NCBI GenBank assembly: GCA_951406725.2 | Contig: OX597817.1 | Span: forward strand, 52,328,001-52,392,000 | DNA length: 64,000 bases | Source: Octopus vulgaris | Lineage: Eukaryota | Direction: 5' to 3' | Shown: in pieces, positions 1 through 64,000 of the stretch | Layout of the letters: the number at the start of each line of letters is the position of its first letter | Position numbering within the stretch: the first letter of the stretch is position 1 | The notes under the pieces: model-generated | Told to the model about the DNA's origin: nothing | Database searches by the model: none | The model's input: the letters and a program-made list of their open reading frames with translations, nothing else | Position numbers and translations under genes: made by a program

Positions 1-748
1 TCACCATCCCCTGCAAGCCTTACTTCCGTCCACCTCATCTGCAATCCCCTCCACCAACACCACATAGCTCCATCGCAGCCCATAGCACTACAAACACCAC
101 AATTTCTTTTACTAAAGCATTAAGTTACAGGGATGTAAACAAACCATCATCAGTCATCAAGCAGAGTGGGGAGGGTATAAACAAAAGTACAAAGACATAT
201 TTTCCCTTATACTCACATTCTTGTAACTTGAGGGTATACACTGGTACTCTGTCACCACCATCTTTATCCCTTTTCTCAGCTACTCTCAACTACCCTTACA
301 GAAAGTGGGGGTAGTCATATATCCCCTTTATAAGAAGACCCCTGTGTTTATCCCTCTATCATATATTAGTCTTCAACACCAAGCACAAAGCCACCTCCCT
401 CCCTCTCTCAAATACACTCCCACTCAGTGGAGAGGGGGGTGTGCTTTTCTTTTCCTTTCTTTGTCTTGCAAGGTGCTCGATGACCCCACTAATGCTAGAG
501 TTACAAAAAAAACCCAGAAAGAATGGAAAAGCACCCAGTACACTCTGTAAAGTGGTTGGTGTTAGGCAGGGCATCAGGCCATAGAAACTACTGTAAATCC
601 TCGAGTATAGTCCACCCTTGAGTATAATACACCTGGGGATTTTAAGTGGGTTGTTTAACCATAAATGCCTTCATATGACATTAACAATAGGTCACCAACA
701 TTGGTAGTAATACCATTTTACCATTTTTGCTTCTGATTTTCTTTCCAG

Positions 749-871
749 CAACTATCTAATTTAAAATTCAGCCCAGAAAGTTTCCAGAAACTTCTACAAC
801 TTTTGCTAGGAGCTGGAGACAGACTTTCTTTTCACCAGTTTGAACATTTTTATGACATGGCTTTAAAGCAA
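749..871 (+). CDS. Penultimate coding exon of an upstream gene (ER-resident protein ending in KDEL): QLSNLKFSPESFQKLLQLLLGAGDRLSFHQFEHFYDMALKQ
   Basis: Pyrimidine tract plus acceptor (ttctgattttctttccAG), 123 nt open in phase 0, donor CAA|GTGAGT. Splices in frame to 2461. Confidence 0.8.
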
Positions 872-2460
872 GTGAGTATGATTTTTTTTAACCCTTTTGT
901 TACCCTGTTTCATAGGGAACATAAATTAATATTAAATGTTGAGGGAAAGTTTTAATCTAGGTCACTTGAACCCTTTTGTTATATTTCATTTCAACATACA
1001 CACCTCACAATGCCATCCCTTCAATCCATTTTAAAAATAATTCCCTTTAACCCTTTTGTTACCATATTATTATTGATTAATTAGTTGTTATTTTTTATTA
1101 AACATTTTAAAACATTTAAATTTAAAATCCGGCAGGAACTTAGTTGCCAACCCAATACATATACATATATATATTAAATTAAATTAGAGATAAAACCACT
1201 ATTTAGGCAAATCAAACAGTGAAAAACATAAACCAAAACATAGAAATAAAATTAATTAATATAATATACAAAATATATAAAATATAAAATTCAAAATTTT
1301 AATTATTTAATATATATATATATATTACGGAGATGTACTTGCATAGCGAGTGACTTGATCTGAGATCGCGTGCTGGAACGAAAACAATTGCAGCGTGGAA
1401 GGTGTTTATAAGAAACACACAAAACCGTTAGATTCACTTCAACATTTAAATTTAATTTGTCAAAATATTGCAGGGGATGGAGGTGGCATAGAACAAGGAA
1501 GTATAAGTCACTTTTTGCATCTTTGATGTCTGATCTCTGCCTCTTAGTATCGGTTATTTTCCATCTGGTGTGTTCTCCTGATGATGAGCATGCATTTATT
1601 ATTGGCATAATGATGATCCCTATTTTTAATTTTTATTTCATCTAGTTACAGCTCACAAGCTGTGGCCATGCCGGGGCACTGCCACTTGGTGTTGCTACAT
1701 GATTTTACTTCGCGAATGCTTTTTAGCAACAATTGACATTTGGTGCATGAGAGAGTTTAATGCAGCTGCCCTTATCTGCACCTTTTTTTTTTGTGTGTAT
1801 ATATATATATATATATATATCACCGTGGTCACTGTGACCGACCAGGCTATCAGATGTTGCTACACATTGCTGGTCACAATACGCTTCGCATTGTTTTAGC
1901 CTTCAAATGATGCCACCCCGCTGGCTAAGCGAGCAGGCCAACAGAAGAAAGAGTGAGAGAAAGTTGTGGCAAAAGAGTACAGCAGGGTTCGCCACCATCC
2001 CCTGCTGGAGCCATGTGGAGCTTTAGGTGCCCTAACCATTGGGCCATTGTGCATCCACATATATGTATTTATATATATATGAAATTTTGAATTTAGTTCA
2101 CAAACCCAGTACTACCATTGCGGACCATCAGGGGTCTGTGGACCATACATAGGTTGGGAGCCACTGGTATTAAAGATGCAGAGCATATAAGATGCACCCT
2201 AATTTCAGCAGTACATTTTATTCTTAACTCTTTTCTCTTTTACTTGTTTCAGTCATTTGAATGTGGCCATGCTGGAGCACCGCCTTTAGTCGAGCAAATT
2301 GACCCCTTGACTTATTCTTAGTAAGCCTAGATACAACAAAATTTGCTTTAACACACAAGTTCACACCAAGAATCTTGCAAAGCAAATACTGAATTGTGAT
2401 TGAAAAAAAATTTTATTCAAAACATTAAATTTACCAAATTATGTTCTATGTATTTTACAG

Positions 2461-2622
2461 GACAACAAAAGACCCCCTGCGTTGGAAGTCTTCTGGAAGA
2501 TGGCAAAAAAAGACAAAGATTATATGACTCGTCATGAAATTGATAATTTTTCTCCTGACAAACTGATGGTGGTCGTGAAAGTTCTCAATTCTAGATTCTC
2601 AAAAAAGAAAGATGAACTTTAA
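2461..2622 (+). CDS. Terminal coding exon: DNKRPPALEVFWKMAKKDKDYMTRHEIDNFSPDKLMVVVKVLNSRFSKKKDEL*; ER-lumenal protein with a degenerate EF-hand-like motif, family uncertain
   Basis: Acceptor tattttacAG at 2460, phase-0 open frame ending GAT GAA CTT TAA (KDEL-stop), followed by microsatellite-rich 3'UTR-like sequence. Confidence 0.85.
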   Translation, partial: DNKRPPALEVFWKMAKKDKDYMTRHEIDNFSPDKLMVVVKVLNSRFSKKKDEL

Positions 2623-2823
2623 AATAATACTTAATCTCAGCCTGCCGCATCATCATCATCATTATCATCATCATCATCATCATGATTATTATTATTATAA
2701 TTATTATTATTATTATTATTATTATTCTATGTTTGACTTTTGCTTTACATTTGTACAAGTTGGCTCCAAGTCTCACCCAGAGACCTCAAGAGACAACAAA
2801 TTGGAAGTTCATTATTATTATTA

Positions 2824-3072
2824 TTGTATTAAAACCTGCAGCTTATATTGCTGGGTATAATGGAAAGTGTCAGCTGTCCACAGCCAGCAGACTAAGGTGA
2901 CACTTGTTTTACTGGTCATGCTTCAAGAACATAGTGAAGAATTCTTGCAGTTCCAAGCAATGCTGACTTTTGTAGGTGTTCTACCTTCACACTTGCACCA
3001 ATCATTTTAAGCCATGTTTGTAATTGAATGCTGATACTTCCAAGTGCACCAATTACTATTGGTATCATGTCT
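2824..3072 (-). mobile_element. 3' end of an R4/Dong-like (REL endonuclease) non-LTR retrotransposon
   Basis: Minus-strand translation IPIVIGALGSI...VEHLQKSALLGTARILHYVL*, flanked by (ATT)n. Confidence 0.7.
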
Positions 3073-3097
3073 AATTATTATCATTATTATTATTATT

Positions 3098-3465
3098 ATT
3101 ACCTCCGCCTTATAAAAAGGTAGAGGTATTGTTTTCAATTGTGTTTATTTGTTTGTTTGTCCTTGGACAAGATATCTCAAGAACTGCTGGATGGATTCAG
3201 ATGAAACTTTCAAGGATATTTGGCCTCATGACTGGCACAAACTGATTAGATTTGGGGATTGATCTGGTTCCAGACAAGGAGTCTGGATTATTTTTCTAGT
3301 TTTTTTACTTAATTTTTGAAAGTGGTTGGGTTCATTTTTAGTATTCTTGTTTGAGAAAGCAGTCGAGTTTATTTCGGATATTCTCATTTTAAAAATCATC
3401 TGTAGCTAATCGTTGAGAGGATGTTGGTGTTGCCTTGGCGGAGGTTTGCGCTCTCTGAGTGCTCT
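3098..3465 (+). mobile_element. Non-autonomous Helentron/DINE-1-like element
   Basis: Starts ATTACCTCCGCC, ends GCCTTGGCGGAGGTTTGCGCTCTCTGAGTGCT (subterminal inverted repeat plus 3' hairpin); partial second copy at about 27770-27848. Confidence 0.55.
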
Positions 3466-3659
3466 TATCATTATTATTATTATCATTATTATTATTATTA
3501 AGGCAGCAAGAAAGACTCATGAGAATTGAAATACAACTTTTGTATTTCAATTTCTGGATCCTTATATTTAGTGATCCTGTCGAATTCCTTGACAAATGTA
3601 TTTTTATTAAATACTTACATCTATCAGTTTACAAGTATTTTCTTTCTTCTTCTTCTTCT

Positions 3660-3852
3660 TATTGTCTTTGCACAGCTTCTAATGCTGGAAATGTACTACA
3701 GTATCAGCTGTTCACTACCAGTGAACTAAGGTAACACCCCTTATTTTTCGAGCACCATCTGGAGTATTTGAGCAGTTCCAAACAGTGCTATTTTCTGCAA
3801 GTGCTCCACTCTTATTGCAGTACCTATTTCTTCCATGTACTTCTCAAGATTT
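3660..3852 (-). mobile_element. Second R4/Dong-like 3' end fragment
   Basis: SKNLEKYMEEIGTAIRVEHLQKIALFGTAQILQMVLEK* (end of ORF 3741-3992), followed by a (GAA)/(TAA) tail. Confidence 0.7.
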
Positions 3853-5589
3853 TTACTCACTACTATTGTTATTGTTGTTGTTACTTCAGTAGTTTTATTT
3901 ATATTGTCTGTGTTTACTACACAAGTGATCCCAATTTTGTGTATTGTGAGCCATGCAGTGTTTAGTTTTGTTTTTACATTTTCTATTGTCAAACATCACA
4001 CATATTTTGTAGCCTATATGTTTTGACGCTTTATATATGCATGAGCTCTTTGTAGCAAATAAAGAACAAATTATTATTATTATTATTATCATTATATTAA
4101 AAAACATTCAAGCGAGGTCATTGCCAGTGCCGCTGGACTGGCTCCTGTGCAGGTGGCACATAAAAAACACCATTTGAGTGTGGCCGTTGCCAGTACCACC
4201 TTTAATTCTATGATTAACAGAGTTAGGGGTTTGAAGTTTCCCAGGAGAATGTTCAAAATACTTTCATTGTTCCCAAACAATTATAGAGCGTGCAAGTGCA
4301 CCCCCTGTTCCTGAGCCTCCAGTTGCCAGATGTAACAGATGTCAGATAAGACACTAGCAAAATATCTGGTACATAATGATGTAGCTTGCTGAGCTGACCA
4401 GTAACATCTTAAGGTATGGGCAGGCCCCATACATCTTGGGGCCAAATTCTAATCTTTATATGAAGTTGTTTTTTGTAAATAAATAAATAATATAGGGCCC
4501 AGTGCATTGGCTTATTACACTGCAGAGGCTTATAACACTGCTAAAATGGCCCTGAAGCAGACCATCAACTCTAAGTGACTGATTCCTCACACAGAAGCTC
4601 AACACATCACCTCTGGGTCTTTGAAACTAGCCTTTTCACTGTGTTCAGCATCCTTGAAACACTGCAGAAAATAAAATTAAAAAAAAGCATTCTGTGAGCC
4701 TGATTGGATCTCATCTGTAATACTAAAGACTGACATTCCGTTAAACACTTACACAGCTGGAGACTGATTTAAAGAGACATACTGGAACAGTGGTCACTTT
4801 TGAATGTGAATCTGTTCTGAAATCTGAACTGCTTATCAAGATCAACAAATACCCTGAGATTTGTGCATCAGTTGGAATTGTTTCTCAGCAAAGCTCTGAA
4901 AGTCAAAAAAATCTCTCTCAGATAGAAGCAACCATTGACCCCAAGCTGACATACAACTAAAATGATGTCTGTGTAAAGTGGATTGGATAGCAATCTGGTA
5001 GATTTAACAAAGAACAATTTACTTAGTCTCACCTTCACTATCATTGTTGCTTTCATCATTTAATGTCCATGCTCTATGCTGGCATGGGTTGGACAGCTTG
5101 AAAGAAATTGATGTGTCCAAGGACTGCATTGAATTCCAATGTCAGCTTTATCATGGGTTTTGTAGCTGGGTGTCCTTCCTATCGCCAATTACTTTATGAT
5201 ATAGACTGGGTGGGGGTACAGCCGGTTCCTACAGAGAGACCTGCATGCGCTGCAAGGCATAGAATGGTAGGAAGGTACTCAGGGGAACCCTGCCACCCAG
5301 GCAAAGTCTGAGTAGAAGTGGATGGTTTGTAAGATTGTATAAGGCGGCAAGCTGGCAGAGACGCTTGCACACTGGGCGAAATGCTTAGTGGTATTTCGTC
5401 TGCCACTACATTCTGAGTTCAAATTCCGCTGAGGTCGACTTTGCCTTTTATCCCTTCGGGGTTGATAAATTAAGTACAAGTTATGCACTGGGGTCAATCT
5501 AATCGACTTAATCCATTTGTCTGTCTGTGTTTGTCCCCTTGTGGGCAATAAAGAAATAAGATTATATAAGAAGGTGAATGAGTGGAGAT

Positions 5590-6512
5590 GGGGGGGGGGA
5601 GAGGGTAGACTGTCAAAATAGGTAGGGGATCAAAATCTATCAACTACTTCTAATGAGACATCATTTAAGAGACTCAATTTCTGGTGTGCTATCTACTGCC
5701 CCAGTGAATTAAGTGCATATGAACTTTACATTCTTGGATAGTCTGTCAGTGAATCCACTACATTTCTTGAATGTCTATAGGTTACATCAAATTCAGTGTA
5801 TAGAGTTTATACCTATCCTTTTTCTACATATTAAGCAAGGCCATTTTCCCAAAGGTATCAGGATCCTGTTATGTTTTCTACTTACTTAAACCTTAGTCTT
5901 CAACAGGTTAACCTAAAGACCCCTCAATTCTAGGTTTTTGCTTCTATGCTTGGAATTTCTCCTCTGATTCCCCCATGTATTCAGCTATGAGGACTAGATC
6001 ATCAGCATATAAGAGTTCCCATTGATAGCTGGTCTTAAACTGTTCAGTGATGGCTTGGGCGACTATGATGAGTAGGAGAAGGCTGAGGACTGAACCTTGC
6101 TCAACTCCTACTTTCACAATTTATCACTGAAATCATTGTCAACTCTCACTTTACTTACAGCATCCTTATAAATAGCTTAAGCTACCCATACAAGCCATTC
6201 ATCTTCGCCTAGTTTCCTCAAAACCTACCAAGTTACTGAATGTGGTACCCTGTCAAATGTTTTCTCTAAATCAACGAAAGCCAGAAATAGTGGTTTGTTC
6301 TTAGCCAGGTATTTCTCCTGCAGTTGTCTCATTAGAAATATATAACACCTGTGGTGCCTCTTCTGAGGACAAAGTCAAAAGACATCTCATCCTGGTTCAC
6401 TCTATCATGGGTCAACCAGACTATATCTTTTTCCAAGACTTTCATTACTTGGTCTAGAAGTTTGATTCCTCTTGATATTGTAGTGACGCCATTTTTGAAG
6501 TCTTCAGCATGC
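5590..6512 (-). mobile_element. Decayed RTE-clade LINE reverse transcriptase fragment
   Basis: Minus strand gives RGIKLLDQVMKVLEK, LAFVDLEKTFDRVPH, QGSVLS and ELLYADDLVLIAE (YADD at about 5998-6009), with stops and frameshifts. Confidence 0.85.
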
Positions 6513-6752
6513 ATGTGCAGAGCTGGATTCTTCTGGGAGGCATGCTGGAAGTTCCCTCTTGTGCATGTGCAGAGAACTAGCAGTAGCAAAACTTCTCATG
6601 CATCGATCTCTCTTGAAGCTGACAGTCGAATAGAACGGATGCGTTCTCACAGCTATCCCAGGCTGCCACCACGTGGTGATGCTACACTATGCTGGAACGA
6701 GACAGGATTTGGTTCACACCACTTAACCATTGTGACTAGCTCCATAGCTACC

Positions 6753-7444
6753 GATTCGCCTTGCGCTGGTATGGTCATGTGGCGAGAATGGATGAAGATA
6801 GTTGTGTGAAAAAGTGCCACACCCTAGCGGTTGAGGGAACCTGTGGAAGAGGTAGACCCAGGAAAACCTGGGATGAGGTGGTGAAGCATGACCTTCGAAC
6901 ATTAGGTCTCACCAAGGCAATGACTAGTGACCGAGACCTTTGGAAGTATGCTGTGCGTGAGAAGACCTGGCAGGACAAGTGAGACCATAACCCGTGGCCT
7001 TTACCTGGGATGTAGCCAGTCTGCTTATGCATACCTTTCCTTCTTGGGACATAAAACTCTACTTGCTAAGACCTGTTGAGGCAAGTGAAATTGAAATCGA
7101 TCAAAATCAATGGAAATTGTAGTTGTGATACCAGTACCAGTACTGGTATCACAACGTGGCCATTGCCAGTGCCGCCCCGACTGGCCTCCGTGCTGGTGGC
7201 ATGTAATAAGCACCAACCGATCATGGCCGTTGCCAGCCGCGTCTGGCACCTGTGCCAGTGGCACGCAAAAAGCACCCACTACACTCACAGAGTGGTTGGC
7301 GTTAAGAAGGGCATCCAGCTATAGAGCTGTAGAAACCCTGTCAGATCAGACTGGGCCTGGTGCAGCCTCCTAGCTTCTCAGACCCCAGTTGAACTGTCCA
7401 ACCCATGCAAGCAGGGAAAGCGGACATTAAATGATGATGATGAT
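6753..7444 (+). mobile_element. RTE-clade LINE 3' end (ORF C-terminus, 3'UTR, (GAT)n tail)
   Basis: LRWYGHVARMDEDSCVKKC...GRGRPRKTWDEVVKHDL...DRDLWK is a typical RTE C-terminus; its 3'UTR is shared with many truncated copies in the window. Confidence 0.9.
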
Positions 7445-7794
7445 ATATATATATATATATATTATTGCGAATTCAAAAATAAAAAATATATATGCTGTTG
7501 AAAATATTCGAAGTCTTGGCTTTTCCTTCAACAAATAATTTAATGTAACGGATGAGACCTGCACCCCACAAGTGTTACATACCTTTCATCCAAGCATTTG
7601 AGTCAATAAGGGGAAAAGAAAATGATCAAAACTGTATTTGATATGCAAGATTGGTAATGTTACTTGTGTGTTGAAACATATTTTGTCGTATCTCGGAATG
7701 ATCGTTATGCCAATGATAAACACACACGCACTGGTTCTGTTTCATTTTCTTTATCAATTTCAGTTGGTTAATGATTTAACTAATTAATTAACTT

Positions 7795-8010
7795 ATTTCT
7801 TTACTACCCACAAGGGGCTAAACACAGAGGGGACAAACGGATTAAGTCAATTACATCGACCCCAGTGCGTAACTGGTACTTAATTTATCGACCCCGAAAG
7901 GATGAAAGGCAAAGTCGACCTCGGCGGAATTTGAACTCAGAACGTAACGGCAGACGAAATACGGCTACGCATTTCGCCGGCGTGCTAACGTTTCTGCCAG
8001 GTCGCCGCCC
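7795..8010 (-). mobile_element. tRNA-derived SINE family A (Meta/Sauria-SINE-like central domain). Other copies (approx.): 5342-5560, 17441-17658, 20975-21580, 22225-22430, 25185-25740, 26393-26595, 27017-27250, 30509-30727, 31715-32100, 37650-37885, 38996-39620, 43987-44210, 55276-55495, 58836-59230, 61040-61560
   Basis: Head GGCGGCGAGCTGGCAGAAACGTTAGC, B box GAGTTCAAATTCC, core GACTTTGCCTTTCATCCTTTCGGGGTCGATAAATTAAGTACC, tail GGGTAGTAAAGAAATA. Confidence 0.85.
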
Positions 8011-10169
8011 TTAACATACTTCCTCCCACACAGATAGAAAGATAAAGCAAAAGAGGAAGAAAGGGAGAGGGAGAGAGAGAGAGAGAGAGAGAGAGGGTAA
8101 ATCTGAGGGTGCCCTGGTTGAAATATGAAAAAAAAAAAAATTAAAATTATGAAAGTAAATTATCTAGAAATCTGTTTAGTCACCTTTTGTAAGATAATCG
8201 GAACAATTAAATCGATCCCCAATACTTGATTAATACTTTATTTTATCGACCACAAAATGAGGGTGCAAGGTAAAGTTTGATTTGAACTCCGGATGTAAGG
8301 GAACTGAACTAAACACGCTATAATGTCGTCTCACGCTCAAAGAAATTTACGAAGTTGACGTTAACTTAAACATTTTTTATATATACAATATCACAAACCA
8401 CTTAAAAGTATTGAAATAAGTCAAGAATAATTTTTCCTAATGCGCGACATCGAATGATAGGATAGGAAGTTATCAGACTTATAAAGGAGGGAAAAAGGCA
8501 ATGATAAAGTTTATACTTTTCCCAAGAACGTGAGTGAAGTAAATGATAATGAGAAATCTTCCATTAACTGAAATATTTTGCTTGTCGAAGATCTAATAAA
8601 GTATGATTCTTTTGATTTAATCGAGCGTGAACGGCGCACCAGTTAATGAAATTGGTACAACTGGGTGAGTGAAGCTTACCCCTAGTGCTTATCTCTTTTA
8701 ATTAAAAAAAAATATATTGGTTTTAAATTTTGACACGAGACCAGCAATTTCAGGGGATGAGGTAAAATTGATTATATCGACTGGTACTTAATTTATCGAC
8801 CCCCGAAATGATGGAAGGTAAAGTCGATCTCAACTTCGACTTTCGTCCTTTCGGTATATGAACACGAATAATTTCCACACACACGTACAGTCGTCTAAGA
8901 ATCCATAAGTCAGAAAAAATATATGCACTCGTCGTATATTTGTCAGTACAGTGCGTATATTAAGCAAAGTGTATAGTATTTTAAATCCATTACGGCCGAT
9001 TGGCATATGATACTGTACTCTTTGATATATATATAAAGGTGCTGCGAGCGTGACTAAAGATCGGGCTCAGTAACGAGTTTTGCACCTCACTCGAATATCT
9101 ATAGTAAGAAGCGGGGAAATAAAACCTCGGTTAATGCGAATGAGCGAAATACGAGCTAAATAATAGAAATATTTCGTTTTTGGATTTGGTTTGCAAGATT
9201 CTTTATATGAGTTCGTGTGTTGAAGCATGTTCTGTTGTGTCTGGGGTGAGTCATTTTCTTTTTGTGCCTTATGTGAGAGTCAAAACTATTGAAAAGGTTG
9301 CAAGACACAACGAAAATTTTAGGACAATAAAAATAAGAAAAAAGTGGAAATTTTACCGGCGTGTGTGTTACATTATAAGGCACAAAAAGAAAATGACCCT
9401 CCCCAGACACAACTGAATAGAAATGATAATTAACAGAAAGCAGGTATCGTATTTAATGCTTTATAGAACATTGAATACTGATTCTATTTTCTGTTAATTA
9501 TTATTGTTTACATATATATATGATGCGTTTGCTAGAAGATACAATTCAACGTCGGTAACAATATACGAACTCGCGACCTCGGGAATCGAGGTCAATAACG
9601 AATATTTCCTCCCATCCACCAAAAAGGACTTGATGAAACAGAGTTCGCTCCCCTTTGATGCTATTGTATTACGCAAGTGTCAGTGGGAGGTAAGCAGAAT
9701 GAGAAATAACCCAGACACACACGCGCGCGCACACAGACACAGCACAATATAACTATGCACTAAATTTAAAAAATAATTAAATAAAAATACTTCCTAAGGT
9801 GAAAGACACCCTATTTTTGATGTCTTCATCGACAGAACCAATGATATAATTAATTCAATCGGGTTTATATTATTATGTCACCTTAACCCGCCACTCTGTC
9901 ACCCTAAAACACTTTTTTTCTTCCCTCCCTATGCAAACACGTAATAATTTCATCAGCCCTCCCTCACTTAGACTGTCATTGATTTTAATTGCGAATGACT
10001 TAGAAAAAAATTCAGAAAATAAAATAAAAAATAGCAGAAAAATGATTTAACATGGTTCATTTCTCTATTTGCGTTTTTATTTAGTTTCATTAAAGTTTAG
10101 TCCTGTTCTGTGTTGTTTGTAGCTGGGACGTTTTATATGGGTCACAAGTAGTTCGAATTTTACTGTCGA

Positions 10170-11162
10170 CCGCCATAACTTCTCTTCTACCTTTTTTTCC
10201 TCTTACACTTGTCTTCTTCTCCCTTCATTTGCACGCATCGTTTTTTTTTTTGCTGTCTGCCTTCCTCCACTTTTTGTCTGTCTCTTATTGTTTTGCTCTT
10301 TTCTTTTTCTCTTTCAACTCTGATATTCTTTCCCTCCCTAACCAACAAACTCTTTCTATTCTCCTCTCTCTCTCTATTTGTCTATCTTTCTTTTTTTAAA
10401 TCTTTATTATTCTATTTCTCTCTCACCTTCTTCACTCTCTCATTCCCCGCACTTTTTTTACTTCGCATAATTCTCCCTCCCTTCACCTCTTTTCCTTTCT
10501 ATTCCTATTCTACTCTATCAAATCTGTTCAACTCTCTTTTCCTTCTTTCAATCTTTTACCCTCTCTCTTCCTGTTGTCTTCCTCCGCCTCTCTAGTCCTT
10601 TCTCTCTCTTTGTCGCCCTCTCTGTTTACTCCTTCTCCCTCTCTCTATGTGTCTGCCGCCTTTTCTACTCATTCCTCTCTATCTTTGTCTTCCTCCTCTC
10701 TCGCTTTGTCGCCCTCTCTGTCTACTCCTTCTCTCTCTCTCTCTATGTGTCTGCCGCCTTTTCTACTCCTTCCTCTCTCTCTTTGACTTCCCCCTCTCTC
10801 TGTATCTTTGTCTTCCTGCTCTCTCTGTCTCCCTCTCTCTCTATGTCTGTCTCTTCTCCCGCCGTCAGCCTGCCGCACTTTTCCTTCTTACGTCTATCTA
10901 TATATTATATCACACGCATACATATATCCACCTATAAACACATATACATACATAAATAAACATATCTCTCCATATTCTCTTTTTTCTGTCGTTCTCTTGT
11001 TCTAAATCGGTCATATATGTATGAGTATCTATCCTTCGCTTTATTCCGTCACTTAACTGGGGACGTTTCCCTTCCTGCTATTCGAACACATCCTTCAAGC
11101 AGCTGGAAACTGGGACTACCACTACAAGACATCAACTTTTATCCCAGCCCATTACTTACCTC
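10170..11162 (+). promoter_or_regulatory. Probable Argonaute promoter / 5'UTR: about 700-nt polypyrimidine (CT-rich) tract followed by non-repetitive 5'UTR-like sequence
   Basis: Strong strand asymmetry with recurring GCCGCC motifs immediately upstream of exon 1; locally retained CpGs. The TSS cannot be determined from sequence. Confidence 0.5.
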
Positions 11163-11184
11163 ATGTACCCTACACAGCCTCCAG
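11163..11184 (+). CDS. AGO2: Argonaute coding exon 1 (MYPTQPP-G)
   Basis: ATG TAC CCT ACA CAG CCT CCA G|GTATGT: 22 coding nt ending in phase 1, like the short MY.. first exon of vertebrate AGO2 as I recall it. In-frame stop upstream at 11022-11024. Lies just downstream of a CpG-retaining, CT-rich promoter-like zone. The symbol denotes the AGO clade; exact orthology is not established. Confidence 0.75.
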
Positions 11185-12964
11185 GTATGTTTACATCTTA
11201 TAACATTTGCCCCATATTCGTCTAGCTTGCTCTATGCCATGCTACTTCATTTAATAAAAACGAAAAGTTCTATATTTTCTTGGTTCCACTTCATGTATAA
11301 TATTTCGTGTATTTTAAGATACGTAACCAATTTACATATATAAGGAAACCTACCAGAAACTAATTATATAGTTGCCCTTAAGTTTTTTGCTTGCACCAAA
11401 CCTAAGCAAGTGCAAAGACTTAAGTAGATATAAATATATATCCTAATGGTAACTTACCATAATTATAGAATGGTTTTATTTTTTTATGGCCTTTCGTTTT
11501 ATAGGTTCGTGAAAAGAAATAAATACTAATAAATGTTGGTTATTAAATTATTTGTAATGCCTAAGTTTTGCCGACAGCACCTAAAAAGGTACGGAGAGAT
11601 TTATTACACACCTGAATGATTGAAAAATATTTTTCTTATGTAAAAGAGAAAAGAATTCTCTCTTTTTTTTCTATCTCTCTCTCACATAACTGTGTTAATT
11701 CCAGTGCAACCCTTCGTTTTTGTCAAAGAAATTTTTTAAAATTTAGGAGATTTTTTTTTTCTACGCACATTGAGTAATTAAAAAAATAATTTTTGGTACT
11801 TTGTAAAAATTTAAGATATTTCTTAGGCACCATCAGTGATTGAAATTGAAATTATTGTTAATTAGCAAAAATTTAAGAGGTTTCTTACACACATTGTGTG
11901 ATTAAAAACCTTTTTTCTTTTTTTGGTAAATGGCAAAAATTTAGAGGTTTCTTTAGGCACCACGAGTGATTGAAAAAAAAATGTGGAGTAATTAGCAAGT
12001 TCTTGATTGGAGAAGTTTATTGAAGGAATAAAAAGAAATTGATTACATTTAAGTAGTTAACTAAGAAACACATACAGAAGTAATTCTTAACATCTTGCAA
12101 CCAAACTTTAATCAAATGCTGGGAGCATTAAGTACATACCTAAATGGTTGCAAAATTAATAGCAATTTAAGATCTTTAAAAGTTGTGACCATCACTCATT
12201 AGTTTCATCTGATGGACTTTTAATAACTTTTTATGATATAGTTGTTTTGTTTTTAGTACAACAGCTTTTTTTGTTGTACTTGTTTTTGTGAAACGAAGTT
12301 GTTAAAATTCCATCGGAAGGGTGAAGGTAATGTGTGTGTGTGTGTCACTTGCATTGCAGAATGTATTAAATAATGCTTAGCTTGGTGTGCTCTATACTTT
12401 CAGCCCCTTTTCTTGTTTATGCTGGGTATCAAATATTCAAAAGCCCCTAAAAAATATCTGAACTAAATTAACCAACGAAAAAGAAAAATTTTAGGACAAA
12501 TCAACGGAAGTTAATTATGTTATAATTAAAAGAAAAAGGGGTTAGCTGTTCAGTTATTTTCCCCCAACATTATTAACGTATGCAATTTTCGTGGATTGAG
12601 ACGAATATAGCATTTAGTTTTTATGTAATGTTTCTTACCAACTATTAGTTTTCGACTTGAATCCCATAAATTTATGACCCTTTATGTAAAAGAAATATAT
12701 AAAGGAAAAAGATCCAATTAAAAAGAAACATTATCTGCGCTAGTTTTAGGTTTGCTGAAAAAAAAAACTTAAAGTTTCCACTTCCATCCTATATATATAT
12801 ATAACACTTTTATAGTGTGCTGTATGTATGTATATATGTACATACAAAAACATTAAGTAAGCAGTATTGATAATTAACAAAATATGAAATGTATATTAAA
12901 GGAAAACAAAAAAAGTGGGTTGCATGCTTTATATATATCTATTTTATACACACACACACACATA

Positions 12965-13001
<37 letters not shown>

Positions 13002-15167
13002 TTTTATGAGAGAGAGAGTTTGTGGTGGGGGTATGTCGAATATTAAGTATTGCTTTTATTACTGGTTCTACCAGTGAGTGGTATTAATTGATATATATAT
13101 AGATATATATATTTGTTTTAATACCCGTGTAGTCAGTGGAATAACGGAAACAGATTAAGACTATTTTCGTGTTCAATACCGCGGGAGGAGATACTGCCCT
13201 CGGTTCTGGGGTAGTTGACTCAATACCAGTCATATGTTAGTCGACTGTACCTTTCCAATAAATTCATTTCAGCGTGTCAGTGTATGACATTATTAAATCT
13301 ACCTTGTATAATAATCATTAATTGTACTGTTTTATCAGAAGCTTCTCTGTTATTAGTGATAGACCTATTCACTCCAGTTACTACGAGGCCGCTACCACGC
13401 ATAACACTAGTAAATAGTTTCTAGTTACTAGTATACCACCACTACCATACATAACACTAGTTCTACTACAACTACTATTATTATTATTACTTTTTGTATC
13501 AGGCATCACCATCATCATCAGTGAAGTATCTTGTACACGGTCGCTCGACCAGAAATCTCTAGAGTAACACCATGCCGCCTTTTAAATATACAAGAGTACA
13601 TGAGAATTAGATAGTCTTTGATAAGCTCTTAAACAACGATGGTCGCGGTTGGAATGTCTTTGATCACATGTCTGCTCGACCAGTTTTGAACTGGATCTCA
13701 ATAACAACAAACAAATCAGTCAAGCAGGGGGGGGGGGGGCTCTAAGGACTTGCTAGAAATAATAGTAACCGACTCTTTCAGATCATTATTCGTTTTTGAA
13801 CAAAGAAAGAAGGACAACAGTTAACGATGTCTGGCGAAAAGACAGCATGGTCATAGGTGGAATTCTTTTGATCGTAGTTCGGCTTAGGTGAATGGTGGCT
13901 GGGGTTGCCTCGGGGCCGAACACTATTGCTGGACTGTTATTATTTTTGGCTGCTGCTGCTGCTAACACTTTTGACACCACCATCATCACCACCACCATAT
14001 ACTACTATTACTACGACTTATAAAACGGTACTGTTGTTGTTTAACCCTGACCAACAAATCTACAGTCCGAGGAGTTTCCAAACCGTGACCATCCCGTTTA
14101 TTCTCCAGGCACAGTATATTATGAACTGTTATACACTCCTTTTTTTTCTTAAGATGGTTAGAGTGTAACTGTAGGCTGCTGTTTCTAGCAAATCGAGCGA
14201 CCACGTTGATCTGAGTCTGTGACGCAAACCCACTCACACCTGACATTTTATAATGGTTAATTGGCTTAATTGTGACCTCAAGATCATTACCGTTAGCTAC
14301 CGAATTATAACAGATCTTATATTGTTAGTTTCTTGTATTGTTGTATTTGCTTCTTTGTAGCTAAACACGAAATCCTTTCTGCTTTAAGGGAAGTGAGAAA
14401 AATCTGTAGCGTCATCCATGCCTTTCCCAAATGAAATAACTCCAGCTGGGAATTGAAACTGAATCTCAGTCGTAGATTTCTGAAACCATACAACACTTGC
14501 TAAACTTAAAGTGCTGTGATTTATACTATACTTGCTACTACTACGACTACTATTATTACTTAGTTTATCACCAGTTTTTTTGTATCAGTCTCTCTGAAGT
14601 TTATGAGTTCGAGAAATAAGAATTTCTCGTATAGGGTCAAGACCACAAATTTGTAAATAGACGCACACTCGCACACGAGGGGTTGTTGAAAAAGTTTCTG
14701 GCTTTGAGTAAAAGAAAATACGGGAGGATCAGCTATAACTATATTGAACATGTTCCCCCTCTCAGATTCACACATTTATTGCAGTGGTCTTTCAGTTTTT
14801 CTGAATGTATATGGGAAAGATAACACTTTTACCCTTCCCCCCAAAATGTCTCAAAATATCACCCTGAGTCCTATATGTGAAGTTGGGCCCATATTACATG
14901 CTTTAATGCGCTAATAATTTATTTCCCTGAGTATGTACTGCTGAAATTAGGGTGCATCTTATATGCTCTGCATCTTTTATACCAGTGGCTCCCAACCTAT
15001 GTATGGTTTGCAATGGTAGTACTGGGTTTGTGAACTAAATTCAAAATTTCATATATATATATAATGATGGTTGCCCCTTCGTTATTGAGTATGGCCATTG
15101 CATGAAGCTTAACTGTTATTGGTGCTGTTATCGAATGTGACTTTTTAGCCCAGCTAAAGATCTACAA

Positions 15168-15328
15168 TATACATACATATATGTACATACCTACATCTAT
15201 ATGCATATATACATATATGTACATACCTACATCTATATGCATATATACATATATGTACATACCTACATCTATATGCATATATACATATATGTACATACCT
15301 ACATCTATATGTATATACACATGCATAT
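15168..15328. repeat. 36-bp minisatellite, about 4 copies (ATATACATATATGTACATACCTACATCTATATGCAT)
   Basis: Direct tandem repetition; produces the [15 protein letters not shown] artefact. Confidence 0.9.
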
Positions 15329-15596
15329 ATGGGTGCAGGACATCAAAAAAACGTTGAACACAATGAGAAACAAAAACATGGAAACAAACTATTTTTCAAA
15401 CAACGAAAAAACAGAGTACAAGACATACAACACAAGGAATATTCTCCTTCTTCAGTTGTCCCTGTTTCATCTACTTTGCGTTTCGAAGGTAAGGGCAAGA
15501 TGCGACTTCATTGAAACAGTCCTTCCTGCAAAGCAAATTAAATAAAATTTGGGATTTTTTTGTGGAGGGGTAAAAGTAGTAACAAGAACATGACAG

Positions 15597-15642
<46 letters not shown>

Positions 15643-18600
15643 AAGATAAGCATATTAAAAGGGGTTCGTGGAAAAACACCTTTAAATAAAAGGGGTCTTT
15701 GGTAGTGTAAAGGTTGAGAATCATTGTTTTATACCATCAAATGTAGGTTCCGTGTAGTCACACCATTTGCTCAATGCACCAATCAAATCTCCCTCCATGT
15801 TCTGTCAACTGTCTTTTAACATGGGCACTATATATTTAATTCCAAGAAGACCACTCTAATATACAAAACCCTTTTATAAATCACAAGAATCCATAGAGAT
15901 AATGCTTCAACTGTAGGTTTTGTAAAGAAGGCTTGTCTATCGCAGATAATTGCATTCACGAGTTCTTGATGCTTGTTCCCTGCAGTGAGATCCATTCAGG
16001 TAATGTTGTGTCCTTCTTGATTATTATATGTGACAAACTAGCAGAGTTGTTATGCATGTCAGACAAAATGTATTGTGGCATGTCTTTTGGCTCTGTATGT
16101 TCTGGGTTCAAATCCTGCCAAAGTCAACTTGGTTTTCGTGCCTTCAGAATTGACAAAATAAAGTACTAGCTGGGTATTGTTCTCTTCTGTCAAAAATTGC
16201 TGGCCTTAAACATTGCAATGGATTGGTGTTCCATTCATGAGGATATTGTGATCTTGGTCACTTATCCCCATGGAAACTAGGTAACTGGCCTTAGTCCAGG
16301 CACTCAAGAAAACTTTGAAAATAAAAAAAAAATAACTACAGCACTAATCAATGGATTCTTTGTTAGGCTTATCATCATAGAACCGTTGACTATTTATAGT
16401 AAACAAAACCTCTTTAGCCTGCAAAAATCCTCATTGATTTGACATCCATTCTTTTCATACGTTGATAAACTCTATAGTACAGCTTACTAAACCACTGCTG
16501 CTCAATTCTGCATCAGTTGGTCATTCTCTAATCTGACCGCATTGCTTCCCTGTTTTCTTTACCTAGATATTCCTCCCCAGCATCAATAATACATGACACT
16601 TGCATGTCTATACTTGCACAACACTACCTTTTCTTGCATACGTTGGTTAATACATGTCAGAAGTAAATGGATCCAGCGATGTAGTTATGTATTTATAAAA
16701 CAAATATTGTCACTGGGGCTTGGCACATTTGTCCGACTCCTCGGCTCTTGTCAGAGCATCTAACCCATACTAGTGTAGAAAAAAGGACGTAAATGATAAC
16801 TTCCCCATATTATCATGGGTTGGACATGACTTCTTGATTTAGTCTTTCCTGGCCAGATGCCCTTCCTAATTGCTAACCCAGTCATCCCCTACAATGCATA
16901 GGAACACTGTGTACCTATCCTAAAACTTAGTATGCACAATATGTAAATAGTTGGCAAATTTTAATCAACTGAACCCATCTTTTTTTTTTCCTTCTTCGCA
17001 TATAAGTGGATTTTTTATTTGCCACAAGGGGATAACACAGGAAAGGACAACTCAATCTGATTGGGGTCAGATGGAAGAATGGATATTACATTAAGATGAC
17101 ATAAAAAATTTACAAAATAGAATATAAATAAATCGAATGACAGAACTGACCGGAAGACATTATGGATGGAGTGGGGAGGCAGGTTCAATTTGGACCCCAC
17201 GAGCCCCACCTCACCACTGATACCTGAGATACATCCTGCATTGCATTCATGAGGTTACATTCATTTGCAACATCCGTGCTACATTCTTCCATTGATTTTC
17301 AAACATTTTCATTTAATTGCAGACATAGCTATGTGGTTAAGGGGCTTGCTTTGCAGCCATGTGGTTTTGGGTTCAGTCCCACTGCACACCATCTTTGGTA
17401 AGCCTCTTCTAGAGGATTACAACTAGACAAACACATGTTACCTATTTCTTTACTGCCCACAGAGTGGACAAACAAGGACAGACAAATGGATTAAGTCAAT
17501 TACATTGACCCCAGTGCGTAACTGGTACTTAATTTATTGACCCCGAAAGGATGAAAGGCAAAGTCGACCTTGGCGGAATTTGAACTCAGAATGTAACGGC
17601 AGACGAAATACTGCAAAGCATTTCATCCGGCGTGCTAACAATTCTGCCAGCTCGCTGCCAAAGACACACATATTACCATTTATTACATTACATTCAATTC
17701 GCCATACATTATTCATTTCATTATCCATCCTCTTTTCTTTCACATTTCAAGTATACTGAAGACCTTTGCTGAAGCAGTGACAAATAAGGGTCTTCAGTAT
17801 ATCTGAAATGTGAAGAAGATGATGTATAATGTATGTCGAATTGAAAGTAATAAATAATGTGCAGGTGGCACATAAAAAGCACCATTTGGGCGTGGCCGTT
17901 GCCAGTACCGCCTGACTGGCCCTTGTGCCGGTGGCACATAAAAGCACCCACTACACTCTCGGAGTGGTTGGCGTTAGGAAGGGCATCCAGCTGTAGAAAC
18001 TCTGCCAGATCAATACTGGAATCTGGTGCAGCCATCTGGTTCGCCAGAGCTCAGTGAAATCATCCAACCTATGCTAGCATGAAAAGCGGATATTAAACGA
18101 TGATGATGATGATATTTGTGTTTAGTTGTAATCCTCTATCTTCTACTATAGCTCTGGGCCAACAAAGGCCTTGTGAGTGAATTTTGTAAACAGAAACTGT
18201 ATGGAAGCACATGTCTTGTGAATAGATATATACATAGCCGGGTGGTTAGATCGTTGGGTAAACTGCTTCGCAACATCGATCCGGCTCCTGCGCTATAGGC
18301 TCAAATCCTGCCAAGGGTAATTTTACATTTCATTTTTAGGTGTAGGAGTGGTTGTGTGGTAAGTAGCTTGCTTACCAACCACATGGTTCTGTGTTCAGTC
18401 CCACTGCGTGGTACCTTGGCAAGTGTCTTCTACTATAACCTTGGGCCAACCAAAGACTTGAGTGGTTTTGGTAGACGGAAACTGAAAGAAGCCCATTGTA
18501 TATATGTATGTATGTTTGTGTGTGTGTTTGTCCCCCCCAACATCGCTTGACAACCGATGCTGGTGTGTTTACGTCCAAGTAACTTAGCAGTTCGGCAAAA

Positions 18601-19366
18601 GAGACTGATAGAATAAGTACTAGGCTTACAAAGAATAAGTCCTGGAATTGATTTGTTCGACTAAAGGCGGTGTGCCAGCATGGCCACAGTCAAGTGACTG
18701 AAACAAGTAAAAGAGTACATGTGTGTGTTTGTCCTCTTCCAGTGCTTGATTGCTGGTATTGGTTTGTTTACGTCTCTGTAACTTAGCAATTTGGTAATAA
18801 AGTACTAAAGTTGCAAAAAAAAAACAGTACTGGGGTTGATTTGTTTAACTAACCCGACAATGTGGTGCCCCAGCATCACTGCAGTCCGATGACTGAAACA
18901 AAATAGGAAAGAAGATAAATTTCCAAAGTTCAATCATTACAACAAATAATGAACTTTGACCTTTCCTAAAAATGACCCCTAATTTTATAAGATAAAAGTG
19001 GTAAACGTCTAATATTTTCTACACTAAATGTCAGTGATGAAGAACACCTTTTGAAATGGAATACATAGGTATCCGTTATCAAAAGAAATCATTCTAACTA
19101 TTAAAAACAGAACAAAAAATCAGTCCAATGAGGAGGTGCAGGCGTAGCTGTGTAGGTTTGCAAAGATCTGCTTCACAACCACAAGGTTTTGAGTTTGGTT
19201 CTATTGCATGGCACAATGACTTCATGAGAAAGTGTCTCCTACTGTGGCCTCATGCTGTCCAGTGCCGTGTCAGAAGACGTGTGTGTGTTTACACACACAC
19301 ATCATGCAAGCATGGAAAGCAGGCTTTACATAATGATGTGGATTATATATATATATATATATATAT

Positions 19367-19941
19367 TTCGAACTTTAGGCCTCACTGAGGAAATGACCAG
19401 CGACCGAGACCTCTGGAAATATGCTGTACGTGAGAAGACCAGGCAGGACAAGTGAGCCCAGCCCACTTATGAATGCCTTTCCTCCCTTGGACACAAAGAC
19501 CTGTTGAGGCAAGCGAAGTCGATATAGAACCTCATCTGACGACAGGCACCCATGCCAACCCCCTTTGCTTGCGAAGACATGTTGGGGCAAGCGAAATCGA
19601 ATTGAACCAGCCAGGATCCCTGGTCTGGTGGTACGTAAAAAGCACTATCCGACTCGTGGCCGATGCCAGCGCCGCCTTGGCTGGCTTCCGTGCCGGTGGC
19701 ACATAAAATACACCAATCCGACCGTGGCCGTTGCCAGCATCGCCTGGCACCTGTGCAGGTGGCACGTAAAAGGCACCCACTACACTCAAGGAGTGGTTGG
19801 CGTAAGGAAGGGCATCCAGCTGTAGAAACATTGCCAGATAAGACTGGAGCCTGGTGCAGCCTTCTGGCTTCCCAGATCCCCGGTCGAACCGTCCAACCCA
19901 TGCTAGCATGGAGAACGGACGTTAAACGATGATGATGATGA
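19367..19941 (+). mobile_element. RTE LINE 3' end, 5'-truncated
   Basis: FRTLGLTEEMTSDRDLWKYAVREKTRQDK* plus the same 3'UTR and (GAT)n tail. Confidence 0.9.
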
Positions 19942-20040
19942 TACAAGTGTATGTATATACACTCCGTGAGTGTGTGCGTATGTATACACATGTGTGTGTG
20001 TATACGTATGTATATACACTCGTGTGTTTGAGGATGTGTG

Positions 20041-20084
<44 letters not shown>

Positions 20085-20538
20085 GATAGTACATGCTTCT
20101 TTCAAGTTATTCAATACAATTAGTTTTTAAATTCATCCACCTTAAACCCAAGACGCAGATAATCATCTTGATAAACTTGACAGCCTCCTAAATTGTTTCT
20201 GTTGTGAGTTAAACAATGACACTGACAGTTGTTATACCATGTGACATCCATGCCCACCTCAGTAGACCGAGAGCTATGTTAAATATGTTGATATCCATTT
20301 GAATGAGGTGGTCACTACATACGTCTAAGAATTCTGAAAGAAGAAAAATCATTGCAACAGGCGCAGGAGTGGCTGTGTGGTAAGTAGCTTGCTTACCAAC
20401 CACATGGTTCCGGGTTCAGTCCCACTGCATAGCACCTTGGTCAAGTGTCTTCTACTATAGCCTCGGGCCGACCAAAGCTTTGTGAGTGGATTTGATAGAC
20501 AGAAATTGAAAGAAGCCCATCGTATCTGTGTGTGTATT

Positions 20539-20586
<48 letters not shown>

Positions 20587-23287
20587 AGTGTCCGTGTTTG
20601 TTCTCCCAACATCACTTGACAACTGATGGTGGTGTGTTTACATCCCCGTAATTAGCGGTTTGGCAAAAGAGACCGATAGAATAAGTACTACGCTTACAAA
20701 GAATAAGTCCTGGGGTTGATTTGCTCGACTAAAGGCGGTGCTCCAGCATGGCCGCAGTCAAATGACTGAAACAAGTAAAAGTAAAAGAGAGTATATAGTA
20801 AGAAATTTGCTTCCCAATCACATGGTTCTAGGTTCAGTCCCACTGCACGGCACCTTGGGCAAACTTTAGTACCATAGATGGGCAAAATGCTGCTAAGCAG
20901 TTTTCCCCATGTGCTAACTATTCTAGCAACTTGCATGGAACAGAAGGTTTTTAATATTATTGGGTAAATAGGGTGGTGTGCTGGCAGAATCGTTAGCTGG
21001 TGGGTGAAATGCTTAGTGATATTCCATCTGCTGTTATGTTCTGAGTTCAAATTCTGCCGTGGTTGACTTTGCCTTTCATCCTTTCGAGATCGGTAAATTA
21101 AGTACCAGTTGCATACTGGAGTCGATCTAATTGATTGACCCCCCCCCCCCACCTCCAGCCAAAATTTTGGGCTGTGTGTTTCTTGTAGAAAAGAATTGTT
21201 AGCATGCTGGGCAAAATGTTTAGCAGTATTTTGTCTGCTGTTATTCTCTGTGTTCAAATTCCGATGGGGTTGAATTTGCCTTTCATCTTTCAGGGTCGAT
21301 TAAATAAGTACCAGTTACACACTGGGGTCAATATAATTGACTTAATCCGTTTGTCCTCTCTGTGTTTAGCCCCTTGTGGTTAGTAAAAGAAATAGGTATT
21401 TCGTCTGCCGTTATGCTCTATGTTCAAATTCCGCCGGGGTTCACTTTACCTTTATCCTTTCGGGGTCGATAAATTAAGTACCAGTTACACACTTGGGTCG
21501 ATGTAATCAACTTAACCCCGTTTGTCTGTCCTTGTTTGTCCCCTCTGTGTTTAGCCCCTGTGGGCAATAAATAAATAAATATTATTAGGTTAGCCTTGTT
21601 ATCTACATCTTCAAACCATCAGTTTCAAGAAGACCATGACTTCTAACATAATCCACTACTGCCACAAGTATAACTTCAAACCAAGGGTCCATTTCGTAGC
21701 AGCCCAACTTGTTATACTGCCCCATGCATTTCTTGCAGCCATTAACTTGTTCAAAATCAAAAGAACTGTATTAATTTCACTAATTTTGGGGAGGTCTGCT
21801 AAGCCCCTAAGCATTGTCCTTCTGACAAATTCAGTCATTGACCCATTACCATTCAGGTTACTCTATCAACTACAATGCATATTTTCTTTTATTTGTTTCA
21901 ATCATTTGACTGTGTTCATGCTGGAACACTGCCTTTAGTCGAACAACTTGACCGCAGGACTTATTTTTTGGTAAACCTAGTACTTATTCTGTCAGTTTCT
22001 TTTTGCCGAACCGCTAAGTTACAGGAACATAAACACACCGGCATCGGTTGTCAAGCAGTGGTGGGGGAGCAAACATACACACACATATATATGATGGGCT
22101 TCTTTCAGTTTCTGTCTACCAGATCTACTTTTGAAGCTTTGGTCAGCTCGAGACTACAGTAGAAGTCACTTGCCCAAGGTGCCACGCAGTGGGACTGAAC
22201 CCAGAACCATGTGGTTGGTAGGCAAGCTGGCAGAATCGTTAGCATGCCTGGCGGTATTTCGTCTGTGATTACTTTCTGAGTTCAAATTCTGCTGAGGTCG
22301 ACTTCGCTTTTCATCCTTTCAGGGTCAATTAAATAAGTACCCGTTACGCGTTGGGGTCGATGTAATCGACTTAATCCCTTTGTCTTTGTTTGCCCCACTA
22401 TGTTTAGCCCCTCCCCCCGTGAGCAATAAAAAAAAATATTCACAATGTTTTAAATTAATCCTGCATTATCTTGGAAATTTGAGATTTTGAATATGTGATT
22501 GTTTATCCCCAAAATGACATTGTAGGGTAGGTGTGAGAAACCAGAATATTTGGGCTGGAATATGGCCGGTTTAAATGCGAAAGGGTTAAATGAAAAAAGT
22601 TAATGATGTGATTGATATGACCGTTATACCCTTAAATATTTGAACTAGTTTTCTCATCATAGCAGGATACAGTCACATTGTGTGCTATCATACCCTCTGG
22701 TATTCTTAAGGTGCCTCTTGTATTATCGGAGTATAATAACGATAGTTTCTTCATCTCAGAAATTCAGATAAAATCTGAATTGTGATGGGAGTTAGTGAAT
22801 TCTTGCCCCTACCTCCACCAAACTGTGATAAACTTATCTGATTTGGGAGAAACGGCTGTTTGAGAAAACTCTTGGTCTGTGTCAGCCCCAAATCATTATC
22901 CTTGTTTTAAAGCCTACTTTTCCATGCTTGCATGGGTTGGAGAGAATTTGTTGAGGTAGACTTGCTTATGGTCAGATTCTCTTCCTGTTACAATCCCTCA
23001 TCTGTTTCCATGTAAGATAATAATTTCCCATGATCAGACATGCTTCTATAGACTGAAAACAAATGCTGCTGCTTGCATGATGGGGACACTCATCTCACAG
23101 TCAAAACAGAGAGATAGTAATACACACACATCACACATGTAAATGTACATACATACACAATGGGCTTCTTTCAGTTTCTATCTACCTAAGTGACACACAG
23201 GGCTTTAGTCAGCTTGAGGCTGTTGTAGAAAGCACTTGCCCAGGGTGCCATGCTGTAGGACTGAACTCGGAACTAAGTGGTTAAAAA

Positions 23288-23708
23288 TAGGGTTGTGGGG
23301 TCAAAACAAAAAATTTTGACTCTGACTCCTGTACTATTGGCACCTCTGATTCTGACTCCCGTACTATTGGCACCTCTGATTCTGACTCCTGTACTATTGG
23401 CACCTCTGATTCTGACTCCTGTACTATTGGCACCTCTGAATCTGACTCTTGTACTATTGGCACCTCTGAATCTGACTCTTGTACTATTGGCACCTCCGAT
23501 TCCGACTCTGACTCCTCTTTACGTAATTAACTGATTGTGGTCTACATATCCCATAAAGCATATGCATATGCTTGTACTTTGAGTCAACCTATATGTTATA
23601 ACTGGTTTATATTCAAGAATAAAGATATTGTGAGTCGGAATCAGTCGGTATAGTTTTAGCGATTCCAGCTACCCCTTAATTGTTTCCGATTCCGACTCCT
23701 CAGCCCTG
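23288..23708. mobile_element. hAT-type MITE with an internal 30-bp tandem array, inserted into a SINE
   Basis: 8-bp TSD GTTAAAAA at 23280-23287 and 23709-23716; imperfect TIRs TAGGGTTGTGGGGTC / GACTCCTCAGCCCTG; about 6 copies of GATTCTGACTCCTGTACTATTGGCACCTCT. Confidence 0.85.
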
Positions 23709-23835
23709 GTTAAAAAGCAAATTTCTTACCACATAGTCACATCTATGCTCTTGAGCAACGGTTCTCAATCATTTTGTACCCATGGATCCCTTTAATTCCT
23801 GTTTTACTCAGGTGGACCCTCTTAGCCTCTGATGT

Positions 23836-24289
23836 TTAACCCTTTCATTACTGTATTTCTGTTGAGATGCTCTGTACTTCTTTCAATTAATTTTAAATCT
23901 AACAAAGAATTTAGTAAAATAACTTCGTTATCATTCAGCGAGTGTTAGGAACATAAATTGTGACTAAGGTTTGGTGGAAGATTTTAATTCAAAACTTATG
24001 AAAACAATACATTTGTACTATAGAGCCAGAAGTGGTTTCAGCTGGGTTGGTATCGAAAGGGTTAATGCCTTGACCTTTTTACTACCATATTTCTGTTGAG
24101 ATGTTCTGTGTTTCTTTCAATTAATTTTAAATATAAAGAATTTAGTAAAATAACTTAGTTATCATTAAGCTGGTGTTAGGAGCATAAATTGTGACTAAGG
24201 TTTGGTGGAAGATTTTAATTCAAAACTTATGAAAATGAGACATTTATACTCAGAGGCAGTTTCAGCCGGGTTGGTATCGAAAGGGTTAA
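23836..24289. mobile_element. piggyBac-like MITE tandem dimer (TTAA-flanked), nested in a hAT-like MITE (about 23755-24810)
   Basis: TTAACCCTTTC...GAAAGGGTTAA termini, about 225-bp unit x2. Confidence 0.8.
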
Positions 24290-26595
24290 AAAGTCCTATT
24301 TTTATAACTTGTTAAGGTTGTCTCTACAGATTTGCTATATAACACAGTATTGATTTCTAAAAAAGACCCATTTAATACACTTTATAGTATATTGTGGTTG
24401 CTTAATGAAATGTGGTGTTCCTACAAGTTATTAAACTCTATATTTTTATAATTAAATATGATTAGGACAGCCCCGCCTGACTGGCGTCCGTGACGGTGAC
24501 ACGTAAAAGCACCAACCGATCATGGCTGTTTGCCAGCCTGCTCTGGCCCCTGTGCCAGTGGCACGTAAAAAACACCCACTACACTCACTGAGTGGTTGGC
24601 GTTAGGAAGGGCATCTAGCTGTAGAAACACTGCCAAATCAGACTGGAGCCTGGTGCAGCCTTCATGGGCTGCCAGACCCGGTGATGATGATATTAAAACA
24701 ATTAAAACATTGTGTATTGTTGAAATATAATCAATTTATTGCATATAATTTTTAACAAGCAGAATCTTATGGACCGCTAAGGGTCATGTGGACCTCAGTT
24801 AAGAACCACTTCTCTAAAATTAGTTTGATAAAGTTCACAAAAGGAAATGTTTTGTGAACATTCATAAAATAGACTTCTCTGTGAACTTGCTACATTTTGT
24901 GAAGTTTGCTTACTGAATTGGAACTGATTTTCAAGGCTTTTAGGATAAAATAGTTTCTAATAATCTAGATGTTCTCTAAGTGTTATCTTGGGTTAACTAA
25001 ACACTGTCATTGGCTTGGGAACCGAATGCAGCAGGGTGCAGGGGTACCCCCTAAAATATTTTAGGAGCAATAAGAATGCTTTGAGTGTCCTCTTGAAAAA
25101 CCCAATCATCAGAATGAACAAGTGTTAGAACACTTTTGGACTGATTTGAAACCTTGCTTTTCCGTTATTGGGTTTATCTGTCTTCATGTTCTGAGTTCAA
25201 ATTCTGCCGTGGTCGACTTTGCCTGTCATCCTTTTAGGGTCGATAAATTAAGTACCAGCTTCATACTAGTGTCAATCTAATCAGCTGGCTTCCTCACTTC
25301 CCCAAAATTTTGGGCCTTGTGCCTAGAGTAGAAAAGTATATTTAAGGCGGTGAGCTGGCAGAAATGTTAGCATGCCGGGCGAAATGCTTTGCGGTATTTC
25401 ATCTGCCGTTACTTTGTGAGTTCAAATTCCACCGAGGTTGACTTTGCCTTTCATCCTTTCGGGGTCGATAAATTAAGTACTACTTACGCACTGGGGTCAA
25501 TGTAATTGACTTAATACCTTTGTCTGTCCTTGTTTGTCCCCTCTATGTTTAGCCACTTGTGGGTAGTAAAGAAATAGGTATTTCATCTGTCTTAACGATC
25601 TCGGTTCAAATTCCACCGAGGTTGACTTTGCCTTTCATCCTTTCAGGGTTGATAAATTATGTACCAGCTGCGTACTGTGGTTGATCTAATCGATTGCCCC
25701 CCCCCCCATTTCAGGCCTTGCACCTAGAGTAGAAAAGATTATTAGATTTATCTGATTTGATTGATGTACAAAATCGTTAATTATTATTATTATTACACCT
25801 ATCTTTGTTGTAATATGAAGATTGAAAAAGTTGACCTTCTTTGGCAGGGTGGGGGTGATAGGGAAAGAGACCTGGGTTTGCACCCCCCAAGCAAATTTCA
25901 TTCCAGCATTTATGAACACTGTATTGAGATGATAGACTTTGCTGAGAGCCTTTGTTTTAATAAAATAGATATATGAAAGACTTTTGTCTAGTAAAATAAA
26001 TTTCAAGGGAAAAAGTGCATTGTACCATTTAATTAAAGGGGATTTCTCGTGACTTAACATTTGCATGTAGAAAAATGATTCTACTTGTAATGTGAGAAGA
26101 ATTATATCTGAAAGATGTATTTTGGGGTTGAGGTAGAACATTCTTAAGATGTATACAAGATTATATATCTTACAAATAAAATAGGTTGGATGAGTGTGAG
26201 AGGGTGTGCCTGTGTTTTCTGATAAGCGTGGCTGTGTGATATAGAAGTTTGCTTCACAACCATGAGGTTTTGGGTTCAGTCCCTGCACTTGGTGTAAATG
26301 CCCTCTGTTATAGCCCTGGTTTGACTAATCAATTCCTTGAGTGCATTTAATAAACAGATACTGGAGAAGGTGTGTGTACACTTAATGATAATCCTTTCTA
26401 CTATAGGCACAAGGCCTGAAATTTGGGGTAGTTGATTACATCGATCCAGTGCTCAACTGGTACTTAATTTATCGACCTCGGAAGGATGAAAGGCAAATTC
26501 AACCTCCGCAGAATTTGAACCCAGTACGTAGCAATGGGCGAAATATCGTTAAACATTTCACCCAGCGTGCTAACGATTCTGCCAGCTCGCTGCCT

Positions 26596-26635
<40 letters not shown>

Positions 26636-26810
26636 GCATCGAAAAATACCTTAGGAATGAGAAACCAGGTTCGAAATTTCCCCAAGACACCTGAAGGCGG
26701 CTGGAGGGTATATAAGCTGAAATGTTGTGTTAACAACAAACAAGATGAGGACAAATATCCTTTGAATGTAAATAATGTACATAATTCCTCATCTCTTAAA
26801 TATAGAACTG
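26636..26810 (+). mobile_element. Penelope-like terminal segment with a degenerate hammerhead, following an (AAT)n tract
   Basis: GACAC CTGAAGG cGGCTGgagggtatatAAGCT GAAA TGTT GTGTT; collinear with 53790-53928. Confidence 0.7.
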
Positions 26811-28219
26811 TATTCAACTGAAGCATTCAGCTCGAGAGTAAATTAGGCACCGGACATTGTGTTACTTATTTCGGTCATTAGACTGCAACCATGCTGGGGC
26901 ACTGCCTTGAAGAACTTTAGTTGAACACATTGACTCAGGACTTATTTTATGCTTTTTAAAGCTTGGTGCTTATTGTATCAGTATCATTTGCTGAACCACT
27001 AGGTTACATGGATGTAAGGCGGCGAGCTGGCAGAAATGTTAGCAGGCCGGGCGAAATGCGTAGCCATATTTCGTCTGCTGTTACGTTCTGAGTTCAAATT
27101 CCGCCAAGGTCGACTTTACCTTTCATCCTTTTGGGGTCAATAAATAAAGTACCAGTTACACACTGGGGTCGATATAATCGACTTAAACCATTTGTCTGTC
27201 CTTGTTTGTCCTCTCTGTGTTTAGCCCCTTGTGAGTAGTAAAGAAATAGGTTACATGGACGTAAACACACCAATACCAGCTGCCAAGCAGGGGTAGAAGA
27301 TTGTTATATTTACTTTACATGAAGTATTATACTCTTTACTCTTTTACTTGTTTCAGTCATTTGACTTTGGCCATGCTGGAGCACCACCTTTAGTCGAGCA
27401 AATCGACCCCGGGGGCTTATTCTTTGTAAGCCAAGTATTTATTCTATCAGTCTCTTTTGCCGCACCACTAAGTGACAGGGACATAAACACACCAGTATTG
27501 GTTGTCAAGCAATGCTAGGGGGACAAACACACAACACAAACATACACACACACACACACACACAACCATATATATATATATATATAAATAAATATATACG
27601 ACGGGCTTCTTTCAGTTTCCGTCTACCAGACCCACTCACAAGACTTTGGTCGGCCCGAGGCTATAGTAGAAGACACTTGCCCAAGATGCCACGCAGTGGG
27701 ACTGAACCCGGAACCATGTGGTTGGTAAGCAAGCTACGTACCACACAGCCACCCCTGCTCCTATATGAGATACTTTCATTTTTAAAATCATCGTTGAAAG
27801 GACGTTGGTGTTGCCTTAGTGGAGGTTTGCAGTCTCTGAGTGCTCTTGTTATGTTATGTAATTCTTGTAAAGTTTTTGCCATTAACCTTCATTATTAAGT
27901 TTATTATTTTGTATGTTTCTCTTACCTGAGTAACGATAGGTATTTATTGATGGTATCACATTCTCCATGATACCCATGAGGGTAGAGATAAGCAAACTTC
28001 TGTGTCAGAGGTATGGGAACCATTTTAATACTAAGCTGTGTAAGTACACCTGGGCTGAGAAAAATTATGGCTTTCGTTCACAAATTTATGGATATGGGTC
28101 CTAACCCTTTAGCATTTTAACCAGCTATATCTGGCCCAAGCATTCTACCCATATTATGTTGGCCAGATCCAGCCTCTCACACCTCTCCTACAATGTCACT
28201 CTAAAAATAAGCAATCACA

Positions 28220-28924
28220 TCGCCTTACTGGCACTCGAGCCCCATGCTAGTTGGGTGTTAAGGGCACCATCCGAGTGCGGTCGTTGCCAGAGCGGCTATC
28301 TGGCCTCCGTGCCGGTGGCACGTAAAAGACTGCATTCAAGCATGGTCATTATCAGCATCGCCTTACTGGCACCTTTGCTGCTGGCAAGTGTAAAAGATTT
28401 GAGCGAGGTCGTTGCCAGTACCGTCTGACTGGCCCTGTGCCGGTGGCATGTAAAAAGCACCATTTGAGCGTGGCCGTACCAGTGGCACATAAAATGCACC
28501 ATTCAAGTGTGATCGTTGCCAGCTTCACCTTACTGGCACATGTGCCCCATGCTAGTAGGGTGCTAAGAGCACCATCCGAGCGTGATCGTTGCCAGAGCGG
28601 CTAACTGGCTTCCGTGCCGGTGACATGTAGGAGGTACCGTTCGAGTGGGATCGTTACTAGTTTCGCCTTACTGGCACCTGTGCCATTGGCATGTGTAAAA
28701 AGATTCGAGCGAGGTCGTTGTCAGTAACGCCTGACTGGCCCCTGTTCTGGTGGCACATAAAAGCACCCACTACACTCTCGGAGTTGGCGTTAAGAAGGGC
28801 ATCCAGCTGTAGAAACTCTGCTAGATCAAGATTGAAGCCTGGTGTAGCCATCTGGTTCGCTAGCCCTCAGTCAATTGTCCAACCCGTGCTAGCATGGAAA
28901 GCGGACGTTAAACGATGATGATGA
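28220..28924 (+). mobile_element. RTE-type 3'UTR element with an expanded internal ~65-nt tandem array. Related copies (approx.): 17859-18112 +, 24468-24692 +, 29474-29807 -, 36541-36789 +, 37028-37373 +, 40675-40862 +, 47773-48190 -, 57760-58250 +, 59619-59860 +, 60480-60700 -, 61808-62050 -
   Basis: Shared terminus AAAAGCACCCACTACACTCTCGGAGTGGTTGGCGTTAGGAAGGGCATCCAGCTGTAGAAAC...GGACGTTAAACGATGATGATG. Confidence 0.8.
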
Positions 28925-29049
28925 CAGAGTTTGTTAGTGGGTGATTTCAAACTTAAATGTGTGTGAGAAGTTCTCGGCTGTGTTCTACATGGTTGTTTGA
29001 CTTGCTAGAAATAGCAACCAAAATCTGAAAATATTAAACCTTACAACAA

Positions 29050-29419
29050 TTGCCAAAATGTATCTTTGTTGTGTCTTTTCTACAAGTATTTCCATGGTTA
29101 TTGCTCCGATGAACTTTCTGGTCTAGTACCATCTGTGAACACCATCAAACCTGTCACCCGCTTTTCTTCCCAGGCGCATCGTTTCTTTGTTGAGCTTCCT
29201 GTTAGTCAGCAGTCTTTTTATTCCAATAACTTTTCTTGGACTGTTTCTTTCAGGAACCCACTATCATTGTCTTGTTTCCCTTTGGCCTATGATAGTCTTT
29301 TTAAGCTTCCTGTCAATCAACATCTTTTGAATTTATAGGTCCATTTTCCATCTTTGTGGTCCCTTCTGCTACACTGGCCTCAAGATTTGTTTTGGGACCA
29401 AAAAAAAAAAAAAAAAAAA
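29050..29419 (+). mobile_element. Old CR1/Jockey-group LINE 3' fragment with poly(A)
   Basis: LFYKYFHGYCSDELSGLVP...TRFSSQAHRFFV...YSNNF resembles the C-terminus of CR1-group ORF2; A-run at 29399-29419. Confidence 0.6.
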
Positions 29420-32400
29420 TTTTAAGTGGATGAGAACACATTGGTTAAATGGTAAATGTAATCTGAAAAATACATCATCGTTTACCGTGTACTTTCCATG
29501 GTAGCATGGGTTGGACGATTGACTGAGGGCTGGCGAACCAGATGGCTACACCAGGCCTCAATCTTGATCTGGCAGAGTTTCTACTGCTGGATGCCCTTCC
29601 TAATGCCAACCACTCCGAGAGTGTAGTGGGTGCTTTTACATGCCACCGGCTAGGGGCCAGTCAGGCGGTACTGACAACGACCTCGCTCAAACCCTTTACC
29701 CATGCCACTAGCACAGGTGCCAGTCAGGCAGTGCTGGCAACGACCTCGCTTAAATCCTTTACCCCTGCCACCGGCACAGGTGCCAGTAAGGCGATGCTGG
29801 TAACGATGTAATCTGAATTTTTTTTTTTATGCAATGTATTTTTCTGATCAGTAATCTGAAAAATACATTGTATAAAAAAAATAAAAAAAAGGATAGTCAT
29901 GACTTGAATACCTTTTCATGAAAGGTCTGCCTGATCAGGATTGACCTGAGGTTAAATGGCGATGAAGTAGGGTAGAGTTAATTTCAACCAGTAGATTATT
30001 GATAGTGTTTAATGTCAAGGTCAGTCTTGCTTGAGCAGACTTATGTTCAAAGGAATTTCAGTTAGGATTACCCTGTCTTTTCCTGGTTCTCTGTCCCCGC
30101 CCCCTTTACATTCAACCTCTTTGTTGTAGGAGATATCCCGACACTTCATCACCACCATCTTCTCTCCTTTGCCAGTTGGGGCAGCCATGTACTTTCTTTA
30201 CAGCAAGACACCTGTTCCTATCCCTCTATTGTACTTTAACCCTTTCATTACCAACCCGACAGAAACTGGCTCGGGCTCTGATGTCATTAGTTCCTGTGAC
30301 ATGGAGAAGCACCCAGTACACTGTAAATTGGTTGACATTAGAAAGGGCATCTCACTGTAGAAATCCTGCCAAAACAGCTGTTGGAGTTTGACACAGTCAT
30401 CTAACCTGTCAGATCCTGTCAACTTATCCAACCCATACTAGCGTGGGATACGGGCGTTAAATGATGAGGGTGATGATAAATGTATCTAGGACTTTATGAT
30501 TGAAGTATCCTATTTCTTTACTAAACACAGAGAGGACAAACAAGGACAGACAAACGGATTGTCGATTATATCGACCCCAGTGCGTAACTGGTACTTATTT
30601 AATCGACCCTGAAAGGATGAAAAGCAAAGTCGACCTCGATGGAATTTGAACTCAGAACGTAACGGCAGACGAAATACTGCTAAGCACTTCGCCTGGCATG
30701 CTAACGTATCTGCCAGCTTGCCACCTTCTGTTTTACAGATGTCTGCATGATCTGAGGGAGGTTTGGCTGCTATTTCTAGCAGGCAGTGTGACTACTTAGA
30801 ACAGTGGCTCCCTTCTTTTGCACTACCAAAACCCCCTTTTTGACTAAACTAATTTTCAAACGGACATCTGGTTATTGAAAGGTCTGTCTACTCAGTAATT
30901 ATTTTACTTGAAAACTCGTTTTCCCAGTTTCATCTCTTAATTGAAAGATATACCCAACTGAATAATTAACTGAGTAATTATACATTTTGTACTGTTGTAT
31001 TTTAAAATTTTGGACTTGGTTCATGGACAGCCAGGTGTTTGCAGGCCCCACCAGGTTGGGAAGTATAGATTTAGAGTTTCTCCCACAAAGGAGTGGTTCG
31101 TGCTTTGAGTGGAATTGGAAATATGGTGTCTTGCTCATTGTTTAGATATGTCAATGGAAGTTTTAAAGTCACATGGTTCTGGGTTCAGTTCCAACTTGGG
31201 CAAGTGTCTTCTACTATAGCCTCGGGCTGACCAGGACCTTGTGAATGGATTTGGTGGATGGAAACTGAAAGAAGCTTGTTGTGTGTGTGTGTGTGTGTAT
31301 ATATATATGTATATATATATGTGTGTCTGTGTTTGTCCCCCCACCATCACTTGACAATCAATGTTGGTGTGTTTACATCCCTGTAACTTAGCAGTTCAGC
31401 AAAAGACACCGATAGAATAAGTACTAGGCTTACAAAGAATAAGACCTGGGGTCAATTTGTTTGACTAAAGGCAGTGCTCCAGCATGGCCGCAGTCAAATG
31501 ACTGAAACAAATAAAAGAATATATACACATATTCCATATCTTTCATGTATTTTATACTTTATTGTTATTGATTTGTTTTATTTTTCCTTCAAAAATATAT
31601 AAACTCATATCTTCCCCACTTTTCAAAAAATGAAAAATGAAAAATATCAATAAAATAAGCAAAACAAAAGATTAATCTGAGGAACTGAATCTCCTAGCAA
31701 ATATAGCTATAAATAGGCGACAGGCTGGCAGCAAAGTTAGCGCGCCAGGCGAAATGCTTAGCGGTATTTCGCCTGCCACTACGTTCTGAGTTCATCCTTT
31801 CAGGGTCGATAAATAAAGTACCAGTTACGCACTGGGGTCGATATAATCGACTTAATCCGTTTGTCTGTCCTTGTTTGTCCCCTCTGTGTTTAACCCCTTG
31901 TGGATAGTAAAGAAATAGGTATTTCGTCTGTCTTTATGTTCTGAGTTCAAATTCCGCCGAGGTTGACTTTGCCTTTCATCCTTTCGGGGTCGATAAATTA
32001 AGTACCAGTTACGCACTGGGGTCAATATAATCGAATTAACCCCTTTTTCTGTCCTTGTTTGTCCCCTCTGTGTTTAGCCCCTTGTGGGTAGTAAAGAAAT
32101 ATATAGCTATAAATAACAGTATGCAAATACGGCATTGAAAGCCCATTGGATAGTAAAAAGCTAAAGGCTGCCTGTCAAAAGAAAAGATATGAGAAAAAAA
32201 CCCCGCTCTGCATTTATGGTAATTACTCAAAGATCAAACTTCTTTAGCAACCATAGCTTATGATATTCATAACAGTATGTGTGCCATCGTACCATAGAAA
32301 TGAATATTATTCAGTCAGTCAGTCAAAAGCCTTTTTCTTTTTTTTTTTTTCTGTTCCAACTCCCCTCAATCTTGTCCAATAGTGCAACCTGCCTGCTAAT

Positions 32401-32696
32401 ACCTTTGTCATGGTTCACATTATGTTCATATGATGGGCGGGAATTCATATGTATTGTCTGTGTAATGGTGTGGGTGGGTGTTTGTAATGTGTCTGGTTGG
32501 TGTGCTTGATCTGAAGTGGGGGGGGTGTTGTGTGTGTGTTATAGGAGAAAGTAAATAGTTTTTTTTTCGTTTCATCCTTGTTCACTATCCTTGTATGGAG
32601 AGAAAAAAATGACATACAAAAAAAAAAAGACTTGGATTTTTTTTTATCTTTTACTTATTTTGGTCATTGGACTGTGGCCATACTGGAGCAGCACCT

Positions 32697-33160
32697 GAAC
32701 CCTTTCGTTACTAAATTTATTTTGAGATGCTTTGTGTTTCTTTCAATTACTTTAATAACAAAGAATTTAGTAAAATAACTTAGTTATCATTCAGCCAGTG
32801 TTAGGAACATAAATTGTGGCTAAGGTTTGGTGGAAGATTTTAATTCAAAACTTATGAAAACAAGACATTTTGTACTACAGAGCCAGAACCGGTTTTAGCC
32901 AGGTTGGTTTCGAAAGGGTTAAGAATTGTTTCTCTATTATATATTTTAACCCTTTCGTTACAGTATTTATTTTGAGATGCTCTGTGTTTCTTTCAATTAA
33001 TTTTAAATATAACAAAGAATTTAGTAAAATAACTTGGTTATCATTAAGCTAGTGTTAGGAACATAAATTGTGACTAAGGTTTGGTGGAAGATTATGAAAA
33101 CAAGACATTTGTATTACAGAGCTAGAGTTGATTTCAGCCAGGTTGGTATCAAAAGGGTTA
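32697..33160. mobile_element. piggyBac-like MITE tandem dimer
   Basis: Same unit; spacer GAATTGTTTCTCTATTATATATTT. Confidence 0.8.
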
Positions 33161-34543
33161 ATGGGTTTAGTTGAATAAATTGATTGCATTAGTTATTTAA
33201 AAAATAAATTTTTTAAAGCCTGGTACTTATTCTCTTGGTCTACTTTTGCCAAACTGCTAAGGGGATGTAAACAAACCAGCACCTGTTAAGTAGTGGTGAG
33301 GGCAAATGCAAACACATACAGATATATAGTTGTTTAAGAATCTGTAAGTTGGAAAAATATGCACTCATATTTAAATATCCATTATGGCCAATTTTGCTAA
33401 TTAGTTTTGCACAGGGTATTAAGCCAAATGTTTGATAACAACACAGTTAATTAACACCATGTGTTTGTCAGAGGTGGCAGATATGGTTAAAAAATTGAAC
33501 AGCTCTGTATTATTGGAGATGAAAGAAAAGACATCTACCTGTGCGTACGGTGGAAAAAGATAATCGAATAAGGGTTATATCAAGAATTATGTCCCTTGGC
33601 CCCAAAGGTCTCCAAGTTGCTGTAAGTGTATGAGAGTTTTCTGAAAACGTGTGTAGGAGTTAGGGATTGGTATTCATAGCATCTCAAATACATAACACTT
33701 GGTTTAACCCCTCGTTAGTTCGTTTTCTTTTTTCTCACAGCACTTACAGACCAGATATGTTTTTTTTCACTTCCAGTATCAGAGCAGTTACCATATTTTT
33801 TGTCCATACCTGCTAGCTCTGATGAGCATGTGGTATTACTTAATTGTGCTGTTATCTAACATCTGGTTTAATACCCAGTGCGAAAGTGATTGGTGACTGA
33901 AGAATATATACTTTCTCACAAGAGAACTTAACGAATCGCCTGACATTGAGAGCAATGACATGAGTCTATGGGAGAAATTGGGAAATATATGATGGAAACT
34001 GTACATCTGTAAAAACTCACAAATTATAAAGTAGATGTAGAAAATATCTTATTTGCAGATCTGGATGAAATTTCTCTTCTAAATGCCTCACTGGGACACT
34101 GTCTTCAGTAAGCTTTTACTTTGTAGTGAAGCAAATTACTATGCCTACACACACACATGTTTATGCACATTATATATATATGTATATATCTCGTTGTTCA
34201 TCGTTTAACGTCCGCTCTCCGCACTAGCACGGGTTGGACGGTTTGATCGGGGTCTGGGAAGCCAGGAGGCTGCACCAGGCCCAGTCTGATCTGGCAGTGT
34301 TTCTACAGCTGGATGCCCTTCCTAACACCTACCACTCCGTGTGTGTAGTGGGTGCTTTTTGTGTGCCAAGCGAGGCTGGCAACAGCCACGATCGGTTGGT
34401 GCTTTTTATGTGCCACCGGCACGGAGGCCAGTTGGGGCGGCGCTGGCAATGGCCATGTTCAGATGGTTCTTTTACATGCTACTGGCACTGGTATCACAAC
34501 TACAATTTCCATTGATTTTTGAGCGATTTATATATATATAAAT

Positions 34544-34606
<63 letters not shown>

Positions 34607-34608
<2 letters not shown>

Positions 34609-35115
34609 TCATCATCATCATCGTTTAACGTCCGTTCTCCATGCTAGCATGGGTTGGACGGTTCGACCGGGGATCTGGGAAGCCAGAAGGCTGCACCAGG
34701 CTCCAGTCTTATCTGGCAATGTTTCTACAGCTGGATGCCCTTCCTAATGCCAACCACTCCGTGAGTGTAGTGGGTGCTTTTTACGTGCCACCTGCACAGG
34801 TGCCAGGCGAGGCTGGCAATGGCCACGGTCGGATTGGTGTATTTTATGTGCCACCGGCACGGAAGCCAGTCGAGGCGGTGCTGGCATCGGCCACGAGTCG
34901 GATAGTGCTTTTTATGTACCACCAGACCAGGGATCCTGGCTGGTTCAATTCGATTTCGATTGCCCCAACATGTCTTCGCAAGCAAAGGGGGTTGGCATGG
35001 GTGCCTGTCATCGGATGAGGTTCTATATCGACTTCGCTTGCCTCAACATGTCTTTGTGCCCAAGGGAGGAAAGGCATTCATAAGTGGGCTGGGCTCACTT
35101 GTCCTGCCTGGTCTT
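34607..35115 (-). mobile_element. RTE LINE 3' end, near-identical inverted copy of 19435-19941; a second copy lies at about 34198-34517 (-)
   Basis: Reverse complement matches 19435-19941 with scattered substitutions. Confidence 0.9.
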
Positions 35116-35192
35116 ATATAATATATATATATATACATACATACACACACATATATATACACACACACACATATATATACACACACACACAC

Positions 35193-35235
<43 letters not shown>

Positions 35236-35285
35236 CACTCACACATATATATACACACACACACACATACACACATATATATATA
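35116..35285. repeat. (TA)n/(CA)n compound microsatellite (one of many, e.g. 2648-2725, 19950-20080, 34530-34606)
   Basis: Direct reading. Confidence 0.9.
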
Positions 35286-38200
35286 GGCTGTAATGGATAT
35301 ATATAATACTGTACATTTTGATTAATTAATTAATATATACATATATAAACTATAGGCTTTCAATTTGCTCCACCAAATCCATTCACAAGGCTTTGGTTGA
35401 CCCAGCATTGTGAAAGACCTTTGTCCAAGGTACCATGCAGTAGGACTGAACTGGGAACCATGTGGTTAAGAAGTGTCTTTCTCACCACACATGCAAAACT
35501 GTGCCTATAGTTACACTGTATATAGTGAGGATAGATGGATTAGATATATACACATATTGACCTGGTAGTTGATTATAATTTGCAAAATATATTTTCTCAT
35601 CAATAAAAACTTTTAAAAAGAACCTGTTTTATACTCAGCTGTTACCGCTTTCATTATCTACCTATTAGTTTCTCCCTTGACAGTATGAGTGTACAGAAGT
35701 GTGTGTGTTGATGTATCTGTACCTATTTAGTTATAGCAAAATGTTTTTAGAGCATGAGAGAGACCTCTATCCTTATTTATCACAGGTGTTTGGCACCAAA
35801 ATAACACTGTCAAATGAATTTAGTGATAAAGGATTTGTAGAACATAAGGGAAAATAGGTTTGGTCCTGAGACCCCAAGTTGTCTCCAGTTTATCTAGATT
35901 ACACCTCCAAAGAGTTTTTAAGGTACACATGATTTGGTTTCATGTTTGGAAAAATATTTCAAGTAAAATTTAATAACATATGATCAGTAAAAAAACCCCA
36001 AAAAACCCCTGAAAATAATAAGTAGAATCTTTTATAGTTGACACGCGTTATCTGTAGTATTGTGGGAGGGGGCACAATTCCCCTACCTTCTGGGTTCTCT
36101 TACAGTGTTGATCCTTTCCAGCTGGGATCTATCTGCAGGAACCCTACCCACCTGACCTCTGGCCAAAACCTAACAGATTCCCTCAACTCGTGTTGCCATA
36201 CATGTCCATCCCGTACGACAGCCCCAAGGTGAAAGAGGTCCTTGCTGGTCATGCTTCCACTCACATTACCTTCCTCACTCCTCTTCCAGCAAGGCCCCTC
36301 AGCTATTTGCAAGACATCACTGACCACCCTATACTTCCAGCCCATTTCAGCCCCACAATATCACAGTTTAATTTGTGACGAATGCAACACACTTGATTGT
36401 ACCATGTTATTCTGGACCAGTGATGAATGAATCTGTGATAAACAAGGATAGATGTTTTTAATTCAACTCGTTACTGGATTCTTCATTAATGTCATACATG
36501 TAGAGACAGTTGACTTTTTGCATGAATTGAATTGAGAAGAATGCCGGTGGCATGTGTAAAAAGATTCGAGCGAGGCCATTGCTAGTACTGCCTGACTGGC
36601 CCTGTGCCGGTGGCATGTAAAAAGCACCCACTACACTCTCAGAGTGGTTGGCATTAGTAAGGGCATCAAGCTGTAGAAACTCTGCCAGATCAAGATTGGA
36701 GTCTTGTGTGGCCGTCTGGTTCACCAGCCCTCGGTCAAAATCGTCCAACCCATGCTAGCATGGAAAGCGGACGTTAAACGATGATGATGTTTGCAATTTG
36801 GTACCCTTTATTAGCATCTGTGCCAAACTTGATAGAAAATAATTCCTTACAGTTTCCCATCGCATCTCTCAGTTGATCCAATAAGATTTATTAATAGAAC
36901 AGAAAACATGATATGTAAACAAATATGTTTATTTTTGAAGTGCTGAAATATATTGTAGCAAGTAGAAAGATATATTTTTTTCAATGCATAAGTACTGATA
37001 GGAGATCATATATATAGGATATATTAAAGAGCACCATCCGAGTGTGATCGTTGCCAGAGCGGCATATGGCCTCCGTACCGGTGGTACATAAAAGACACCA
37101 TTCGAGCGTGATCGTTACCAGCATCACCTTACTGGCATCTGTGCTGGTGATTGTGTAAAAGATTCGAGCGAGGTCATTGCCAGTACCACCTGACTGGACC
37201 TCATACCGGTGGCACATAAAAGCACCCACTACACTCTCGGAGTGGTTGGCGTTAGGAAGGGCATCCAGCTGTAGAAACTCAGCCAGATCAGATTGGAGTC
37301 TGGTTCGCCAGCCCTCAGTCAATCGTCCAACCTATGCTAGCATGGAAAGCAGACGTTAAATGATGATAATGATGGGTTGAGAGTTGAATGATATACATAA
37401 TTTTATGGACGTTGTGCATACTGCATACCTGTCTGTACCATGTTTTTGTCACAATAAAGACTCTTTAACGAAACAATTGTAGCAATACAAAACAACCCAT
37501 TCGTCTGTTTTATTACATAAAATCGTCTTGTACTGTACTTCCGCAGCATATTGATGACACTACCACAAAAGCCTTCCTGAATTAGGGCAAGTTCTCTAGC
37601 TGCTTTGCCACTCTTGTCCAACCAGCTCATGGTATTGTCCATCCATTTAAAGCGGTGAGCTGGCAGAAATGTTAGCATGCCGGGCGAAATGCAGAGCGGT
37701 ATTTTGTCTGCCGCTACGTTCTGAGTTGAAATTCCGCCGAGGTCAACTTTGCCTTTCATCCTTTCGGGGTCGATTAAATAGGTACCAGTTGCGCACTGGG
37801 GTTGATATGATCGACTTAATCCGTTTGTCTGTCCTTGTTTGTCCTCTCTGTGTTTGGCCTCTTGTGGGTAGTAAAGAAATAGGTATTGTCCTTCCATTAT
37901 ATTCATTGCCTGCTTTTTGATCTATTACACCCTACTCTTCCTTCCATGATAATGTTTTCCAGACCCCTGCTTTTTTGAATTAGGCCAAAATAGATGAGCC
38001 TTTTTTGTTTTTCACATATGTAATGAGCAATGAGCATTCCTAGTTTCTGACTGCATAATAATACATCCTCAGTGGCCTTAGACATGGTTTCTGTCTACTA
38101 AATTTATTTACCAGGCATTGGTTGGCCCTGTGCTAAAAAAAAAAAATACTTGCCCAAAGAGCTACACAGTAGGATTGAACTGAGAACCCACTTGGCTGCA

Positions 38201-41200
38201 GAATGAGCTTCTTAACCACATGACTATGTCTGGTTATGCTTAAAGTTTATGATAATGGAAAGGTCGTTTTATTTTGTCTTTAAGCTTAGCAATTTCAGCA
38301 ATCGAAAAAATCTAAACTATATTTGTTTTATTCACTGGATTGAGAGAAAAGGAAGCTAAAAAGAATAAGGATTAGTAAATGGTTTGTTTGCTAATGAAGT
38401 AATGGGAATGAAAGAGACTGGTTTTTAGTGAATATTTCTGGATTATATAAATAAATACATTTATTGTTTGTTAAAAAATGATGGTAGAAGAGAAATGAAC
38501 TGTATTTACAGAATGGATGTTTGGGACTGGATATATTTTTGTAGTGTACCAAGAATGAAGGAAAAGTAGGCCATGCAAATAGAATAGACTTCAGGGTCTG
38601 AGATTAAATGGAAATTTAGCACAAAAGATAGGAGGGGAAGAAACAAAATGGTAAAGATTGATTTACAGTGTTTCTTGAATGTTTTGGAATAAACACACAA
38701 ACAAAATAAAAGTAAACACAAAAACAACAACTAAAGACTCCAGTAGTAATGAAAACTATATATTTGTATTGGTATTTTTTGTGTATGTTTTTGTTTTGTA
38801 AAAAATGTTTTACAGTTGTTAGCTGTTACGTCCCCGTAACTTAGCAGTTCGGCAAAAAGAGACCGACAGAATAAGAACCAGGCTTACAAAGAATAAGTCC
38901 TGGGGTTGATTTGCTTGATTAAAGGCGGTGCTCCAGCATGGCCGCAGTCAAATGACTGAAACAAGTAAAAGAGTAAACTTAGAAGCCATGAATTAAGGCG
39001 GCAAGCTGGCAGAAATCTTAGTATGTCGGGCGAAATGCTTAGTGGTATTTCATCTGTCTTTATGTTCTGAGTTCAAGTTCCACCGAGGTCGACTTTGCCT
39101 TTCATCCTTTTGGGGCCAATAAATTAAGTACCACTTGCATACTGGGGTTGATTTAATCAACTAGTCCACACCCCAAGAGTTTCAGGCCTTGTGTGTAGAA
39201 AAGAATAAAGCTTTTGAACTATCTTTTTATTCATTACTTGTTTCAGTCAATAGACTGTGGCCATGCTGGGGCATTTCCTTAAAGAATTTTAGTTGAATGA
39301 ATCGGTTATTTTTTTTAAAGCTTGGTACTTATTCTATTGGTCTCTTTTGTTGAACTGCTTAGTGATGGGGATGTAAACACACCAACAAGGGTTGTCAAGT
39401 GGTGTTGAGGGACAAACACAGTCACAAATATAAATATGATGGGATTGTTTCAGTTTTATTGAGTTCAAATTCTGCCAAGGTCGACTTTGCCTTTCATCCT
39501 TTCGGGGTTGATAAATTAAGTACCAGTTACGCACTGGGGTCGATGTAATCGACTTAATCCGTTTGTCTGTCCTTGTTTGTCTTCTCTGTGTTTAGCCCCT
39601 TGTGGGCAGTAAAGAAATATATTGTGTGTGTGAATACTTGTATAATATTCAACATTCTAATTTTATCTTTTCTTCTGCCTCTTTTTTGTTTTTGTTTTGT
39701 TCTCATGTTTTTTTGTATTTCTTTTTATTTTTCAGTCTTTGTTTTTTTTTCTTTTGTATTTTATCTTTATTTTAATGTTGTACTTTTTTTTCTTGCTTTC
39801 TTATTTTTCTTCTCTCCTTCCCATTATCTATCTGCTGATCAATGTACAACAATGCCAAAATTCCATTCCTACAGATCACATCATGTCTTTCAGTTAATTA
39901 TGAATAGTATATATACACCACCAGAGAGTCTATTTTGAAAATCTGCTCATAAACATCCATTGCAGGTGGAAACCACTTTCTTCAAGAATTCTCTCTAGTT
40001 TCCTTTTATATTCTGTTTTGGAATTTGTATTGATTAGCAGTGAGGACCAATATTTGGAACTAACAAAATGTATGGATTCCATTGTAGTTTTGGAAATAAA
40101 TTATTGTTGCCACTGCTGTTTGTTTGTTTGTTGAGCGAGGTGGTCTTCGTATCAGAGCTCGCAAGATCGCGCCTCAGGAGAAGTCCAAAATGCGGTCCTT
40201 TGCTATTCGTAAGACCCGCAGAAGAGAAAGCAGGTTAACCCCTGACACTGAGAGCGTTGACGGATGGATGAATGCGTATCCAGGCTCAGTGGTTGCGTAG
40301 CAAGTTGGGGACAAGAAACAAGAAGAAAGAGTGAGAGAAAGTTGGGGCGAAAGAGTACAACAGGGGTCGCCACCACCCCCTGCCGGAGCCTTGTGGAGCT
40401 TTAGGTATTTTCGCTCAATAAACACACACAACGCCCGGTCTGGGAATCGAAACTGCGATCCTCTGACCGCGAGTCTGCTGCCCTAACCACTGGGCTATTG
40501 CGCCTCCACTGCCACTGCTGTTGTTATTCCAATCAGTTCTAAAAGATTTCATCATCTTGAATATTCGCTTTTCCATACTTGCGTGGGCCAGATGGAATCT
40601 GTTGGGGGAGGTTTTCTACAGCCTGTTGTCAACCCTAGTCGAACAAATTGGCCCCAGTTCTTTTTTTTTTTTGCTGGTAGCATGTAAAAGCACCCACTAC
40701 CACTCTTGGAGTGGTTGGCATTAGGAAGGGCATCGAGCTGTAGAAACTCTGCCAGATCAAGATTGGAGCCTGGTGCAGCCATCTGGTTTGCCAGTCCTCG
40801 GTCAATCATCCAACCCATGCTAGCATGGAAAGTGGACGTTAAACGATGATGATGATGATGATACTTATTCTATCGGTCTCTTTCGTGGAAATGCTAGGTT
40901 ATGAGGACATAAACACACCAACACTGGTTGGGAACATGCCTGTTGTTAACCCAGAGCTATAATTGAAGACATTTGTCTAAGATGCCCCTCAGTGGGACTG
41001 AACCCAAGACTACATGATTGGGAAGCACCTCACATACAAATATAGCAGACCCCTCTGACCAAATATGCCATCTTTGGTTTAATTCAGGACTACAAAACTA
41101 TGTTGGGCATTAATTCAAAACTGTTATTTCGCACCCGGTCAGCCTTATTTGAGCAGAACTAAGGTCGAAAGCTTTGAATCGGTGTTGTCTTTTATTCAAA

Positions 41201-41382
41201 CTTAGTAAATATAGGCGCAGGAGTGGGTGTGTGGTAAGTAGCTTGCTTACCAACCACATGGTTCTGGGTTCAGTCCCACTGCGTGGCACCTCGGGTGAGT
41301 GTCTTCTACTATAGGCTTGGGCTGACCAAAGCCTTGTAAGTGGATTTGGTAGACAGAAACTGAAAGAAGCCCGTCGTGTGTG

Positions 41383-41416
<34 letters not shown>

Positions 41417-42130
41417 TATATATGTCTGTGTGCTTGTCTTTGCCCCCCACCCCCACAACATTGCTTGACAACCAATGCTGGTGTTTATGTCCCTGTAACT
41501 TATCGATTTGGCAAAAGAGACTGATAGAATAAGTACTAGGCTTACAAAGGATAAGTCCTGGGGTTGATTTGCTTGGCTAAAAGGTGGTGCTCCAGCATGG
41601 CTGCAGTCAAATGACTGAAACGAGTAAAAAAAAAAATGGTTTTTAAAAATAAAGGATTTACAATATCCTGTTTCTAACTCCTACCTTTTTCCCAGCAAGG
41701 TAGTACCCCCCCCCCCCCAATGAACAGACAGGTATTTCTTGGAAAACTGAAAACCAGACTACATTTCTTTGTATAAGGATGACAATTGCTTACAGGCATC
41801 CTACAGTGTTCAGACATAGATGTGTGCGTGCACGCACACACACACATACATGCAAATGTGTGCATGCACACACAAGTGCACAGATGCACATGCGTGCATG
41901 TGCACAAAGGTCTTTTGGTTTGTCTCTACCAAATCCAAATCCAAACCCTGGGCTACACTAGTCTCTTACCTAAGGTGGGACTGAACCTTAAACTAATTGT
42001 TTGTGAAGCAAGTTTCTTAACCATACAACCTAAGCTGTTTTTTTTCTTCTTTATTTTCCATCCTGATTTTCACCTTACATAAATGCGATGTTGGTATATT
42101 TATGCATTTTTTCTTTTTTTTTTCATTCAG

Positions 42131-42160
42131 GAGGGCCTGGCATGAACCCCCAAATTTCTG
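42131..42160 (+). CDS. AGO2: Argonaute microexon 2 (30 nt; GGPGMNPQIS)
   Basis: Long poly-T tract plus cattcAG acceptor, donor TG|GTAAGT, phase 1-1, Gly/Pro-rich peptide matching the flanking exons. Confidence 0.7.
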
Positions 42161-42247
42161 GTAAGTTGATGTCTATTTTAAAATAGTTTTAACCCTTTGC
42201 CTGTTCAAAGCGTTTTCATATGTTTGTTGTAAACATCCATGCTTGTA

Positions 42248-42534
42248 CAGTTCTGTATTTAAGAGATGAGGAATTATGTACATTATTTACATTTGACAGA
42301 TATTTGTCCTCATCTTGTTTGTTGTTAACACAACGTTTCGGCTGATATACCCTCCATCAGGTGTCTTTTGAACCTGGGCTCTCATTCCTAAGGTATTTGC
42401 CGAAGACATCTCATGAAGGCTGGAGGGTATATCAGCCAAAACGTGTTAACAACAAACAAGATGAGGACAAATATCCATCAAATGTAAATAATGTAAATAT
42501 GTACATAATTTCTCATCTCTTAAATGTAGAACTG
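42248..42534. mobile_element. Fold-back (inverted) pair of Penelope-like terminal segments, each with a decayed hammerhead
   Basis: 42248-42365 is largely the reverse complement of about 42405-42534. Left core has lost 7 nt (AAGGCTG); right core reads CTCATGA...AAAA. Confidence 0.75.
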
Positions 42535-43536
42535 TTAACATAAAGGCGCATGGCTCGGTGGTTAGAGCGTTGAGCTTATGATTGTGAGGTTGTGAGTTCG
42601 ATTCCTGGACCGGGTTGCGTGTTGTGTTCTTGAGCAAGACACTTTATTTCATGTTGCTCCAGTTCACTCAGCTGTAGAAATGAGTTGCGACATCACTGGT
42701 GCCAAGCTGTATCGGCCTTTCCCTTGGATAACATCGGTGGCATGGAGAGGGAAGGCTGGTATGCATGGGTGACTTCTGGTATGCATGGGTGACTTCCATA
42801 AAAACCTTGCCCAGACTTGTGCCTCGGAGGGTAACTTTCTCGGTGCAATCCCATGATCATTCATGATTGAAGGGGGTCTCCTCCTCCAGAGCTTATGGAA
42901 GTGCATGTGAGAATGGATTCTGTTGAACAAATGCGTCAAATTTTTTAAGTCGAGTTTCAGGGTAAAGGCTTACTAGCAAAGAGAGCAATACAAATATTAG
43001 TTCAGAAGTGGTGTGCTACATGGTTAGTGCACAACACCTCGAAACAGAGACACTACAGTTTGAATGCCGGAAGTTATTCAGGACTTTTGCCAAAGGATTA
43101 CTCAAAGTCTAAAGAAGCCGACACTTAAATTGGTGCTGCAGTCTCACATAAGCAGGAGGTCAAGCCAACAAGTGTTAAAATGTCTAAAGTTGAAGCCATA
43201 TTATTTCACATGTGTATAACAATTAAAAGTGGATGACAAGAGCAAGTGAGTAAATTACTACATATGGCCTCTGAATAACCGCTATAAGCAGTCGAAATAA
43301 CATAGTGATACTTGAAAACAAAGTACTTTGGGTACTTTGCTGTGTGTGTAAGAGAGATGGAAGGAATACTATTTACTACATAGAGAAAGACTGGCACAGC
43401 TGAGGGAATAATGTACCCACTGGACATTAACGTCTAGTGATTGTTTTTTTTTTTTTTTAGTGCTTCAACTAGGGAGACAGTTTACAGCAGTCGCTTTGTG
43501 GACTGCAGCTAATATGGCAAACTATTGATGTGCCAT

Positions 43537-43843
43537 GTGGAGGCACATGGCCTAGTGGTTAGAGCAGTGGACTCGCAATCGAAGGATCATGGGTTTGAAT
43601 CTCAGACCGGGTGATGTGTGTGTTTATGAGCGAAAACGTCTAAGCTCCACACACCACTGGCAGGAGGTAATGGCGAATTTCTGACTCTTTCGCCACAACT
43701 TTCTCTCACTCTTTCCTCCTGCACCTTGCGGCTCACCTGCAACGACCGGCATCCTGTCCAGGTGGGAACATATACACCAATGAAACCGGGAAACCGGCCC
43801 ATATGAGCCAGGCATGGCTTGAGAAGGAACAAACAACAACAAA
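43537..43843 (+). mobile_element. tRNA-derived SINE family C with (AAC)n tail; related copies at 40118-40509 (-) and 1821-2058 (-)
   Basis: A box TGGCCTAGTGG and B-box-like GGTTTGAATCTC; body ...CTAAGCTCCAC...CAACTTTCTCTCACTCTTTC shared among copies. Confidence 0.75.
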
Positions 43844-45294
43844 CATTGATGTTTCATTAGTCGAATTCAAATTTTGCTAATCCTTTACCTTTCATCATTC
43901 TTAAAAGTAAAAAAAAAAAAAAAAAAAGGGTATCAATCTGGGTGATGGATTAGCAGACCTGAAACAATGTCACATTCGATACCTAGTGGCAGAAACGTTA
44001 GCACACCGGGTGAAATGTATAGCTGTATTTCGTCTGCCGCTATGTTCTGAGTTCAAATTCTGCCGAGGTCGACTTAGCCTCTCATCCTTTCGGGGTCGAT
44101 AAATTAAGTACCAGTTACGCACTGGGGTCGATGTAATTGACTTAATCAGTTTGTCTGTCCTTGTTTGTTCCCGCTGTGTTTAGCCCCTTGTGGGTAGTAA
44201 AGAAATAGGTATTTGTGCTGGTTCTTTACTTTCTGAGTTAAAATCCCACCATAGTTGTCAGGTCATTTATGAGGCACTCTTGTGAGTGCTACTGATAACA
44301 TGGAATCCATTACAACCTGTTGCATGCTTGGGTCATTGGCAACTAAACCAGTGCCCTGACTAGCCTTCCCTGGTGAGGTGGGTTGCTAGAAATCCAGCTA
44401 AACTGAAAGCAAGACCTATCAAATGAATCTAGTGTAGGTTCAATGACCATCTGGTAATAGCACGGGCCCTTGGAAATTCTAGGTCAGTGGCTATCATGTT
44501 GGAAGACCACTGGCAGTGAGGCTCCCCTTATCTTTTGTTAAAACATGTCTCTAGAACCAGTTTGAAGCCCAGGCTGTGTCTGTTCTGATTATTGGTAGTG
44601 ATTTGGTCAGTGTATCCTCTATGACAGTCGATGGCAAGATGAGCTGCAATGAATTTCACCATCTTAGTGTATGCATGTGACCGGGGACCACATGTGAAGA
44701 ATTCCTACTGAAACTTCAAACATGAGCTCAACAGCAATTGATTTAGATGTGGCCAGCATTTGTGAGGGACATGGTGAACTAGTTGGTCGGAGCTGGCTCA
44801 ACCCATTAATTAGTGTTCCTTGGTTGTCACTCAATTCGATGACACTTGCTCTCTTGAGATATTGGCTATTGCCGTGCCATGTCTTTTATCTAATTCAACA
44901 AGGCTATTTTGAATTGTTGTTTAAAAGTCTTGTAGCTTAGGTTTATTATAACTTGCTACACGGGTGACAGAAAATTGATGTAAAATGGTACAGTTTGAAA
45001 TAACACCTTCATAATCTTCTGTTTTGTGATCTTTATATTTTATATCTTTCGTTGTGAGGAGATACGGGGTCTGCTAGGACTTGGGGCTATATACACAGTC
45101 ACAGCAATTTGTTTTGTCTAGGAATTTACACTTGGTGATATCAAGGGTTAAAATTCATTTTCCATTTCAAACACTTAACCATTGAACAAATTCGGGAAGA
45201 GGAATTTGATCTTTTGTTTGAATAATAATGATAATTATAATAATAATAATAGTAATAATAAGAGAGTATTGTAGTTCGCTTGAAGCATTGTGTA

Positions 45295-46011
45295 TTGTTT
45301 GTAAAGAATAAAAAGTTTCGAATGGTACAACAATGCACTATAATACAGACAATGGACTATATACCTATTGTAATTTAGTCATCCATACTCTTTTACTTGT
45401 TTCAGTCATTTGACTGCGGCCATGCTGGAGCACCGCCTTTAGTCAAGCAAATCGACCCCAGGCTTATTCTTTGTAAGCCTAGTATTTATTCTATCGGTGT
45501 CTTTTGCCGAACCGCTAAGTTATGGGGACGTAAACACACCAGCATCGGTTGTCAAGCGATGTTGGGGGAACAAACACACACATATAGTTTCCGTTTACCA
45601 AATCCACTCACAAGGCTTTGATCGGCTCTAGGCTATAGTAGAAGACACTTGCCCAAGGTGCCATGCAGTGGGACTGAATCTGGAACTATGTGGTTGGTAA
45701 GCAAGCTACTTACCATACAGCCTCTCCTGCGCCTAGTCTGATAATATTTTAGAATAAAATTTCTTCTTCAGATATTCTTAGACAGTCGCTGCTATGATCG
45801 GTTTTCCAACGGCTTTTTTTTTTTCGGAAGCCTCTCAGCAGTGGTCTTACTAAGCTCCTCCTGGAATTCCTCATGAGAAGTGCGTAAGGTTGGCCATGTC
45901 TTAATCTCATGTGTGCTGGTGCATCCGTAGCTCTGCTTCTAAGTTATGTATTATATGTGAGCCCATTGTTTGTCTTACAGTGCATTGTTGTACCATTCAA
46001 AACTTTTTATT
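45295..46011. mobile_element. Repeat with ~50-bp terminal inverted arms (45307-45356 / 45962-46011), split by a family-B SINE; partial second copy at about 47385-47560
   Basis: Arm AATAAAAAGTTTCGAATGGTACAACAATGCACTATAATACAGACAATGG and its reverse complement. Sequence on either side of the SINE is contiguous in the 47.4-kb copy. Confidence 0.7.
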
Positions 46012-46065
46012 AATAGTAATGATAATAATAATATTAATAATAAATTTTTCCTCTCTTTTTTTCAG

Positions 46066-46245
46066 GTGGGCTACAGCCAGGCGGAATGCCCCCAAGTGGG
46101 ATTCCACCTGGCGGACTGCCTCCAGGTGGACTGCCTCCAGGTGGACTGCCTCCAGGTGGATTGCCTCCAGGTGGAATGCCTCCAGGTGGACTTCCACCTG
46201 GTGGACTACCACAAGGCGGGCCGCCACCTGGCGGACTTTCCTCAG
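46066..46245 (+). CDS. AGO2: Argonaute exon 3 (180 nt), Gly-Pro repeat: GGLQPGGMPPSGIPPGGLPPGGLPPGGLPPGGLPPGGMPPGGLPPGGLPQGGPPPGGLSS
   Basis: Acceptor ctctctttttttcAG, donor CAG|GTATGA, phase 1-1. GC-rich island in AT-rich DNA; 15-nt repeat with mostly third-position variation. Confidence 0.85.
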
Positions 46246-46825
46246 GTATGACCTTTTTAACATTCTTCCACCAAGTGACCCTCCTAAAAGTAAACCGATT
46301 CATCCAGGTTATTCCTGTTTCAAGAGACCCCTATATTATTCAGTCCCTGTCTTTTCTAGCTTTTCTCTGTCAAATATTTATCTACTAGTATCAAAACAGC
46401 TCGTTAACATTTGCTTCATCCAGTGATTCATATCTGAATCAATGAATATTCACATCGCTGAGGTTGACTTTGCCTTTCATCCTTTCGAGTTGCATACTGG
46501 GGTCGATCTAATCGACTGGGCCTCCTCCCCCAAAATTCCAGGCCTTGTGCCTAGAGTAGAAAAAACAGTTAAGAAAATAGAGAGATAATTAATAAATAAT
46601 AATTTATTAAAATGTGTCAATTTTTTAATTAGTAAATAATAATTTATTAATCATCTCTCTAGTTTCTTATCTTATTGTAATAAATAAATATATATAAACC
46701 ATGGTTTATATAGTTACTTTGCAGTTGAGTATTAACTGTAATGTTCAACATTCTTTGTATTGGTAACTAACCAGTACTTTCATAGGATTTTGCTATCCCT
46801 TAATAAGGTTTGTAACCTTTATTTG

Positions 46826-46856
<31 letters not shown>

Positions 46857-46860
<4 letters not shown>

Positions 46861-47181
46861 AGGTGCATGGCTCAGTGGTTAGAACGTTGAGCTTACGATC
46901 GTGAGTGAGGTTGTGAGCTCGAATCCTGGACCGGGCTGCGTGTTGTGTTCTTGAGCAAGACACTTTATTTCATGTTGCTCCTGTTCACTCAACTGTAGAA
47001 ATGAGTTGCGACATCACAGGTGCCAAGCTGTATCGGCCGTTGCCTTTCCCTTGGATAACACTGGTGGCGTAGAGAGGGAAGGCCGGTATGCATGGGCAAC
47101 TGCTGGTCTTCCATAAAACAACCTTGCTCGGAATTGTACCTGGAAGGGTAACTTTCTAGGTGCAATCTCATGGTCTGTGTC

Positions 47182-47182
<1 letters not shown>
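46857..47182 (+). mobile_element. tRNA-derived SINE family D (V-domain-like CTTGAGCAAGACACTT); second copy at 42543-42880
   Basis: A box TGGCTCAGTGG, B-box-like GAG(T/C)TCGA(A/T)TCC; the two copies are collinear. Confidence 0.75.
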
Positions 47183-47219
<37 letters not shown>

Positions 47220-48677
47220 TAGTGTACAGAATAATAATAATATTACTAGTGTAATAATAATACTAGTGTACAGAATAATAATAATATTAGCCAAAAGAAA
47301 TGAAGTAATCGTTCTTTAGTTTATTTAATATATAAATATAGAAAGTCTTCAAATTTTCTAAGGGAATGAAATAAAATATAGTATTTTGTAAAGAATAAAA
47401 AGTTTGGAATGGTACAACAATGCACTATAATACAAACAATGGGATATATACCTGTTGTAATTTAACCACCCATAGTCTGATATGATATTTCAGAATAAAA
47501 TTCCTTCTTCAGATATTCTTAGATGGAGTTGCTGCTATAATCGGATTTCTAATGGCTTTTCTTTTTATTAATTCCATTTCCTTAGAAAATTTGAAGACTT
47601 TCTGCTTCATTTATTTCCTTTGTCAAATGCATATTGGTAAGGAAAACTGATTTTAATGAACAAATTGAATGTGTGAAGGAAACAGAATCAGGTACAGGTT
47701 ATTCATGCTTTGAGAGTGATGTCATGACAACAGATAGTTAGATCTGGATATATGGTGTCCTGTTAAGATAGCATCATCATCATCGTTTAACATCTGCTTT
47801 CCATGCTAGCATGGTTTGGACGATTTTGACTGGGGGCTGGTGAACCAGATGGCCTGCACCAGGTTCCAATCCTGATCTGGCAGAGTTTCTACAGCTGGAT
47901 GCCCTTTCTAACGCCAACCACTCTGAGAGTGTAGTGGGTGCTTTTTACGTGCCACCGGCATGGGGGCCAGTCGGGCGGTACTGGCAACGACCTCACTCAA
48001 ATCTTTTTACTAATACCACCGGCACAGGTGCCAGTAAGGCGACATTGGTAGCGATCACGGAAGCCAGTTGGCTGCTCTAGCAACGATCACACTCGGATGG
48101 TGCTCTTGGTACCCTACTAGCACGGACACAAGTGCCAGTAAGGTGACGCTGGTAATGATCACACTTGAATGGTGCCTTTTATGTGCCACAATTAAATATT
48201 TAATTGATGATTGAATTGCTTATGTTTGATCCACTGCAGGACGGAAGCGTCGGCATGTTCTCTCCACCAGCCACAGTTGGATGTGGAAGCAGTTAATTTA
48301 AGTTTGTGATCATACTGGTTTGGTCATTCTTCTCTGCTACAATGGCTTAAGACATGGCTTGGCAGAGAGGTGCAGTTTTTACACTCTTACCGTAGAGTAC
48401 TTGAGTCTATGTTTAGCCCCCTGTGGGCGATAAAGAAATAAATTACATCAAGCTCAGTGCACAACTGGTACTTATTTTATCAACCCTGGAAGTTGAAATT
48501 TAAACTCAGAACATAACGATGAACAAAATGCTACTAAACATTTCCTGTGACATGCTAACAGTTGTCAGCTCGCTGCCTTATTGATGATTGTTAACTAATT
48601 ATTTTGCTCTCTAGTTTGTAAACTGCAAAATTACATATCTAGTTGTATATTTCATGCAATGTTTGAGAATTATGTAA

Positions 48678-49070
48678 TAGGCGCAGGAGTGGCTGTGTGG
48701 TAAGTAGCTTGTTTACCAACCACATGGTTCCGGGTTCAGTCCCACTGTGTGGCACCATGGGCAAGTGTCTTCTACTATAGCCTTGGGCCGACCAAAGCCT
48801 TGTGAGTGGATTTGGTTGACGGAAACTGAAAGAAGCCCGTCGTATATATATGTGTGTTTGTGTGTGTCTGTGTTTGTCCCCCTAGCATTGCTTGACAGCC
48901 GATGCTGGTGTGTTTATGTCCCTGTTACTTAGCGGTTCGGCAAAAGAGACCGATAGAATAAGTTCTGGACTTACAAAAAGAATAAGTCCCGGGTTCGAGT
49001 GGCTCGATTAAAGACGGTGCCCCAGCATGGCCGTAGTCAAATGACTGAAACAAGTAAAAGAGTAAAGAGT
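48678..49070 (+). mobile_element. tRNA-derived SINE family B (CORE-like CCTTGGGCAAGT, internal (TG)n). Other copies (approx.): 18340-18716, 20359-20790, 21885-22225, 27332-27760, 31170-31520, 41212-41630, 45387-45735, 56906-57309
   Basis: Head AGGCGCAGGAGTGGCTGTGTGGTAAG with B-box-like GGTTCAGTCCC; tail GACTGAAACAAGTAAAAGAGTA. Confidence 0.85.
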
Positions 49071-49085
49071 ATGACACTTTTCTTT

Positions 49086-50290
49086 TATCAAAAATTGCCA
49101 AGAAAGCTGAGGGTGTCTTGGCATCACTCACCAAGTCCTTTGTGAGCCACTCTCCGGCTATCTATCTGTGGCTTTATATAGCTATGGTACGACCTCACCT
49201 GGAATTTGCATCACTGGTCTGGAACCCCTATCTTGCCCAGGATATTAATTGTCTGGAAGCCGTTCAGCGACGTGCAACCAAGAGAATACCCTCCATCAGG
49301 CATTTGCCATATTCTGAATGCCTTACTTCCCTGGGCATGGACACATTGAAACTCCGACGTGTGGCAGACACCCATAAAATTATTAACCATCTTACAAACA
49401 ATAACTCTGAGCACCTTTTCAAACTCCACCTGTCTAACACCCGTGGACATGTTTACAAAGTCAGAAAACAGCACAGCTCCCATGACTTTCGGAAACATTT
49501 TTTCACGCTAAGAGTTGCTGAAGCATGGAACAGACTGCCGGCATCAGTTGTTAGTTGTCGGAGCACTGCATCCTTCAAAACTTCCATGCTTCCTGAGATT
49601 CACCAACACTACACCTGATTTTTCTCCCCTCCTTACACATGCAAGCATGTATCTGACTCATACACTGTTCACTTCCCAGACATTTGTACTCTAGCAGCAT
49701 AGCCCGGCATTGCCCGGGTATGTAAGAGCCCCTGGAGCAGACATGATGCTCGCTGTGAATTTTAAAAAAATTCCTGCCAATTTGTGAAAGATATTGTCGA
49801 AAATATGTCATCTTGAATTTGAACGCGATTTCCCAAAATGGCATGGTTTTATCGATTTTTTTCTGATGGTAAGGTATTGCATGGAACACTAACATCAGAA
49901 TTAAGTTTCTTAGGGTAACACTAAGCTTCACAATGAGTTTGGTGAAAATTGATTGCAAGTTGCGAAAACTACAACAGAAAATGTGTTGCATATAAAAAGC
50001 TTAGATTCTCGACCCCCATGTCGAATTTATCGATTTTTTTCAGAACTGGGGGAACTTTTCAAAATTTTCGCTGCGTTAGTTTTGAATTATGACATTGGGC
50101 TATGTGTGTGTCAAGTTTCATCAGAATCGGTTGAAAGCCGTGGTTAGGGTGAGGGTACAACATGACAGACACACAGACAGACAAACTGCCGTTTATATAG
50201 AGAGAGATTACTGCATATGCTTTATATGCACTTTTGACAAGTTGTGGTGCACCTGAGCACTGTATACAATAATTTCATTGTTATTATTAT
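49086..50290 (+). mobile_element. CR1-like LINE 3' fragment (ORF remnant 49118-49618, 3'UTR, (TTA)n tail) interrupted by a nested element
   Basis: LYIAMVRPHLEFASLVWNP...LEAVQRRATK...TRGHVYK...RKHFFTLRVAEAWNRLP is the canonical CR1 ORF2 C-terminus. Confidence 0.9.
49688..50208 (+). mobile_element. Helitron-like non-autonomous element nested in the CR1 3'UTR
   Basis: 5' CTAG...CCCGGcattgCCCGGG hairpin, (ACAG)n near the end, 3' TTTATATAGAGAGAT; CpG-rich relative to its surroundings. Confidence 0.55.
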
Positions 50291-50312
50291 AAAATTTCTG
50301 TTTTGGTTTCAG

Positions 50313-50520
50313 TCCCAGCATTACAACCTGCACAGAGTAGTATCGTTGATGTTCCAACAACGCTTCCAGATTTTGTCTCGCCATCACGGCCTAATGTCGG
50401 CCAGCTTGGCAGACCGATCCAGTTACGAGCAAACTTCTTCAAGATTTCATTTCCTAAATACAACATTCACCATTATGAGGTGAGCATATCACCAGACAAA
50501 TGTCCACGCCGGGTAAACAG
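50313..50520 (+). CDS. AGO2: Argonaute exon 4 (start of N domain: ...PSRPNVGQLGRPIQLRANFF...YEVSISPDKCPRRVNR)
   Basis: Acceptor tttcAG at 50312, donor AG|GTAAAT. Hallmark AGO motifs GRPIxLRANFF and PDKCPRRVNR. Confidence 0.95.
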
Positions 50521-50607
50521 GTAAATAAACCATTGCTATATTCCCTTCACTAAATAAAAAGTAAAATTTGCTGAAACTGCTTTTATCATCATCATCATCA
50601 TCATTGT

Positions 50608-51079
50608 TTAACCTTTTTGTTGCTGTATTTATTTTGAGATGCTCTGTGTTTCTTTCAATTACTTTCAATATAACAAAGAATTTAGTAAAATAACTTAGTT
50701 ATCATTAAGCTAGTGTTAGGAACATAAATTGTGACTAAGGTTTGGTGGAAAATTTTAATTCTAAACTTATGAAAACAAGACATTTGTATGATAGAGCCAG
50801 AGCTGGTTTTAGCCAGGTTGGTATCAAAAGAGTTAAGAATTGTTTCTCAATTATATATTTTAACCCTTTTCGTTACCATATTTCTGTTGAGATGCTCTGT
50901 GTTTCTTTCAATTAATTTTAAATATGACACAGAATTTAGTAAAATAACTTGGTTATCATTCAGCTAGTGTTAGGAACATAAATTGTGACTAAGGTTTGGT
51001 GGAAGATTTTAATTCAAAACTTGTGAAAACAAGACATTTGTACTCAAAGCAAGGGCCGGGTTGGTAACGAAAGGGTTAA
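50608..51079. mobile_element. piggyBac-like MITE tandem dimer
   Basis: Same unit and essentially the same spacer as at 32697-33160. Confidence 0.8.
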
Positions 51080-52668
51080 TGTCCATTTTCCATGCATGCA
51101 TGGGTAGGACAATTGACAGATGGCCCAGTAGAAAAACTACCCTAGGCCACTGTGTCTGTTTTGGCAGGGTTTTCACAGCTAGATGCCCTTCCTAATACCC
51201 AACCACTCTGCAGAGTTGATAAATAATCCTAAATTAGACTGGATGTTGGTTTTAGGAAATTTTGGCGTAGGAAAATTCACCATAAGAAATTTCATTTAAA
51301 ATGATTTCATCTTGATTTTTTTAATGTTTGATGTTGAATAAAGACTTAGCTATTTAATGCTTTTAAAAAATCTTTTATCATTCATTTTTTAAAATTTATT
51401 TAAAAAAATGTTTGGCCACTACACTCTCAGAGTGGTTGGCGTTAGAAAGGGCATCCAGCTGTAGAAGCTAGATCAAGATTGGAGCCTGGTGCAGCCATCT
51501 GGTTTGCCAGCCCTCAGGCAAAATCGTCCAACCTATGTTAGTATGGAAAGCGGACGTTAAACGATGATGATGATTTTTTAAAATGCCGATGTATTATGCT
51601 TTATCATTGTCCATCTGGCAAATTTTCTGGACACGCTGGATGTCTTATTGGCTACATAAGTAGAAACACCAAGTCTGTAGAGACTTTATTATTAGATTCA
51701 TGTAGCTTTGTTTATCACTGATTCATTAGTCACTGATCTGGGCTAACATGGTGCACTCAATTGTGAACCATGTTACACCTATCACAAATACATTTGTGAT
51801 AACACAGACCAGTGGTCAGTTGGAGATTATGCTGATCCAATCCATGCCAGCTTGGAATATGCTGTTAAATTGATGATAGGTATTGCAAGTGAGAGGTGTA
51901 AGTCTTTGACCAACTACAATCACTAAAAATAGCAGGTCAGGTGCTTGGACAGTGAGGTTTTTAGTATGACCTTTTTCTTGGTCAAGCAGAGCCTGCACCT
52001 CATACTGCTATTCAAATAAGGTTTACACTTTTTCAGTAGCCTCTCCTGATGTAATGCATAGTGTTTGCCAATGTTCATATATATATATATATATATATAA
52101 TAATAATAATTTGAGGGAATATTATTCCTAACTTACAGGGAAAAATTCAATTTAGAAATACTAAATCAAATTTCACACAATATAATATATATATAAATTA
52201 GAAAAAAACACCTTTTATCAATTCAAAATGAATAATTAAATTACATCATCTAGACAAGTGTCATTATTCTACCAAATATATACGTTTTATTTATTATTTT
52301 GCACATTACTTAATCATCTGTATATTATTTTTATCTTATATTTAATATTTCTATTATATGTAATTTTCTAGATGCTGTAATTTAATTTTTCATTTTGAAT
52401 TGATAAAAGGTGGGTTTTTTTTCTAACTTAAATATATATAATTAGTTATAAAGTTTCACCTCTCTTTGATATTTAACAAAGAATTGAAGTTGTTGAATCT
52501 GGTCCTGAAAGAAGTTTCTCTTTCTCCCGCATATTTTTACAAGTCTGTTCCTCTTTAAGGATCCTTTGACATCGCCTCTATTTCATGAGACTAATAGTAA
52601 GTTTGCCATCTCCATATGATTGATCGTAGTAAACTTAACATTTTTCTCCTTTTGTTTTTGTGTTTTAG

Positions 52669-52789
52669 AGAGATTGTAGAAACCATGGTACAGGCTTACA
52701 GTGCTAAGATATTCCATGGAGAAAAACCAGTTTTTGATGGTAGAAAAAATTTATACAGTCGAATGCTTCTTCCTTTTGATAGAGAACGG
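52669..52789 (+). CDS. AGO2: Argonaute exon 5 (REIVETMVQAYSAKIFHGEKPVFDGRKNLYSRMLLPFDRER)
   Basis: ttttAG ... CGG|GTAAGT; 121 nt, phase 2-0; KPVFDGRKNLY motif. Confidence 0.97.
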
Positions 52790-53706
52790 GTAAGTCCTGC
52801 AACAGATATAGTTTTCTTACTAATATCATCATCTTCCTTTAACGCCTGTTTTCCAAGCTGGTATGGGTTGGATGGTAAGCCAGAGCTGGAAATTGTACCA
52901 AGCTCTAGTGTGATTTGACTTGGTTTTTATGGCTGAATGCCCTCCCAAATGCCAGCTACTTTCGAAGTGACACCACATGAGTGCTTTTACGTGGCAGTGG
53001 CACATGACTCTTGTCGGTCAATCCTCTTCAGCAGATGGAGTGGCCTTAACATTTGTGAAGCACGGGTCTCCTTGAGTACAGTAAAGCATCAGATATCTCG
53101 GTCCTTTGTCATCTCACCTGAAAGGTTCAGCATCCTGTGGTTGTCCTTCAGCACTTTGTCCCATGTTTTTCTGGGTCTCCCTCTTCTATGTGTTCATCCA
53201 CTTTGAGAGATTGGCACTTCTTTATGGAGTTGTTGGCCTCCATATGCATCTCATGACCAAAACCAGTGCAGTCTTCTCTCTTGCTCACTGCGTCTAATTC
53301 CTTTTATGCCTAACTTCTCTCTCAGTGCACTAACACTCTATTAAACATGTACACTTTCATTACACATCATGTTTATAATTATACCATATATAACGTATAT
53401 ATTATACCATACCTTGATATTGTGTGGACTAAGATCCCTGTTGATAGGCCACTGGTATTTATAGTGTGTTAAACACTTTCAGTATGTAAATTAGGAACTC
53501 CTTCATAGAGTAACTGCTGCATATGTTGAGTATATAAACAGAATGATGTGAATGCCTCTAGTATGTATGGGTATTAAACCAGTCAGTTTTATTAATAGTT
53601 CTTTATCTTAATTCCACAGCAATGACTTCTTGTTTGTTTGTCAAATTTTTTTTTTTTTCCAAATTTAAAATCTCTGAAATGTAATCATTAAAAGACATTG
53701 CCCACA

Positions 53707-53928
53707 GGCATATGGCATAGTGGTTAAGAGCGCGGGCTGCTAACCCCAAAATTCCGAGTTCAATTCCAGGCAGTGACCTGAATAATAATATCAAAAAATA
53801 CCTTAGGAATGAGAACTCAGGTTTGAAATTTCCCAGGACACCTGATGAAGGCTGGAGGGTATATCAGCCGAAACTTTGTGTTAACAGCAAACAAGACAAG
53901 GACAAATATCTGTCAAATGTAAATAATG
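53707..53928 (+). mobile_element. tRNA-headed SINE-like element with a hammerhead-bearing Penelope-like tail
   Basis: A box TGGCATAGTGG and B box GAGTTCAATTCC, an (AAT)n linker, then the same tail seen at 26636-26810 and 42248-42534. Confidence 0.65.
53837..53882 (+). ncRNA. Minimal type I hammerhead ribozyme motif (Penelope-like element type)
   Basis: GACAC (stem I) - CTGATGA - A - GGCTG gagggtatat CAGCC (stem II) - GAAA - CTTT - GTGTT (stem I'). The sister copy at 42327-42365 (- strand) has the palindromic GAAACGTT. Confidence 0.75.
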
Positions 53929-53971
53929 ATTTCTGTTTTGATTTAACTTTTTCTTTGTTTTCTTGAATTAG

Positions 53972-54153
53972 GTTGAGCTTGAGGTGACTTTGCCAGGAGA
54001 AGGAAAGGATCGGATATTTAAAGTAGGGATTAAATGGGTAGCGCAAGTTAACCTATTTGCACTTGAAGAGGCCCTCTCAGGACGAACCCAGAAAATTCCA
54101 TATGATGCTACGCAAGCTTTGGATGTAGTGATGCGACACCAACCAAGTATGAT
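53972..54153 (+). CDS. AGO2: Argonaute exon 6 (VELEVTLPGEGKDRIFKVGIKWVAQVNLFALEEALSGRTQKIPYDATQALDVVMRHQPSM)
   Basis: aattAG ... AT|GTGAGT; 182 nt, phase 0-2; LEVTLPGEGKDRIFKV and QALDVVMRH motifs. Not in the ORF track. Confidence 0.97.
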
Positions 54154-54705
54154 GTGAGTGGAACTTATTTTTTGACTGTGGTCCATGTAACCCTTCTGGG
54201 TCCATATAAGATTTTGTTGTTAAAGTTTGTGCAATAAATTGGTTATAATTCTGTAATACTCAAAATATTTTAACGATTTTGTTATACAATTCCTTTTAAT
54301 ATTTGATTATAAAAATATAATAGGATTTTTTAAACATTGAATGACTATGAGGGTCCACCTGAGTAAAAGGGGAATCAGAGGGGTCCATAGGCAAAAATTG
54401 ATTGAAAATCACTGCTTTAACCCTTTTGATATCAACCTGACCGAAACCGCCTCTGGCTCTGTAGTACAAATGTCTTATTTTGCTTAACACAAGATACAAT
54501 AATCTCCATCCTTGTTGCAACCATTAATGAATTGTTTGCTCTATTGCTTGTTGTTAACTGATGCATCTCATGAATCATTGAACTGAATAATTACACAATA
54601 AATCAGCTCTCTTGATTGTCTCCTTGCTGCACTCGTTTGACCTCACTTGGGAAAAACATGAAGATAATGAGTTTGTTGCATTTTTTCTTCTTTTTTCTTT
54701 TCCAG

Positions 54706-54842
54706 ATATACTCCGGTGGGTCGTTCTTTTTTCAACCAACCCAGAACGAAGCACTATCCGCTTGGCGGTGGCAGAGAGGTTTGGTTTGGCTTTCATCAAA
54801 GTGTTCGCCCATCCAATTGGAAGATGATGCTGAATATAGATG
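54706..54842 (+). CDS. AGO2: Argonaute exon 7, L1 linker ([45 protein letters not shown])
   Basis: tttccAG ... G|GTACTT; 137 nt, phase 2-1; [19 protein letters not shown] motif. Confidence 0.97.
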
Positions 54843-55922
54843 GTACTTGCGTATTTATATATTTTGTCGTCATTGCTTTCTTTGTTTTTATTATGCTAGC
54901 GCAGGTGTCGCTGCATGGTTAAGAAGGTTGTTTTCCAACCACATGTTTTCGGGTTCAATCCTACTGCATTGCACCTGGGGCAAGTGGCTTCTATTATAGT
55001 CCTGAATCAAGCAATGCCTTGAGAGTGGATTTGGTCGGCAGAAACTGAAAATGCCCATTGGGTATATATGCGTGTATCTATCTTTTTATAGATGAAATTC
55101 ATTCTGTTTCTACAGCTTGATGCTCATCCTGTCACCAACCCACAATCATTTCAAAGCAAGATTATATTTTTCTTAGTCCTTCAAACATGGACAGCACAAT
55201 GAGGCATGTTTACAGGAAAAATTGCCAACAGATGACACTGTATTACTGTGAATATCAAGACAAAGACAGTAGCACCTATTTCTTTACTACCCACAAGGGG
55301 CTAAACATAGGACAGACAAATGGATTAAGTTGATTTCATCGACCCCAGTGCGTAACTGGTACTTAATTTATTGACCCCGAAAGGATGAAAGGCAAAGTTG
55401 ACTTCGGCGGAATTTGAACTCAGAACGAAGCGGCGGACGAAATACCGCAAAGCATTTTGCCCGGCATGCTAACGTTTCTGCCAGCTCACCGCCTTTAAAG
55501 ACAATAACACCTGCTCACACCATGCAGATACAAACACACTCACACACACACACACACTTACACGTGTGTATAACTGTGAGTGTGTGAATGCTGGTGTCTC
55601 CTTGTCTTCACATCATGTGACCACTGTAAAATGATTACCATGGTCAGCCAAGCAGTGTTATTTTTTTCCCAATATTCTGACTAAACATGTGTGGAGGGCA
55701 ATATTCCCTTGCTTGGAAAGAATTGAGGATTGATGACTGGAAGGACATCTAGCCATAGAAAAAATCTGCTTCAATAAAACTCTGTTCAACTGATGCAAGC
55801 TTGAAAAAGTGGATGTTAAAGTGTTGATGATAATGATTAAATTCCTGCTTCAATTCCATTGAGAAATTACAAAATTAAATTTCAAGATTATGTTGTTGAT
55901 TACTATTTAACTCTGTTTTTAG

Positions 55923-56057
55923 TGTCAGCTACAGCCTTTTACAAGGCTCAACCAGTTACCAGCTTCCTGTGTGATGTGCTGGAACTACGAAACTTATCAG
56001 AACAGAAACGACCCCTCATAGATGCTCAACGGGTCAAATTTACTAAAGAAATAAAAG
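55923..56057 (+). CDS. AGO2: Argonaute exon 8, L1/PAZ ([46 protein letters not shown])
   Basis: tttttAG ... AAG|GTTTGT; 135 nt, phase 1-1. Confidence 0.97.
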
Positions 56058-56606
56058 GTTTGTTCTTTTTCTTTCTTTTGCTTAGAATTTTTGCTTTAAA
56101 GAATTTTAATAGATTTTGGTGCAGGTGTAGCTGTGTAGCTAGTAACTTTGTGTCCCAATCACATAGTTTCTGGTTCAGTCCTGAAACCATGTGGTTGGGA
56201 AGCAGATTTCTTACCACACAGTCATGCCTGTGTCAATATTGCAGACAAATATTTTGTAATTTTATGAAGCTGTTATTTCATAGTATTTGTCCTTTGTTAT
56301 GTAGAAAAGACAAAAAAAGAAAAACACTTCATGAATGTCTTCCAGACTGTAGTTATTTTCAAAGTATAAGAAATGTCTTGCTTTGTAAAATGTTTAATTT
56401 AGTTTATCTGATGCCATGCTGACAATTTCTAAAAAGAATGAAATGACTCTATATATGCCAAGTTTTAAGATCTTTGTAATGTATAAGCAAAAATAGAGGA
56501 AATAAATATGTATATTCTATACATCGTCTTTGTTCCTTGATTTGAAATTCAAACTGTGAAATCCACCCATTATTTTTTCGTTTTTTTGCCTTTTTTAATG
56601 ATTCAG

Positions 56607-56694
56607 GTTTAAAAGTTGAAATCACTCACTGCGGGCAAATGAGACGAAAGTACAGGGTTTGCAATGTGACCAGGCGACCTGCTCAAACACAGTC
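56607..56694 (+). CDS. AGO2: Argonaute exon 9, PAZ ([29 protein letters not shown])
   Basis: attcAG ... TC|GTATGT; 88 nt, phase 1-2. Confidence 0.97.
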
Positions 56695-57103
56695 GTATGT
56701 TGTTTTTACACATTTATTTCTGACTTGTTCTTGCTTTTACTTCTTCTCCCACCTTCGCTGTTTTTCTATGTTTATACTTCAGTGTGTATACAGCATTGTT
56801 AGATGCTTAAGGGGACGTCTTTACCCATCTCTCATCATCCATACACATCACTTGTCCCTACCAGCACAGACATGTTTCTTGCATGCTCCAGCTGGTTTCT
56901 CTTATACTCTTTTACTCTTTTATTTGTTTCAGTCATTTGGCTGTGGCCATGCTGGAGCACCGCCTTTTTAGTCGAGCAAATCGACCCCAGGACTTATTCT
57001 TTGTAAGCCTAGTACTTATTCTATTGGTCTCTTTTGCCAAACCACTAAGTTACAGAGACGGAAACACACCATCATCGGTTGTCAAGTGATGTTGGGGGGA
57101 CAG

Positions 57104-57136
<33 letters not shown>

Positions 57137-58492
57137 CATATATACAACGAGCTTCTTTCAGTTTCCGTCTACCAAATCCACTCACAAGGCTTTGGTTGGC
57201 CCAAAGCTGTAGTAGAAGACACTTGACCGAGGTGCCACGCAGTGGGACTGAACCCGGAACCATGTGGTTCGTAAGGAAGCTACATACCACACAGCCACTC
57301 CTACGCCTACCTGGTTTTTCTATCAGTTCATCCATTTGTACACACTGACATTACACACCTAACAAATTGCGCTTGTGTCATTCTTTCCAATCTTCCACAT
57401 ATCTGTATTCACTGTCCACATTTTGTCTACTTCTTGGACAATTCTGCCAAATCATTCATTCATGGTGGCATAATGGCTGATGTGTTGGAAGTGAAAGGAG
57501 ATTTTATTTGGTGAAGAACTGGAAGTGAGAGAAGAAATGATGTTGGGTGATGAAGCAGATGGTTTCAGTGGCCTTTTCTTTGGTCAGGCAATGGCAAAGA
57601 ACAGACATGTACAATTATGGGGGTCCTTAGTCATTCTGTCTTGTGGACAGTGGGTAAGGCAGAGAGTGTCTTGGGGTTGCAAAAATTCCATCAGCTGTTG
57701 TGTTCCTTGTCAGAGTTATTTGCCAACTCAGGGACCTTTTCTGTCTTTTACACTTGTATCCGTGCTAGCAGGGTGCAAAGACACAACACGAGTGTGATCG
57801 TTGACAGAGCGGCTAACTGGCTTCCATGTGATCGTTACCAGCGTTGCCTTACTGGAACTTGTGCCCGTGCTAGTAGGGTGCCAAGAGCACTATCTGAGTG
57901 TGAGCGTTGCCAGAGTAGCCAACTGGCTTTCGTGCCGGTGGCACGTAAAAGGCACCATTCGAGCGTGATCGTTACCAACGTCGCCTTACTGGCACCTGTG
58001 CTGGTGGCATGTGTAAAAGGATTCGAGCGAAGTTATTGCCAGTACCGCCTGACTGGCTCCCGTGCCAGTGGCACATAAAAAGCACCCACTACACTCTCGG
58101 AGTGGTTGGCATTAGGAAGGGCATCCAGCTGTAGAAACTCTGCCAGATCAAGATTGGGGCCTGGTGCAGCCATCTGGTTCGCCGGCCCTCAGTCAAAATC
58201 GTCCAACCCATTCTAGCATGGAAAGCGAATGTTAAACGATGATGAACGATGAACACTTCAAGATATTTTGTTGCCTTTTTTTTTTAGTGTGTTTCTGTTG
58301 ACCTTCACCATGACAACAAAAAGAGGAGGGTCAAATTGCTCACTTCATCACCTGATGACTCTTTCTCCCTTACTTCCAGTGCATCACCTACAATGCTATG
58401 TTCACCTTAGGGTAAAAATAACAAAATTTATTGTTGTTTAAAGGAGTAATTCATGACACCATAACTTAAGCTGCTTATATTTTCTCTTGCAG

Positions 58493-58576
58493 ATTCCCCT
58501 TACAGTTGGAAAACGGTCAAACAGTAGAATGTACAGTTGCTAAATATTTTTATGAAAAATACCAAATGAAGTTATT
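58493..58576 (+). CDS. AGO2: Argonaute exon 10, PAZ ([27 protein letters not shown])
   Basis: cttgcAG ... TT|GTAAGT; 84 nt, phase 2-2. Confidence 0.96.
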
Positions 58577-60679
58577 GTAAGTATTAAAAACACAAAACGT
58601 TTTTATGTCACAGATAATGGTGGTGGTGTTGGAACACGTTTCTATGTTTTATGAAATGGCACTTTGTTGGTTACAACAACGAGGGTTCCAGTTGATCCGA
58701 TTGATGGAACAGCTTGCTTGTGAGATTAGTGTGCAAGTGGCTGAGCACTCCACAGACACGTGTACCCTTAATGTAGTTCTCAGGGAGATTCAGTGTGACA
58801 AGGCTGGCCCCTTTGAAATTACAGGTACTACCCATGCGGCGAGCTGGCAGAAACGTTAGCGGTATTTCATCTGCCGCTATGTTCTGAGTTCAAATTCCGC
58901 CGAGGTCGACTTTGCCTTTCATCCTTTCGGAGTTGATTAAATAACTACCAGTTAAGCACTGGGGTCGATATAATCGACTTAATCCGTATGTCTTTCCTTG
59001 TTTGTCCTCTCTGTGTTTGGCCCCTTGTGAGTAGTAAAGAAATAGGTATTTCGTCTGCCTTTATGTTCTGAGTTCAAATTCCGCCGAGGTCGACTTTGCC
59101 TTTCATCCTTTTGGAGTTGATTAAATAAGTACCAGTTACGAACTGGGGGTCGATATAATTGACTTAATCCGTTTGTCTGTCCTTGTTTGTCCTCTCTGTG
59201 TGTAGCGCCTTGTGGGTAGTAAAGAAATAAGCTACTACTAATTTTTGCCAGTTGAGTGGACTGGAGTAACATGAAATAAAGTGTCTTGCTCAAGGACACA
59301 ATGCGTTGCCGGAAATTGAATTCATGACCTTACGATCATGTGCCGAATATCCCAACCATTAAACCATGCGCCTTCATGTTTTATGAAATACTTGGGAGAG
59401 GGAAGGATTGAATTTGGGTGTGGTAGTGAAAGTGTGAAATTAGTGTGGATGTGTGTGGAGCTTGATCTTAAGATACAAGTAGTAAAAAGTAAACCTGGAA
59501 AATTAAGAAAACTTCTCAGTTTTAATTACTTTGATTTAGTATATAAAGATCACTGTAACAATATCAGTGTCATATATTATTATTTAGTACCTGATATCAT
59601 CATCTTCATTTAATGTTCATGTCAGTGGCATGTAAAAAGCACCAACTGATTGTGGCTGTTGCCAGCCTCCTCTGGCCCCTGTGCCGGTGGCACAAAATGC
59701 ACCCACTACATTCACTAAGTGGTTGGCGTTAGGAAGGGCATCCAGCTGTAGAAACACTGCCAGATCAGACTGGAGCCTGGTGCAGCCTCCTGGCTTCCCA
59801 GACCCCGGTTGAACTGTCCAACCCAAGCTAGCATGGAAAACGGACATTAAACGATGATGATTCCATACTGTGTGCCAAGTTCCGATGTCAGCTTTGGCAT
59901 GGGTCCTATGGTTGGATGCCCTTTCTAATCTCAACCACTTTACAGAGTATACTGTTCACTTTTTCATGTCACTGGTATTCGTGGGGTCACTAAATAGCCC
60001 ACAAGACAAGGCCCCTTAATTGAAGGTGTTGGGTAGTGTTGAGGATGGTGGTTTTTATACCAGGTGTTGAATGATCTTTTCCTGTCGTTCTTCTGGGGTC
60101 AGTGTAGTAGAATATCAGACTGTTTTCTTTTCCTAAAATTGAGCTGTATTAAATATCCTTATAATTATGATAATCTTTATAAATTAACCCCTGAAAGCCA
60201 TGTGACATCATAGCTGTGGCTGATGCTGGTGTCACGTAACTGGCACCTGTGCCAGTGCCATGTAAAAAGCTCATTTTGAACATTGGGCCTTATGGAAGCA
60301 AGATAGATGATGCTGGTGGCACATGAAAAGCACCTTTTGAGTGTTGGGCCTCACGGAGGAATGACTAATAAGCGAGACCTTTGGCATTATGCTGTGTTTG
60401 AGAAAACCCATCAAGCTAAGTAAAATCGCTGTCGTGGTAGATACAGGTGTCATGCAAATGGCACTCGTGCTGGTGGCACATAAAAGCTCAAATCTTTTAC
60501 ACATGCCACCAGCACAGGTGCCAGTAAGGTGATGCTGGTAACGATCATGCTCAAATGGTGTCTTTTACGTGCCACCGGTATGGGGGTCAGATAGCTGTTC
60601 TGCCAACGATCACACTCGGATGGTGCTCTTAACACCCTACTAGCATGGGGCTCGAGTGCCAGTAAGGTGACGCTGGTAA

Positions 60680-60961
<282 letters not shown>

Positions 60962-62548
60962 TAATTTTTTGTCTCTTCATACTTTTTTTGGTTTTTTGCC
61001 TTGGCAAAATGTTTTGTAATATTTGTTTTGGTTTTGCACATTCCGAGTTCAAATTCTGCTGAGGTTAACTTTGCCTTCCAACCTTTTAAGGTTGATAAAA
61101 TCAATACGAGTCAAATATTGGGTGGGTGGGGATAGTGGGGGGTGGGGTTGTCAATGTAATCAGCCCTTCCCCAAAATTTCTAACCATTGTTATTTTCTAA
61201 GGCAGCAAGGTAGCAGAATTGTTAATTATTTTCTAAGGCAGTGAGCTGGCAGTAACGTTAGCACATGGGGTGAAATGCTTAGCAGTATTTTATCTGCTGC
61301 TACGTTCTGAGTTCAAATTCCGCCGAGGTCGACTTTGCCTTTCATCCTTTTGGGGTCGATTAAATAAGTACCAGTTATGCACTGAGGTCGACTTAATCCT
61401 GTTGTCTGTCCTTGTTTGTCACCTCTATGTTTAGCCCCCTGTGAGCAATATAGAAATTTGAATTGTTAGCATGTAGGGCAAAATGTTCAGCAGCATTTTC
61501 TCTACTTTTACATTCCACTGAGGTCAACTTTGTCTTTCATCCTATCAGGGTTGATAAAAGACAGACAGATGCACATACGCATACTTCAAACTTCTTTCAG
61601 TTTCTGTCTACCAAATTCACTCAAGGCTTTGGTTGGCTTGAGGCTATAGTAGGCAACACTTGCCTATGGTGCCATGCAGTGGGACTGAACCCAGAACTAT
61701 GTGGTTGGTAAGCAAGCTTCTTGCCACACCTGCGCCAAATTCATTTGTGTTTACTATTATTGAGATTGTTTTTTACCTTTTGATTATTTATATAAAAATA
61801 TATAGAATCATCATCATCATCGTTTAACGTTCGTTTTCCATGCTAGCATGGGTTGGACGGTTCGACCGGGGTCTGGGAAGCCAAGAGGCTGAACTAAGCT
61901 CCAGTCTGATCTGGCAGTGTTTCTACAGCTGGATGCCCTTCCTAACACCAACCACTCCATGAGTGTAGTGGGTGCTTTTTACGTGCCACTGGCACAGGTG
62001 CCAGGGGAGGCTGACAGCAGCCACGATTGGTTGGTGCTTTCTATGTTCCACCAATCTTTATAATCATCGTTTTAATATCCACTTTTCCATAATTGTTTGG
62101 GTTGGACAGAATTTGTTGAGGTGGATTTTTCGGTGGAAGACTGAAAATAGACAGTATTGATTTCAAATTTTGGCACAAGGCCAGCAATTTCGGGGTAAGG
62201 GGTAAGTCGATTACATCGATCTCAGTACTGGTATTTATTTTATTGACCCTGAAAGGATGAAAGGCAAAGTTGACCCTCGGGGGTGAAATAGACAATATTA
62301 CTTGTATGATGATAATGCTCATTTACAACCGCCATATGATGTCTAGATGAAGGTGTGCACATGCACACACGTGCGCGACAAGCTCCTTTTAGGTTTCTGC
62401 CTGTCAAGTTCACTCATTAGGCTTTTGGTCAACCCAAGGCTGTAGTAGAAGATATTTCTCTAAGGTGCCTCACAGTGGTACTGAACCTAAGAGCACATGG
62501 TTGAGAAGCAGGCTTCTTAACCACACAGCCATGCCTATGACCACACGC

Positions 62549-63446
62549 AGACAGAGACATGGACAGACAGACAGAGACACGGACAGACAGACAGAGACAC
62601 GGACAGACAGACAGAGACACGGACGGACAGACAGACAGAAACACGGACAGACAGACAGAAACACGGACGGACAGACAGAAACACGGACAGACAGACAGAA
62701 ACACGGACAGACAGACAGAAACACGGACAGACAGAAACACGGACAGACAGACAGAGACACGGACAGACAGACAGACAGAGACACGGACAGACAGACAGAC
62801 AGAGACACGGACAGACAGACAGACAGAGACACGGACAGACAGACAGACAGAGACACGGACAGACAGACAGACAGAGACACGGACAGACAGACAGACAGAG
62901 ACACGGACAGACAGACAGACAGAGACACGGACAGACAGACAGACACGGACAGACAGACAGACAGAGACACGACAGACAGACAGACAGAGACACGGACAGA
63001 CACGGACAGACAGAGACACGGACAGGCAGACACGGACAGGCAGACACGGACAGGCAGAGACACGGACAGACAGAGACACGGACAGACAGAGACACGGACA
63101 GACAGAGACACGGACAGACAGAGACACGGACAGACAGAGACACGGACAGACAGAGACACGGACAGACAGAGACACGGACAGGCAGAGACACGGACAGGCA
63201 GAGACACGGACAGGCAGAGACACGGACAGGCAGAGACACAGACAGGCAGAGACACAGACAGACAGAGACACGGACAGACAGAGACACGGACAGACAGAGA
63301 CACAGACAGGCAGAGACACAGACAGACAGAGACACAGACAGACAGAGACACAGACAGGCAGAGACACAGACAGGCAGAGACACAGACAGACAGAGACACT
63401 GGCAGACAGACAGACAGAGACACTGCCAGACAGACAGACAGACAGA
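62549..63446. repeat. About 900-bp (GACA)n-derived compound satellite with GAGACACG/GAAACACG interruptions
   Basis: Direct reading; accounts for all five 280-360-aa ORFs in this region. Confidence 0.95.
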
Positions 63447-63575
63447 ATTTTTCCATTTCTTACGCTATTTTAGTGGTACTTTCCCTTGTTACATTAAATT
63501 TAAACTTTTGTAAATTGATTTTTTTTTTAATCGAAGCATTTTAACTTCAAATTATTTTTTTTATTTCCATGGCAG

Positions 63576-63647
63576 GTTTGCAACATTGTTGGAGGCCAAC
63601 GTTGCATAAAAAAATTAACTGAAATGCAAACATCCACCATGATCAAA
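63576..63647 (+). CDS. AGO2: Argonaute exon 12, L2 ([24 protein letters not shown]); gene continues beyond the window
   Basis: atggcAG ... AAA|GTAAGT; 72 nt, phase 0-0. Confidence 0.96.
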
Positions 63648-64000
63648 GTAAGTATTTGTCTGTGGAGACATGTTTATTTTACGTGTGTGACTATGTCCTT
63701 GCTACTCTCTTTTTCACTCATAGTGCATGTATAGACATCAAGAATATCTTACCTTTTATTTGTTTCAATTATAGGGCTGTGGTCATCCTGGGGCACTACT
63801 TTGAAGGGTTTTAGTTAAACAAATCAACCCAGTACTTATTTTTTTATAAATGAGGTGCTTTTTTTTCTAAAGGTCTGTTTTGCCGAACAACTATGGTACG
63901 AGGGATGTAAACAGACCAACACAGGTTGTGATGTAATGGTAGCTGTCCAACAACTCCATCAATATAGCCAGCTGTAGTCAACAGTAGTCCACTCTGCTGG

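What the first reader, a model, noticed from the sequence alone, without database searches (positions are those of the whole stretch)
11163..50520. Argonaute with a modular, cassette-encoded Gly-Pro low-complexity N-terminus
Seen: between the 22-nt start exon and the first N-domain exon lie two extra exons, 30 nt (GGPGMNPQIS) and 180 nt (about 12 GG[L/M/I/P]PP-type pentamers). Every junction is phase 1, so four in-frame isoforms are possible. Synonymous variation among the 15-nt units (CTG/TTG/CTT/CTA, GGC/GGT, CCA/CCT) suggests selection on the peptide. Known: low-complexity N-termini occur in Drosophila Ago2 (Gln-rich) and plant AGOs (Gly-rich), but miRNA-class animal AGOs usually have short ones. 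Inference: a splice-switchable disordered/polyproline module that could tune RISC condensation or bind GYF/WW/EVH1-type domains (PPG motifs) in a lineage with an expanded miRNA repertoire.
Basis: partly seen in the sequence, partly recalled or inferred. Interest (0 to 1): 0.85.

Follow-up and report, generated by a model that had tools for sequence, protein, structure and literature searches.

The report
Octopus duplicate Argonaute, likely non-slicing
The glycine-proline tail exons are real and spliced but resemble a common feature of invertebrate microRNA Argonautes and were never seen skipped; the more notable point is that this gene is a fast-evolved cephalopod duplicate that has lost a catalytic residue needed to cut RNA.

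Summary
All four exons are real: AG/GT ends, phase 1. Twelve exons in the window encode residues 1-441 of the O. vulgaris protein CAI9720985.1 exactly. Contigs from 3 of 4 runs join exon 3 to exon 4, with boundaries implying exon 2 upstream; no skipping was seen. The premise that miRNA Argonautes have short tails fails for protostomes: 48 of 49 have tails of 40 residues or more, and cassette-like isoforms are annotated in several molluscs. The pentamer array is unusual but labile (12, 11, 9 units in three Octopus species) and reads PPGG, not the GYF ligand PPG-hydrophobic. The stronger finding lies partly outside the window. This is copy B of a duplication older than the octopus-cuttlefish split. 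It evolved about 2.4-3.5 times faster than copy A and carries Asn at human AGO2 catalytic D669. The guide pocket is intact. Best reading: a non-slicing, repression-only miRNA Argonaute with a disordered tail, parallel to vertebrate AGO1/4. Loss of slicing is predicted, not assayed.

The parts
11163..11184 (+). Coding exon 1 (start codon, 7 codons + 1 nt)
   Evidence: same start in O. vulgaris, O. sinensis and O. bimaculoides models
11185..42130 (+). Intron 1, 30.9 kb; only one other weak Pro/Gly-type candidate exon found in introns 1-3 (18152-18172, unsupported)
   Evidence: no Rfam hit in the window
42131..42160 (+). Exon 2, 30 nt, symmetric phase 1; resembles the cassette-like segment at the same place in bivalve AGO1 and in octopus paralog A
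   Evidence: inclusion inferred from contig boundaries
46066..46245 (+). Exon 3, 180 nt, symmetric phase 1, 12 GGxPP pentamers (11 in O. sinensis, 9 in O. bimaculoides)
   Evidence: spliced contigs in 3 of 4 runs
50313..50520 (+). Exon 4, end of tail and start of N domain; a second AG 6 nt downstream (50317-50318) would drop two codons
   Evidence: the O. bimaculoides model lacks those two residues
52669..52789 (+). Exon 5 (N domain)
53972..54153 (+). Exon 6 (N/L1)
54706..54842 (+). Exon 7 (L1; B-specific N258, K263)
55923..56057 (+). Exon 8 (L1/PAZ; B-specific L309, D311, E314, I326, A328)
56607..56694 (+). Exon 9 (PAZ)
58493..58576 (+). Exon 10 (PAZ)
60829..60892 (+). Exon 11 (PAZ)
63576..63647 (+). 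Exon 12 (L2/helix-7 region; B-specific E433 = human D358). MID and PIWI, with the catalytic-site Asn (residue 744), lie beyond the window end

Best explanation
The window holds the 5' half of copy B of a cephalopod duplication of the miRNA-class Argonaute. SHOWN: exon structure and splicing; identity with CAI9720985.1; a second copy A in the same species; a duplication older than the Sepia/octopod split; faster evolution of B followed by near-stasis; Asn at the D669 position. INFERRED: B loads miRNAs and silences through GW182/TNRC6-type repression and deadenylation, because the 5'-phosphate pocket, seed contacts and most Trp-pocket residues are kept, but it cannot slice. Octopod A keeps DEDH and would do any slicing. 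The Gly/Pro tail is the usual protostome AGO N-terminal extension built from small phase-1 exons. Exon 2 is probably old. Exon 3 grew by 15-nt slippage and is kept as a flexible, uncharged spacer whose composition matters more than its copy number. It is included in the main transcript and at most modulates stability, localisation or loading.
For: 441 of 441 residues match P0007. Gapless alignment to human AGO2 with offset 75 puts D672/E712/N744/H882 on D597/E637/D669/H807; tetrad as in PMC11643337. Of 210 fetched proteins with this motif, 196 have Asp, 7 Asn (all B clade, including two unnamed Logan proteins from short, evidently spliced contigs), 5 Gly and 2 Ser. Asp-to-Asn at the third tetrad residue is the non-cleaving TtAgo D546N mutant (PMC5587774). 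Tree: cephalopod A+B 100/100, B 100/99, A incl. Sepia 98/93; octopod-only A+B clade rejected, p-AU 1.7e-42. Relative rates: 51-58 B-unique vs 15-23 A-unique changes with each of 6 outgroups, p<=5e-4. Octopus vs Argonauta B core 820/838 identical. K709, R710, Y529, K533, Q545, K566, K570, R792 and R812 equivalents kept (positions other than the tetrad, I365, K709 and R710 are recalled). Tail: survey and annotated isoform indels, unit counts, contigs.
Against: No biochemical test. The catalytic codon is outside the window, so it is read from annotated proteins, not from this DNA. The regularity of the array is exceptional (period-5 score 0.85 vs at most 0.57 in 49 others) and the synonymous bias suggests selection, which fits a specific ligand or structure as well as a spacer. 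Homologous tail segments are dropped in annotated isoforms of Mytilus, Mizuhopecten, Aplysia, Babylonia and Sepia A, so skipping in B remains plausible. Octopod B also changes conserved L2/helix-7, MID and PIWI positions (33 listed), more than loss of slicing requires. Whether A slices is also unknown.
Confidence: 0.62

Rival explanations
1. One reading: exons 2 and 3 are regulated cassettes that switch a condensation or proline-ligand module on and off.
For: Symmetric phase-1 exons with all combinations open; tail segments vary among annotated isoforms of other mollusc AGOs and of paralog A; N-terminal isoforms control AGO specificity in C. elegans CSR-1 (PMC12908457).
Against: Only the inclusion form in 3 contigs from three studies and in all B protein models covering the region; B records of O. 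sinensis and O. bimaculoides carry no isoform suffix while O. sinensis A has X1/X2; strong splice sites; no canonical GYF/WW/EVH1/SH3/profilin motif, no charged residue, one aromatic residue in residues 1-77; unit number varies 12/11/9.
Confidence: 0.15
2. B is neofunctionalised beyond loss of slicing: altered helix-7/L2, PAZ and MID residues plus the private tail give it a different guide set, target-recognition behaviour or compartment, for example in neurons.
For: 33 otherwise near-invariant positions changed in all four octopod B proteins, then conserved, among them the equivalents of D358, A367, D374, Q636, A754 and V791; 13 of the 23 positions covered are shared with the unnamed Logan B; coleoids gained many miRNA families (PMC9699675).
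Against: No expression or loading data; many changes are conservative; relaxed constraint after duplication and loss of catalysis could give the same pattern.
Confidence: 0.18
3. The genomic Asn is converted to Asp by A-to-I editing (AAY to GAY), making slicing an editing-controlled switch.
For: Asn to Asp is a one-step A-to-G change; a squid AGO transcript has validated editing sites in the PIWI region at 24% and 94% (PMC4384741 supplement).
Against: Two Logan B proteins from short, evidently spliced contigs read Asn; the squid primers translate to A-type sequence and begin downstream of this codon (my reading); B carries other changes beside the active site.
Confidence: 0.04
4. B is a decaying duplicate and the repeat exon is a neutral minisatellite.
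For: Faster rate, lost catalytic residue, variable repeat number.
Against: Core 352/352 identical across three Octopus species over the part compared and 820/838 to Argonauta; spliced contigs; synonymous excess in the repeat.
Confidence: 0.01

Closest known systems
Protostome miRNA-class AGO (miAGO clade: mollusc AGO1, Drosophila Ago1)
   Same: Full N-L1-PAZ-L2-MID-PIWI set (Pfam list), about 71-81% identity to other protostome AGOs, M[FY]P start and a Gly/Pro-rich tail with small variable segments.
   Different: Second copy; Asn at D669; regular 12-pentamer array; accelerated core.
Vertebrate non-slicing AGO1 and AGO4
   Same: miRNA-class paralog from a lineage-specific duplication with a broken tetrad; AGO4-named proteins have Gly at the same position.
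   Different: Independent origin (cephalopod clade 100/100); Asn, not Gly; long Gly/Pro tail; only two copies found.
Cephalopod paralog A (XP_036368909.1, CAI9740324.1, Sepia CAE1331421.1)
   Same: Sister gene, 722/838 identical in the core, with a short variable segment after the start.
   Different: DEDH in octopods, D-D-D-H in Sepia; short tail; almost frozen (834/838 Octopus vs Sepia); lies on a contig of different length.
Argonaute N-terminal extensions (C. elegans CSR-1a, WAGO-1/3; Arabidopsis AGO1)
   Same: Low-complexity extension that can be isoform-specific and affect loading (PMC12908457).
   Different: No RG/RGG, no Gln tract, no charge; isoform specificity not shown here.
Teleost Ago2 with impaired slicing
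   Same: Lineage-wide weakening of slicing in a miRNA AGO (PMC7765534).
   Different: There it is the only slicer that is affected. That one of the teleost changes is Glu to Asp, as in Sepia A, is recalled, not read.

Membership tests
miRNA-class AGO (miAGO clade) | N, L1, PAZ, L2, MID, PIWI domains | tested here: met
   Pfam list for P0003; gapless alignment to human AGO2 residues 22-859
miRNA-class AGO (miAGO clade) | Closest relatives are miRNA-class AGOs | tested here: met
   All named best hits are AGO1-4-like; sister to paralog A. No siAGO or PIWI rows were in the tree.
miRNA-class AGO (miAGO clade) | 5'-phosphate pocket and seed-contact residues | tested here: met
   Y529, K533, Q545, K566, K570, I756, Q757, R792, R812 equivalents kept; K550 is Arg (positions recalled)
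miRNA-class AGO (miAGO clade) | GW182 tryptophan pockets | tested here: inconclusive
   F587, P590, V591, D619, L650, F653, Y654, F659, K660, R688, L694, Y698 kept; A620G, I651M, E695D changed (positions recalled)
miRNA-class AGO (miAGO clade) | Loads miRNAs in vivo | not testable with these tools
   needs immunoprecipitation and small RNA sequencing
Slicer-competent Argonaute | DEDH/DEDD catalytic tetrad | tested here: not met
   D-E-N-H in 7 of 7 B-clade proteins covering the site
Regulated cassette exon | Symmetric, frame-preserving | tested here: met
Regulated cassette exon | Both inclusion and skipping products exist | tested here: inconclusive
   Inclusion only, in 3 contigs and all covering protein models; contigs drop minor forms and 1824 joints were not shown
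GIGYF/Smy2-type GYF ligand | PPG followed by a hydrophobic residue | tested here: not met
   0 matches in residues 1-77; consensus from PMC10187677. CD2BP2-type binding was not tested.
WW / EVH1 / SH3 / profilin ligands | PPxY, PPLP, PPR, FPPPP, PPxxF, basic PxxP, poly-Pro of 5 or more | tested here: not met
   0 matches; motifs recalled
Intrinsically disordered AGO N-terminal extension | Disorder | tested here: inconclusive
   52 of 77 residues are Gly/Pro, which suggests disorder; the AlphaFold model was poor throughout (mean pLDDT 43), so its low N-terminal score says nothing

The most novel reading that the evidence does not exclude
Coleoid cephalopods split their single miRNA Argonaute at about the time of their miRNA expansion into a frozen copy A and a non-slicing specialist B, whose changed helix-7/PAZ/MID surface and private (possibly tissue-spliced) Gly-Pro tail give it its own guides or neuronal compartment. 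In cuttlefish, where A has Asp for the catalytic Glu, no AGO-clade slicer might remain, since molluscs also lack siRNA-class AGO. A bolder sub-case (about 4%) is that editing restores the Asp.
Probability: 0.2. Interest if true: 0.75.

Novelty: new variant of a known kind. Interest (0 to 1): 0.45.

Why it matters
If confirmed, cephalopods, like vertebrates, paired a large miRNA repertoire with a duplicated, non-slicing Argonaute: a convergence testable with two recombinant proteins. It also bears on whether siRNA knockdown can work in octopus versus cuttlefish and squid, because molluscs lack siRNA-class AGO and DICER2 (PMC11114477) and depend on these two genes. The tail alone matters little unless skipping or a ligand is shown.

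Tried and rejected
No whole genome is held, so the 3' half of the gene and synteny could not be read. No listed run is on record as RNA; this is no evidence either way. X1 gave no spliced contig in the rows shown. The AlphaFold model from a 53-row alignment was uninformative and no fold search was run on it. Rfam: 0 hits in the window. A blastn and splice-site scan of introns 1-3 found no second repeat exon; one 21-nt candidate was not pursued. Supplements of PMC8382921 and PMC9068888 (one held file each) had no Argonaute entries; their full editing tables were not among the files searched and could bear on codon 744. Three look-ups of earlier findings returned nothing. The Met/Ile difference at the end of exon 6 in P0011 is read-through into the intron, not editing. 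The 15-nt gap in the contigs could be an 11-unit allele as in O. sinensis or an assembly collapse of a 48-nt perfect period-15 run; not resolved. No complex prediction was run, as no ligand motif supported one. A named squid, cuttlefish or Nautilus copy B was not found among the listed hits; this is weak evidence, since only the best 120 rows were listed.
Full report
Observation. The four exons lie exactly where stated, with canonical ends and phase-1 junctions, and all four combinations are open. Eight more exons follow in the window; the twelve translate to residues 1-441 of P0007 (CAI9720985.1, Octopus vulgaris) without a mismatch. Exon 3 holds 12 pentamers. Differences from the consensus are 22 synonymous and 10 non-synonymous (pN/pS 0.25; p=1.4e-4 on all, p=0.07 on 16 distinct changes).

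Splicing. I laid 4 of 20 listed runs on 41900-61100. In X9, X11 and X13 one contig each carries exon 3, exon 4 and exon 6 in series, with room for exon 5; X1 showed only short unspliced pieces in the rows given. The tool shifts boundaries left by the shared suffix. That rule reproduces the visible boundaries at five other junctions, and predicts 46065 for an exon 2>3 join and 46063 for exon 1>3; 46065 is observed in all three. So the full form is expressed. No skip was seen, but 1824 joints were not displayed and contigs lose minor forms. All B protein models that cover the region include the repeat; no shorter B cluster appeared in the best 120 of 7999 scored candidates. Acceptors of exons 2 and 3 have 16 and 17 pyrimidines of 17, against 12-17 for core exons; their donors score 8 and 7 of 9, against 5-8.

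The tail in context. Among 49 non-cephalopod invertebrate miRNA-class AGOs (one named, Met-starting record per species or paralog, picked by me; vertebrates, unnamed and partial records left out), 48 have tails of at least 40 residues (median 68), 10 are at least as long as this one (96) and 3 at least as Gly/Pro-rich. Annotated isoforms differ by in-frame loss of 11-16 residues right after the start in Mytilus, Mizuhopecten, Aplysia and Babylonia, and Sepia A varies by a 13-residue unit. Exon 2 resembles these segments by eye. What stands out is regularity (period-5 score 0.85; next best 0.57, Owenia). Unit number is 12, 11 and 9 in O. vulgaris, O. sinensis and O. bimaculoides, and the partial Argonauta protein shows no pentamer array in the part held. 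No canonical proline-ligand motif is present; GIGYF-type domains need PPG plus a hydrophobic residue (PMC10187677) and the repeat has PPGG.

What the gene is. The three Octopus species and Argonauta each have two miRNA-class AGOs. The tree joins both in one cephalopod clade (100/100), with A containing octopods and Sepia (98/93) and B containing octopods plus two unnamed Logan proteins (100/99). An octopod-only duplication is rejected (p-AU 1.7e-42; the group was named after seeing the tree). B has 51-58 unique changes against 15-23 for A with each of six outgroups, yet Octopus and Argonauta B are 820/838 identical. P0007 aligns to human AGO2 without gaps at offset 75: D597, E637 and H807 are kept, D669 is Asn (tetrad from PMC11643337). 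Of 210 fetched proteins with the motif, the 7 with Asn are all B. TtAgo D546N, the third tetrad residue, is used as a catalytic mutant and leaves the target intact (PMC5587774). This codon is beyond the window, so the link rests on the 441-residue identity. Sepia A and two Logan proteins like it have Asp for E637 (6 of 196 with that motif).

Mechanism. Most likely (0.62) B is a miRNA-loaded, GW182-recruiting, non-slicing effector, and its tail is a constitutive flexible extension expanded by slippage. Structure, splicing, duplication, rate and the substitution are shown; loss of slicing, GW182 binding and the tail's role are inferred. Rivals: specialised guides or compartment (0.18), regulated cassette (0.15), editing-restored Asp (0.04; two Logan B proteins read Asn), decay (0.01).

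Literature. PMC8125070 (passages) reports two AGO-clade genes in Euprymna and only one in octopus; current records show two in octopus. PMC11114477 (passages and section 5 part 1) finds no siAGO or DICER2 in molluscs; the passages found do not treat AGO catalytic residues. PMC9699675 (passages) documents the miRNA expansion; the search listing counts no 'argonaute' in it. Also seen: PMC12479628 (passages), PMC12908457 (passages and section 7; 36, 62), PMC5587774 (passages), PMC11643337 (passages), PMC7765534 (passages; 59, 63), PMC10187677 (passages), PMC3510085 (abstract, 75: shrimp Ago1 isoforms differ in PIWI, not the tail), PMC4384741 (supplement rows; 47, 50), PMC8382921 and PMC9068888 (supplement search only, no hits; 44, 45). 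Searches turned up no description of the tail or of the Asn substitution, but the library lacks most subscription papers and I read only passages. Both genes are already annotated in public databases. Human AGO2 pocket positions other than the tetrad, I365, K709 and R710, the domain boundaries, the WW/EVH1/SH3 motifs and the nature of the teleost substitution are recalled.

Verdict. Observation confirmed; interpretation partly supported. The tail by itself is a modest variant (about 0.25). The duplicate with a broken tetrad raises the overall interest to 0.45: a new variant of a known kind.

Noticed in passing
P0027, P0137, P0138, P0142 (Sepia pharaonis paralog A); P0146, P0147: The catalytic Glu (human E637) is Asp, so cuttlefish copy A may also slice poorly; with copy B, a cuttlefish might lack a canonical AGO slicer. 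A named Sepia copy B was not found.
   Followed up: partly
P0146 vs P0147; PMC4384741 supplement 1: Two otherwise identical Logan A proteins differ by Ser/Gly next to a Trp-pocket residue. A squid AGO transcript has validated editing sites at 24% and 94% in an amplicon covering this stretch; the 94% site may be this change (inference).
   Followed up: partly
window 50313-50318: Tandem acceptor 6 nt apart; the O. bimaculoides model lacks the two residues between them, while the three contigs use the upstream AG.
   Followed up: partly
window 46113-46160: 48-nt perfect period-15 run; contigs from three studies lack one 15-nt unit (allele or assembly collapse).
   Followed up: partly
P0005, P0012 vs P0091 (Tubulanus polymorphus): A nemertean also has two miRNA-class AGOs, one with Ser at the D669 position: a likely independent parallel loss.
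   Followed up: no
P0156, P0277: The unnamed B proteins have a 3-residue insertion just after the catalytic-site loop, possibly from an alternative splice site.
   Followed up: no
window 49058-49618 (+): Open frame resembling the C-terminal part of a LINE retrotransposon protein in intron 3 (by eye).
   Followed up: no
window 10150-10860: Long pyrimidine-rich tract with a 98-nt tandem duplication just upstream of the start exon.
   Followed up: no
window 62566-63410: 845-nt GACA-type minisatellite in intron 11 giving long spurious open frames.
   Followed up: no

Follow-up and report, generated by a model that had tools for sequence, protein, structure and literature searches.

Does a trio of complementary repeats decide whether one exon of an octopus Argonaute gene enters the mRNA? 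The window analysed here, a stretch of 64,000 nucleotides from contig OX597817.1 of Octopus vulgaris, contains a short exon rich in glycine and proline codons and, around it, three arms of 50 nt (A and B upstream, C downstream), of which B can pair either with A, leaving the exon free, or with C, looping it out. An earlier note on this DNA read the arrangement as an RNA-structure switch that controls the N-terminus of the protein, or as the source of a circular RNA with an endless open reading frame. Our analysis leads to a plainer answer: the arms are probably what is left, under no selection, of a transposon family dispersed in the octopus genome, and splicing of the Gly-Pro exon is likely normal and not controlled by them.

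The Argonaute gene and its Gly-Pro exon

The gene is an Argonaute, as the earlier note had proposed: a protein search with exon 4 matched octopus Argonaute, the Pfam family ArgoN falls in the same exon, and the N-terminus of the O. vulgaris protein CAI9720985.1 is the translation of window exons 1-4. The Argonaute set of Pfam families was found on record P0001, which aligned to successive window exons up to about residue 436, and the 3' exons lie beyond the 64-kb window. With its predicted N, PAZ, MID and PIWI domains, the protein can be placed in the AGO clade. The parts of the gene that matter here are the following.

11163-11184, plus strand: coding part of Argonaute exon 1 with start codon, MYPTQPP and GT donor, matching the N-terminus of P0005
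42131-42160, plus strand: exon 2, 30 nt, phase 1-1, frame-symmetric
46012-46065, plus strand: AAT-rich tract, pyrimidine tract and AG acceptor, outside arm B
46066-46245, plus strand: exon 3 (Gly-Pro), 180 nt, phase 1-1
50313-50520, plus strand: exon 4, start of the N domain (Pfam ArgoN)

Exon 3 is built from a 15-nt tandem unit coding for Gly-Gly-Leu/Met/Ile-Pro-Pro and lies between introns of 3.9 and 4.1 kb. It is bounded by AG and GT, with splice sites of canonical appearance (85% pyrimidine tract, CAG/GTATGA), and arm B ends 54 nt upstream.

Repeat anatomy around exon 3

The complementarity from which the idea of a switch arose holds up. Compared with the reverse complement of arm B (45962-46011), arm A (45307-45356) has 45 identities in 50 and arm C (47394-47443) has 47; A and C, read on the same strand, are likewise identical at 47 of 50. 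Our recount and an inverted-repeat scan, which recovered both pairs (A:B over 52 nt at 90%, B:C over 50 nt at 94%), reproduce the coordinates and counts given before. The arms match each other within the window with blastn E-values of about 1e-14 to 1e-16, so that their likeness is not due to chance. They are embedded in a larger set of repeats.

45298-45385, plus strand: left part of repeat copy 1, which holds arm A; 90% identical to 47385-47472
45386-45735, minus strand: very abundant 350-nt interspersed repeat, SINE-like, inside copy 1; 15 further matches of at least 100 columns in the window, and a summed contig depth that runs into millions
45736-45959, plus strand: core of repeat copy 1; 45736-45823 matches 47475-47566 (86%), and the remainder is also multi-copy in the genome
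45962-46011, minus strand: arm B, an inverted copy of the 50-nt stretch, probably the right end of copy 1
47340-47375, unstranded: left arm of a 36-nt inverted repeat around copy 2 (92%)
47385-47566, plus strand: repeat copy 2, truncated, which holds arm C
47568-47603, unstranded: right arm of the 36-nt inverted repeat around copy 2
48678-49064, plus strand: second copy of the 350-nt SINE-like repeat, in opposite orientation to 45386-45735

Both A and C fall within a longer direct repeat, about 180 nt in length (45298-45385 and 45736-45823 against 47385-47566, with 86-90% identity), which is absent from the earlier note. In copy 1 this repeat is interrupted by the 350-nt insertion, on either side of which stands a TA, with a single TA at the matching place in copy 2. 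Together with its counterpart at 48678-49064 the inserted repeat forms a longer inverted pair (387 columns, 81%) that encloses exon 3 together with arms B and C, and that had also been missed. Both introns flanking exon 3 contain reverse-complementary sequence, in the form of B:C and of this longer pair.

The simplest anatomy would be an element of about 355 nt with inverted ends of 52 nt (A and B), accompanied by a truncated copy that starts with C. On this view the element, with A and B as its likely inverted termini, is situated wholly inside intron 2, and intron 3 houses the truncated copy, of which arm C is likely the left end.

A dispersed repeat family

The contigs of four public runs were aligned to positions 42050-50600: two DNA runs, X2 and X12, the latter under another organism label than the former, and two runs that we call RNA-like, X15 and X17, their type being a guess. 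In X2 the summed contig depth, which is not to be equated with copy number, reached 3,598, 8,977 and 12,031 in the bins with B, with C and with the remainder of copy 2, whereas exon 3 has 17.7; the same bins in X12 gave 6,606, 19,763 and 22,011 against 10.3, so that the ratios to exon 3 range from 203 to 680 in X2 and from 641 to 2137 in X12. The number of different contigs was 54 (X2) and 56 (X12) at position 45886, 39 and 40 at 45902, 86 and 80 at 47492, and 81 and 79 at 47530; these places adjoin the 50-nt arms, whose own multi-copy state is read from the bin means and the adjoining repeat. Dozens of contigs and a depth hundreds of times that of the exon in two DNA runs indicate that the stretches holding the arms belong to a dispersed repeat family.

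As to the class of the element, it has terminal inverted repeats of 52 nt (at 45307 and 46011) around a non-coding core, as a MITE or another non-autonomous element of the TIR type would. The repeat resembles the MITE-like TIR elements of O. vulgaris, for whose classes we refer to PMC13282606, in being short, non-coding and multi-copy, with inverted ends of 50-52 nt and a repeated core. It differs from them in that no target-site duplication was found here: copy 1 has 4-nt AT-rich matches only and copy 2 has none, and the ends may be eroded. Another difference is that in copy 2 the likeness continues for at least 9 more bases to the left of the arm. None of the nine frames of the repeat contained a Pfam family, transposase and reverse transcriptase included, and a search with a 48-aa frame gave no homologues. 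We considered an origin from the 3' end and an inverted fragment of a Penelope- or LINE-type element as an alternative and found evidence neither for nor against it.

Searches with the repeat against other collections yielded little. A match of a 64-aa frame to a repetitive protein was rejected as weak (E 8.5e-5), and a 20-nt arm pattern found at one locus in the JGI metagenomes (26 of 28 bases, with unlike flanks) was put down to chance. An Rfam scan of 45000-48000 returned six matches, all far below the gathering score and five of them on a TA run. The arm motif is absent from the supplement of PMC13282606, of which the repeat library itself is not part. One contig of X12 matches the core of copy 1 up to 45955 at 14% difference and continues with 351 unlike letters; it is probably another copy of the repeat, and less probably the orthologous copy in a state that lacks B.

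Predicted pairing and conservation of the arms

The claim that A:B and B:C are mutually exclusive, alternative pairings was confirmed. The predicted duplex energies are close (-63.5 kcal/mol for A:B and -66.2 for B:C), and the predicted fold flips with the stretch that is folded: for 45250-47650 the expected number of pairs is 46.8 in A:B and 0.0 in B:C, and the minimum-energy fold of 45250-49150 has none in A:B, 48 in B:C and 332 in the SINE-like pair (45386-45735 with 48678-49064, -597.8 kcal/mol), with exon 3 looped out, folds of 2-4 kb of pre-mRNA being rough. The competition among the three arms is thus physically real on paper.

These predictions bear on two other readings. The more modest one is compatible with neutral remnants and supposes that, owing to the B:C and SINE:SINE duplexes, exon 3 is skipped at a low but measurable level, or ends up in a circular RNA of exon 3 or of exons 2 and 3, with neither selection nor function behind it. 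The predicted energies and the nested fold that loops out the exon speak for it, as do the long flanking introns; we nevertheless regard it as unlikely, for reasons given below. The more ambitious reading is that of the earlier note, extended: A:B against B:C, tuned by ADAR, would have been exapted to set the inclusion of the in-frame Gly-Pro exon and so to decide between a long octopus N-terminus and a short one of the cuttlefish kind. Exclusive pairings of similar energy and a fold that changes with context are what such a switch would need; against it, arm B leaves the pyrimidine tract and the acceptor free, and the arms are derived from a repeat and carry no compensatory change. We consider this reading very improbable.

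The last point can be quantified. Among A, B and C five of the 50 arm positions vary, and at none of them have both sides of a pair changed; the identity of A and C is 47/50 in the arm and 103/117 in the part of the repeat that does not pair (Fisher p = 0.40), a comparison of low power, with 50 positions and three copies from one genome. Neither compensatory change nor excess arm conservation, the marks of a conserved switch, was seen at this power. On so weak a test there is no sign of selection for pairing, and the pattern looks like that expected from the decay of repeat copies.

A point in favour of exaptation comes from another organism (organism E), in which part of copy 2 is present at the same place: a contig of single-copy depth contains the final 82 nt of the copy 2 region and continues from there into unique flank, which implies that the insertion of copy 2 predates the split of both organisms. 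Arm C itself lies outside the 82-nt join, and the contig of organism E over exon 3 starts near 46055, short of B. The right end of copy 2 at the same place fits an old neutral insertion and retention alike.

Frequency of such brackets in the window

How unusual is the geometry? The genome of O. vulgaris consists of repeats to about 66% (PMC13282606), and octopus is reported to have an exceptionally large share of loci capable of forming long duplexes (PMC5625713). The self-repeat share of the window is 38%, and 122 of its 291 inverted matches bracket exon 3. A pair in their own flanking introns is found for five of ten exons (the coordinates of exons 5-11 being approximate), a bracket within 4 kb surrounds 685 of 1,160 test positions, and a competing triad occurs within 5 kb at 139 of 290 positions. 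At closer range the figures fall to 115 of 1,160 positions for a bracket within 1.5 kb and 15 of 290 for a triad within 2.5 kb, both counts including the exon 3 locus itself. Of the ten exons, exon 3 is the most closely bracketed, at 1,481 nt compared with 2,407-7,137 nt, a point in favour of by-product skipping or circularisation. Its geometry is in the upper 5-10% for the window, and selection is not needed to explain it. An element with inverted ends and a second copy across the exon produces the 'competing' geometry by itself.

Inclusion of exon 3 in protein records and transcripts

Exon 3 is present in each of the four protein records from Octopus that extend to the region (P0001, P0005, P0007 and P0008). 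The remaining two of the six cluster members are an incomplete Argonauta record, whose N-terminus differs, and a fragment of 57 residues; a skipped form occurs in none of the six, of which four reach the region and which, as gene models, display major forms only. This counts against a switch. The exon is not uniform within the genus: the Gly-Pro block is five residues shorter in O. sinensis, and the N-terminus of O. bimaculoides is shorter by 17 residues. Among mollusc Argonautes of the miRNA class with a low-complexity N-terminus, O. vulgaris (CAI9720985.1), O. sinensis (XP_029634731.1) and O. bimaculoides (XP_052823493.1) all have the Gly-Pro exon, with differing repeat numbers. In contrast to these, the cuttlefish protein CAE1171979.1 has no Gly-Pro block; it and a second record on 22 contigs (P0019, P0089) possess an N-terminus like exons 1, 2 and 4.

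The cuttlefish proteins lend the switch some plausibility, because a product that skips exon 3 would keep the frame and resemble a natural protein whose short N-terminus is evidently viable. For Argonautes of Aplysia, Mytilus, Pecten and Mizuhopecten, isoforms are annotated that are distinguished by short segments at the N-terminus, which may be taken in the same sense; it follows as well that cassette splicing at this place would not be odd, arms or no arms. A search for reports of alternatively spliced, proline-rich N-termini in mollusc Argonautes gave nothing relevant among the matches listed.

One RNA-like contig covers the exon. It comes from X17, has 520 letters at a depth of 5.8, and its fit is confined to positions 46065-46245, preceded by 338 letters of contig and followed by 16. 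The extra letter at 46065 is explained by the final G of exon 2, and the end of the fit at 46245 by the T with which exon 4 starts. With a back-splice the fit would have reached 46062 on its left side and gone two letters further on its right, from which the contig differs. We infer from its ends that it agrees with linear inclusion in the order exon 2-3-4 and not with back-splicing. A back-splice or skip junction of exon 3 was not among the 15 joints listed of 10,133, a set dominated by repeat contigs and drawn from contigs only, which drop rare forms. Run X15 leaves exon 3 uncovered, and its contigs over exon 4 continue into the introns, so that it is silent on splicing. The canonical-looking splice sites and the single contig that fits linear inclusion both weigh against skipping or circularisation as a by-product.

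If ADAR edited the arms, A-to-G clusters would be expected there in RNA and not in DNA, and in O. vulgaris editing is mostly found in introns and 3' UTRs (PMC9699675). Of the places counted, 59 of 463 and 61 of 495 are A>G in the RNA-like runs; the corresponding figures for the DNA runs are 74 of 615 and 80 of 664, about 12-13% throughout. This equality is at most a weak point against the switch, as the hand-made counts are swamped by other repeat copies, concern places listed outside the arms and come with no matched DNA.

With arms derived from a repeat, no sign of selection for pairing, and an exon that is included in all four records and in one RNA-like contig, the RNA-structure switch for the Argonaute N-terminus was not borne out. 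From the earlier interpretation as a whole, the Argonaute gene, the frame-symmetric exon, the exclusive pairings of close energy and a bracket tighter than at the other exons stand; the functional switch is not supported, and neither is the endless reading frame of a circle, to which we now turn.

Open frames of a hypothetical exon 3 circle

The description of exon 3 as an exon of 180 nt that contains ATGs and has no stop in a sense frame is correct, as its coordinates and a triplet scan of the circle demonstrate: the ATGs, at 46086 and 46176, are both in the coding frame, and no TAA, TAG or TGA is present on the sense strand of the circularised exon. The use made of it is another matter. On the one hand, a coding exon whose length is a multiple of three is endless in its own frame when closed to a circle. 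On the other hand, when the exon 3 peptide was recoded synonymously 20,000 times, 60% of the versions lacked stops in every one of the three frames, since codons for Gly and Pro seldom make stops. The stop-free property is therefore uninformative, and the endless frame is a by-product of codon content.

A back-spliced exon 3 that undergoes rolling-circle translation into a long Gly-Pro polymer has in its favour a length divisible by three, two in-frame ATGs and the absence of stops, and synthetic stop-free circles are reported to be translated in human cells (PMC4639774). The same would hold for any frame-symmetric coding exon, as the recodings illustrate, the exon is short, and no back-splice was seen among the joints listed; we give this idea practically no chance of being right.

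Comparison with known systems

The closest parallel is exon 2 of Drosophila laccase2, where inverted transposons drive the formation of a circle that is efficient only for exons of at least 300 nt (Kramer et al. 2015, PMC4617980). In both cases one coding exon lies between oppositely oriented copies of interspersed repeats, in the octopus a short pair (50 nt) and a long one (about 350-390 nt). The laccase2 circle, however, was demonstrated and is repeat-dependent according to that paper, and exons below 300 nt performed poorly, whereas the octopus arrangement is known here from predicted pairing and its exon has 180 nt, a shortfall against a tendency in a fly vector that is no absolute rule.

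A second parallel are the competing intronic RNA pairs of human genes, mostly inverted Alus, which shape back-splicing (Zhang et al. 2016, PMC5052039), and for circles in minigenes repeats of 30-40 nt can suffice (Liang and Wilusz 2014, PMC4201285). As described in these two papers, several complementary copies compete for one partner, which is the likeness to A, B and C. The differences are that the human cases are backed by RNA-seq and vectors, that the within-intron pair of the octopus is likely the folding back of one element's own ends, and that ADAR activity is high in the octopus lineage.

The mechanism behind by-product skipping or circularisation is thus an established one (PMC4617980, PMC4201285, PMC5052039). 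Against it stand the length of exon 3, below that of efficient circularisation in PMC4617980, and the scarcity and low level of octopus circular RNAs in PMC9699675, where 296 from O. vulgaris passed the filters, 200 of them in one tissue only.

A probable history of the arms

If the arms are neutral remnants, as we hold probable, their history could be as follows. A non-autonomous element of about 355 nt would have inserted into intron 2, with A and B as its inverted ends, and a SINE-like insertion of 350 nt would later have split it. During transcription A:B should form first, inside intron 2 and at a distance of 54 nt from the acceptor, and arm C would be transcribed some 1.4 kb after A:B can form. 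Zhang and colleagues reportedly described in 2014 that pairing within an intron competes with pairing across an exon. A later B:C or SINE:SINE duplex would lead at most to traces of skipping or back-splicing, and such a late duplex would be a likely ADAR substrate, as are other repeat duplexes of octopus.

Significance for octopus Argonautes

The locus is a real yet ordinary arrangement, in which transposon-like remnants around a frame-symmetric exon are able to pair on paper. Inverted repeat copies around exons are common in a genome that consists of repeats to two thirds, and as it stands the arrangement is accordingly of little significance. It would be otherwise if the Gly-Pro exon were an octopod addition to the miRNA Argonaute whose flanking transposon remnants had been co-opted as an ADAR-sensitive switch, linking editing to the miRNA machinery, a conjecture to which we attach very little credence. 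Such a switch, if true, would be a rare case of functional non-coding ADAR editing in a coleoid, and its target would be the central effector of the miRNA pathway in a lineage whose miRNA set has expanded. A more solid result, obtained on the side, concerns the protein: the number of Gly-Pro repeats in this Argonaute varies among species of Octopus, and the block has no counterpart in the cuttlefish protein.

Repeats and other elements around the Gly-Pro exon

The truncated second copy of the repeat (47385-47566), which lies in intron 3 of the Argonaute gene, is enclosed by a 36-nt inverted repeat with arms at 47340-47375 and 47568-47603 that are 92% identical; neither a further copy of this inverted repeat in the window nor a target-site duplication was found. 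An AT-rich hairpin (46567-46672), with 44-nt arms at 86% and an 18-nt loop, is situated 320 nt 3' of the donor site of exon 3.

Before exon 4, an open frame of 186 codons (49058-49618) resembles the final part of LINE reverse transcriptases; in contigs of public runs its cover is deep and multi-copy in one organism (A) and far lower in another (E). The repeat at 49772-50057 reaches a cover of 184,936 in the DNA run X2, compared to only 3.05 in X12, a DNA run under another organism label, and because of this difference it likely belongs to a family that spread after the split of the two organisms.

Tandem arrays are present elsewhere in the window. A later intron contains 845 nt of a 16-nt unit in 53.6 copies (62566-63410), which yields open frames of at least 300 codons on both strands, and a short way 5' of the start codon there is an extended pyrimidine-rich stretch in which a 98-nt unit is repeated in tandem (10094-10959). 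Intron 1 (11185-42130) spans 31 kb.

N-terminal segments of Argonautes

Exon 2 (42131-42160) is a micro-exon of 30 nt in phase 1-1, and the introns flanking it hold 15 inverted pairs. Since the segment that matches exon 2 is absent from part of the isoforms annotated for Argonautes of scallops and mussels, alternative splicing may be more plausible for this exon than for exon 3. In a second octopus Argonaute cluster, an N-terminal segment of 12-13 residues is found in O. sinensis and O. bimaculoides and is missing from the O. vulgaris record (P0081, compared to P0079 and P0083), as if a small exon had been skipped or missed.

Variation of the Gly-Pro exon

One 15-nt unit of exon 3 (within 46113-46160) is absent from contigs of X2 and of the RNA-like run X17 alike. 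Either these contigs represent an allele with fewer units, comparable to what the protein of O. sinensis shows, or the unit was lost by assembly collapse, which is conceivable because three 31-mers occur repeatedly in this part of the exon.

Repeat number in the Gly-Pro exon (46066-46245) differs among O. vulgaris, O. sinensis and O. bimaculoides, and the cuttlefish protein of the same Argonaute family (records P0019 and P0089) possesses no counterpart of it. The Gly-Pro exon is thus likely an octopod-specific and still changing low-complexity insert in a miRNA Argonaute.
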